A stretch of DNA of 64,000 nt from the NCBI RefSeq assembly GCF_964204645.1, contig NC_134032.1, forward strand, positions 15,798,275 through 15,862,274, in the 5' to 3' direction. Positions 1 to 64,000 of the stretch are shown here, in pieces. This DNA is from Tubulanus polymorphus (Eukaryota > Animalia > Nemertea). Each line of letters begins with the position of its first letter. Within the stretch, counting starts at the first letter, position 1. A program made the translations under genes and the position numbers. Below the pieces are notes generated by a model that was not told the origin of the DNA, made no database searches, and saw only the letters and a program-made list of their open reading frames with translations.

Positions 1-457
1 ATCTGTACATTACCTTCCCAATCCAATTTTGGTGTTGATGGTCGACTGAATATGCCTTTTTGTTGAAAATCATTTCTTGCATCTCGTAAATATGTGCCAT
101 TTTCTACTTTTTCCACTAATTCATACCAAGACATCAATCTTAGGCCTAGAGAGAGGGCAGGTATTCTTCTGAAAAATATTTTTACAATTCTAATTTACAT
201 CAAAAAGACGAAACCTCTTCACTCACCAACTTTTCTTGAATAAATTGGCAGTATTCGTATTTTTTTCGCCGCCCTCGCTCTTTCTTCAAGCCTTCCCTTT
301 CGGGCAGGTATTTTGCATGATTTAACAGCTGATGATAAAACAAACCATTCAACACGTTACTTTACGGGAAAGTGTTTCAGACGGTCTCTGTGGATACTTA
401 GTGACGCAGAACACAAAATACAACGCCAGCGTAATGACAATAGATCAACTTGTAATT

Positions 458-617
458 CAGTGTTTTCAATAAGAGCCAGGTCCCAGACCCGTGCGTCGTT
501 TGTAAAGGACCCGCCTGTTTTTTCAAACCAGCCTTCGTTTCAGGGACTGTGACATATAATGGGACCCTCCTGTTTTTCAAAGGGACCTGTCTTGTTAATT
601 TCTTTTTGAAAACACTG
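458..617 (+). mobile_element. MITE with CAGTGTTTTCAA TIRs and 5-bp TSD (hAT5-like)
   Basis: TIRs cagtgttttcaa/ttgaaaacactg, TSD TAATT; inverted second copy at 30318-30478 has TSD GATTT. Confidence 0.75.
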
Positions 618-754
618 TAATTAGGAACCACCTATCAGCCTGTAACGAAAACGAACTTTTACGAGTTAATAACAAGAATTTGGGTTGATGAGCAGAATGA
701 AACTAATTAATTAGGGGTAAACTGGACTTTCATAAATGGTGCAATTAATTGTAT

Positions 755-1500
755 TTTTCTGACCTTCTGATGAAAGGAGAGAGAATTTAAACCAATGAAT
801 TAGCAATAGCGATTTTTCGAAAAATAGTGAATTTTTCTGACGATTTGATGAAAAGAGAGAATTTAAAACAATAAATCAAAAATATCGATATGATGCTCTG
901 ACGAAAAGGAGAGAAGAAGAAGTTAAACCAATAAATTAGAAATAGCGATTTCTAGAAATAAGCGATTTTTTCTGACCTTCTGGAGCAAGCTGAGAGAATT
1001 TAAACCAATGAATCAGAAATAGTGATTTTTCAAAAAATAGTGAATTTTTCTGACGATTTGATGAAAAGAGAGAATTTAAACCAATAAATAAAAATATCGA
1101 TTTTTGGAAAAATATTGAATTTTTCTGATGCTCTGATGAAAAGAGAGAATTTAAACCAATGAATCAGAAATAGTGATTTTTGGAAAAATAGTGAATTTTT
1201 CGGATGCTCTGATGAAAAGAGAGAATTTAAACCAATAAATAAAAATATCGATTTTTGGAAAAATATTGAATTTTTCTGATGCTCTGATGAAAAGAGAGAA
1301 TTTAAACCAATAAATCAAAAATATCGATTTTTGGAAAAATAGTGAATTTTTCTGATGCTCTGATGAAAAGAGAGAATTTAAACCAATAAATCAAAAATAT
1401 CGATTTTTGGAAATATAGTGAATTTTTCTGATGCGCTGATGAAAAGAGAGAATTTAAACCAATGAATCAGAAATAGTGATTTTCAGAAAAATAGCAAATT
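755..1500. repeat. Tandem repeat, roughly 75-bp unit (CTGATGAAAAGAGAGAATTTAAACCAAT...)
   Basis: Directly visible, roughly 10 degenerate copies. Confidence 0.85.
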
Positions 1501-1843
1501 TAAGGGGACTAATTAGCACATAATACCTGTGTTCATTTCCCTCCACTGGCTTCCAGTACAGCAGCACATTGGCTATAGATTAGCTCCTCAGTATCTGTTA
1601 ATGTCGAGTATCGTCTCGCTCGCTTTGTTCCAGTAACAACAGACGGACGTCTCATTTTGCGTACAGACTAAAGTTCAGTGTCACAGCATTATCCCCCCTC
1701 AGGAACACTGCATAATAACTTCAGAATAATTCACAATTTCTATGAGACTTCAAGCGAGCGCTTAATCCCGGTGTAACTAAACTCTGCATAACTCATGTCT
1801 GGTGTATTTTCATATGATTTAATATTTTTATTTATTTTTTTAG

Positions 1844-1909
1844 AAAATGCCAAAAACAAGACGAATGTGGGAGGGTGGCCCTGCTGCCACTTCGTCCCCG
1901 TATTCACCA
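1844..1909 (+). CDS. Exon 1 (66 nt, ATG at 1847): MPKTRRMWEGGPAATSSPYSP
   Basis: ttttttag|AAAATGCC...TCACCA|gtaagt. The acceptor implies a further upstream exon (5'UTR, or coding if 1847 is internal). Confidence 0.8.
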
Positions 1910-4900
1910 GTAAGTTCAAATTTAAACGTCTAATTCTTCTCCACGGTGACCGACACTATTTTGTACATAGTTTTGTATTAATATATTGATTTATTCATAC
2001 CATCCGTGTTAAATACCGAGTCTAAACAGATCATTTATTTTTCATTCAAATTGCTAACAAAAATTTAAAAAAAAAGAAAAGAATTTTAAGATAATGTTGG
2101 TGAAATTGTTGTGGATCGACAAAGTGTATCGTTCCCCTAAATATCAATATTCTGTAAAATGATGTATAGATGATACTAATTGTTTATCAAATGTTTGGTT
2201 GTCATTGCATGAATATGTTTTTCTCTCTTTTCTAGCAAACAAGAAGGCGCCACCTTGACGAAAGGGCGGAACAAGAGGCCAACTTGGACCGGATAGGTGA
2301 GCGGTCATTTCAACCGGTAAGTTTAAATCGGTAACGAGTCGATTTTGCTAGCATGTCTCTTACTTAACTACTTGTAACACAATTACATCATTTTGGTAGC
2401 TTTAACTTCTTGATTAAGTTCAAAAACTCAAATGTAGTTATAAAATCTCGGTTCCTTTCATTGTTGGTTATAATACGAGGCTTAGCGATAAGACGGGCAC
2501 TTATTCATACGCGTAGGCAGCTAGCGTCTTTCAGTTGAGTAAACCGGTTCATCCTACGTGAACTGCGGTTTTTGCCATCTATAAAAGTTATGAACAAGTT
2601 AAAATTATGAATTCTCATCTGATAAACGTCAACTAAGGCCACACCAAAAAAAATCCGGTTTCTCTGGCGGGGCAATCACCAAAATGAGTAGGTCGGTAGG
2701 GAATTTTTTTTTCTTTTTATAGAAAAAAAAAAATTTTGGGTTCTCTTCTAACAGTGGGTAGGTCGCCGTAAATAATTTTTGATGGGACCAAATTTCCAGT
2801 TGAAAATATGATTAGCAGCTTGTCGATGACAATAATAAAGGGAAGTTGATGTTTTTGTATTATATTTCACACTTGGAAACCGTTTATAAAACGAAAAACA
2901 TCAAAATCTTGCATAGGCATATAATATATTGTATACGGAATTCCTGGAATTATACAATCCAAGGTCGCCATCAATATGTGATTGGCAACGTTATCTGAGC
3001 ACACAAGTACCATATCCATTATAAAATTGTTAAATCCAATGTAATAAGATATTTTTATCATGTCGTCTCGGTGCCGACATCACGATTTCACGAAAAAGAA
3101 AAAATATTTACGAGAATGGAGAGCTTTGTAGTCGGTCGGCCATATATATATTTTTGAAAAATAGTTATTTCATCCACAATTTTGAAATAGGGTCGGTAGG
3201 CAATTTTATTTTATTTCGAAAATAATTATTTGAAATGTCGAAATATCGGGTCGGTCGGGCCCGAGAAACAGGGTTTTCTTTTGGTGTGGCCTAAACTTTA
3301 AGTTGTCTTAGTTTTAGTTGCTCTATGTCGTCCTCTCTCAGTATTCAACATTTGTTGAGTCTTAAAATTCTCGTTATCATTAATCTTTCAAAGATGTTAT
3401 GCAAGCAGTTTCACATTGACCAACATCGAGTTCATTTTAAGAAATTTTTTGCTTGTCAAATTTTCTGATGGTTGCATCAATTACACTCTGTTCTCAATTT
3501 CACAGTAATTAATGATTTTTTTTTTCAGTTTGAATTGACGCCCCCGGTCCAAGTTGAGCGCTCGGAATTCTCCGGTGACTGGGTAAGTTACAGCGAAATA
3601 CGGTTGAAGTCAATTGTTGGAACAAATATTAAACCCTGGATATTTTCACGAAATTGACTTCGCTTTGTTTGCTATTGAAATTTTTTTCCATCATTATATT
3701 GGTGGCGCCACCAAGGGGGCGTTTTGTTAAAACTGATATGCGAATTCGTAGAAACAATTGATAGGTATTGGTAGAATAACCCATACTCAAATGTGGAGAA
3801 CGGATAAGATGAAAACCCACTACAAATAAAAGTTAAAAATTGAGAATTTATTAAATTTAAAAACAACCGATCTCACGTGAGACAATGATCTCTAGTGTGA
3901 GATCTCACGTGAGACAATGATCTCTAGTGTGAGTTCGAAACGTCGTGTTTTTCAATTTTAATTCGATTGAATATTGATGTGGGTTTCATCTTGGTAAATT
4001 TGGTATCCTTCCCCCAATTTTTTGTTATTGAGGGAATTTTCGCTCGGATGAACGGGGTTGCCACCAGGACCTAGTTCCACAGTTGTGAGTTAGAGTTAAA
4101 TCTTGAGTTAAAATCAATTCATTTCCAATGAGTTAATTCTTAACTCGAAACTGGGCTTGAACTCTGAATCATCATCAGAAATAGAATATACTTAGATGTC
4201 TGGAATGTCAGCCATTTCAATCAACGTTTCGGCCAAAACCGATATTTGGTGGTCATCTTTGTTTTTCGTTTTTGCTTCTGAAAATGGTCCAAATTAAAAG
4301 TTTTTTAACAGAACTCCCGTCATAGGATTTGAAAAATTTTGAAACTTTGTACAATACTACTACTAATAAGCATTCATTTTTTTTTCTTCATTGCCAACAG
4401 GTGTGATTTTACTTGAAAAAAATACTACATTTTGTCCATTTTGGCCAAGTTTTAGAGTTTTTAGAACAGGACCTCATCTTAAATTCATTGCGTCAGATTT
4501 GTGCGTGTTGTTTTGGAAAATGACAAACATGATTGTGTCACCCGACCTGTGTACCATCATAAACCATGTCCTTATCCTCGAATCTCCTTGCTACAATCTG
4601 AGCGGATGATGTTAAAAAACGACAAAGACAGGACCGCCAAAAACTCTAAAACCGTGTTTACCGAATCAGAAATCAGATAATCATCATAATCCATTTAATT
4701 GCATAATAAAAGTTAACTCTCATTGTATTTTCAGTATGTTCCCCCTACACCACCGCGAAGGCGCCAGACGCTGGTGAGAACACCGGTAAGTTACAACTAT
4801 TCTCTAATAAACAATACTTATTTTGATTTATTAATTTGAAAATAGTGGGCAGTAGCTAGTTTGCATAAATTATGTAAATTAGAAATAAAATCATGGATTT

Positions 4901-7900
4901 AACACATAATCATTTTTGCAATACCAACAACTGCGATATGTACAAGTCTTTGTGTCCTAAGTGACAAAGATTGTTCCACCTGAGTTTAATATGATACGCA
5001 AATAATTGTTTGTAATCACTTGCAATGTTAATTAAATCAAATGTTCTTTAACCAGTCATCTATCAGTGAACTATCAATTAACTATCAATCAGTGAACTAT
5101 CAGTGAACTATCAATTAACTATCAATCAGTCAACTATCAGTGAACTATCAATTAACTAGTAAACTACATAACTAGATGATCTCTTAAGCCTAGCGCACAT
5201 CGACACTGCGATTGGAGACAACTAGTTTGACCAGTTTGACGAGTTTAGACTGGTCTTAAGTTGTTAGATTGGTTATAGAACCAAAATGAGCTTAGACTGG
5301 TCTTAAGTTGTTAGATTGGTTATAGAACTAGAATGAGCTTAGACTGATCTTAAGTTGTTAGATTGGTTATAGAACCAGAATGAGTTTAGACTGGTCTTAA
5401 GTTGTTAGATTGGCAATAGAACCAGAATGAGTTTAGACTGGTCTTAAGTTGTTAGATTGGTTATAGAACCAGAATGAGTTTAGACTGGTCTTAAGTTGTT
5501 AGATTGGTTATAGAACCAGAATGAGTTTAGACTGGTCTTAAGTTGTTAGATTGGTTATAGAACCAGAATGAGCTTAGACTGGTCTTAAGTTGTTAGATTG
5601 GTTATAGAACCAGAATGAGTTTAGACTGGTCTTAAGTTGTTTGATTGGTTATAGAACCAGAATGAGGTTAGACTGGTCTTAAGTTGTTAGATTGGTTATA
5701 GAACCAGAATGAGTTTAGACTGGTCTTAAGTTGTTAGATTGGTTATAGAACCAGAATGAGTTTAGACTGGTCTTAAGTTGTTAGATTGGTTATAGAACCA
5801 GAATGAGCTTAGACTGGTCTTAAGTTGTTAGATTGATTATAGAACCAGAATGAGTTTAGACTGGTCTTAAGTTGTTAGATTGGTTATAGAACTAAAATGA
5901 GCTTAGACTGGTCTCAAGTTGTTAGATTGGCTATAGAACTAAAATGAGTTTAGACTGGTCTTAAGTTGTTAGATTGGTTATAGAACTAAAATGAGCTTAG
6001 ACTGGTCTCAAGTTGATAGAATAGTTTTAGAATTAAAATGAGCTTAGATTGGTCTCAAGTTGTTAGATTGTTTATGGAACTAAAATGAGCTTAGACTGGT
6101 CTTAAGTTGTTAGATTGGTTATAGAACCAGAATGAGTTTAGACTGGTCTTAAGTTGTTAGATTGGTTATTGAACTAGAATGAGCTTAGACTGGTCTTAAG
6201 TTGTTAGATAACTTATAAAACCAGAATGAGTTTAGACTGGTCTTAAGTTGTTTGATTGGGTATTGAACCAAATTAGTTTAGACTGGTCTTAAGTTGTTAG
6301 ATTGGTTATAGAACTAAAATGAGCTTAGACTGGTCTTAAGTTGTTAGATTGTTTATAGAACTAAAATGAGTTTAGACTGGTCTTAAGTTGTTAGATTGGT
6401 TATTGAACTAGAATGAGTTTAGACTGGTCTTAAGTTGTTAGATTGGTTATAGAACTAGAATGAGCTTAGACTGATCTTAAGTTGTTAGATTGGTTATAGA
6501 ACCAGAATGAGTTTAGACTGGTCTTAAGTTGTTAGATTGGTTATAGAACCAGAATGAGCTTAGACTGGTCTTAAGTTGTTGGATTGGTTATAGAACCAGA
6601 ATGAGTTTAGACTGGTCTTAAGTTGTTAGATTGGTTATAGAACTAAAATGAGCTTAGACTGGTCTCAAGTTGTTAGATTGGCTATAGAACTAAAATGAGT
6701 TTAGACTGGTCTTAAGTTGTTAGATTGGTTATAGAACTAAAATGAGCTTAGACTGGTCTCAAGTTGATAGAATAGTTTTAGAATTAAAATGAGCTTAGAT
6801 TGGTCTCAAGTTGTTAGATTGTTTATAGAACTAAAATGAGCTTAGACTGGTCTTAAGTTGTTAGATTGGTTATAGAACCAGAATGAGTTTAGACTGGTCT
6901 TAAGTTGTTAGATTGGTTATTGAACTAGAATGAGCTTAGACTGGTCTTAAGTTGTTAGATAACTTATAAAACCAGAATGAGTTTAGACTGGTCTTAAGTT
7001 GTTTGATTGGGTATTGAACCAAATTAGTTTAGACTGGTCTTAAGTTGTTAGATTGGCTATAGAACTAAAATGAGTTTAGACTGGTCTTAAGTTGTTAGAT
7101 TGGTTATAGAACTAAAATGAGCTTAGACTGGTCTCAAGTTGATAGAATAGTTTTAGAATTAAAATGAGCTTAGATTGGTCTCAAGTTGTTAGATTGTTTA
7201 TAGAACTAAAATGAGCTTAGACTGGTCTTAAGTTGTTAGATTGGTTATAGAACCAGAATGAGTTTAGACTGGTCTTAAGTTGTTAGATTGGTTATTGAAC
7301 TAGAATGAGCTTAGACTGGTCTTAAGTTGTTAGATAACTTATAAAACCAGAATGAGTTTAGACTGGTCTTAAGTTGTTTGATTGGGTATTGAACCAAATT
7401 AGTTTAGACTGGTCTTAAGTTGTTAGATTGGTTATAGAACTAAAATGAGCTTAGACTGGTCTTAAGTTGTTAGATTGTTTATAGAACTAAAATGAGTTTA
7501 GACTGGTCTTAAGTTGTTAGATTGGTTATTGAACTAGAATGAGTTTAGACTGGTCTTAAGTTGTTAGATTGGTTATAGAACTAGAATGAGCTTAGACTGA
7601 TCTTAAGTTGTTAGATTGGTTATAGAACTAAAATGAGTTTAGACTGGTCTTAAGTTGTTAGATTGGTTATAGAACTAAAATGAGCTTAGACTGGTCTTAA
7701 GTTGTTAGATTGTTTATAGAACTAAAATGAGTTTAGACTGGTCTTAAGTTGTTAGATTGGTTATTGAACTAGAATGAGTTTAGACTGGTCTTAAGTTGTT
7801 AGATTGGTTATAGAACTAGAATGAGCTTAGACTGATCTTAAGTTGTTAGATTGGTTATAGAACTAAAATGAGTTTAGACTGGTCTTAAGTTGTTAGATTG

Positions 7901-10900
7901 GTTATAGAACTAGAATGAGCTTAGACTGGTCTTAAGTTGTTAGATTGTTTATAGAACTAAAATGAGTTTAGACTGGTCTTAAGTTGTTAGATTGGTTATT
8001 GAACTAGAATGAGTTTAGACTGGTCTTAAGTTGTTAGATCGGTTATAGAACCAGAATGAGTTTAGACTGGTCTTAAGTTGTTAGATTGGTTATAGAACCA
8101 GAATGAGTTTAGACTGGTCTTAAGTTGTTAGATTGGTTATAGAACCAGAATGAGTTTAGACTGGTCTTAAGTTGTTAGATTGGTTATAGAACTAAAATGA
8201 GCTTAGACTGGTCTCAAGTTGTTAGATTGGCTATAGAACTAAAATGAGTTTAGACTGGTCTTAAGTTGTTAGATTGGTTATAGAACTAAAATGAGCTTAG
8301 ACTGGTCTCAAGTTGATAGAATAGTTTTAGAATTAAAATGAGCTTAGATTGGTCTCAAGTTGTTAGATTATTTATAGAACTAAAATGAGCTTAGACTGGT
8401 CTTAAGTTGTTAGATTGGTTATAGAACCAGAATGAGCTTAGACTGGTCTTAAGTTGTTAGATTGGTTATTGAACTAGAATGAGCTTAGACTGGTCTTAAG
8501 TTGTTAGATTGGTTATTAAACCAGAATGAGTTTAGACTGGTCTTAAGTTGTTTGATTGGGTATTGAACCAAATTAGTTTAGACTGGTCTTAAGTTGTTAG
8601 ATTGGTTATAGAACTAAAATGAGTTTACACTGGTCTTAAGTTGTTAGATTGGTTATAGAACTAAAATGAGTTTAGACTGGTCTTAAGTTGTTAGATTGGT
8701 TATAGAACTAAAATGAGCTTAGACTGGTCTCAAGTTGATGGAATAGTTTTAGAAATAAAATGAGCTTAGATTGGTCTTAAGTTGTTAGATTGTTTATAGA
8801 ACTAAAATGAGTTTAGACTGGTCTTAAGTTGTTAGATTGGTTATAGAACTAAAATGAGCTTAGACTGGTCTCAAGTTGATAGAATAGTTTTAGAATTAAA
8901 ATGAGCTTAGATTGGTCTTAAGCTGTTAGATTGGCTATAGAACTAAAATGAGCTTAGACTGGTCTTAAGTTGTAAGATTGGTTATAGAACCAGAATAAGC
9001 TTAGACTGGTCTTAAGTTGTTAGATTGGCTATAGAACTGAAATGAGCTGAGACTGGTTTTAAGTTGTAAGATTGGTTATAGAACTAAAATGAGTTTAGAC
9101 TGGTCTCAAGTTGATAGAATGGTTTTAGAATTAAAATGAGCTTAGACTGGTCTCAAGTTGTTAGATTGGTTATACGTAGAACTTAAGCTGGTTATATAGT
9201 CTAATTGGTAACTAAATCAACTTCTTAATTTGCTTTATAGTCCAAAAACCTCTATCATAATTACTGGTTTTGTACAAATGTCAGAATTTGCTACAAAATT
9301 TACTAATTGTTCGTTAAACAGTTTTAATGAAGAATCTATGATACATGCATTCATGAATATCCATCTAATATTTTGTTTTATTTTATCTTTACAGGACATA
9401 ACACCAATTGATAAAACCGACGTAAGAGTTTAAACATTTATCTTGCAATTTAACATCTTGCAATTAAAACTAATTCATGCAATTTCAATGTTGATATTTT
9501 GATGATACATTAATATTTGTATTTGATAGAATATACTGATTGACAGTGCTTTAATGAAAACCTGACAATAATAATGGTCAATTCAATTTCTTTTAATTTT
9601 ACAACATCATTATCATTTTAGCTGCTTCGGCTAGAAATTTGCCATTTCACCATACTACATACTTAATCAAATAATAAAAAAAGTGATTTCTTGCTTTGAA
9701 TATTCATCTGAATCTATTGTTGAAAATCAATTGTTTGGCAAGTGAAAAATTGAAGTTAGGAAACAAAATTTTAACCTCGTTGCGTACCGGGTCATGTTTA
9801 AGATCCAGAATCCCGGGATTTTTTGGAAAATATATGAGTGAAATCCCATTGAACAAAGCTTTCATCAGTACGCCTGACATTTCGACATTTCGACATTGGC
9901 TAATATAGTGTAGCAGAAATACATATACATGTTTACATTTCTAATCAAGAATTTTTACATCTTTAGATTATTGTGGGATTTCTCTCATGTACACGTATAT
10001 CTTTGCATGTTTTTATTTCGGTTAATTTTGACACAATCAAAGAGTACATGCTTATCAAAGTCTTGAAACTTTAAACATTGTGTCTTCTATCAAAACTTGG
10101 TTGAGATGTGCTACTCAGATCAGCATTTGGATTTTATTTACACTCCCACTAAAACGTGAGCGGTGCCGTCTGTAGATATTCTATTTGTTCACAAGTGGCG
10201 CCATCTTTAAAGATGAGATGAATACCCATCAATACCAGCCAGTTAAAAATTCGCGAATTTCAGTCAGTGGAAAATATTGAACCCGATTAGAATTTCGGGT
10301 AGCAATACCCAACAAGAGATTAATAATATCGACAAGGTCTTGCTCTATGTTTCCAGATGACATACGTGTAGAGTTTTGAATTAAAAATGAACGGTACTAA
10401 GTTTTTGAACCCTCTGAACTCAAACTACGGATTGCCCAGGATACTTCTCTCTTCAATGAAAACCAGCACGTTGAACTAACTAACCTCGGAATAGAAATAT
10501 TTAGAAATTCAATTCTTAATAAATTTGACTGATGTGTTTATATTGTTGTCTTTTCTAGAGTTCGATGTCGATGTTGTCGGTGTCGGTATCACCGCCAATT
10601 TCAGCTGTAAGTATAAATATCAGTAAAGCTCCTGAACATGCGAAACTTTTTATCTTTCTATATAGCTAATAACATCAAGCTGTAGCTTAATTATGAAAAG
10701 GTTCCGCGTTAGGAAGAATTTTGTTGAACCAATAGAAATATTTAATTTCAACATGTAGCATCACGCCATAAACCGGAGAACTGCATCAAATTGTGCGAGA
10801 TCATGATGTCCTCCAATTTCCCTAGTGTCCGGGGGGGGGGAGGGGTTAGGGCCGGGGGGTGGTATTAGATAGATAAATCATCAATCTTATCTCAGTTTAA

Positions 10901-12276
10901 CCCTTTCAGTTCGTCTACACCGCAGTGCGGTGTATAAATCTGATGGATTTTGCTAGTACACCGCACTGCGGTGTATTGATGTAATTAGTAATTTGTAATT
11001 ATCTCTATTGAAAAATGGCAGCAAGTTTCAAACATAGTGAAATACTAGTACCTAACGATACACCGCACTGCGGTGTAGACGCACTAGGGTGGAATTTCTA
11101 AAAATTTTCAAATTTTCTCCAGCACTATAGGGTATTAATTAGTCAGCCCTGAAAGGGTTAATAGATGTCAGTTTCTTCGTACTAATAATGCAATAATGCA
11201 GCGTGTAATGTGTAGATTAAAATTGTCTTCTGTGAATTTGTATATTCTTCATTAATTTGAACTTATTTTATCTTTTTCAGACTTCAGGATTTGACATACC
11301 GTCCTTTCCGACGACCTTTGGAGCAGTAAGTTACAATTCTAGTTTGATGTTGTTCACTGACTGACTCTCTCTACGGATTAGATTTCTAGAAGAATCCAAA
11401 ACAAATTTCTAGTGTAAAACATAAAACTATTGAAGCCGTGAGACAATTTTTTATTACAGTAAATTTTTTCTGATCGATAAAACGATAGGCTTTCAATTTA
11501 TAATCAACTCTAAAGAAAGGTTCGCAAAGCATTTTTTCGCTGAAAATGAATTTCTACATTTGATCACGGATGACCTTCGCCCAACCTTGGATATTTTGGT
11601 TGATTTTCTTTGGCCACGCCGAACACAGGTTTATCAAAACTTAAATCTGGCTGTGCGCTTCACCAAGTTTCGACTTTGACGTATTATGCTTAATAAACTA
11701 CGCCGAAAAAGCATTTTTTAGCACACTCAAATGCAATTTCAGAAGCCTGTAATTTCACTACTAATGGGCAAATTGAACGGATTAAGCAAAAATACCTTTC
11801 TTTCTTAATTTGTTTTTCTTTATGGTGCCAAAGTTGAAAGTTGAAAGCCTTGGGTTTCATATATTTTGGGAATTTTACCAAAAATGGTAAAGAATTTTAT
11901 GTATTTTATCATGTTTTATTTATGCTGCATCTTTAACTGTCCAAAATTACACATGTGAACATTCAATATTATTTGTTATTAGAAGTAAGCTTACTTGTGT
12001 CGAAATCTGACGTCTTGTTCAGTTTCTAGGGGTTTTCTCGAAATTTCTGGTTCTATATAATTTGTGTTGACCCTGTTTGACCTCCCTCCAGCGCATGTGT
12101 ATTAAACAAAATGGTGGCATGATAGAATCGGTTGATATTCATAATTTCTGGCGCAATTACTGATACTCAAGGCGCATACAAATTTGGGTTCAAAATAACG
12201 AATAAATTTTTGTTAACTTCGGCTCGGTGATAACTTTAAGTACACTGGTGTCAGCAATATGGCCATGTGCACGACG

Positions 12277-12347
<71 letters not shown>

Positions 12348-15300
12348 ATGTTTATATGGTTTATAACAATTCAACTCATGATTTGACTAATATATTTATG
12401 TTGTTTTCATTTGTAGATTGAACAATATCCTTCCGGACAGACGCCTGTCATCAGTTCTGTAAGTATAGATACCAAGCACCTTTCCTCCTTGCATCTGATT
12501 AATAAGAGGCAAAATGATCCAATCAAAGAACTGCATTGAAAATTGTAAACTAATTGGGCTCCTGAATTGTGGACTAATTGGGCTCCTGAATTGTGGACTA
12601 ATTGGGCTTCTGAATTGTGATTTTTGAGGTTTTTGATTTCCCGCACAAATGAAGGTTACAAATTTTACAGAAATTTGCGAGAAGAAAATCGGAATTCAAT
12701 TTTTTGCACTGGGAATTCGCCCTGTAATCTAGCTTCAAATTGTGTTCTATGAATTTCAAATTGTGATAACAATGAATATTTTTCATTAATTTGTATTTAT
12801 TTTATTTTCTCCAGATTTCTTACAACCTACATGTGACGCCATCTCCGCCGATGAGACCCGTAAGTTATAATTATACTCTGATATTTTGTGTTTTATTGGA
12901 TCTAAAAGATTATCAGTGAATTATATCTCCCAGGTAGAAACTCAGGTCGAACTTCGGTTTTCGTTGCTAGTCGACTAGTGGTCGGAACTAATAACCGAAC
13001 ACACTATAGTTCGGTCGTAACGTATTTCACAGTGCCGGCCATCTTGAACCTAGGTCCGAACTGTAGCGACCGTGCTCAATCGCGTGGTCGACCATTACCG
13101 GACTATAATTCCGACTAACGGACATTCGGTTTCACTTAGTTCGACTATAGTCGACTGACTCCGATAACCGAAGGTGGCCTTGGGTGTTTGTATCTAGTCG
13201 ACTGATGGTCAGAACTAATAACCGAATGCGCTTAATTTCCGAATCATTTCCAGACCAGAGTTCCTACTAACGGACATTCGGTTTCATTTAATTCTACTTT
13301 TTAGTCGACTAACTCAGATAACCTTTCACTCTGTATCCGTCGTGCGCCATCACCTGACACCTCATTACAGCCAATAATTCTTGCGATTTCCATCTGTTGT
13401 TTTTCAAGCAACCACCAAGCAATTGATCGCTTGGCATTTCCTGTGTGCTATCACTAGAGATGGAGAGGCAATTAGCTTTCCCGCCAAATTGGAAGTATCA
13501 CATGATAATTATCCACTCATTCATTGGCTAGTTGATGAGTTGCTCGTCGCTTGGCATCTCCAGCTACGGCACACGGGCAACTCCCGAGCGATCGGTGAGC
13601 AATTTTCTGTCGCCCGATATCGTTTCATATTTGAAGGGGTTGACCTGAAAATTGGACTGGGCGCTCATTATGAAGGGGGCAGATTCTGCTTGTGAGGGCT
13701 GCAACAGGGCAACAGTTGTGGGCTTATTTTGGGCCCAGCATATATAGGAGCAAAAGGGGCATTTTATGCCATTTGGATTTATCGTTGATTCCTCAATTTT
13801 TTAATATCAAAGAATAATTTTTGAATTACACCAGTAAGATGAACCTTAATTTTCCAATCAATGTGACAGGTGTCCAGGTCTACATACATTTCACAAATGA
13901 ACGTCCTTTTTTAAAGTTTCTTTCGTCGATTTTTTCAAGAAATTTGGAGGGCGAGGGGAAAAAATTATCTGTTTATTTTTTATGATAGGCATTTTTAAAT
14001 TGAAGGAAAAAAATAACAATAATAATAAATAAAAACTGAAAAGTTAGATAGAATTGATGAATGCAGTTTCTCACACTAAAAATGCAGCGTGTAATGTGAT
14101 TGAAATTGTGTTTAAGAATTTGTATATTCTTAATTAATATGAAATCGTTTAATTTTTTCTAGAATCAAAGCATGGATATCGTAGATCCGACGCCAGATAT
14201 CGGACCTGTAAGTTAATAATTCTAGTTTGATGTTTTTCTGTGCGTGTTAGGACAGTATCAGTAATTGATAAAATATGTTATACTCGTCTTGAATTTCAAA
14301 GTGCGATTTCTATATTTTTCATTAATATGAAATCCTTTTATTTTTTCTAGAATCATAACAACATTCCGGTGCAGCGGTCGCCCGTTCAAGTGGTAAGTTA
14401 TAATTCTAGTTTGATGATAGTTCACGAAAATAAGAAATGTTTCCTTCGAGTACTGCATTGATAGTTTTTGCGAATATTCTCTGAATTTTGAATTGAACGC
14501 CAATGATTTTTCTTACAACCGTTGGCACTGTGGTATTGCATTTAGCCGCTGGCAATGTCTAACATCTTTTGTCTTTCTGCGATCCTTTTGTCTCTCTGCG
14601 ATCTTGAGTCGAACACAATTTGGATCGTACATTCTTAATTTGGGATTTAGGAGTTTTGCCTTCTGTAATGAGTTAGTACGATACGACTTGTTATACTTAG
14701 TTAATGGTATTGATGCTTAGCTTCGGTACTTACATCATCAGATGCATTGACCAGAAAACAGAAGTAACGTAACATATAAACTTACAGGGAGTAAAAAAAA
14801 AAGCAACGTGTCAGAATAAATGTAAACAGAACAAGTGACAAATGAGAACAACCAGGGGCCGGTTGCATAGTCATGGCTTAGACTTAAGACCGTTCTAAGA
14901 CCAACTTAGTTCTATAGCTAATCTAACAACTTAAGACCAGTCTTAAGATTTAAGACCACTTTTGGACTTAAGTCACGACTGTGCAACTGGCCCCAGGGGT
15001 ACCGTAGAAACCACAGAATTCTATAAACAGTTAGGATGAATACAAATTATGTAACTGAGTGGAGTAGAAGTGGATGGGGATAGCAGTGTGGCACATAAGC
15101 CGCGATCACACAGAGACGATTTGGCCCGGGCCAAATTGGCACCGATCAGGCTCGGGCCAAATTTGGCCCGTGCCTAATTAGAGAGCGCGTTCACACGCAA
15201 ACCATTCACTCGATACTAAACAACGCTTAAACAAAGGGAAGTGGATCATTTCCGGTGCGAGTTGCTATTCAAACGCAATCGTTTGTCTGGTGCTAAAATT

Positions 15301-18300
15301 TGGCTCTGACCTGGTCCGACATTTTTGGTCGGGCCAAAAAGGCTCGGGCTCGGGCACCAGTGTGAACCGTTGGCCAAAAATGCTCGTGCGATCGCGGCTA
15401 TAGTGACATTAACCAAAATCTAATAGAGAGTTGATATGTCTAGATAGTAATTGATTATGCCAGGGCAGCCATCTTGAATTTGTTGTATACCCCGATACAG
15501 CGGACAATTCATGATGAAATGTCATTGGAGAATTGGGACGGGTAAGATGTGCAACCCTATTGAAAATAGAGGTCATCAAATATGGCGTCTAGGGTGGTCA
15601 TCTGCGCGATACAGCCTATAATTCTTGATGGATTACTAAAGAACTTGGTGTGAGAATATCAGTTGTTTACCCATATCAAAAATGGAGGTCATCGGCCATC
15701 ACAAATATGGCCGCCAGGGTGGCCATCTTTAATTTCTTAAGCCTGGCGCACACGATGCGATTTCCATCTGTTGTTTTTCAAGCAACCACCAAGCAATTGA
15801 TCGCTTGGCATTTCCTGTGTGCTATCACTAGAGATGGAGAGGCAATTAGCTTTCCCGCCAAATTGGAAGTATCACATGATAATTATCCACTCATTCATTG
15901 GCTAGTTGATGAGTTGCTCGTCGCTTGGCATCTCCAGCTACGGCACACGGGCAACTCCCGAGCGATCGGTGAGCAATTTTCTGTCGCCCGATATTGTTTC
16001 ATATCGGGTGACAAGGAACAAATCCTTTTGACAACTCAGGCGGTTGCTCAAGAATTGCTCAAAAACGTCGCACGTTTGGGGGCTATAGCATACAACGTCT
16101 ATAACTATGGTCTCATCAATGAATACACTAATGACAGGATGGCTTCCATTTGAGACACACGTTAGCATCCTGAAAATTAACTTCGATGATTTTAATTAAT
16201 ATGTAACTGAAATTGTAAAGGAAATGATGATGACTACTTTCGGTCATGAAGAGAAATACCTTGTTTTGGGTGGAACCTTTCTTTAGAGTTTATTAGAAAT
16301 TGAAATTTGTTTGAAATTTCAAATGAACTCTGAAGATGAATGGAAGTGGGATTATCCCCCCCCCCCGAAAGATAAGGAAAAAAAAAGCTGTTGTTGTAGA
16401 TCTATATTGTGGTTTTTCTGTTTGTGGGCCTAGTGTCCCTGGACTCCTAGTTAGTTTGTGCTATTTATACCTTTTTCGTAACTTATGGAAAATATCGAGT
16501 TATTGGAAGAAATATAATATTAATGAACTACCCAACAGCAATGGTTATAAACAATGGTTTTATTGTCGATAGCCATCTATATACAATGAGTTAGACTGGT
16601 CTAAATGGGTCTGCACCAGGTCCCTTCCAAATTTGGACTTAGTCTGAATTTGCATTCACGCACCCGTTGCTAAACTGTTATGACTGGACTTGCCATAAGT
16701 ATTTTTCCCTGAAATCTCTAAATGATAATTCGTTAATTTTTACGCAAAATATAAATTCTTGGAAATCTTAAAACTATATAAATCAGCTCGATGACGAATA
16801 AGTGATGAGTTTAATACAATTGAATCTATACTGCATAGTACAATTTAGAATGGCACACATTTAGTCTGGTCCAAAATCTGGACCTGGTTTGCTTTTTAAA
16901 ATCTAGGTCGGTTCAAATTAGACTGGTCTAAAATGGACTGGAGTAATTTGGTAAGAACTCTTTGCCTGTGTGAATGCTTGGTCCGGTCTAAATTGGACCG
17001 GACCAAATTTAGACCTGTCTAAGTTATGTAGTGTGAACGCGTCTAGCTGGTATAGAAATCTTTCGAAAAAGGATAAATTCTGACCAAACTGCAGAATTGA
17101 TTAAAGCAATTCTAAGACAAATTCTCTATGCAAGTGAGGTACAGTGGCCAAGTGTTTAAGCAGCTAGTTGCCGCTTTTTTCAATCATGGCCGCGGAGTTT
17201 CTTGATCAAATGTTCTTTTCTCTGGTCAATCTCCCAAATTAGTTAGGAAAAATCGAGAAAAACGTATGTTTCACAAAGGGGCACCTTAAATTATGGATTT
17301 CTGTAAGAAAACTAGTCACATTTGATTAATTTTTCAAATCATTTTATTTTTTCTAGAATCAAAACAACACTCCTCCGGCTCCGGCCCCGGTGTTTGCAAT
17401 GGTAAGTTAAAATAATTCTAGTTTGATGATTTTCAGTACAGTTTGTGTTGGGGTGAATTATCTAACTGATAATAGATGTTAAACCGATCAATATCGGTTT
17501 GAGTTTTTCATACTGAAAATCTCATATTAAAATTGTAGTTCCTTGAATTTCAAAGTGTGAAATATGAAATCATTTTATTTTTTCTAGAATACAATCAAAC
17601 AAGAGTTGCCGTCACCGACACATGACGTAAGTACTAATTCCAGTTTGATGTTTTAAGTATTGACCCAATAGACAGCAGAACGTCCCTCAACGTTTGATTT
17701 TTATCTCCGCTGTACTATAGCGCCACATAGTTTGAGGGGGTCAGAGTTCAAACTTTTGACCAATGATTGACCAAATCTATACAGCAATAAAAAGCCTGTA
17801 TAATTATCTTCAAAATAACCAATGGTTGTAAAGCATCATTTTCAGTAGTTTTCATACTGCATCTCTGCTTAATCTTTATGTGCAAATTCAATCGGCTAAT
17901 TAAGCGTTTGTTATTCTGGAAATTATATATGAAGTCACTGCGTCTAATGGGTCTAAACCAGTATCAGTAACTGATTATACGTGAATTTCAAATTGTGATA
18001 ACGATGAATATTTTTCATTAATTTGTATTTATTTTGTTTTCTCCAGATATCTTACAACCTACATGTCACACCGTCTCCGCCGATAAGACCCGTAAGTTAT
18101 AATTATACTCTGATATTTTGTGTTTTATTGGATCTAAACGATTATCAGTGAATTATATCTCCCAGGTAGAAACTCAGGTCGAACTTCGGTTTTCGTTGCT
18201 AGTCGTCTAGTGGTCGGAACTAATAACCGAACACACTGTAGTTCGGTCGTAACGTATGTCACAGTGTCGGCCATCTAGAACCTAGGTCCGAACTGTAGCG

Positions 18301-21300
18301 ACCGTGCTCAATCGCGTGGTCGACCTTACCGGACTATAATTCCGACTAACGGACATTCGGTTTCACTTAGTTCGACTATAGTCGACTGACTCCGATAACC
18401 GAAGGTGGCCTTGGGTTTTCGTATCTAGTCGACTGATGGTCAGAACTAATAACCGAATGCGCTTAATTTCCGAATCATTTCCAGACCAGAGTTCCTACTA
18501 ACGGACATTCGGTTTCATTTAATTCTACTTTTTAGTCGACTAACTCAGATAACCTTTCACTCTGTATCCGTCGTGCGCCATCACCTGACACCTCATTACA
18601 GCCAATAATTCTTGCGATTTCCATCTGTTGTTTTTCAAGCAACCACTAAGCAATTGATCGCTTGGCATTTCCTGTGTGCTATCACTAGAGATGGAGAGGC
18701 AATTAGCTTTCCCGCCAAATTGGAAGTATCACATGATAATTATCCACTCATTCATTGGCTAGTTGATGAGTTGCTCGGCATCTCCAGCTACGGCACACGG
18801 GCAACTCCCGAGCGATCGGTGAGCAATTTTCTGTCGCCCGATATCGTTTCATATTTGAAGGGGTTGACCTGAAAATTGGACTGGGCGCTCATTATGAAGG
18901 GGGCAGATTCTGCTTGTAAGGGCTGCAACAGGGCAACAGTTGTGGGCTTATTTTGGGCCCAGCATATATAGGAGCAAAAGGGGCATTTTATGCCATTTGG
19001 ATTTATCGTTGATTCCTCAATTTTTTAATATCAAAGAATAATTTTTGAATTACACTAGTAAGATGAACCTTAATTTTCCAATCAATGTGACAGGTGTCCA
19101 GGTCTACATACATTTCACAAATGAACGTCCTTTTTTAAAGTTTCTTTCGTCGATTTTTTCAAGAAATTTGGAGGGCGAGGGGAAAAAATTATCTGTTTAT
19201 TTTCTATGATAGGCATTTTTAAATTGAAGGAAAAAAATAACAATAATAATAAATAAAAACTGAAAAGTTAGATAGAATTGATGAATGCAGTTTCTCACAC
19301 TAAAAATGCAGCGTGTAATGTGATTAAAATTGTGTTTAAGAATTTGTATATTCTTAATTAATATGAAATCGTTTAATTTTTTCTAGAATCAAAGCATGGA
19401 TATCGTAGATCCGACGCCAGATATCGGACCTGTAAGTTAATAATTCTAGTTTGATGTTTTTCTGTGCGTGTTAGGACAGTATCAGTAATTGATAAAATAT
19501 GTTATACTCGTCTTGAATTTCAAAGTGCGATTTCTATATTTTTCATTAATATGAAATCCTTTTATTTTTTCTAGAATCATGACAACATTCCGGTGCAGCG
19601 GTCGCCCGTTCAAGTGGTAAGTTATAATTCTAGTTTGATGATAGTTCACGAAAATAAGAAATGTTTCCTTCGAGTACTGCATTGATAGTTTTTGCGAATA
19701 TTCTCTGAATTTTGAATTGAACGCCAATGATTTTTCTTACAACCGTTGGCACTGTGGTATTGCATTTAGCCGCTGGCAATGTCTGACATCTTTTGTCTCT
19801 CTGCGTTCTTGAGTCGAACGCAATTTGGATCGTACATTCTTAATTTGGGATTTAGGAGTTTTGCCTTCTGTAATGAGTTAGTGCGATACGACTTGTTATA
19901 CTTAGTTAATGGTATTGATGCTTAGCTTCGGTACTTACATCATCAGATGCATTGACCAGAAAACAGAAGTAACGTAACATATAAACTTACAGGGAGTAAA
20001 AAAAAAAGCAACGTGTCAGAATAAATGTAAACAGAACAAGTGACAAATGAAAACAACCAGGGGCCGGTTGCATAGTCATGGCTTAGACTTAAGACAGTCT
20101 AAGACCAACTTAGTTCTATAGCTAATCTAACAACTTAAGACCAGTCTTAAGATTTAAGACCACTTTTGGACTTAAGTCACGACTGTGCAACTGGCCCCAG
20201 GGGTACCGTAGAAACCACAGAATTCTATAAACAGTTAGGATGAATACAAATTATGTAACTGAGTGGAGTAGAAGGTGATGGGGATAGCAGTGTGGCACAT
20301 AAGCCGCGATCACACAGAGATGATTTGGCCCGGGCCAAATTGGTAGGGATTAGGCACGGGCCAAATTTGGCCCGTGCCTAATTAGAGAGCGCGTTTACAC
20401 GTAAACCACTCACTCGATACTAAACAACGCTGAAACAAAGGGAAGTGGATCATTTCCGGTGCGAGTTGCTATTCAAACGCAATCGTTTGTCTGGTGCTAA
20501 AATTTGTTCTGACCTGGTCCGACATTTTTGGTCGGGCCAAAAAGGCTCGGGCACCAGTGTGAACCGTTGGCCAAAAATGCTCGTGCGATCGCGGCTATAG
20601 TGACATTAACCAAAATCTAATAGAGAGTTGATATGTCTAGATAGTAATTGATTATGTGGCTGGAGATGGTAGATGAGTTGGATTTCGAAAGTTTACAAAT
20701 AAGGGCTGATTCCACTGTGTCTCTTATGGATGTCTTTACAAGGATAAATGAGAGTTTCGAATTCTGAAACTCAAATTGGTGGTTGGTCGTAAAAACATGA
20801 TTTGCTGTCCCCACTCTCAGGCATTTGATTATGGATATCTACTCCATGTTCCTTAACACGTTGACTTAAGATTGCGACCTGTTTCACCGATGTACATCAT
20901 GTTACAATCGTTACAGGGTATCTGATAGACCCCAGACTCGATGAGCTTACTATTCAGTTTGTTTTTAGTTAAAACAAGATTATTATGATGATTATTATGA
21001 TTATGATGATTACTTATTATGATATTGAAAGCCTAATCTAGAGTCAATGGTGCTTAATGTCGATTTGAAGCGTTCCAAAGTGGGTAAATCCGGGATCATA
21101 ATATTCTTTTGAGCTCTGCATTTTGTGGTCAAATCTGTACATCCGAAGTGAGAAGTCCTGGCTTTAAAATATGCTATGTTCAAAATCCTTTCTGGGTAAG
21201 AGCAGTCTTAATATGTTTGATTTCATTATCTAAAAACATTTGATGACAAATACGAAGAGCTCGAAGAAATAATCCTTGGGCTATCCCGATTTAATGTTTA

Positions 21301-24300
21301 AAGGAGTGAATGAGAAAAAATGAAGATAAGCTTCAGCATTCGTCGGTTTTCTATATACAGAGAATTTCAAATAATATATATTATGTTTATATTATCAATA
21401 GAATATTTAATTGTTTTAATTTATTTTGTACTTTTTGAATGCGATAATGCCGCTCCCTAAATGCCAGCATCGATGTGGTCGAGGTATGCGGCAATCTGTT
21501 CAGGGCCCGGAACGGTCACGTTCTGTGTTCGTCTTGTAGGGCAAAGTCGGGCATTTTTTGTACAGGATAACGCTTGCAAGACATGAAATCCCGAAAACAT
21601 AACGTCGGTTTTGGCCGAGTGCCCTGATGTCACTGTTTTCATTTGCTCTCTCTCACGGGGTTGTCGACCTGACTAGAAAAACTGATAGTTTCAATAGCGC
21701 TAGTACTATTGCATTCCCGTTCAAAGGACTGTACCAAAAGTCACCAGGGTAATCACAATTCTGAGAAGTTTCAAACTCGGAAAGACTTCCACATATTTGA
21801 ATGTAACATTTTGAATATTTTATCGGTGTCATTCTGCGGCACAAACTACTGGGACTACAGGTAGGCCTATTGTTGATAGGGCAGGTAGAAATTCTCCCGC
21901 TCATTCTGTTATCCAGACTTCAGATTCTGGTTGCTGGAGTTCAGAGATTCCAGCCTCAACCGTTATTGTGTTGCCCTCTACAGCGGGGTCTTTTAATCGT
22001 AACACGGTTTGGCATCCTGTATCTGCATCCCGTTCAATTCTAACTCAGCAATGATAAACAAGCTTTTTCATAAAACAATGGGCAACTCGTACAAAGCTCA
22101 TTGTTTTGTGCAAATCATCCACAGTCTCGAAGAGAGTGGACTCGGTTAGATTTAGAGTGATTGGATGAAACTCACCTCGGAATGTTTTCATTTCCCCTCC
22201 GGAATGGGGCATGAAATCAGGACGACGGATCCTCCATGGGTATCTTTCTCTTCGCCATTTTGAACATTACGTGATTGCTTCATACTTAACTCTGATTGGC
22301 TACTAAAAATTTTCGTTCGGAAAATCGGCAGCGTAGCCCGCAGACCTTTACGATTTTTATCGCACGGAAAAATCGCATGCGAAAATATCGAACATGTTTG
22401 ATTTGTTGCGATGATGCGATGTAATCGGCTCCGGATGCCACGGCATACCTTTACGACGACGCGATAAAACCATCCGATGAAGCCATCATAGGATCAATCG
22501 CAAAGGTTTGCGCCAGGCTTTAGGCTGGTCTGGTGTAAATGACATCATATGTGTTACCCCAGATAATGTTACAATAGCTCGGGTGACATAAGATAAACGG
22601 ATAGTACATTTTGAGACAAGACTTTAGTTTACCAATGAATCTTGCTTACGGTATTTTGTGGTGATAAGTTTGGTGTGGGATTTCCAGTTTAAGCTGCTAT
22701 CTATCTGAATACCGAGGAATTTAGTATCAACAACTTGGCTGATTATAATTTCATTGATGAATATATTGGCAGAATCCTTGAGCTTAGCACGGCTGATTAC
22801 GTATATAGTGTGCTTTTGTTAAATTGAGTGATAGGCTATTTGCGCAAAACCAGATATCTAATTTAGGTGATTCGGAACGAGAGAAATCCCACAATAAGTT
22901 CAGCCAAAATGAGAAACTTGAATAGAAGAGTATTATATATTAGTTGCGCAACGTTTCTGCTAAATACAATTAAACATCAATCCAGTAGGCCTATCCACAA
23001 TGTTGGGTGTAATTGTGGGCCATCCCCAAAAAACTTTGTGAAAATTGGAGGCTTTAGCTAGAGACATTTTCCAGACTCTAAATGAATCATTTAGAGTTAA
23101 AAGACTAGTCAAATTGGCTAGAAAAATTTTGAACATTGATTACATAGTAACTTGTGAAGTTAGCTATCTCGAAAAGGGGTCGCGTCCGCTAACCTCGCGC
23201 CCCCCTTCGGGACGCCTATGTCATAGATGATTCAGAATTAAAAATTTCAGTCAGAGTATAAAAATTATCATGGCTGGCAAACTCATTAGTATCATCGGCA
23301 AACATAATACAGTAGAAATTAAATTGGCCCCAAAATCGACCTTTATGGGACTCCCAGGCCTGCCAACCATTCTGTTTTACCGAGCTTTGTTACTTCCTCA
23401 GTCATTCTCAGTCTATTAGTTGCAAAAATAATTATTTTTTTCCCGCCTGATGTCATATCGGATTATCCCTTGACTTTGTGCACCGATATGGCTGTGGTGA
23501 TCGGCCTTTCTAAAAAAAAGTAACTCATACTCGTTGAGGTGTGCCGCTACTTATTGTATTGTATATCGTAGGCCTAATAAACATTTTTTTATGAAATTTT
23601 AATTAACAACGTGTATTTGGTTATGATATGAGGCCTGGGCAAGGACATTAAACCAGCATTTCTCATGCGTGTAAGCAGCTAAGTTTTGTGTTCCACTTCA
23701 TCATGTTTCACTTGACTAACTCAGTTTTCCGATCGTCACTTCAAAAGTTAAAAACTAAATGAAATTAATTGTCGTCATCCGATTTACTCAAACTGAAATT
23801 CTGAGAAAGATTGATAAGCATCTTGTACCGTGCTGAAAATTCCATGTTGATGCGAAATTTGTTCCAATATTTTTATAGTTTTCGTAGTTTGCAATGTTTA
23901 CTGCGGAGCTGTGATGATAGCGTCCTCGTTTTAGTAACACGTGAAGCTCACCAAAATCAACGAAGCCGTTTATCTTTAGTTTAAAGATAATTAGTAGAAA
24001 AAGATTAGTTTGAAAATATTTGAACTAAAATTTATTATGCATACGCCCGGGATTATCTTGACGATAAAAACCTTTGTATCGATGAATTTTAAACAGCATT
24101 AAAACACCATTTGTGGACCCATATTGTGTAGAATATAGACGAATTCGATCGGAGTTGTGACTTACCCGCAATGTGACTTACCTGCCTTTCTGTGGGTTTT
24201 GTCCTGTTTACCTCTTTGCACGATGTCATACTGCTAAGGATCTAGGATGATAAGATAGCGTGGACTTCCGGGCTCCCGTATTAGGTACATTGCCGGTAGT

Positions 24301-27002
24301 GCAGTATCTATGAGGAGAGCGGGCTTCCGCTTTTGTCCGATGAACAGATATGTAGCCGCGACCATCGAACGCTTTGGTTCGCCATTAGATTTTGAATTGT
24401 TGAAACTGCCTTACTTTTCGTTGTGAACAGATTGAAGCCTATGTATCTGCAAGTCAAATTCATTCGAATGTCTTTGATCGAACTGAAATTGTTATCGCGA
24501 TAGACAGATTTTCATGAAAACTTCTTGATTCAATTAGGGGGGATATCTTAGGCTTTTTTGATTACTTGTAGCGCGGATTCTCTGAAATTCTGCCAAAAAC
24601 TTCATGCCGGAGATAGTTATGCGATTCCATTCACCTTGAAAAAAAAAGACATTTTCGATCTAATTACCTGTAAAAAGTCAGTTTTCTTCCATCATTTGAA
24701 TTCAATCCAATAGTTTTCACTTTTTTTTCATTTGTTCTGCTTATAATCTCTAATTTAGAGAACCGTACCAATGTTTAATTTTGATGCTGATTAAACATAC
24801 ACTCATGTAATTTAGAAAAGTCCATATTAACAATTTCGTTTCTTGTTCAATTTTACCAGAGATGTTTATTAGAGGAAAATGAATAACCATGTGTATCATC
24901 AATCAGTTGACTGACAGTTTTATTGGAAGTATGAAAAAACGGGTTAAGAACTGCTGAAACTTAGGTGGCTTCATGATTAAAATAAATTCAGGGGGCCGTA
25001 GTACTCTGAGAACCATTTTTCTAGCCACACTATCGGTAGTGTCCATTGAAAGCCAGGATTGATTGGTTTTGATTTCAGTGGTTCGGCTATTTTCCGAAGA
25101 TAAGTTTTCACTTAAAGAGCCCTGCCGGCCTCCTGTGCCCTCACGAGGCAGTAGCAGCCCCATACGCATTCGGCAGAAAAATACCCGACCCTATTTTGGT
25201 TATTTGTTTTTCTTTAATTGCGTTCTATTTTGGTGCCAATCAGAAATAATTGCCATAGCTGCACTGTTGTGTTGATGGTAGGACAGTAGCCGTAAGCAAA
25301 ACGATTTTTCGATCGACAAAGTCCAATCACTGATTCGGTTACGGAGTCAATACAGTTCTATGTATTGAATTGTATGTATTGTTTGTGGCGCCACACATCC
25401 AGTTGCGCCCGTGATAATCAGTTAGTCTGGTCTGCTTACCACAGTTGGAATTATGAAGAGTTAAATTAGAAATTGTTTCGATCGAAAACCTGCTTTATTT
25501 TATCAATCGTATATCGATTTAAAATAAAAAATTTAAAAAAAAACCTCCCGCCCTAACCAAGTTTTCTGAAAAAAAAGGACGATGAACTTATTTTTTTTTA
25601 TTTGGCCTTACCCTTAGTGTTGTACGTTGAATACTAACCTTTTGTAGGTGAAAGTGCCGAAATTGTTGTATTTGTATACAAATCGTGATTGATATAAATA
25701 TCATGGCTGGGACATGATGGAAAACATCAGAATAAACTAGTTTAGTCTTTACCAAAATCGCATTAATGAGCTTTAACAATACAAATAGTGTAGGCTAAAT
25801 CGTTGGGCAGAAAAATTATCCCTCTCCGGTAGTCCATATCAGAGCATAATATTTCAATTCAATTGTATATCATCTAATCGCTTCACTGAAAACTACTATA
25901 CTCATTTTAGGCGCCATTTTGTCTTTTGTTTTACCATAAAACTTTCTAATTTTTTCTGACCATTTATCAACCGACGCACCATCTGTTAGAATGAAATACT
26001 AGCTGCGTTCACACTAGGATTTCAGCACGTTCACACTTGGAAATTATTCGATGCTTATTCGCGGCTTATTAAGTTCCGTACTGAAATACGCGGCTTATTA
26101 AGCGCCGAAAACCCGATCTCAATACGGCGCTGAGCTGGACGTGTATTTTCCGTAGTGTGAACGCAGATTCAACGCTTAGCTAGCCGCGTATCCATAGTAC
26201 AATTTTAAGATAAGATAACTTTATTCGTCTGCATGACTAAAAACGATAGTATAAGGAGTTTTTTTTATCTTAAAATAGGGATTGATCCTGTTATTTATTT
26301 GGTCGGTAAATTTCGTTTAATTTTTTGATTGAGTGTCCCTGACAAAACCACCGCACCTGCCGGGGGCAAAACAGGGGGTTGGATTTTGAAATCGGAAATC
26401 GAAGTACAGATATAGTTGTGTGATTGGCGGTCGAATTAACAGAATTTTTTGTTTAAATCCAAGCACATAATTGGAAATTCGGTTCCGCTACTCAAACAAT
26501 CATCCAAGCAGTCTGAACCAGCAAGCAACTGATTGGAGTTCATTTCGTTGGCTGCCTAATTAATACATCGAGAAGTAACTATATTACAAGGATTAAAGAT
26601 CATTTGTTCATTTTTGTAATTTTTGGTCGTTTTCTGTGAGTAAATAGTCCGAAAGTTTATTGTAGTTTATTTTCCTCGGATATATGTTGATGTATAAGTC
26701 TTCTAAGTTGATTGTCCCGCGTGTTGACTTGACTAAATAGAAGCACATGTCGAAAACACAAATTATCCAGCTGATAGTACGGTCCTGCTCCTGGTGTCTG
26801 AAGTGTAGTCACGTTACAGCTCCTATGGGGATGGGTTTCTCCGTCAACGGGTGCAGTTGGTACTTCACATCTGGTGCTGACGTTGCCTAAAAGTAGAAGT
26901 TAAACACAGGAGCAGTTTTGTGTTTCTAACATATACAGTGCATGGTTAGGCCCGTGGTCAAAAACTGACACACTGAAAAACTTATATATATATATAATAT
27001 AT

Positions 27003-27092
<90 letters not shown>

Positions 27093-30000
27093 GGCAATAT
27101 TGGCAATATTGGGTCTCGATCACAGTTTTGATGAAGAGAACACACCTTTCCGATAATTGACTGATAATTCTATGCACTATGAAAGACTGTGAGTCAACAA
27201 TCAAGCCCAGTTAATCATGTGTCACAGTTAGGTTCTCGGTAGTTTCTATTTCATTGAGACCGATGTCCAGAGGCAACTTTCCAGTTACCACTACGGGCAA
27301 ATAAACTGAGCTTGCTATCCTGAAATCAAAGCGGAGGCAACTTTCCAGAGTTTACAGACCTTATAAACATTACATAGAAGTGAGACAGTTCTATGCGTAT
27401 TTATAGACTGTCATTCCGGTTCATTCTTGATCAAAATAGATTTCTAATGTTGAAATCAGGCTATGTAGGTTTAACTCTTAAACATATGAAAGGCGTTAGG
27501 TTGATTAATTAATAAACCATGACAATGGCGTCGATTGTGATTTTGTTTACTGCGGTCAATCCACTTGTGTCCAGGAGCCAGTTGCTGAAAAGTTGGTTAA
27601 AGATAACCGGCAGATAAATATCATAGTAACAATGACCATTTAATTGTCACTATGTCAACTATCCACTGGTTAACTCTAACCAACTTTTGAGCAACTAGTC
27701 CCACAGGGGCCGGTTGCACAGTCCTGACTTAAGTCCGAAAGTGGTCTTAAATCTTAAGACTGGTCTTAAGTTGTTAGATTGGCTCTAGAACTAAGTTGGT
27801 CTTAAACTGGTCTAACCCTAGTCATGACTATGCAACTAGCCCCAGGTGTATAAGTACATTGTTAAGACTCCAAATATTTAGATTTTGTTGAAGCAATATT
27901 TCTTGGTTTAGGCGATCTATTAGTATAAACAGTTGATAACAATAGTGATAATAAATTTTTAATCAAACATGTATATGAATTATCACTGCTTATGAGCTGA
28001 CGAAAGTAAATCTTTAATTAGAATATATTGAATATTGAATATATTTATTTTGCACTTTAATTTCAAGTATATACTAACAACATTAATTATCAATAATCAT
28101 ATATAATATATTTAAGGTGATAAATTTCAATTATATATCACATTAGCTAGTCTTCTCAAGGTAGTCAAGTTATTGATATTCAAAAGTTCACTATATTTGA
28201 GTGGAGGGTTTCCATTATCTTTCTGGTAGTAATTCTTTAGTATTACGTTTATACTTTTTACACATAAAAATACAATGGAACTCGTCTCCAATTTCGTCCA
28301 GGTCACAGTTACATTTTCGGTGATTTGAAGCATTCAGATTCAACAGGTAGTTTATGATTACTTGTCCTGAATTTGGTAAACAGTATCCGGTCCCGATACG
28401 GTAGGATTGTCAGGTACTCTGAGACTAAGATCGCGCTTAATCAGTCTATTATTTAAAAGCCGTTCATCATCATGATCGATTGCACTATTCCATGTTTGTT
28501 TATACTGGTCACACAATAACGTATGAACCATTGACTATGTCACTTCTGTATTGACTGGTTGCTGGCCAAGCCACACATACCCAAGTCTGCGCTGATTCTC
28601 AACGTTTAGAATTGATTTTGGCGCATAAGATTTTATGGAGTATTGTGCTGATCTTGGTGTTTAGTTGTTTACGAGTCGATCGGGTAGTGGCCTAGCCGAC
28701 GATTGCTGATGGCGTGGTTATTCGTATAACATTACGGGTAGAACTGTCGCATCAAATAGTTTTAATTGTAAATCAATTGGTAGATTGAGTTTTCACATTG
28801 ATTTACACAAACATAGAGCACCTTGCCTTGTTGTCTTCTGGCTTCATATTCTCTACACTGATTACACTGCCCTCTATTGGCACACTGGGTGACTACTATA
28901 CAGGGCTTGCTAAGTGCTGAATCCCGACTCGTAGTGTGAACGTAACTGGCTGTTGTAAGCGCCGTATTTTGGTGAATTCGGTACTTGATAAACGCTGAAT
29001 CTAGCTGTTATAATCGGTTATAAACTAGCTTTTCAGTAACTTAACTGATTGAACAGTGATATAGGGCGATAGTGCGAGAATATTTTTTATCGCCTTTCTA
29101 GTATAGATGGATAACTTTGGAGGTTTTCAGTACATCGGGCATTACACCATTTTGAAAGGAATTGTTAACGATTTAAGCCAACGGTTTAGCAATGATAGCT
29201 TTTAATATAATATTGTTGATATTTTCATGCCCACACATGAAGTTTTACAATCTAGAAATGAAATGATGTTATAAACTTCATTTCGTCCGTAGGAAAAAGG
29301 AGGAAACTGTTATCAAAGTTATTATTACGCATACAATTTCATTGAACTAGGTTATTTCTTAGAGAGATTTTTGATTTGGTAGAGGACGATTCTGTAACTC
29401 GAGTAGCTTGATCAATTAGAGTCTGAAAACCTTTTGATAGCATCAAAGATATGAAGTTACCAGTAGGTATTTGAGATGTTAATATTAGTCTCCCATTATA
29501 AAACACTTTTTACCTGACTTAGATCTAGGATGATTCAATTTCAGCATTAAAATCGTTGATACTTTGCCCTGGAGGGCGGTATACAGTGCCTACAAAGCAT
29601 TTAGATCTACTATCCGGTAATGTAAACAAGGCTTTCAAAATTAGGTTTCATGAGATTGAACTCTATTGTTAGTAATGGCTTAATATAAGTTTAGTTGTAC
29701 ATAGCATTGTTGTCATTCGCTTGTTTATAGTCCAGGTTTCAGTCAGACCCGAAATTTTGAAAGGATGATCAATAGAATGTAAATACACTTTTCGATTATC
29801 AAAGTTTATTATTCAAGCTCCAGGGGAAGGTTTTACAAACTGGTATTAACTTTAACCCCGGGGGCTAACTCAATTCATTTTCGAGTTAACCCCCGGGTTA
29901 AAGATGATACCAGTCTATAAAAAACTGGGCACTGATGTATTTAAGTGGAAAAGTGAAAAATCGCCCTCTTCAAGATAAGATATTCACGTTACAAAAATAT

Positions 30001-33000
30001 TCACAATTTGGCCTCTCTATATTATGTAATAGGCCGTCAAAGAACATATCTATAGGTCTATGATGGCTTTCGGGAATAGTGTTAAATTACCCTGAGTTAA
30101 CTGATCAGTAAGAAGTAAAATTTGGCTATTAAATTCAGTAGTTATCCAAGTGCTACGAGGAATGAAAAATTGAAAAAGGTACACATTATTTAGGTAGGAA
30201 TAACAAAATGAATATAGATATGAACGAAAAATATGTGCATGTTTTCGACCAAGCAAGTGCTAGAGTAAGTAGTATTACTAGGAATTTCATTGGAAGTGTC
30301 GTAAGAGAAGCTGATTTTAGTGTTTTCAATAAGAAATTAACAAGCCAGGTCCCTTTAAAAAACAGGAGGGTCCCATAATATGTCACGGTCCCTGAAACAA
30401 AAGCTGGTTTGAAAAAAACAGGTGGGTCCTTTACAAACGACAGATGGGTTTGGGACCTGGCTCTTATTGAAAACACTGGATTTTGGTTTAATGCGATGAA
30501 ATGTGGAAAGAACAGCCAAGTTCACTTAAATATATACACAGAAATATGATGCTTGGTTCTCATTTCGAATTTTTGGTCTCATTTCGAAGGGGGAATCGTA
30601 CATTAGTTTTGAAACTAACAAATAGATGGAAAATGATAGAAATAATTTACGCCAAAAAAATTCTTTGAAATCTAACGAGTGAGTGGTCGAGTGATTTAGA
30701 AGTTGACTCATCGTGGATACAAAATATCTTTACTAATTGCGCAAAATATCTTTACTTTAATAATCTAACTTTTCAGTTGGTTGTCCATAGTCTTTGGTAG
30801 TACTCAGAATTTATTACACTGTTAACTCTTATATGATAATTCGTTCAAATAAATTTGTTTTACAAGCTGAATTAATATACGGATGACTACATCACTTGGT
30901 GTGAACGGGCACCTTGCACCAAGGGTCGGTACCGTAAATAAATCATTTTCAGAAATCAGACTCAGAATCAGACTTTTTTTTTCCACGGCCGACAACTGGC
31001 AGACCGTCCTCCAGGTAGTCTAGTACCTAGCCTTTGTAGGGAACCCGTAAAAACGACTGGTATTCAGACTTTCCGCCAGGCAGACCATACAATCTCAATT
31101 TTTAGCAACTCCTCCTCCTCGCCACATATCATTGACGGAACCTGCGATATCGGAAGATTAAGTGAAAGCTTCGCTAATCGCCATTCGGTCTCACGAGATC
31201 TCTTTTTGGCGATTTACAAAAATCACGCCACTGGCGGAGTAGGCGCCGCCATCTTGAGTGTTGTACTAAGTACCGAGAACCATCGACATGAAACATACGC
31301 AAACTTTTATTTTTTCTATAATGTTATGAACTTTTTTTGTACAATGGCTGCAAAGAAAATAAACTTATATTTTTTTTCTAATAGCAAGTTCGTTTTAATC
31401 GGGCAGGCGCAGAAATTTGAAAAAAAAATTTTATCTAAGTTATTATCGGTCTATTTATTATTAAAAAGTCTTTGAAAGTGATACACATTATGGTCATGAA
31501 AAGTCTCCGGAAGGCCGTCGAGTATATGTCGATCTTTTTGAACTATAACCTGACTCTATTAGGCCAAAAAAAAAATCGATCTGACGGATTTGTTCCTGCC
31601 TTCTGTCTAGGGCATCCAGTCTCACCGTAGTGCTGCCCAGGGCATTAGGCGAAAAAGATTTGTATAATTAAAAGAGTAATAGAATGAAAGTCATGACCAC
31701 TTTTTCTGAATAGTAATAAGCTATCATCAGTCGATTATGGACACTGAGTCTAAAGTCCGTCTCCCAGGTCTCGTCTCCTTGGCACGCTTCAGTTTCCGCT
31801 GAACTTAGAAAGATCCTACATTTTTCATAGTGAAAGGCCTGCAAGTTATAACAATTTAAGGTCACTGCTTTGCGCCCTTGTACGCTGACAATAGTTACCC
31901 CATGGGATCTGTCTTAAAGATGTTGATGGAAAGGAAACTCCATTTGAACTTGTTATTGTCGTGTCTTTTGCGGAATTGTCCAAAAAGACTGTGTTCTTAC
32001 TGTTCTTGGCTGTTGTGCTTTCTTGAGATCGATATAAATCCGTTAAGAAAATGATGGGAGGGGGTTAGGGTCTTGGGGAAAAGTTGAGAATTGAAATTGT
32101 AGCACACTCAATGATTAGACAGTATAAGCATTTTATAAAACCAGCGCAAGGATCTCATTTTTTACAACATCTTCATCATTGCGAAACGTTGGTATCGTCT
32201 ACACCCCCCCCCCCATGTTCAACTAATCATCAATATAGTTTTAATAGTGCTGCACGGGAAATCTATATTTAGAATCTGTGATCGCGCTTCAGTTCATCCA
32301 ACAAACATGGTTACCACATAACAGGGAAATTGGGAAAAACTTGGCATTTTGAAATAATAATTCCCAGTTTGGATATTTTGGAATTTGAAAAATATTCTTC
32401 AAGTCAGGGAAATATTTGGGAAATTCATTCACATTTCACGTATTTTGCATTTGTCAAGTGTTATTTTCTTCAGCAATTTTCCTTAAGAATCAGTTTTATC
32501 AACCAGTCACCGCTAAAGTGTTGACTGTAGCATGACGATATGTGTTGATTTCCATTTGGGAAAATTGAAAAATCACCCATGAAATTCTTGGGAAAAACCT
32601 GGGAATTTCTAATTCATATAACTGTGGGAACCATGAACAACACTGAAATAAGTCATTGTTTTTAATTCAGGCACAATGTGCTTGTCTCAAGTGATAGATA
32701 GGAAGATTATAGATTTGATATTGTCAGAGCCATCCTTTTCATTGATTCAAGACATAAAAACGAACATTCAACCGCGCGGCAGCAAAGGTCTTATTTGTTA
32801 TTAGTCATTAGCAGGAAAATGGGCCTCAGATGCGCCAATTTCATAATTTCCTTGCGTGGGGCCGAAAACCCCCTGTAAGGGGCTTCGTACTGTTTGCGCT
32901 CGCAACAAGTTGACTTTTAATATTTCTGTGTTTTTTAAACGCCTCTGTTTTCATCCCTGAGGAATTCGTTATGCTTCATCTTGCAATGCAGCTTTTATCA

Positions 33001-36000
33001 ACATTCAGGTTCAGTGAGTCAAAGCTTTTAAGCACCGAGTAGAACTGGGTCTTCCAGAAAGGACTTTGTGCCCAGTGCAGGCTTTATGTTTCTATTTGGA
33101 TCGCTTGGCGTCCCGGACGGGTTCGCCCCCCCCCCCCCCCAGAGGGGCTAACTCGATCGGTTTTTCATTTATCCACTCGATCACCTGAAAGGTGACATTT
33201 CTCGAGACTCTGAGGCTCGCTGGGTCTCATCGTTAATTAAGGACATAGGAAAGGGTGAAGTACTCGAAGGAAATATCACAATTTTTGGAACAAAAATTTG
33301 GTGGCAGTCCCGCCCTCCTGCCCCGCTTAGCGGTATTGTGTGACTGCTTTAGTGAAATTAGATGGCGCGTATTACTGTGGCTAAATGCAATTACACAGTG
33401 CCAGGGGTCGGTTCGAAAAATCATTGGTAATGATTCTAAATTCAGAGCATATTAAAAAAACAAACATATAAAAGGGTACCTCGGAAATACAAATTTTAGT
33501 TTCAAAATTTAAAAAATATTGGTAATCTTAATTGGTATTTAGCATGCCAGATCTACACATTCATTTGAAAACTACTGTGAACTACTGAGTCATGATTGCA
33601 TTTTATGTTCCATTCATTCATATTTCATTGTTATTTACAGAACTTCCAGACCCAGGGGGTACCGCTGCACCGGCAATCGGCCGAAACTCGTGCTCGAAGT
33701 AAGTTCAGTTTACAAATTCAATCTGGTTCAATCTATTTTCATCTGATAGTCGCGACCTGTTTTTATACAGACAGGGTCAGTAAAAGAAGATGTGAAATAT
33801 TATCATTCATCTCTTATGCGGCGCTTTATGGTTATTTTTGACTTTGTTGTGTGCGGGAATAACTTGCTCACAAAATGCTGTGAATCAAAATTTGCCTTTT
33901 GCATATAAAATGCTCTGTGCGATTAGTGCTATTTAAGACTTTAAATTAGAAATCAACGTTCGGTATATTTTCGCTAAAATTAGTTCCATGCGAAAAATTC
34001 CATTATTTAACTGAATTCGGCACTGCACATTTATAATAGATTCTTAGTATTAGACGTGCTACCTATGAGCGATTATCTCAATTACAAGCAACATTAATTT
34101 CATTAGAATGGCCTGAAATACCATGAAGTGTCTGCATTCCAAATTTCTTCGGAATAGAAACAGTCGTCTCAAACTTAAAAGTTTTAGAAAAACACAAATC
34201 CACATTTGGGTCAGCTCTTGATCAAAACTAGTTTTGGAAATGTTGTATGTGATAATTAATTGTATTTTTTTCTTTACAGCTATCAACACTTTGTTAGCGC
34301 GAGAGATAGATGATGAGGAGTTTCTGGACATATTTCTGCCTCAACGTAAGTTGGTAGTAACTATTTTCATACCATATCCTGTGATCCTATCAAAAAGTCA
34401 TAAAAGGTCAAGTGCCCTCTAAATAGAATACTTATTCTTTCTTTAAATTTTATATGTGTGTAAATGATAAGTGTGTTGCTAATTTGGATTTTAGTAAAGC
34501 CATTACTGAGAAATAAGACTTAAAGTCGGCTATTTTCACCAGCTTCCCGCGTTTACTGTGAAAAACCCAAGATTGCTGATGTCGTTGTAGTCAAACACAC
34601 ATTTCCACACACGTCGTACCATTGAAGAATAACAAACTTTTGATGCGCTATATGAATGCTATGGCAAACTAATACTAGATTCGATTTAAAACAATGAACT
34701 TAGTTTTATTATATAGATTTTAAAACAACCCTCAGTGAAATAAGCAGTGTAAATCTGAAATAATCCACTACTGTCTGTTACACATGCTCTCCGTGCGACG
34801 TTTTGGTCCGTAATTTCGTTAATAATCGGTTTATCTACCTTTATTAAGCATCAATTTGTTCAGTGAGGAATTTGCATTCAGAAATAAACAACAATTTTCA
34901 CTTAAGTTGTTTTTGTTTTCATTTATGAGCGATAGTTTACTCAGCATACGCTCGCGTAATGCTGAAAAATCAGCTCCGCGGACGCTCGGAAACGTTACAG
35001 TGACGTCATCACCTGCTCATTAGCATATCAAAATACAGTAGGTGGCGCCACGTGACGGGCCATAAAAGTCGTTTTTCAGCATTCCGCGAGCGTATGCTAG
35101 GTAAACTATCGCTGATAGAAGAAAACACAAACAAATTTCTGCCAGTTCATGATTTATTTCTGAATGCAAATTCCTTACTGAACAAATTGATGCATAATAT
35201 TTACAGATCAACCGATTATTAACGAAATTACGGACCAAAACGTCGCACGAAGAGCATGTGTGACAGACAGTAGTTTCCAGTCTCTAATCGCGCACCACAT
35301 AATCACCATTCATAGCATATTTAATCCTTTTAGAAGTTGTTTAAGATTCCTAAATGCTTTCTGATGATACTGTTGATACTGTTACACATAACACAACAAA
35401 CATACAATGTATAGCCAGCAGTAGAGCTGTGAATATAGTGAAGAAATGATGTATAGATTTTATATATAGACAATGAGTACTGAGTTCACACACGTGTATG
35501 TTTGTTTGGCAAAAATGACGCATGAATGTGGTGCTGACACGCGGCTGCGGCCGAGGTGCTTACGCTATATCGGTCAATGATCCAGTTATTTAATTTTACT
35601 GATTTAAGACAAATAAGTGATTTTTTTTCTGCAAGGCTGATCCCAGATCGTTATTTTATATACTTAAGTATCTCTATAAGTAGGAATTAGAGGACACTTG
35701 ACCTTTAACCTCACTGTTTGGAGCGAGGGAAGTTTATTCATTTTATGTTTTAATGTATTTTTTTTAAATTTACAGTAACTAATATCATGATGGAGTGTGA
35801 ACACAGGAACAAAATTCAGGATTTCCTTCGAACTTTCGTACCACAAGGCATCCCACCACCGGCTACTCCACCCGCTGCTGCCCCTCCCCATCCAGTACAG
35901 GGTAATTCGCCTCAGCAGCGGCCCCTCAGACAGCCGCCCCCTGGAGCAAAACGTCATTCCACTAGATTGATGGGGCGGTCGTTTGAGGGAGAACTGGCGG

Positions 36001-39000
36001 AGGTAAGAATTTAAATTTTTCTTTGTATTTCATTAAACAGAAAGATGAATTGAATTCTATGATTTGAATTTGTGTGTCATTCTACAGTTTATATCGGTTG
36101 ATTTTCAGCAAACATTCTATTTATACGTCTAGTTTGTGACTAATTTAGCAAAAACGATTTGATTCGAAGTATGAATAAACGTTTGCTGAAAGTCGATCGT
36201 GTATGTTTAACCCTTTCAGTGCTGGCTAATTAATACCCTATAGTGCTGAAGATAATTTTGTTAGTAATGTTTTGAATAACGGGAATAGCACTATAGTGCG
36301 TCTACACCGCGGTGCGGTGTATCGTTAGTTACTAGTATTTCACCATGTTTGACAGGTGCTGCCATCTTTGAAGGGAGATAATGAGTAATTACTAATTAAA
36401 TCAATACACCGCAGTGCGGTGTACTAGCGGTGTACTAGCAATATCCATCACTGATTCATACACCGCACTGCGCTGTAGACGCACTGAAAGGGTTAACCCA
36501 TTAGCACTCAGCAATTTCACTATGTAGTGTCAATTACTCCTCACAAAATTCAAGATAAAAGTTTTGTAGTAAATAGTCGAGGCTTTCATCTGATATAAGA
36601 TTTGATGAGGTGGGCCACCAAAATCGTGTCCTTTTGGCCCCCCCGAAATTCATCCAAACTTCCTCGGATTTGAAGTGAGCGCTCAGATGTGTCATGTTCA
36701 TACTCTAAATACTCGAGAAATTGAGATAGGAGGATGTTGATTTCTGTTCGATATTTCGAGGACTTAGGTGTGTAGATTGTTATAAGCTATCGGGTTCGAA
36801 TCCCACTATAACCGTTTTTGTGCTTTATACGAAAAAAGTGCCGGGCGGATACGGGCGGCTTGAGGAGTAATAGGCAGGGCGGATACGGGCAGCTTGAGGA
36901 GTAATAGGCAGGGCGGATACGGGCGGCTTGAGGAGCAATAGGCAGGGCGGATACGGGCGGCTCGAGTGCTAATGGGTTCATTATGAGCATGATCTTCGAG
37001 GTCACATGGCCTGGTCCGTGATTGGCTGAAGAACTCGTTTGTGAACAGGTCATCCAAATATCGGGTGTGTCTATATCATATCACTCACAACCACCTTTTT
37101 TGGGCTAATGGGGGCTTAGGTCTAATTCCAATTCAGTGGCTCTAACGCATGCGCACGGAGGTGTACGACTTAGAAAATTCAACCAAAGTCGAAAGTTGAT
37201 TAAGAGAAAATTGAGTGGAAAGAGTGAGACGCGAACCCGGGTCAATAGATCGCTAGCGTCACGTCTCCTCGCTAGACCACGGAGCTCGACGAAATCCCAC
37301 CGATTGTTTTAACTACATATAGCCTCACCTTACCCTAATCCTAACCCTACGGGGAAAACGGAACCCTCTGGACCCTCTACTCACCCTCTTGAGGCGTTTT
37401 CTGACCCTGTATTAGTATCTATATTAGTATATTTCATTATATATAGAGGGCAGCAGAATCGATGGATAGGATCTTGCCATCAATAGGTAGTTAGTGAGTG
37501 ATACGATATCGTCAAACCCCTATCATCTAAATATTTCAGATATTTCTAGACAACATACAATTTTATTATGGACTTAAGCTTTTGAAAAGTCCATTTTGTT
37601 ATCGCATATGAAACTTTCATGCAAAATAACTTCCGAACGAGGCTTAGTTTCTCTTCGGAAGTTTCAAAACATTCAATGCAGTTATAAAATCTCGAACCCT
37701 ATTGAATTTCATCGGAATCCGTTAGTTATTTATTTGTTGTTGGAACTAAATTTTGTTTGGGAATAATAATGCGCCTCGCGTGTGGCCCAAAGTTTTCTTG
37801 GAAACTGCAAATGATACAACCGCCAGGGTTCAAAGCAGGGTGCAAAGCAGTGAATTTTATAGAAGGGCTGTAAAATTGGGAACTTGGAAATTGTTAAATT
37901 TACGAAAATAGATTGTCCAACAAACTTCGTAAACAGCTATGAAAAATGATATCATCACACTATGAACGTGGAATGTCTATTTGAGTCAGTGGCGAAAACC
38001 CACTAACCATGTACATTGATTATGAATCATTATGCAGTTGTGCTGATTATCACATGTATATAGTGTCAATTCACGCAGATCGTAGACAGATTTTCATAGA
38101 AACTTCTGGATTCAATCAAGGGGTGGATATCTTAGGCTTTTTTGATTACTTGTAGCGCGGATTCTCCGAAATTCTGCCAAAAACTTCATGCCGGGGATAG
38201 TTATGCGATTCCATTCACCTTGAAAAAAAAAAGAAATTTTCGATCTAATTACCTGTAAAAAGTCAGTTTTCTTCCATCATTTGAATTCAATCCAATAGTT
38301 TTCACTTTTTTTTCATTTGTTCTGCTTATAATCTCTAATTTAGAGAACCGTACCAATGTTTAATTTTGATGCTGATTAAACATACACTCATGTAATTTAG
38401 AAAAGTCCATATTAACAATTTCGTTTCTTTTTGTAACTTGTCAGGATATTGAAATCTTGGCATTTGCTGGCCTTTACAAGTTGTGCTGTTGACCACTGAT
38501 ATCTGTATTTGTATAGTGGTCCAAGCTGATTCTACTGCATCAGATATAAATGCAGGTGTGCTTGTGATGTTTCCAGCCATTTTTATTCTCCAAATATCAT
38601 GTTTGATATTTTTTTGAATAACATAAGTTTATACTTTAACAAATGATTCGTTCAGAACAATCGTGTATAAGATGAGTTAAATCTCGTCAAACGGAAACTG
38701 TAATCAATTGGTCCCAGAAGTACCATGTCCCTGTTCTAACCGACACTTTTTCATTGATTGAAATGTACTTTTTCAAAAAAGCAAATCAGTAAAAACTGTT
38801 GGTTTTTATAAATGCTGAACTCTTAGTTTTGCTGCCGGAAATGACGAGATATCCTCATTACTTAAAGGTGTTAATTGTTGGATTCCAGATTTTATAATTC
38901 TGATTTTTGTATTTTATGCTAAACAAAATTTTTCATTTTTTCTCTTTACAGACACGACCACCTCCTAAAAAGAAAACCAAGCGAAAAAGGAAAGCTCCGG

Positions 39001-39344
39001 TCGTCGTGGCTCCCCAGGGAGGGGAAGCAAGAGTTGCCCCCGTGGTTGATGAGCCTATTGAAGGTAATCAGGAGGACGGGGCAAGGGTAGATAGGGGGAA
39101 GAGGCCGAGGAGGGATGGTGGTGGGGCTGGGGATGGTGCGGGTCCTGCTCCTCCTGCTCCTCCATCCGTATCTCGGGCGGTCACTCGTTCACTCGCCAAA
39201 AAGCTGGCGAGTGAACGAGTGGCCCGAGAGGTAGAGGTGGTGGCCCGGCATACGGATGGAATGTGGGAGGAGCGGCTGCGATCTGGGACAATTCCGGATT
39301 TGTTGACGGATTTGAAAAATATTCTTTCAGTGAAGGGATATTAG
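1847..39344 (+). CDS. Spliced 20-exon micro-exon-array gene, about 500 aa, largely disordered, probably nuclear protein of unknown family
   Basis: Twenty GC-richer islands, each bounded by a polypyrimidine-AG acceptor and (except the last) a GTAAG[T/A] donor. They splice into one stop-free frame, with phases 0 x16, then 1, 1, 0. Start is AAA-ATG at 1847; stop is TAG at 39342-39344. Confidence 0.85.
2236..2316 (+). CDS. Exon 2 (81 nt): QTRRRHLDERAEQEANLDRIGERSFQP
   Basis: cttttctag|CAA...CCG|gtaagt, phase 0-0. Confidence 0.8.
2637..3291. mobile_element. MITE with GGCCACACCAAA TIRs and TAA TSD (PIF/Harbinger- or Zator-like)
   Basis: taa|ggccacaccaaa ... tttggtgtggcc|taa. Confidence 0.75.
3529..3582 (+). 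CDS. Exon 3 (54 nt): FELTPPVQVERSEFSGDW
   Basis: tttttcag|TTT...TGG|gtaagt, phase 0-0. Confidence 0.85.
4735..4785 (+). CDS. Exon 4 (51 nt): YVPPTPPRRRQTLVRTP
   Basis: ttttcag|TAT...CCG|gtaagt, phase 0-0. Confidence 0.85.
5241..9175. repeat. 47-bp satellite, about 84 copies, inside intron 4
   Basis: Unit GAGTTTAGACTGGTCTTAAGTTGTTAGATTGGTTATAGAACCAGAAT. Confidence 0.98.
9395..9421 (+). CDS. Exon 5 (27 nt): DITPIDKTD
   Basis: tctttacag|GAC...GAC|gtaaga, phase 0-0. Confidence 0.7.
10559..10606 (+). CDS. Exon 6 (48 nt): SSMSMLSVSVSPPISA
   Basis: cttttctag|AGT...GCT|gtaagt, phase 0-0. Confidence 0.8.
10901..11157 (+). mobile_element. piggyBac-like MITE (TTAA TSD, CCCTTTCAG TIR)
   Basis: ttaa|ccctttcag...ctgaaaggg|ttaa; internal TACACCGCAGTGCGGTGTA palindromes; inverted copy at 36211-36492. 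Confidence 0.85.
11281..11325 (+). CDS. Exon 7 (45 nt): TSGFDIPSFPTTFGA
   Basis: ctttttcag|ACT...GCA|gtaagt, phase 0-0. Confidence 0.85.
12278..12345. repeat. (TA)n microsatellite
   Basis: Visible. Confidence 0.95.
12417..12458 (+). CDS. Exon 8 (42 nt): IEQYPSGQTPVISS
   Basis: tttgtag|ATT...TCT|gtaagt, phase 0-0. Confidence 0.8.
12815..12859 (+). CDS. Exon 9 (45 nt): ISYNLHVTPSPPMRP
   Basis: ttctccag|ATT...CCC|gtaagt; paralog of exon 14, differing only at third codon positions. Confidence 0.9.
14163..14207 (+). CDS. Exon 10 (45 nt): NQSMDIVDPTPDIGP
   Basis: ttttctag|AAT...CCT|gtaagt. Confidence 0.85.
14351..14392 (+). CDS. Exon 11 (42 nt): NHNNIPVQRSPVQV
   Basis: ttttctag|AAT...GTG|gtaagt. 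Confidence 0.85.
14856..14993 (-). mobile_element. Harbinger-type MITE (GGGCCRGTTGCA TIR, CAG TSD); copies at about 20061-20197 and 27707-27842
   Basis: cag|gggccggttgca...tgcaactggccc|cag at all three loci. Confidence 0.85.
17357..17401 (+). CDS. Exon 12 (45 nt): NQNNTPPAPAPVFAM
   Basis: ttttctag|AAT...ATG|gtaagt. Confidence 0.85.
17588..17626 (+). CDS. Exon 13 (39 nt): NTIKQELPSPTHD
   Basis: ttttctag|AAT...GAC|gtaagt. Confidence 0.85.
18047..18091 (+). CDS. Exon 14 (45 nt): ISYNLHVTPSPPIRP
   Basis: ttctccag|ATA...CCC|gtaagt; duplicate of exon 9. Confidence 0.85.
19387..19431 (+). CDS. Exon 15 (45 nt): NQSMDIVDPTPDIGP
   Basis: Identical duplicate of exon 10 with intact splice sites. Confidence 0.8.
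19575..19616 (+). CDS. Exon 16 (42 nt): NHDNIPVQRSPVQV
   Basis: Duplicate of exon 11 (one N>D change), intact splice sites. Confidence 0.8.
20617..21400 (-). mobile_element. Decayed Penelope-like retroelement (RT C-terminus plus GIY-YIG endonuclease)
   Basis: Minus-strand translation across frameshifts: LKFSVYRKPTNAEAYLHF, GLFLRALRIC, YPERIL, GVYQIPCNDCNMMYIGETGR (20874-20933), QRVKEH, ANHVFTTNH, RDTVESALI. Confidence 0.9.
22540..23355 (-). mobile_element. Decayed CR1/L2-group LINE, RT fragment interrupted by an insertion
   Basis: GVP*RSILGP (about 23354), MFADDTN (about 23285-23305), WFCANSLSLN, KFLGIQIDSSLNWKSH, SYCNIIWGNT. Confidence 0.85.
24498..24842. repeat. Dispersed repeat of about 340 bp; near-identical copy at 38083-38425
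   Basis: Direct sequence match. Confidence 0.9.
26983..27090. repeat. (TA)n microsatellite
   Basis: Visible. Confidence 0.95.
27574..27702. mobile_element. Second Harbinger-type MITE, abutting the copy at 27707
   Basis: Imperfect TIRs ggagccagttgctgaaaagttggtta / taaccaacttttgagcaactagtccc. Confidence 0.65.
29030..29750 (-). mobile_element. Decayed LINE ORF2 fragment (N-terminal part of RT)
   Basis: IIAKPLA*IVNNSFQNGVMPDVLKTSKVIHLY*KGDK and HYRPISL on the minus strand. Confidence 0.85.
30318..30478 (-). mobile_element. Second copy of the 458-617 MITE
   Basis: Reverse-complement match; TSD GATTT. Confidence 0.8.
33641..33698 (+). CDS. Exon 17 (58 nt, phase 0-1): NFQTQGVPLHRQSAETRAR(T)
   Basis: tttacag|AAC...CGAA|gtaagt; phase matches the next exon. 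Confidence 0.8.
34280..34345 (+). CDS. Exon 18 (66 nt, phase 1-1): INTLLAREIDDEEFLDIFLPQ(L)
   Basis: tctttacag|CT...CAAC|gtaagt. Confidence 0.85.
34771..35270. mobile_element. Foldback MITE with TIRs of about 200 bp and TA TSD (Tc1/mariner-like)
   Basis: ta|ctgtctgttacacatgctc...gagcatgtgtgacagacag|ta. Confidence 0.8.
35776..36002 (+). CDS. Exon 19 (227 nt, phase 1-0): TNIMMECEHRNKIQDFLRTFVPQGIPPPATPP...KRHSTRLMGRSFEGELAE
   Basis: tttacag|TA...GAG|gtaaga; matches ORF 35787..36014. Confidence 0.9.
36211..36492 (-). mobile_element. piggyBac-like MITE (same family as 10901-11157)
   Basis: TTAA on both sides, CCCTTTCAG TIRs. Confidence 0.85.
36497..36976. mobile_element. Second piggyBac-like MITE with a 34-bp subterminal tandem repeat
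   Basis: ttaa|cccattagcactc...gagtgctaatggg|ttca; GGGCGGATACGGGCGGCTTGAGGAGTAATAGGCA x3.5. Confidence 0.75.
37220..37288 (-). other. Degenerate tRNA-derived (SINE-head-like) segment
   Basis: Minus strand: A-box-like TGGTCTAGCG and B-box-like GGGTTCGCGTC at tRNA spacing. Confidence 0.4.
38952..39344 (+). CDS. Terminal exon 20 (130 aa): TRPPPKKKTKRKRKAP...RAVTRSLAKK...EERLRSGTIPDLLTDLKNILSVKGY*
   Basis: ctctttacag|ACA, GC-rich, in frame with ORF 38907..39344; basic NLS. Confidence 0.9.
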   Translation, partial: TRPPPKKKTKRKRKAPVVVAPQGGEARVAPVVDEPIEGNQEDGARVDRGKRPRRDGGGAGDGAGPAPPAPPSVSRAVTRSLAKKLASERVAREVEVVARHTDGMWEERLRSGTIPDLLTDLKNILSVKGY

Positions 39345-39865
39345 GTGCCTTGAACGCATGAGACGTTCATGTGCACCTAATATGCCTTCACTGAAAAAAA
39401 AAAATCAATTATAACATATACCCAAATGAATAACACACAACAGTTTCCTTTTTTAGCTCTCGAGTAGTGAGAGAGCTTTTACTATCGCGTTGTGTATAGT
39501 AACCGCGAACGGATGATTGACTCAACGAAAGATCGATAAATAAGGTCAAATATGCTGCAAAAATAGATCCAGCAACTATGACGTTATATTTGTGGGATGA
39601 TGATAGAATATGAGATTTTATACGAGATTTTATCGATATCATACAGCGTGAATCAACGCGCGGACGACTACATCACTTGGTGTGAACGGGCACTTTGCAC
39701 AGTAGCGGTCTTAAATGAATCGACCGCAGCCGCATCGTATGAAGTCGGCATTCTGGACTCTGTTCCAGATATACAGTCTACAGTTTTTAATCCAGATATT
39801 TTCATCGGTGAATCGGCATTTTATCTCTGATCCACAGTCGTTTTGGTATAATTATATGCTGGACA

Positions 39866-40530
39866 CAGTTCCACAGTTGTGTGGATTAAATCCGATTCTG
39901 CATCCAATTCCACAGTTGTGTGGATTTGATTTAGCACTGGGTTTAGGTAGATGCTGAACCCAGTTCCACAGTTCGGTGCGTTTAATTACACCTGGACTCA
40001 GATCCACAGTTCGGTGCGTTTAATTACACCTGGAATCAGTTCCACAGTTCGGTGCGTTTAATTATACCTGGACTCAGATCCACAGTTCGGTGCGTTTAAT
40101 TATACCTGGACTCAGATCCACAGTTCGGTGCGTTTAATTACACCTGGACTCAGTTCCACAGTTCGGTGCGTTTAATTATACCTGGACTCAGTTCCACAGT
40201 TCGATGCATTTAATTACACCTGGACTCAGTTCCACAGTTCGATGCGTTTAATTACACCTGGACTCAGTTCCACAGTTCGGTGCGTTTAATTACACCTGGA
40301 CTCAGTTCCACAGTTCGATGCGTTTAATTATACCTGGACTCAGATCCACAGTTCGGTGCGTTTAATTACACCTGGACTCAGTTCCACAGTTCGGTGCGTT
40401 TAATTATACCTGGACTCAGTTCCACAGTTGTGTGGATTAAATCCGACTCTGCATCCAGTTCCACAGTTGTGTGGATTTGATTTAGCACTGGGTTTAGTTA
40501 GATGCTGAACCCAGTTCCACAGTTGTGGAT
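39866..40530. repeat. 38-bp tandem array (about 12 copies) flanked by direct repeats of about 105 bp
   Basis: Unit CAGTTCCACAGTTCGGTGCGTTTAATTACACCTGGACT. Confidence 0.95.
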
Positions 40531-40663
40531 TTAATTGGGTAATTTCAGAACAGTCAACATTTTAAGCACATTAAAAGTTTTTATTTATAGAATTTGACAG
40601 AACTATGAGAACCACATAGGTACACCTATTTTCTGTCTCGATCGATATGTTATCTACTTGAAT

Positions 40664-40778
40664 GGACTTATCCATACCATAAGCTGGTGAGCCCTCGTGA
40701 CCTTGGGTGACCACCTGTTGTAAGTGGAACCAAAGCTCAAGCAGGTTTAGGGAAGGTTCGGTTTTAGTCGGGAATAAG
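40664..40778 (+). pseudogene. Possible degenerate 5S rRNA-derived segment
   Basis: Colinear 5S-like blocks CCATACCA, GCCC-TCGT, AAGCTCAAGCAGG, GG..GGTT, GGGA. Confidence 0.3.
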
Positions 40779-40802
40779 TTCCACAGTTGCGTGGGTTTAA
40801 AT

Positions 40803-41165
40803 AATTGTATATAGTTCGAATTGTATATAGTTTTAACTGTACATAGTTTTAACTGTACATAGTTTTAACTGTATATAGTTTCAACTGTACATAGTTTTAA
40901 CTGTATATAGTTTTAATTCTATATAGTTTTAACTGTATATAGTTTTAATTCTATGTATATCGTTTTAACTGTACATAGTTTTAATTCTATGTATATCGTT
41001 TTAATTGTATATAGTTTTAATTGTACATAGTTTCAACTGTATATAGTTTTAACTGTACATAGTTTTAATTGTACATAGTTTCAACTGTATATAGTTTTAA
41101 CTGTACATAGTTTTAACTGTACATAGTTTTAATTGTACATAGTATAGTTTAGTTGTATATAGTTT
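40803..41165. repeat. 16-bp minisatellite AACTGTACATAGTTTT
   Basis: Visible. Confidence 0.95.
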
Positions 41166-41227
41166 GGACCAGTTCCACAGGTGAATATTTAATGGTTGTT
41201 TGGGTTTGATTAGACTCTTGACCCACA

Positions 41228-42340
41228 GGTGTGTCGATTTAACTCTTTAAAGCCCAAAGCACCTTTTTGACTCAACGTCCAGTATGAAGGTGGCCGGGAA
41301 TTGGGCCTGTTTCCTTCCCTTTATGTTTCCCGCCCAGCATACTGGGCGTTGGCTCCTAAAGGTGCTCGCTCTGGGAGCTTATCAAAGGCAGGTGATGGGA
41401 AAGGTGCCATCACACACTCACCTTTGATAAGTTTCCTAGAGTGTCTGGTCTTTAAAGGGTTAATTCGACTTTGATTTTTCCCTTCAAGTTGTCCTGGGGA
41501 TGACTGCGCTCATTGTAAACTGTACATAGTCTTAGATGTACATAGTTTTAGTTGTATAAAGTTTCAACTCTTAGATCAGTTCCACAGGTTAATTTGTCCT
41601 GGGTATGACGTTAAACTGCCCTCATTTTAATGGTTCAGGTGCGTCGATTTAACTCTTTTCAGCCCAAAGCACCTTTTTGACTCAACGTCCAGTATGAAGG
41701 TGGCCGGGAATTGGGCCTGTTTCCTTCCCGTTTATGTTTCCCGCCCAGCATACTGGGCGTTGGCTCCTAAAGGTGCTCGCTCTGGGAGCTTATCAAAGGC
41801 AGGTGATGGGAAAGGTGCCATCACACACTCACCTTTGATAAGTTTCCTAGAGTGTCTGGTCTTTAAAGGGTTACTTGGACTTTGACTTTTCCTTTCAAGT
41901 TGTCCTGGGGATGACTGCGCTCATTGTAAACTGTACATAGTCTTAGATGTACATAGTTTTACTTGTATAAAGTTTCAACTCTTAGACCAGTTCCACAGGT
42001 GAATTTGTCCTGGGTATGACGTTAAACTGCCCTCATTTTAAAGGCGTGTCGATTTAACTCTTTAAAGCCCAAAGCACCTTTTTGACTCAACGTCCAGTAT
42101 GAAGGTGGTCGGGAATTGGGCCTGTTTCCTTCCCGTTTCTGTTTCCCGCCCAGCATACTGGGCGTTGGCTCCTAAAGGTGCTCGCTCTGGGAGCTTATCA
42201 AAGGCAGGTGATGGGAAAGGTGCCATCACACACTCACCTTTGATAAGTTTCCTAGAGTGTCTGGTCTTTAAAGGGTTAATTCGACTTCGCTTTTAAAAGT
42301 TGTCCTGGGTATGACTTTAAACTGCCCTCATTTTAAATTG
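41228..42340. repeat. Three tandem copies of a unit of about 410 bp
   Basis: Anchor ATGAAGGTGG at 41284, 41694 and 42099. Confidence 0.95.
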
Positions 42341-42674
42341 CGTACATCACCACGTAGTCATCGTCCAGCTTGACTCATCGTCCACTACTGGGCGTTGGCT
42401 CAATATTTATGTTGTTGTGTTATTCAATGTGGTATATGTTATTTTTGATTTTTATTTTTTCTAAAATCCGGAATTGTACCAGTTCAACGCCGGGGGGATG
42501 GTGGTGGGGTTGGGGTTAGTTTAGGGTTCCTCCTTGATTGCTTTCTTTAGCTTATTAACCGCGCTGGTGACATTTGCTTCCTTGCCGGTGTACCCCCGGG
42601 TTGGTATATTTTTTTACAATAGAGGCTATGCATGTTTTGAATATGGAAAATTTAAAAAAATATATAAAAATGTT

Positions 42675-43314
42675 AAAAAATCTCATCTCATTTCATCCAA
42701 TTTATTTGCGGGTGCGATTCCTATCGCACCCATTCATGTCATTCATCCAAAAAAAATTAAAAACTAAAAACAAAAAAAAAGTTAAAAAATTTAAAAAATC
42801 TCATCTCATTTCATCCAATTGATTTATTTGCGGGTGCGATTCCTATCGCACCCATTCATGTCATTCATCAAAAAAATCTAAAAAATCAAAAATGAAAAAA
42901 AAATTATAAAATCTTAAAAAATCTCATCTCATTTCATCCAATTTATTTGCGGGTGCGATTCCTATCGCACCCATTCATGTCATTCATCCAAAAAAAATTA
43001 AAAACTAAAAACAAAAAAAAGTTAAAAAATTTAAAAAATCTCATCTCATTTCATCCAATTGATTTATTTGCGGGTGCGATTCCTATCGCACCCATTCATG
43101 TCATTCATCAAAAAAATCTAAAAAATCAAAAATGAAAAAAAAATTATAAAATCTTAAAAAATCTCATCTCATTTCATCCAATTTATTTGCGGGTGCGATT
43201 CCTATCGCACCCATTCATGTCATTCATCAAAAAAATCTAAAAAATCAAAAATGAAAAAAATTATAAAATCTTTAAAAATCTCATTTCATCCAATTTATTT
43301 ATTTGCGGGTGCGA
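42675..43314. repeat. Tandem repeat of about 120 bp (240-bp dimer), each unit with a GGGTGCGAT-TCCT-ATCGCACCC hairpin
   Basis: Hairpins at 42710, 42832, 42951, 43072 and 43191; truncated copy at 43307. Confidence 0.95.
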
Positions 43315-43842
43315 CTGAAACATTGAGGTATTGAATCTTGAACTGAAACATCGAGGTATTGAATCTCGAACTGAAATATCGAGGTATTGAATCTCGAACT
43401 GAAACATCGAGGTATTGAATCTCGAACTGAAACATCGAGGTATTGAATCTCGAACTGAAATATCGAGGTATTGAATCTCGAACTGAAACATCGAGGTATT
43501 GAATCTCGAACTGAAACATCGAGGTATTGAATCTCGAACTGAAACATCGAGGTATTGAATCTCGAACTGAAACATCGAGGTATTGAATCTCGAACTGAAA
43601 CATCGAGGTATTGAATCTCGAACTGAAACATCGAGGTATTGAATCTCGAACTGAAACATCGAGGTATTGAATCTCGAACTGAAACATCGAGGTATTGAAT
43701 CTCGAACTGAAACATCGAGGTATTGAATCTCGAACTGAAATATCGAGGTATTGAATCTCGAACTGAAACATCGAGGTATTGAATCTCGAACTGAATCATC
43801 GAGGTATTGAATCTCGAACTAAAACATCGAGGTATTGAATCT
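43315..43842. repeat. 28-bp minisatellite A, about 19 copies
   Basis: CTGAAACATCGAGGTATTGAATCTCGAA. Confidence 0.98.
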
Positions 43843-44009
43843 AAAAAAAAAGAAAAAAAAAGTTAAAGTTCTCAAACAGTCGTAAGATGCAGTTGGCAAG
43901 ATTATAACGTACTGCAAAATTGAAATATAAAATAATTGATAAATAATGATTTATACAAATTGAACTTTGGTCACATATTGGTCCCCGTTATGTATGTTTT
44001 TGAAGAACT

Positions 44010-44660
44010 CTACAACAGCTCCTCATCAGAAATCAACAGCTCCTCGTCACACAACAGCTCCTCATCGAAAATCAACAGTTCCTCATCGAAAATCAACAGC
44101 TCCTCATCGGAAATCAACAGCTCTTCGTCACACAATAGCTCCTCGTCACACTACAGCTCCTCATCGGAAATCAACAGTTCCTCATCGAAAATCAACAGCT
44201 CCTCGTCGGAAATCAACAGCTCTTCGTCACACAACAGCTCCTCGTCACACTACAGCTCCTCATCGGAAATCAACAGCTCCTCGTCACACAACAACTCCTC
44301 GTCGGAAATCAACAGCTGCTCATCGGAAATCAACAGCTCTTCGTCACACAACAGCTCCTCGTCACACAACAGCTCCTCATCGGAAATCAACAGCTCTGCA
44401 TCGAAAATCAACAGCTTCTCGTCAGACAACAGCTCCTCTTAGAAAATCAGCAGCAGCTCCTCGTCACTCAACAGCTCCTCGTCACTCAACAGCTCCTCGT
44501 CACTCAACAGCTCCACGTCACACAACAGCTCCTCATCGGAAATCAACAGCTCCTTGTCATACTACAGCTTGTTAAACATCAACAACTCCTTGTCAACAGC
44601 TCCTCACTGTCATCCATCAACAGCTCCTTGTTGAACATCAACAGCTTCTCATCAGATCAA
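44010..44660. repeat. Mixed 18/21-bp repeat (AACAGCTCCTC...)
   Basis: Visible; generates Ser-rich and STAP-rich ORFs. Confidence 0.9.
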
Positions 44661-45407
44661 ATCAATGCAAATCAGGTAATTATGCTGTTACTGTATGAAA
44701 TTACTTATTTTACATATTTGTTATAACGATTGAATGAATTTACTTCGACATTGTTATTCATTTGTCATTTTCTTTGTCGTTTCAGTTTTATATTTACGCA
44801 GATCGTCGTGTGTAATCGCAACTATCGAAATACATGTCACATACAACAAAGAATAACCATGTGGCGCAGGCTCGGTTTGGTTTATGCTGCTACGAGACTG
44901 CCAAATATCAACTCTCAAAATGCTGCTACAAAACAGCTTTTAGCTGGTGAAAACCTACACCCCATTGGTGTTAAACGAAATCAATTGTTTCCACCTTGAA
45001 TCAATTGCATATCTATTGGTATATACATCAAATTCCATTCAATTATTCTAGGAATATAACTGTTGCAAGGAAATTTAGGATTCATTATCGTTACCTTGAT
45101 ATAAAGAGATTATTAGTAATTATGAATTTCCAGGGTTTAAAAGCGATTTAAAAATCTTGAAAGAGATTTTTGTGTTAGAAATTGCTCATCCTCTTACAAT
45201 TGATTAGGTGATCTATAATTTGGTAGATACTGCTGTTGGAAAGATGCCAGAAGAAAGTTGATTCATGCACATCTTCACTTCACGTATTTATTGCACAAGG
45301 CGCCGACTTGCACCTGCACTACACCATTCACACTTCACCACTTCTGCATCTTTATCAATTAATTCTGGCATCTGTTTGAAAATTTGAAATTAATTAAACA
45401 TCAGTTC

Positions 45408-46650
45408 TAAATCGAGCTGTTGAATCTGAAACTCAAACATCGATCTGTTGAATCTGAAACTTAACATCGATCTGTTGAATCTGAAACTTAAACATCGATC
45501 TGTTGAATCTGAAACTTAAACATCGATCTGTTGAATCTGAAACTTAAACATCGATCTGTTGAATCTGAAACTTAAACATCGATCTGTTGAATCTGAAACT
45601 TAAACATCGATCTGTTGAATCTGAAACTTAAACATCGATCTGTTGAATCTGAAACTTAAACATCGATCTGTTGAATCTGAAACTTAAACATCGATCTGTT
45701 GAATCTGAAACATAAACATCGATCTGTTGAATCTGAAACTTAAACATCGAGCTGTTGAATCTGAAACTTAAACATCGAGCTGTTGAATCTGAAACTTAAA
45801 CATCGATCTGTTGAATCTGAAACTTAAACATCGAGCTGTTGAATCTGAAACTTAATCATCGAGCTGTTGAATCTGAAACTTAAACATCGATCTGTTGAAT
45901 CTGAAACTCAAACATCGAGCTGTTGAATCTGAAACTTAAACATCGAGCTGTTGAATCTGAAACTTAAACATCGAGCTGTTGAATCTGAAACTTAAACATC
46001 GATCTGTTGAATCTGAAACTTAAACATCGAGCTGTTGAATCTGAAACTTAAACATCGAGCTGTTGAATCTGAAACTTAAACATCGAGCTGTTGAATCTGA
46101 AACTTAAACATCGAGCTGTTGAATCTGAAACTTAAACATCGAGCTGTTGAATCTGAAACTTAATCATCGAGCTGTTGAATCTGAAACTTAAACATCGATC
46201 TGTTGAATCTGAAACTCAAACATCGAGCTGTTGAATCTGAAACTTAAACATCGAGCTGTTGAATCTGAAACTTAAACATCGAGCTGTTGAATCTGAAACT
46301 TAAACATCGATCTGTTGAATCTGAAACTTAAACATCGAGCTGTTGAATCTGAAACTTAAACATCGAGCTGTTGAATCTGAAACTTAAACATCGAGCTGTT
46401 GAATCTGAAACTTAAACATCGAGCTGTTGAATCTGAAACTTAAACATCGAGCTGTTGAATCTGAAACTTAAACATCGAGCTGTTGAATCTGAAACTTAAA
46501 CATCGAGCTGTTGAATCTGAAACTTAAACATCGAGCTGTTGAATCTGAAACTTAAACATCGAGCTGTTGAATCTGAAACTTAAACATCGATCTGTTGAAT
46601 CTGAAACTTAAACATCGATCTGTTGAATCTGAAACTTATCTGAAACTCAA
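45408..46650. repeat. 28-bp minisatellite B, about 44 copies
   Basis: AAACATCGAKCTGTTGAATCTGAAACTT. Confidence 0.98.
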
Positions 46651-47039
46651 AAGTTTATTGGAAGCCATGTATGTTTTTGCTTAACTTGCTGTGTTTATCA
46701 GATTAAGAAGTGTTTTCTGGCATATGTCAGCCACTTCCAGATGAGTTCTCAGGTAGATTGAAATGTTATTGCTTATTGAAAAATCTAGATGTAGATGAGA
46801 TTTTGGGAACCTTGCAACAGTTATTCCACCTGAGGATGATATGATATAAGATGAAATATTTGATCACAAATAAATTATTGGATCATTTAATTGAAGCCAT
46901 ACATATAGGAAAAAAAGTCATTTAACCAAGTGTTTGAAAATCTTGGGAGAAATTTGTCTCGGACTACATTTGGAAAGAACTTAGTCAAAATTTGACTCTC
47001 GCATAAGTTCTTAGTTCGTTGATTGATGCATTTGGAAGA

Positions 47040-47760
47040 AATTCTTAAAAGATGAACACCTCAAAGTTCTTTATTTGACTCGAGCCTCCCACAACATACT
47101 TGAATGAACTTCTCAAAGTTTATTACTGAAGTCGATCTGCAGTTGGATTTGAAAGAACTTCTGAAAGTTGTTGTAAGATAAAGTGGAATGAACTTTTTAA
47201 AGTTCATTATTTGACTCGCGCCTGCATTTAAATCTACTTCGACTAAAGTCCGATTTGATAGACCTTCTCAAAGTTCTTTGTCATAAGACATGAATGAACA
47301 TCTCAAAGTTCATTATTTGACTCGCACCACATTTAAATCTACTTTGACTAAAGTCAGACTCGAAAGAACTTCTCAAAGTTCTTCATTTGTCATAAGACAT
47401 ATTTGTATGAACTTCTCAAAGTTCTTTGTTCGTCATAAGATGTATTCGTATGAAGGTTTTGATATGACTCAAGCCATAGTTTAATCTACTTCAACTAGAG
47501 CTGTATTTAAAAGAACTTCTCAAAGTTCTTTGTTCAACGTGAGACGTATTTAAAAGAACTTCTCAGAGTTCTTTGTTCATCGTAAGACGTATTTGAAAGA
47601 ACTTCTCAAAGTTCTTGGTTCATCGCAAGACGTGTTTGAAAGAACTTCTCAAAGTTCTTTGTTCATCGTAAGACGTACTTGAAAGAACTTACCAAAGTTC
47701 ATCATTGACTCGAGGCTGCAGTTAAATCTACTTTGTCTCAAGACACATTTGAGAAAACTG
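47040..47760. repeat. Degenerate repeats of about 43 bp (GAAAGAACTTCTCAAAGTTCTTTG)
   Basis: Visible. Confidence 0.8.
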
Positions 47761-47887
47761 CGTCGGTTAAAAATCAGGAATCAAACCTGTCAATTGTCAA
47801 TTGTCAGATTTAAATGCCTTGATTAAAAAATCAGGAGCTAAACTTCTAATTATGAACATTGAAAGAATTTTGAATGAAAAGTTTTTT

Positions 47888-48430
47888 GAATATCAGGAAT
47901 CAAACCTGTTAATTATGAAGATTGGAAAATCTTTGATTTGAATATCAGGAATCAAACCTGTTAATTATGAAGATTAGAAAATCTATGATTTGAATATCAG
48001 GAATCAAACCTGTTAATTATGAAGATTAGAAAATCTATGATTTGAATATCAGGAATCAAACCTGTTAATTATGAAGATTAGAAAATCTTTGATTTGAATA
48101 TCAGGAACCAAACCTGTTAATTATGAAGATTAGAAAATCTATGATTTGAATATCAGGAATCAAACCTGTTAATTATGAAGATTAGAAAATCTTTGATTTG
48201 AATATCAGGAACCAAACCTGTTAATTATGAAGATTAGAAAATCTTTGATTTGAATATCAGGAATCAAACCTGTTAATTATGAAGATTAGAAAATCTTTGA
48301 TTTGCATATCAGGAACCAAACCTGTTAATTATGAAGATAAGAAAATCTTTGATTTGAATATCAGGAACCAAACCTGTTAATTATGAAGATTAGAAAATCT
48401 TTGATTTGAATATCAGGAACCAAACCTCTA
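47888..48430. repeat. 52-bp tandem array, about 10 copies
   Basis: GAATATCAGGAATCAAACCTGTTAATTATGAAGATTAGAAAATCTTTGATTT. Confidence 0.95.
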
Positions 48431-49675
48431 ATTGTCAAGATTTGATTGTCTCAATTTAGTAATTCCTTGTTTCTAAATAATCAAAATAACGATTTAAAAA
48501 AAATGGTTTGATCAAAAAAGGTATTGTTTAAATTTAAAAGGAAGAATAATTATTGTTTGAAAGAAAAAAAATGATGTAAGAAAAAAAAATATTGTAAAAA
48601 AAAAATATATTGTAAATCAACAAGACGACAGAAAGACGACAGAATCAGCGACAACAACAACAACATCAGAGGAAGCAGTAATCAATAATTAATCAGCTCC
48701 TGAATGAAATCCACTACTCACATACCAACCATACTCAGCTTCAGCAGACTTAGAACATCTGGTGACTTGCAGTTCATCTCACGAGCAAATCAGGTAATTA
48801 TCTTATATTTTAGTATGAAACGCTTATTTTACCCGTTTGTTTTTAAAATTTAATGAGTTTACTCTGAAATCTTTATTCATTTGTCATTTATTTTTGTCTT
48901 TTCAGTTTTCAATTTGCTGTTACAATGGTACCGGTAGTTAAGATAACAGACATTATTCAGCGGTTAGAAATCTTATTGCGGTTTTTTTATATTAAGAGAT
49001 TTATTCACAAATTGTCCGTACAACTGGCAACATAGAATTCATCTGACAAGCAAATCAGGTAATTATCTTATATTTCTGTATGAAATCGCCTATCATTTAT
49101 TATCGTTGGTTTTTCCGATTAAATGACTTTGGAATCTTATTCATTTATTGTTTATTTTTTGTCTTTTCAGTTTTCAATTAGCTGTGATCAGTTATAGTCA
49201 GAAACTGTTACAATGTTACTTAAGATATTGAAGACTTAATTCGGCGTAGATTGAAGAAAATCTCATTGCGACTTCCTGATATAACCAGATACGAATTGTT
49301 CGCAAGTTGCAGCTTAGAAATCATCACTCAAACAAATCAGGTAATTATCTCATGTTTTTCTATGAAATTCTTGAAAGCCTTTTTTTTCAATAAGTGAATT
49401 GACTTTGACATCTTTATTTATTTGTTGTTTATTTTTTGTCTTTTCAGTTTGTCATTTGTTGAGATTCACATGCAGTAGAAATTGAGAGTCTGCTATTTCA
49501 TTGAACCAACACTTTGCATCTATAGGATAGTGATTGAGATCGAACTAATGTGATTGAAACCTTGAAAACAGTTCTGTTCACACCAGTAGAATTCCGTGTG
49601 AACCAATGCCGTGCAGTTCCGTTCAAAACAATTTGGTTCTAGTGATTGCGCAGTGATTACTCGGCTGAACTTCAC

Positions 49676-50345
49676 GTAATTCAGTGCCGAGAACCGCAAT
49701 TAAACAATGAACCGGACCAGTGTAATTCAGTGTCCAGAACCGCAATTAAACGATAAACCGGACCAGTGTAATTCATTGTTGAGAACCGCAATTAAACAAT
49801 GAACCGGACCTGTGTAATTCAGTGTCGAGAACCGCAATTAAACGATGAACCGGACCAGTGTAATTCAGTGTCGAGAACCGCAATTAAACGATGAACCGGA
49901 CCAGTGTAATTCAGTGTCGAGAACCGCAATTAAATGATGAACCGGACCAGTGTAATTCAGTGTCGAGAACCGCAATTAAACGATGAACCGGACCAGTGTA
50001 ATTCAGTGTCGAGAACCGCAATTAAACGATGAACCGGACCAGTGTAATTCAGTGTCAAGAATCACAATTAAACGATGAATCGGACCAGTGTAATTCAGTG
50101 TCCAGAACCGCAGTTAAACGATGAATCGGACCAGTGTAATTCAGTGTCTAGAACCGCAATTAAACGACGAACCGGACCAGTGTAATTCAGTGTGGAGAAC
50201 CGCAATTAAACGATGAACCGGACCAGTGTAATTCAGTGTCCAGAACCGCAATTAAACGATGAACCGGACCAGTGTAATTCAGTGTCGAGAACCGCAATTA
50301 AACGATGAACCGGACCAATGTAATTCAGTGTCCAGAACCGCAATT
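49676..50345. repeat. 46-bp tandem array, about 14 copies
   Basis: AACCGCAATTAAACGATGAACCGGACCAGTGTAATTCAGTGTCGAG. Confidence 0.95.
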
Positions 50346-50659
50346 TCATAATGATCTGAAGTTGTAATAGTGTTGTGTAATCGCGTAATGGATCAAGTGG
50401 AAGGAGTTTAAAGGTGTTGAAACTGTTTAAGTATAATTGGTGACTTTCGTTCGTTCGCATCCAACAGAATCAACAAAGACTAGAAAAAAAGACTAAAAAA
50501 ATGATTGAATGTAAATGAATTGAGTTTAGGTTGTAATGAGAAAATAATGAGATGCATGTAATTTATGATTAATGGATGAAAAATAGAAAATATTGAAGTT
50601 AAGAAAGTTAACAAAATTTATAGGATTTTATGTTGTGTTTAGACTCGTCTACAGAAAAT

Positions 50660-51605
50660 CTCTGATCAGGTTCGGCAGTTATAATTCATTAATGTTGAAC
50701 TCTGTCAGAGATTTTTAAGAATTTAAGGTGATTCACAAGTATAAATCTGATGTTTTAATTTCTGGGTTTCAGATATTAAATCAAAAGGTTTTACTTCTGA
50801 ATCACTTTAGGTTTAGGTAAGTTAAAAATGGTTCCTATTTTGTTCTGTTAAGACTGATTAAAGGGTGGAAAAACTTGATTCAAATTTAATAATTTGAATG
50901 AGGTTTTCCAATGATAATCTTTTGATCAGGTTCGGCAGTTATAATTCATAACTGTTGAACTTAATCCACGATTATTGAGAACTGTTTTCAGGTCGTGATT
51001 CACAAGTATAAATCTGATGTTTTAATCTCTGAGTTTCAGAGATTAAATCTGAAGGTTTTTACTTCTGGATCACTTTTGGGTTTTGACAAGTTGTAAGTTG
51101 TTGCTATTGAGTTCTGTTAAAACTAATTAATGGGTGGAAAAACTTGATTCAAATTAATAATCTGGATCAAGTTTTCCAATAATAATCCGCGATCAAGTTC
51201 GGCAGTTATAATTCATAGCTGTTGAACTTAATCCACGATTTTTAAGAACTGTTATAAGGTGATTCACAAGTATAAATCTGATGTTTTAATCTCTGGGTTT
51301 CAGAGATTAAATCAATAGGTTTTTACTTCTGGATCACTTTAGGTTTAGGTAAGTTAAAAATGGTTCCTATTGTGTTCTGTTAAAACTGATTAAAAGGTGG
51401 AAAAACTTGATTCAAATTAATAATCTGGATCAAGTTTTCCAATGATAATCCGCGATCAGGTTCAGCAGTTATAATTCATAACTGTTGAACTTGATCCACA
51501 AGAACTGTTATAAGGTGATTCACAAGTATAAATCTGATGTTTTAATCTCTGGGTTTCAGAGATTAAATCAATAGGTTTTTACTTCTGGGTCACTTTGGGT
51601 TTAAG
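50660..51605. repeat. Tandem repeat of about 265 bp, 3.5 copies
   Basis: Anchor GATCAGGTTCGGCAGTTATAATTCAT near 50664, 50924, 51191 and 51454. Confidence 0.9.
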
Positions 51606-53394
51606 TAATTCCTAAATTTGTTGTAATTCATGAATTGGTAGAATTTCTGTTTTTAGGTGACATGTTCAATTGATCAGAGCAGTAATTTGTTTCTGTGCAT
51701 AAGTTGAATTGATTTATGTTAAATATAAAAAACAATGGTTTATTGTAAAGAATGTCATTTCTGATAAATTTCAATTCTTATTTGTGTGACAATACCTCAG
51801 AGTGAAAAAATGTTGTAAAAGGTTCTTGAATAAATGATTGTTGAATTTCATAAATATTTTGTTTTTGATGAAGGGATTTTTCAGGTTCTGGATTTTAAGA
51901 ATTTGATTTCAGCACACAGTTCCTCAGTGGTCCTCTAGTTTAAGTAAGATGACATACTCATTCCTTGTGTCATGCCTTTTCTTCACAATATCTTTGACAG
52001 ATGAACCACACACTTTTCATGAGGATTACAAAAAGTGATTTGAGGAAATTAAGGTTGATACTATCGATCTTTTTTCTAAATGACGGTGGGATATCAGGAA
52101 TTTAAGTTGGCTTTTTAATAAACGCTCCTTTTACTTTACTCAATATCTACGACCTCTATAATTCTCTAACCCTCATTCTGTGATTGGTCATCCTCGCTTG
52201 CCAGGGCCAACTTTGGTTATCGGCGTTAGTCGAAACCGAATGTCACTTAGTCGGAACTACAGTCCGGAAAGCGTTCGGAAATTAATCGCATTCGGTTCCG
52301 ACCATTAGTCGACTAGCTACGAAACCCGAATTTGGCCCAGGTTGCCAGGGGCCCGGCATCGCTCCCGAACTCGCTTCCTATCAGGGGAACGGGCTTTAGC
52401 TTAATGAGTTCGAATCCCTTGACGGATGAAGATGTGGTGAACCTAGTTTTCTGATGTCAGTCTGGGGTTCTGTGGTTTATCAGAAAATTAATGATTTAAT
52501 TGCACATCGTAAAAAGTTTAATAATTTGGGCACAATTCTTGAGAAGAAATCAAGCTTTTTACTTGCTGCAGGTTTTTTCCCAGAGGGAGACAGATCGTCC
52601 GAGTGTACGTCCGGATCCGCCTTTATGCCTCATTCCGATTCTGCTCATTTGCATATATTTTCAAGATGGCGGCTATTGATCGATCGTAAATAAATAACCA
52701 ACTTTTTGAACCAAATCAGCGCTTTCTCAAGTTCAATTTGAGATTTATTAGCTCAATGGCAACTGTAAGTGGAAAAAGTCTCATTTATTTGTTACTGTTT
52801 GTTTATCAAATCTACTCGAAAATAGAAATTAAAGCCGTTCAAATGTGTTATTCGAGCAAATTCAATTCAAATATGAACTCTCGTACCCTTACTCCCGACG
52901 GACTGTTGTGTGAAGATCGTGGAAGTCGATCTGTCCACCAAGAGATACATAAAAAATGAAGGAAATATGTGAAATGCGAAACTAAAATAGATTTAATCAG
53001 CAAACTGGCCTAACTTTAATCGAAGCATCCTCACTGAATGAATTCAAATCCATGTGTTGAGACGCCATATCTCGGCTTTACAATCAATATCAATACGGTC
53101 ACATTCAAAAACATTTCATCCCTTGTTTTTTATAAAGTAAGCGTCACGACCGCCTAATACTGATCATTAACGACCAATTGTTTATCGTAACTCTATAGAT
53201 AAACGATATGAACAAGTTTGATTGTATCTCATGATGTTATTTGTTAATTAAATACCTAATTAAAACAAACAATATCAAAACAGGGTATTTCTGTGATATT
53301 TTGAATCTATTTACTGTTCATATTTAGCGCGATTCTCGCCAGATTATCAACAACCCGAAAATAGAATCCAAGCCAGTTTACGAGGCCCTGTGAA

Positions 53395-53790
53395 TTGCCT
53401 CCCGCTGAAGCTCACGCCAACACAAACCCTTCATTGGTTCATTGCATCACCCATGATTTCTGATTGGCTAGTGGGTGCTGAACAGAAATTATGGACAATG
53501 ATATAGACCAATGTGGGGTTTGCGGCCTGGGCCAACTTTCGTAGCTAGTCGACAAACCCTTCATTGGAGTAAATTGCATCGCACACGATTTCTTGGGCTG
53601 ACAGGTTAACGCTCAGCGCCCACCAGTCTTTATATCTAGCCAATCAGATGCATTGTTTTTACGGACACGTTTGCTCTATGAATACCACGCTGAGTGAAGC
53701 GGGAACCTGTTGAAATCTTGGGCAATGCAATACACCAATGAAGGGTTTGCGGCCTGGGTTTGGGTTGACGTGAGCTTCAGCGGGCAGCAA
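53395..53790. mobile_element. MITE-like element with TIRs CCCGCTGAAGCTCACG
   Basis: Inverted termini at about 53401 and about 53784. Confidence 0.65.
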
Positions 53791-54309
53791 TCAAACACTG
53801 GCAAGTGAGGAGGGGTCGGGGAAGCGAGGTCAAATAGATGGAGGGGGTGTAGTCTGTGTCTGTTGTTTCAATTTCACCTCCTGAATTGTGATTAAAATAC
53901 GTCTGATACCCGAGTGTTCCAATGGGCAGTAATCAAACACTATTGATTTTAGGTATAGCAGAAGGACTGTCACGAGAACGTTACAGGAAACGTGCGGTTA
54001 TCATAAATGTTTCCAAATGCCACGTTGAACATGTCTGATATCCGAGTGTTCCCTGTATCACAATTCTAGCTAATTCTCTTTCTTTTGAATTGATGATAAC
54101 CTGAATGAACCACTGAATGAACCACTGAATGAACCACTGAATGAACCAAGGTTCTTCTGATTCATTCAATTGTCTATAACTGATGTATGTGATCTGTGAA
54201 GAGTCTACAATCAACAGATGTGAAATCAAATTATATTCTCTGTTTCAGGCGTCATGTCACGTACTATCATCGCGGCTTGAAATACTATTCGGGGAATGGT
54301 GGAGCATTT

Positions 54310-54590
54310 TTAGGAGCAGCGTCATAGGAGTAATGCAGATGCAGCATCATAGGAGTAGTACAAGAGCAGCATCATAGGAGCAGCAAGAGCAGCATCATAG
54401 GAGCAGCAAGAGCAGCATCATAGGAGTAATGCAGATGCAGCATCATAGGAGTAACAAGAGCAGCATCATAGGAGCAGCAAGAGCAGCATCATAGGAGCAG
54501 CAAGAGCAGCATCATAGGAGTAATGCAGATGCAGCATCATAGGAGCAACAAGAGCAGTATTATAGGAGCAGCAAGAGCAGCATCACAAGC
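54310..54590. repeat. 23/26-bp minisatellite (ATAGGAGCAGCAAGAGCAGCATC)
   Basis: Visible. Confidence 0.9.
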
Positions 54591-55461
54591 ACAGCAGAAA
54601 AACCAAGATAAGTAGATTTGTATTAACACAGAAAATAGAAAAGCTGTTGAATGTTTTCTATAGTAAAAATGTTTTAGGCCTACGACACAATCTGATTTGT
54701 GTCAGATTGTAACTGTAGAAGTTTCACTCATTGTTTCAGTCTAATAGAGATATAACTGATGTACATGTAACACTGACTGTGTAACACTGCAGTCATTTCT
54801 TCAATTATTCCTCCTCAGTTAGAAGAATGTTTGTTCTCTCATCTTCATTAGCAATAAGAATCATTGCCATCCGTCCAACTATAGCATCATAACATTTCTA
54901 CTTATCTAATCATAGAGGGAATGAGTAGTATGAGGTTTGGGTATGGAATGGGGCAGGGTATGGTGTAGTTGACAGTTAGGGTAGGATAGGGTAATGTGAT
55001 GAGGTAAGGTCGGTTGAATGATGCAGGGTTGTTTGATGTGGTTGTATTAGATGATGAGTTTGATGTAGAACTGGTCGAGGTTGGTGTATGTGGTAGTGTA
55101 CGGTGTGTATGTTCAGGAGGGTGTATGATGATAATGGATTGAAAGGTTGCTGGTAGATGGCGGTACAGTAGTGATGCTGGTTTGGTTTATGTAGGGTAGG
55201 GCCTGTGTACAGGGTTAAGGATAGGGTAGGGCATGGTCGGAGAAATGGGAGAGGAAAAGTGTGCTTAATGTGGGAAAGGGTATTTTGGTTTTCAGCCCAC
55301 TTGAATAGATTTATTATGTTGATTATCAACACGATAGTTTCTCATCACTTTAGTATTTTTTTTTCTACAACTTTTTTGGAAATTTGTGAAATTGATTTTA
55401 ACACAGAACTTAATGAGCGAAGTTTGTCTGACCAATTCCCCCGGTCCTGTGTCCTTATATA

Positions 55462-55595
55462 CTGAGTCTATAGCCTGGTGCTGTTGAGTCTATAGCCTGG
55501 TGCTGTTGAGTCTATAGCCTGGTGCAGTCGAGTCTATAGCCTGGTGCGGTTCAGTCTATAGCCTGGGGCGGTTGAGTCTATAGCCTGGTGCTGTT
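55462..55595. repeat. 22-bp tandem repeat x6 (GAGTCTATAGCCTGGTGCTGTT)
   Basis: Visible. Confidence 0.9.
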
Positions 55596-56203
55596 GTATC
55601 ACAGGTCGTTTGATGCATTATTTAAAATATCACACGTAACATTTTCAACTATTGTTACCTTTTTGATAAACTAAGTGAGATATTTGGGATTTCACAAGTT
55701 GGAGCAAGCGATTTTTGGCTTTTCAATAGATTCTGACTTTTGAATAGATGAACTTTAGTGGAAAAGATGAGAAAATTGAGACAAATTACAGGGACACATT
55801 TCTGATATAAATAGTTGTAGATTCATCTATTTAAAGTTCATGAGTAGTTGGAGTTGGATTTGGAGTAACACAAGTATTTTATTCGGTACAATTGCGTGTG
55901 CAGAATAGCCCATCATTTTTGAAATTGGTTTCACTCAAAATACATGTATACTGAAAATACTCTCTTGTATTTGTATAAATTCTTAGTTGAACAAGGATTT
56001 TGATCTCAACTAATTAGCACACATTACTGACATATTTCAAATTTCGATGTTTAAATGTTTCTAAGCCCGTATAGACAGCCTGTCCTATTGACTGCACAGG
56101 TCTTATTAGAAAATATATGCATATTCTACAGTTCTGTTGCGCTTCGAAGTAACCGTGTTATGTGTATAAGACAAATTAGATATAAAAAAAACACTGGTCA
56201 AGT

Positions 56204-56275
56204 GGACTATTGATCTACTGGTTAGCACGTTTGCTTTCTATGAACGAGACCTGGGTTCGATTCCCGGTGAGTGCG
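56204..56275 (+). pseudogene. tRNA-Glu(TTC)-like pseudogene or SINE head
   Basis: A-box TGATCTACTGGTTAGC, anticodon arm gtttg-CTTTCTA-tgaac, T-arm CTGGGTTCGATTCCCGG; acceptor stem does not pair. Confidence 0.55.
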
Positions 56276-58920
56276 CGTAATTTCAATGTCACCTCTTAAT
56301 CGTTATATGTCCTTAGATGGATAGGATACGAGGGTAAATAAAAACATTATTTAGGTAACTGCCAGGTTTCAGTATCGTACCCAGCCTTACCTTCCCGACC
56401 TCCTTCCCGCGCTAGCTATTCCAAAATCTCTTCATGAGATACATCGAGAATGATGCAATTGAAGATTGAATTCATCGATTCATTTTGGAATTGAAACTTG
56501 TTTCATGGAACAAATGGCACACATGATTTATCAATGAGCAGTGATATGATTCTGATTAAGTATATAGTAAACTGTTGCCCTACTACTGGTTTTAAAAGCA
56601 CTGATTGAGATGGATTTAAACCCAGTTCAATTACTATATTTCCTATATATACACTTACTGCCGGTTGGTACTGATACATAGCCAGGAGAGACAGCCATAA
56701 GAAAAAGAATGAACATGAAGAGTGGAGGGTTTATTCCACTGTCCGCCTAGCGGATAGGCAGTGGTCTATTACTACCTCGACTCAAAAAGAAAAGAAAAGA
56801 AAAGAATATATAAAGAGTGGGGTCTGAGAGCAATTCGAAGGTTTAGTCCACTGTCCGCCTAGCGGGTAGGCAGTGGTCTATTCCTACCTCGACTCAAGAA
56901 AAGGTGAGCTTAAAGCCACCAAGCACAAAAGTGGGGTCCGAAGGGTAGTCCTCTGCTGGCTTAGAAAGCGGGCAGTGGTCTATACCTACCTCATGTGCTT
57001 AAAAATGTTCACAAAAAATGGCTAGTGAGAGATAGATAGGAGGCGCTTAGTTTCAAGTACCACTGGACGTAAAGTGACAAATATAAGAAATATTTTACGG
57101 TAAACCTTGAATTTACAAACTATTGTGGGTTCAGAGTTTATTTTTCAACAGTTTGCTGTTTCCAAGCTGGTAGTAGGGTAAAAACTATCCTATCTGAGAT
57201 TTGGGCTCAGTTTTATTGACTAAGAAGACAAAGTTAAAACCTGGTTAAAAATTTTCCCAGGGATTATTTTACTGTTCCACAACTATGAAACCCATCCCTG
57301 AAGATTTGTTGTCATTTGCTTCGTGAATCATTCACTTGTTAAAATGTGACACACAATCAAAATATTGTTACTGATTTGTCATTGTTTTAAGGGTGTCTTG
57401 ATATTCAATATCTTCCAGGTATCATCTCCTAGTATTTCATGGAATGGAGGAGTAGTTTGAGTGAATGGGAGGCATGGAGAGATAGGACTAAAATATCTTA
57501 CTTGTTTTAGCTTTAGTTTGAGATCATCTGATTGATTTTAGTCTATAATTCTTTTTGTCTGTTGTTCCTATAGATTTTATCTCAAATGAATCACATTCAT
57601 AGCTTATTCCAGATCATCTGATTCTAGTGGTATTTACATCCTCGACTACTTTTCAACTAGTAGTTCATTATAGGCCTTAGACGTCACATCCATAGCTCCT
57701 TCCACTACTCGTGAATGTACAATCCAATCCTATTCAATGATGCTGTTTATGATGGAATGTGTCAAAGTAGATGTCGATATATTTTCATCCTCAGGTAAAT
57801 CTTGAAAATCTGGCTGATTTCAATCGAAAGCCAGTAATTATTATCTTATTTCAAAATGTGAATAGCTGTAAGGAATAAGGGATTGATTTGAAAGGATTAG
57901 AGACATTGAGATGTCTAAAGGGAAGCACTACTATCACTCATCGTACCTCAACTGTCCTAGCCCCACCCCAACATCTGTGCAGATATCTGAACAATTCTAC
58001 CAAAATCACCCTCAACAACACCAAAATATCCTTCCTCACATTACCCACACTTTTCCTCTCCCATCACTCTGACCATGCCTTACCTATCCTTAACCCTGTA
58101 CACCAGCCCCTACCCTACATAAACCAAACCAGTGTCACTACTGTACCGCCCTCTACCAGTAACCTTTCAATCCATCATCATACACCCTCCCTAACTATAC
58201 ATCGTACACTACCACATACATCAACCTCGACCAGTTCTATATCAAACTCATCATCTAATACAACCACATCAAATAACCCTGCACCATCCAACCTGACCTT
58301 TTTTTACCACAGTGTCCTATCCTATCCTAACAGTCAACTACACCATACCCTGCCCCATTCCATACCCAAACGCCATAATACTCATTCCTTCTATGATTGA
58401 ATAAGTAGAAATGTTATGATGTTGTAGTTACACGGATGAGAATGATTCTTATCGCTAATGAAGATGAGAGAACAAACATTCTTCCAACTGGGGAGGAATA
58501 AGTGAACAAATGACAGCAGTGTTACACAGTCAGTGTTACATGTACATCAGTTATATCTCTATTAGACTGAAACAATGAGTGAAACTTCTACAGTTACAAT
58601 CTGACACAAATCAAACTGTGTCAGATAACATTTTTACATTAGCCAAAAAATATTTTCTAATGCAGCATGATTGCTGAGTGCAGGATAGAAATCATCTTTA
58701 AATCTTGAGAAATACATGTATTAGAATTTAAGCAATGTCTGTTTTCACATTTCAGTGGTTGATATTGCCTGAACTAGTCGCTAATCCACAGCCAAGACCT
58801 ATAAGCTGACTCCAGATCTGGTGAGTATGTATGCAGGGAAATTGGATAAAATCATGAGATTTTCTAGATATTTCAATCGTGGAATTTTACCTTTACAGCC
58901 TTCAGCCCAAGGTTAAACTA

Positions 58921-60488
58921 TCCAAGTGCTGCAGAATCTACCCCCAGTGAGACACTGTCTGGTGAACTCACCATCCAAGTGCTGCAGAATCTACCCCCAG
59001 TGAGACACTGTCTGGTGAACTCAACATCCAAGTGCTGCAGAATCTACCCCCAGTGAGACACTGTCTGGTGAACTCAACATCCAAGTGCTGCAGAATCTAC
59101 CCCCAGTGAGACACTGTCTGGTGAACTCAACATCCAAGTGCTGCAGAATCTACCCCCAGTGAGACACTGTCTGGTGAACTCAACATCCTAGAATCTACCC
59201 CCAGTGTGACACTGTCTGGTGAACTCAACATCCTAGAATCTACCCCCGGGCCCAGTGAGATGCTGTCTGGTGAACTCAACATCCTAGAATCTAGCCCCAG
59301 TGAGACACTGTCTGGTGAACTCAACATCCAAGTGCTACAGAATCTACCCCCAGTGAGACACTGTCTGGTGAACTCAACATCCAAGTGCTGCAGAATCTAC
59401 CCCCAGTGAGACACTGTCTGGTGAACTCAACATCCAAGTGCTGCAGAATCTACCCCCAGTGAGACACTGTCTGGTGAACTCAACATCCAAGTGCTGCAGA
59501 ATCTACCCCCAGTGAGACACTGTCTGGTGAACTCAACATCCAAGTGCTGCAGAATCTACCCCCAGTGAGACACTGTCTGGTGAACTCAACATCCAAGTGC
59601 TGCAGAATCTACCCCCAGTGAGACACTGTCTGGTGAACTCAACATCCAAGTGCTGCAGAATCTACCCCCAGTGAGACACTGTCTGGTGAACTCAACATCC
59701 AAGTGCTGCAGAATCTACCCCCAGTGAGACACTGTCTGGTGAACTCAACATCCTAGAATCTACCCCCAGTGTGACACTGTCTGGTGAACTCAACATCCTA
59801 GAATCTACCCCCGGGCCCAGTGAGATGCTGTCTGGTGAACTCAACATCCTAGAATCTAGCCCCAGTGAGACACTGTCTGGTGAACTCAACATCCAAGTGC
59901 TACAGAATCTACCCCCAGTGAGACACTGTCTGGTGAACTCAACATCCTAGAATCTACCCCCAGTGAGATGCTGTCTGGTGAACTCAACATCCTAGAATCT
60001 ACCCCCAGTGAGACACTGTCTGGTGAACTCAACATCCAAGTGCTGCAGAATCTACCCCCAGTGAGACACTGTCTGGTGAACTCAACATCCAAGTGCTGCA
60101 GAATCTACCCCCAGTGAGACACTGTCTGGTGAACTCAACATCCAAGTGCTACAGAATCTACCCCCAGTGAGACACTGTCTGGTGAACTCAACATCCAAGT
60201 GCTGCAGAATCTACCCCCAGTGAGACACTGTCTGGTGAACTCAACATCCAAGTGCTGCAGAATCTACCCCCAGTGAGACACTGTCTGGTGAACTCAACAT
60301 CCTAGAATCTACCCCCAGTGAGACACTGTCCGGTGAACTCAACATCCAAGTGCTGCAGAATCTACCCCCAGTGAGACACTGTCTGGTGAACTCAACATCC
60401 TAGAATCTACCCCCAGTGAGACACTGTCTGGTGAACTTAACATCCTAGAATCTACCCCCGGGCCCAGTGAGATGCTGTCTGGTGAACT
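58921..60488. repeat. 53-bp satellite (45- and 51-bp variants), array 1
   Basis: CAAGTGCTGCAGAATCTACCCCCAGTGAGACACTGTCTGGTGAACTCAACATC. Confidence 0.98.
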
Positions 60489-61784
60489 GATAAATTTGAC
60501 ATCCATGCGCTACAGAATGTGAGTAATAATTACACCTAAAAATTGCTGATATGAATTTTTTCAGAGGTTTGAATTCTCCTTGATTTTGAAAATCTAAAGA
60601 TGCTAAAGATATAAGATATGCTGTGTAAAGACAACAATTTAACCAGTTGTCGATGAGAACCTTTGACTGTTTTGAGTGATTTCTGATTAAATACATGATT
60701 CAATGTGTGGTTGTCAAATGGCTCAATATTTCTAAACCTTTTTCTTATGTAATTACTGTCAAAATTCAAAATTCATTTGTCCAATCACGAGGTCTAGAAT
60801 TGGTTTTCATTGGATTCATGAAATCCAGATATTTTATTTGTTGATTTCTAAATTATTTGAAATCGCTGATTTATTTCTAATCTCACTTTGAGAATTTATT
60901 CTGAATCAGCGACGTAAGGTGACAAACTGGTCACATTGAAATACGCTGTGCTCGGTGCCTCGGGATCCGAACCCAAACCTGACCACACGTATAAATCCAA
61001 TTGAATCCATTCGGGTTCTTCCTTTTCCGAGTTAAACTCGTTTCTGTGGTTGCGAGACGGCGGGAAGAAAAATAGTGGTGGCGGTAAGGGGGGTGGTAGC
61101 CCTTAAAGTGAATATGCTCGGTGACAGGGATGGCGAAATGCCGCCCGGGGAGGACGATAGCATGAGGGCATCGGACGCTCCTTTACTGAACCGCGGACTC
61201 CGAGGCCCGAGAGTCAATTACTCGATAGGGTAGTCATGTGCGTCATGAGATACGGGTATTTCTATCCTAGCCTCAGTTGTCTGCGGGGACGCACCTTAAA
61301 ACAGTTTGAAAAAATCACCTCGAACATGTTTAAGCATAATTCACGGGCACAAAAAAAGAATAAAACAGAAAGAAAGAAAGAAAGAAAGAAGAGGTGTCGG
61401 TCGTCTTTATAAACCACTAGGGGCGAGTTTAGTTTAGACGAGGAATTTGGCATCTTAGAAATATATTCGAAATTCCTAGGTTTTAATGGACAAATCAGCT
61501 GGTGAAATATTTGAGTGTTTTATGTGATTCAATTTTAATTCAATTGCAGCCTCATCATGTAATGTATTTCATGGGAATGAACTCAAAACATGCGAGCTGG
61601 AATGTCACACTTAGAAATACATGTATCATTTGACACAAGAGATTCAGGAACATTGACAATTCCTGATTTGAAGCACATGTTTTTACCACAAAGCAGTTAA
61701 ACCTTTGTCCTTACTCTGTCTACTGTATGAATATATTCTAACATGTATTTCTTTTCATTATTTTTCTATCATTCATGCTGAGAT

Positions 61785-62357
61785 CATCTACTCCCAGTGA
61801 GACGCTGTCTGGTGAACTCAACATCCAAGTGCTGCAGAATCTACTCCCAGTGAGACACTGTCTGGTGAACTCAACATCCAAGTGCTACAGAATCTACCCC
61901 CAGTGAGACACTGTCTGGTGAACTCAACATCCAAGTGCTGCAGAATCTACTCCCAGTGAGACACTGTCTGGTGAACTCAACATCCAAGTGCTGCAGAATC
62001 TACCCCCAGTGAGACACTGTCTGGTGAACTCAACATCCAAGTGCTGCAGAATCTACTCCCAGTGAGACACTGTCTGGTGAACTCAACATCCAAGTGCTGC
62101 AGAATCTACCCCCAGTGAGACACTGTCTGGTGAACTCAACATCCAAGTGCTGCAGAATCTACCCCCAGTGAGACACTGTCTGGTGAACTCAACATCCTCC
62201 AAGCTCTGCAGAATCTACCCCCAGTGAGACACTGTCTGGTGAACTCAACATCCAAGTGCTGCAGAATCTACCCCCAGTGAGACACTGTCTGGTGAACTCA
62301 ACATCCTCCAAGCTCTGCAGAATCTACCCCCTGTGAGAAGCTGTCTGGTGAACTCAT
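61785..62357. repeat. 53-bp satellite, array 2
   Basis: Same unit, separated from array 1 by about 1.3 kb of unique DNA. Confidence 0.98.
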
Positions 62358-62452
62358 CGGTATCACACTGCAAATGACATTGAAATGAGAATATTCTATT
62401 AAACTGCCATTGTGTCAATTTGTTTATGTGATGACTCAACCATCTTGCATTT

Positions 62453-62580
62453 ATCCCCTCTCCCTCTCCCTACCTCAACTGATCCCCCTCCCCACCTCAA
62501 CTGATCCCCCTCCCCACCTCAACTCATCCCCCTCCCCACCTCAACCTCATCCCCCTCCCCACCTCAACTCATCCCCTCAA
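62453..62580. repeat. C-rich tandem repeat of about 23 bp
   Basis: CCCCCTCCCCACCTCAACTCAT. Confidence 0.85.
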
Positions 62581-64000
62581 CCAAAACTTCTCATGTATTC
62601 TTGTCTTTAATCATCCGCCACATGTCTTCAATCCTATCAATTACAGCCACCTTTTGATTTCTTCTAAACCTAACATAAATAAGTACTAATTATCCTTTAA
62701 CCTAACTAAACCTTTACAGTTAAAAGGTGGTTGTTATAGATAGTTATTTTGGACAATAGGCTCAATCAACCAAATTTCACGGGCCCAGAAAATCTGTTAG
62801 TTATAACCGATATAAGTGTGGAATTAATCAAATTGTTTTACTTGGGACAAAATTCTATATATTTGTTGAAATCCGACGAATCGTTGTATCTGAGTTTGTA
62901 TTTATTTGTATAAATGTTATATATGTATTATTTGTAGTAATCTGTGATGCTGCTAAACCTGTTGGAATAATTCCACCAGATGATGAAATTCTTGTATCAA
63001 TTTGATGTACATCAATAAATATATGTATTATCGTGTTGTTTGTTTATCGCGGGATCCGTGGTGAGTTTCAATCACTGCGACTCCCAGCCGCAGACTCTGA
63101 TTTCAATTAAACACTTTCAAACCACTCTTCCATCGCAAACAAAACCCGTTTCAAGTTTTAGCTTTGGACAGGTTTTAGAACACGATGAAAAGGGTTTGCA
63201 CGTGTTTTCTGTAAGTCCCAACCCTAGGTTATTGCCATCGTTTGTTCCGGTTCCGTGTCCAAACTATCCAATGTCAGATGGACTGGTTCCGGTGTATTGG
63301 TGGCGAACTGCGGGTTCGGACTACGTAGACAACAGATTCCGTTTCCACTTCACGGGTCATCCTCGCTTTCGCAAACCCTTAAGCGAGCGCTGATTGGTCG
63401 GACACCACGTGTCATTTGTTACAAGTGCTGTGATTGGTACTACCGGATTCAGGTCGGTAACGACTCGCGGTGTCATGGGCAACGCCGGCGCTTGCAAAGT
63501 GAGTTCGAATCCTTTGACCGGTGAATGAAAATGCTTCACGGTTTCGGGCCAGGTGGAAACAGGTGTCCGTTGGTTGGTCCTATACGTGAAAACTCCTACT
63601 ATCCAGAATAAAACAGTTAACTATTTTCATCTTAATGTTCTATCATGGGAATAAAACAATGTTACGACACAATGAAAGATTTAGAAATATCGAACACGCA
63701 CTAAAAAACTTCAAACGGTAATTACCGTGTTTATAACAACTGACTGAATGGTATTTAGGAGAAAACTGAATTATTGTCTTTACGTGTCATAGAAATAAAA
63801 CCAACATATATGTTAAACCCTTAATGTAAAACTGAATGTTCGGAGTAATTTAGACTTTTGTTTCCTTGTTTTATTTCGGGTTTTTTATTGTGAGATTGAC
63901 ACGCGACGTTTGATAGTGAAGTCATCGAAATATTGGTTTTTATTTAAAAGTTTTATTCATAGTTTGATTTATCAGTTTATATCAATATCCCGGAACAGAA

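Follow-up and report, generated by a model that had tools for sequence, protein, structure and literature searches.

To our knowledge, arrays of symmetric micro-exons are textbook material only for the secreted products of the schistosome micro-exon genes (MEGs). An organisation with one exon per short repeat is found in disordered or extended proline-rich proteins such as the titin PEVK region and the fibrillar collagens with their 54/45-bp exons, and the PEVK region, which is intracellular, undergoes extensive exon skipping. Proteins of the Treacle (TCOF1)/Nopp140 type are nuclear and largely disordered, with a C-terminal nuclear localisation signal (NLS) and central one-exon repeats that carry clustered phosphorylation sites. 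Regulated neural micro-exons of the eMIC/SRRM4 type are marked by a UGC motif shortly before the 3' splice site. Ampliconic families often consist of genes of the germline. Schistosoma MEGs have 10-20 very short exons (6-81 bp, mostly multiples of 3) with introns of 0.1-5 kb between them, and their proteins, the longest of which has 189 aa, are secreted and always start with a signal peptide (PMC10526429). They are multi-copy, fast-evolving, lineage-restricted and overlooked by automatic annotation (PMC10526429).

The window, i.e. the whole 64,000-nt stretch analysed here, contains a predicted gene of 20 coding exons spread over 37.5 kb of the + strand, which form a single open frame of 500 codons (1500 nt) that starts with the ATG at 1847 and ends with the stop codon at 39344. 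Each exon is open, and every one of the 38 splice dinucleotides is canonical. A first-pass annotation had proposed 16 consecutive symmetric micro-exons followed by four ordinary 3' exons (phases 0-1, 1-1, 1-0 and 0-stop), together encoding a protein of about 500 aa, and we confirmed these lengths, positions, phases and splice sites throughout. Each of the 16 micro-exons has a pyrimidine-rich AG acceptor at its 5' side, a GTAAGT or GTAAGA donor at its 3' side and an open frame 0, exons 2-16 are uniformly phase 0-0, and the introns inside the array measure 143-4609 nt. Overall, symmetric micro-exons supply 51% of the coding sequence. The AG acceptor directly in front of exon 1 suggests that a non-coding 5' exon probably lies upstream. 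For exon 19, a weak acceptor at 35848 was rejected in favour of the strong one at 35776, and paralogues match the entire 75-residue translation of the longer exon. The coding exons are the following:

1844..1909, + strand: exon 1, 66 nt from its acceptor (AG at 1842-1843), coding from the ATG at 1847 (63 coding nt); its counterpart, a first coding exon with MPK..SSP.., is retained in paralogues C, D and B
2236..2316, + strand: exon 2, 81 nt, phase 0-0, basic/acidic
3529..3582, + strand: exon 3, 54 nt, phase 0-0
4735..4785, + strand: exon 4, 51 nt, phase 0-0, TPP/RTP sites; 51-nt counterpart in paralogue C
9395..9421, + strand: exon 5, 27 nt, phase 0-0; paralogue counterparts of 27-30 nt
10559..10606, + strand: exon 6, 48 nt, phase 0-0
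11281..11325, + strand: exon 7, 45 nt, cassette type, flanks conserved
12417..12458, + strand: exon 8, 42 nt, phase 0-0
12815..12859, + strand: exon 9, 45 nt, cassette; exon 14 is a recent twin
14163..14207, + strand: exon 10, 45 nt, cassette; exon 15 is an identical twin
14351..14392, + strand: exon 11, 42 nt, cassette; exon 16 is a twin
17357..17401, + strand: exon 12, 45 nt, cassette
17588..17626, + strand: exon 13, 39 nt, cassette
18047..18091, + strand: exon 14, 45 nt, cassette (copy of exon 9)
19387..19431, + strand: exon 15, 45 nt, cassette (copy of exon 10)
19575..19616, + strand: exon 16, 42 nt, cassette (copy of exon 11)
33641..33698, + strand: exon 17, 58 nt, phase 0-1; 61-nt counterpart with the same phases in paralogue D
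34280..34345, + strand: exon 18, 66 nt, phase 1-1; in paralogues C and D likewise 66 nt with unchanged phases, and with an EEF..FLP motif
35776..36002, + strand: exon 19, 227 nt, phase 1-0, proline-rich, with the conserved motif R.S.R..GR..EG.L.E at its 3' end
38952..39344, + strand: exon 20, phase 0-stop, 390 coding nt plus stop

Our main reading, to which we assign a probability of roughly 70%, is that this locus is an intact 20-exon coding gene of an orphan tandem family, and that it encodes a non-secreted modular protein with an NLS and a constrained C-terminal helical domain. We consider the sequence to be coding because the comparison of copies revealed that paralogues retain exon order, phases and splice sites, that paralogous cassettes differ in length by multiples of 3 only, and that change in the last 66 codons is mainly synonymous. 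Exons 17, 18 and 19 hold their phases in paralogues with length shifts of 3n, and all 16 flank-conserved cassettes found in the window and the paralogues measure 33, 39, 42, 45 or 51 nt and are open in frame 0. Over the last 66 codons, 3-8 synonymous and 0-1 non-synonymous differences separate the gene from its paralogues; for the copies on C6 and C3 the counts are 7-8 and 0, respectively, which has a neutral probability of about 1e-4. That the C-terminal half shows so little synonymous divergence may be due in part to gene conversion and not to selection alone. All five differences between exons 9 and 14 fall at third codon positions, and the chance of sixteen consecutive lengths divisible by 3 is about 2e-8. 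On the + strand, the first 42 kb contain 31 GTAAG[TA] sites and yield 18 possible exons with a length of 3n, compared to 12 sites and two such exons on the - strand, and a conserved downstream flank motif occurs four times in the window versus 0 expected. The gene model and the paralogue conservation support the initial proposal of a real spliced gene that ORF-based annotation would miss. Three sequencing runs matched a mostly intronic 5.9-kb query from the locus; they look like DNA, with no GT..AG joints.

The proposal of a single hidden gene did not hold, as the gene is one member of a family with more than 40 copies in large tandem arrays. The suggested search for paralogous loci gave 117 genome matches for exon 20, among which about 34 close copies and 9 distant ones are intact. 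The close copies are 87-90% identical overall and 99-100% identical in the C-terminal domain, which shares 44% identity with the 9 distant copies. Exon 19 gave 59 genome matches, was matched over its full 75 residues in intact copies and was also recognisable in the distant subfamily, whose identity to the present gene across exons 19 and 20 is about 44%. Matches to both exons co-occur at intron distances of 0.7-3 kb, and nowhere among the genome matches did an exon 19 copy adjoin an exon 20 copy, as was looked for in retrocopies as a proxy for splicing. Three features characterise the family, and the present gene has each of them: an N-terminal MPK... exon followed by symmetric micro-exons (present in paralogues B, C and D); a penultimate exon of phase 1-0 and 227-236 nt with the R.S.R..GR..EG.L.E end; and a last exon whose acceptor is followed by a basic run, a low-complexity spacer and, with GY at its end, a conserved C-terminal domain of about 55-66 residues. 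Upstream parts of the gene recur as well, with 10 paralogous copies of the exon 1-intron 1-exon 2 module at C8:15.04-15.07 Mb and 77-84% identity for exon 5 plus flanks in five of five paralogue regions. Many family copies are fragments or carry stop codons, so some members are decaying.

Similarity searches were run exon by exon; the micro-exons are too short for searching singly. Pfam gave nothing above threshold for exons 1, 2, 18, 19 and 20, phmmer gave 0 hits for exon 20 against 1.84e9 proteins, and a search of the ESM Atlas by features gave no usable match. A PDB profile search returned IFT57 (E = 0.11), which was dismissed as noise, and nothing else. Judged by these searches, the family appears to be a lineage-specific orphan found in this genome alone. 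It represents a set of real genes that ORF- and homology-based annotation will miss.

The first-pass annotation had also noted a missing signal peptide and a clear NLS, and both observations were borne out. The N-terminus (exons 1-2) is basic and hydrophilic; its 9-residue hydropathy peaks at -0.2, a hydrophobic core or stretch is absent, and the product is accordingly predicted to be non-secreted. Two parts of exon 20 stand out:

38952..38999, + strand: strong basic run of nuclear-localisation type (PPPKKKTKRKRKAP) with which exon 20 opens; every close paralogue retains it, and the distant subfamily has an arginine run in its place
39144..39341, + strand: C-terminal 66 codons, which alone are under strong constraint, with four short helices predicted at low confidence

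The AlphaFold prediction of exon 20 with nine paralogues reached a mean pLDDT of 53 (low confidence), which is insufficient for a fold search. In the central region, each phase-0 micro-exon encodes one module of about 15 residues; 13 of the 16 micro-exons contain at least one Ser/Thr-Pro site, and the whole protein has 20 such sites. The product is probably nuclear and its central proline-rich region probably disordered. From these sequence features, we infer that the protein would serve in the nucleus as a substrate or scaffold with many phosphorylated sites.

Ten of the micro-exons are copies of one exon-plus-flank cassette, in which the flanks are 70-79% identical compared to 38% for the exons themselves. 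The array has expanded via tandem duplication of such cassettes, and its newest step added three exons:

12750..15459, + strand: first copy of the duplicated block, holding exons 9-11
17982..20656, + strand: second copy of the duplicated block, holding exons 14-16

The two blocks are 97.2% identical across 2710 nt, and word depth in run X1 supports the duplication, with 62-66 at the first block versus 24 in a single-copy intron (about 2.6x). The 14-kb intron 16 was examined for further hidden cassettes and contained none. In paralogues C and D the exon number is about 10-11, including 5-6 symmetric micro-exons, and the cassette type of this gene is restricted to C8:15.07-16.33 Mb; the exon 8-9 and exon 13-14 junctions are unique to the array of this copy. 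The diversification that can be demonstrated has proceeded through cassette duplication and loss among paralogues, in DNA and not in RNA. Such changes in cassette number keep the reading frame because all cassettes are phase 0-0, and the family illustrates how modules can be gained and lost by DNA duplication with the frame unbroken. Module number would be tuned mainly at the DNA level, and in-frame exon skipping could, given the phases, contribute further variety at the RNA level.

An alternative explanation, which we regard as unlikely, is that the locus is an intracellular system of the MEG type that skips exons 2-16 in many combinations, yielding a large isoform repertoire from one gene. 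It was correctly pointed out in the first-pass annotation that any subset of these exons could be skipped in frame, as all are phase 0-0, and the exons are very short (27-81 nt). Cassette flanks are far more conserved than the exons, which is often true near regulated exons, but the recent common origin of the cassettes accounts for this conservation, and near-perfect donors with strong pyrimidine tracts fit constitutive inclusion equally well. The UGC enhancer motif of eMIC/SRRM4-type micro-exons is absent, as none of the 16 acceptors has a TGC in the preceding 25 nt. RNA stems that would loop out cassettes were not significant (z-scores of -1.9 to +0.4, no compensatory changes), and the variation that is visible lies between gene copies. 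If combinatorial skipping were true, the locus would be the first intracellular example of its kind. A more elaborate version, which seems to us distinctly improbable, combines both levels: an ampliconic nemertean family of nuclear, disordered proteins with one proline-directed phosphorylation module per cassette, in which unequal crossing-over and regulated in-frame skipping would together set module number in an intracellular, MEG-like manner. This would be a combinatorial system with no known counterpart beyond flatworm secretomes.

It is very unlikely that the gene is merely cargo of a repeat, a mobile element or an ampliconic region whose copy number reflects amplification and not function. 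The copies do form arrays, on C6 with a period of about 33 kb and on C3 with one of 43-70 kb, alongside inverted broken fragments, and the nine near-identical distant copies are scattered over C9, C11 and C8. However, the sampled C6 unit contains no ORF for a transposase or a reverse transcriptase, the sole transposon-type ORFs sit in introns of paralogue A and resemble ordinary insertions, and the strongly constrained C-terminal domain argues for a working protein. We also give little credence to the possibility that the family is functional and this copy an unexpressed duplicate not yet disabled. The fragmentary and stop-bearing members fit such decay, as does the fast evolution of the disordered parts (pN/pS of about 0.6 for exon 19 and 0.4-0.5 for the first half of exon 20), but the present copy has all exons open and all splice dinucleotides intact, and its newest duplicated exons differ at third codon positions only. 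A chance array of splice-like sites with no gene has next to no probability, since short exons are indeed randomly open in several frames but sixteen 3n lengths in a row, the strand asymmetry and a paralogue conservation with 3n-only length changes and synonymous-only divergence exclude it.

Read as an intact coding gene of an orphan tandem family, the locus resembles the MEGs, titin PEVK and the collagens, and the Treacle/Nopp140 type in part. Like the MEGs, it has a run of very short 3n exons framed by ordinary end exons, and both families are multi-copy, fast-evolving, lineage-restricted and missed by automatic annotation. The gene is nevertheless not a MEG family member because a signal peptide is absent and the NLS is conserved. 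In addition, the protein has 500 aa compared to at most 189 aa, only about half of its coding sequence comes from symmetric micro-exons, it has no sequence similarity to MEGs (Pfam on five exons, phmmer on exon 20), and its host is a free-living non-flatworm. With Treacle/Nopp140-type proteins it shares repeat modules encoded one per exon in a predicted nuclear, disordered protein with an NLS. Repeat exons of the Treacle type are, however, about 200 nt long with acidic casein kinase 2 (CK2) sites, whereas the sites here are proline-directed, and Treacle-type genes are single-copy, conserved and without sequence similarity to the present protein. As in titin PEVK and the collagens, symmetric phases let exon number change by duplication or skipping with the frame intact. 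There is no homology to either, the present modules are 13-16 residues long with a Ser/Thr-Pro core instead of PEVK or Gly-X-Y, and the protein looks nuclear as opposed to sarcomeric or extracellular. A MEG-like exon architecture appears here to build, in another phylum, a non-secreted, probably nuclear and disordered protein.

Candidate exons in the window were sought as segments between a pyrimidine-rich AG acceptor and a GTAAG donor, and all exons named by the first-pass annotation (1844-39344, + strand) were recovered, bearing out its positions and lengths as well as the phases that it had assigned to the four 3' exons.

Coding exons of the gene
From the acceptor at 1844, + strand: exons 1-16, symmetric micro-exons of 66, 81, 54, 51, 27, 48, 45, 42, 45, 45, 42, 45, 39, 45, 45 and 42 nt
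33641-33698, + strand: exon 17, phase 0-1
34280-34345, + strand: exon 18, phase 1-1
35776-36002, + strand: exon 19, phase 1-0, 227 nt
38952-39344, + strand: exon 20, phase 0-stop

The lengths of exons 1-16 are multiples of three in 16 of 16 cases, frame 0 is open throughout, and every donor reads GTAAGT or GTAAGA. Exon 19 has two in-phase acceptors; the 227-nt form was taken because a long pyrimidine tract precedes the acceptor at 35776 and the 24 residues added by that acceptor are kept in paralogues. The joined frame then comes to 500 codons, matching the earlier estimate of about 500 aa. A chance arrangement of splice-like sites was excluded by the run of 16 consecutive lengths divisible by three (probability ~2e-8) and by the strand asymmetry within the same 42 kb, in which the + strand holds 31 GTAAG[TA] sites and 18 candidate exons of such length, versus 12 and 2 on the - strand.

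Coding status was judged from comparison among gene copies. In the final 66 codons, comparison of the window copy with eight others gives 3-8 synonymous and 0-1 non-synonymous changes; for the type found on contigs C6 and C3 of this genome the counts are 7-8 and 0, a pattern with a neutral probability of ~1e-4. The first half of exon 20 evolves faster than this C-terminal part (pS 0.25, pN 0.09-0.13), and exon 19 is also among the faster-evolving parts (pS 0.42, pN 0.27). Exons 9 and 14, which belong to a recently duplicated block, show five differences, all at third codon positions, four being synonymous and one changing Met to Ile. The window and the retrieved paralogues together contain 16 cassettes, meaning micro-exons with their conserved flanks; in each, the exon measures 33, 39, 42, 45 or 51 nt and is open in frame 0. 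Two paralogues on contig C8, C (16.31 Mb) and D (15.14 Mb), keep the exon order 1, 2, 4, 5, 6, cassette, 17, 18, 19, 20 with the same phases and canonical splice sites; their exon 17 differs in length by 3 nt, and their exon 18 has 66 nt as in the window. On this evolutionary evidence, the gene is real. The exon 9/14 pair (12815-12859 and 18047-18091) diverges by 11%, compared to 1.8% in the flanking intron, an excess for which micro gene-conversion is a possible cause.

The search for paralogous loci suggested along with the gene model was productive. With exon 20 (130 codons) as query, the 268-Mb genome gives 117 matches, including about 34 intact close copies (6 on C8, ~18 on C6, arrayed at intervals of about 33 kb, and ~10 on C3), nine further intact distant copies on C9, C11 and C8 with 44% identity in the C-terminal domain and a recognisable exon 19, and about 50 fragments or stop-carrying matches. 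The gene is one member of a large orphan family. A gap of 0.7-3 kb invariably separates exon 19 from the exon 20 downstream of it, and the two nowhere adjoin, so that no retrocopy among the genome's exon 19/20 copies records the splice between them; a sampled C6 unit contains no transposon ORF. The big tandem family arrays (C6:1.05-1.75 Mb, period ~33 kb; C3:0.42-0.74 and 1.25-1.33 Mb, periods 43-70 kb) carry inverted, stop-carrying exon 20 fragments between intact copies. Elsewhere, C8:15044609-15066266 (- strand) holds ten tandem exon1-intron1-exon2 modules at 2.2-3.5 kb spacing and 85-88% identity with no matching 3' exons alongside, which could be an alternative 5' exon array or truncated genes. 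At C8:15155000-15172300 (+ strand; loci L025-L026) there are seven tandem units of 2.7 kb; in each, an acceptor resembling that of exon 1 is accompanied by a single 45-nt cassette (NTTLDS/D-T-I/V-PLSPVRP) and by an exon 20 cut short to residues 1-91.

Alignment of the micro-exons and their flanks identified exons 7 and 9-16 as copies of one cassette. Older copies are 70% identical over 50 nt upstream and 79% over 30 nt downstream, compared to 38% within the exons and 21% farther out, and exact cassette flanks were found only within C8:15.07-16.33 Mb. Exons 9-11 lie in a block (12750-15459) of which a second copy, 97.2% identical, spans 17982-20656 and carries exons 14-16; this duplication is not an assembly artefact, since word depth there reaches 62-66 in the best DNA run, against 24 in single-copy intron. 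About 10-11 exons were counted in each of paralogues C and D, 5-6 of them symmetric micro-exons, versus 16 such exons in the window gene. Cassette duplication and these differing counts together indicate that module number shifts between copies by DNA duplication and loss; as read from the sequence, the phase-0 design makes such gain and loss harmless. At 13634-14421 the word depth in sequencing run X1 is 2.6x that of single-copy intron instead of 2.0, behind which copy-number heterozygosity of the block in the sequenced animal may lie. Three places share a 249-nt segment: 13382-13630 and 15756-16004 agree at 100%, and 18613-18861 is 76% identical; the segment sits within a 167-aa ORF at 15650-16153.

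The first-pass annotation had proposed combinatorial exon skipping as the mechanism of the array. By the arithmetic of the frame, combinatorial splicing of this kind would be possible. Three sequencing runs found to cover the locus are DNA-like, and no GT..AG joints appeared when their reads were aligned to it. Strong splice sites are compatible with constitutive inclusion and regulated use alike, and neither a UGC motif before the acceptors nor significant local RNA structure was found; these three observations bear weakly on skipping, none being decisive.

The introns and surroundings are rich in repeats. A 47-nt satellite at 5241-9174 (about 84 copies with 91% matches) fills intron 4 and explains the strong GC skew seen over 6-10 kb. 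A repeat of ~660 bp at 2634-3294, within intron 2, has at least 25 copies on many contigs (85-94% identity); from the short inverted matches at either end, it may be a MITE-like element with terminal inverted repeats. A 311-nt dispersed repeat occurs at 24537-24847 in intron 16 and at 38121-38432 in intron 19, with 97-99% identity. Satellite-rich stretches lie at 914-1501, 39954-51608 and 58920-62356, where exon 1 is closely preceded by a 76-nt array, the gene is followed by arrays of 38, 16, 411, 119, 28, 21, 28, 52, 46 and 263 nt, and a 53-nt array occupies 58.9-62.4 kb; no other genes were recognised at 42-64 kb.

The predicted product of exons 1-2 is basic and hydrophilic without a hydrophobic core and therefore has no signal peptide, as had been claimed. 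The nuclear localisation signal also held at sequence level: a lysine/arginine run of classical nuclear-import type at the start of exon 20 is kept in all close paralogues, with a run of arginines at this position in the distant subfamily. Proline makes up 14.7% of the protein, which has 20 Ser/Thr-Pro sites; 13 of the 16 micro-exons carry at least one, mostly in the module's second half. Four short helices are predicted with low confidence in the C-terminal 55 residues. The homology check proposed earlier, run as database searches exon by exon, returned no match in Pfam, 1.84 billion representative proteins, the Atlas or the PDB.

Schistosome micro-exon genes (MEGs) have a constant signal peptide, small size and secreted products (PMC10526429). 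The MEG-like label given to the window gene stands for exon architecture, which matches, but not for signal peptide, size or secretion, and there is no homology between the two. The gene is not a member of the MEG, titin PEVK or collagen families; its likeness to all three lies only in the principle that one symmetric exon equals one module.
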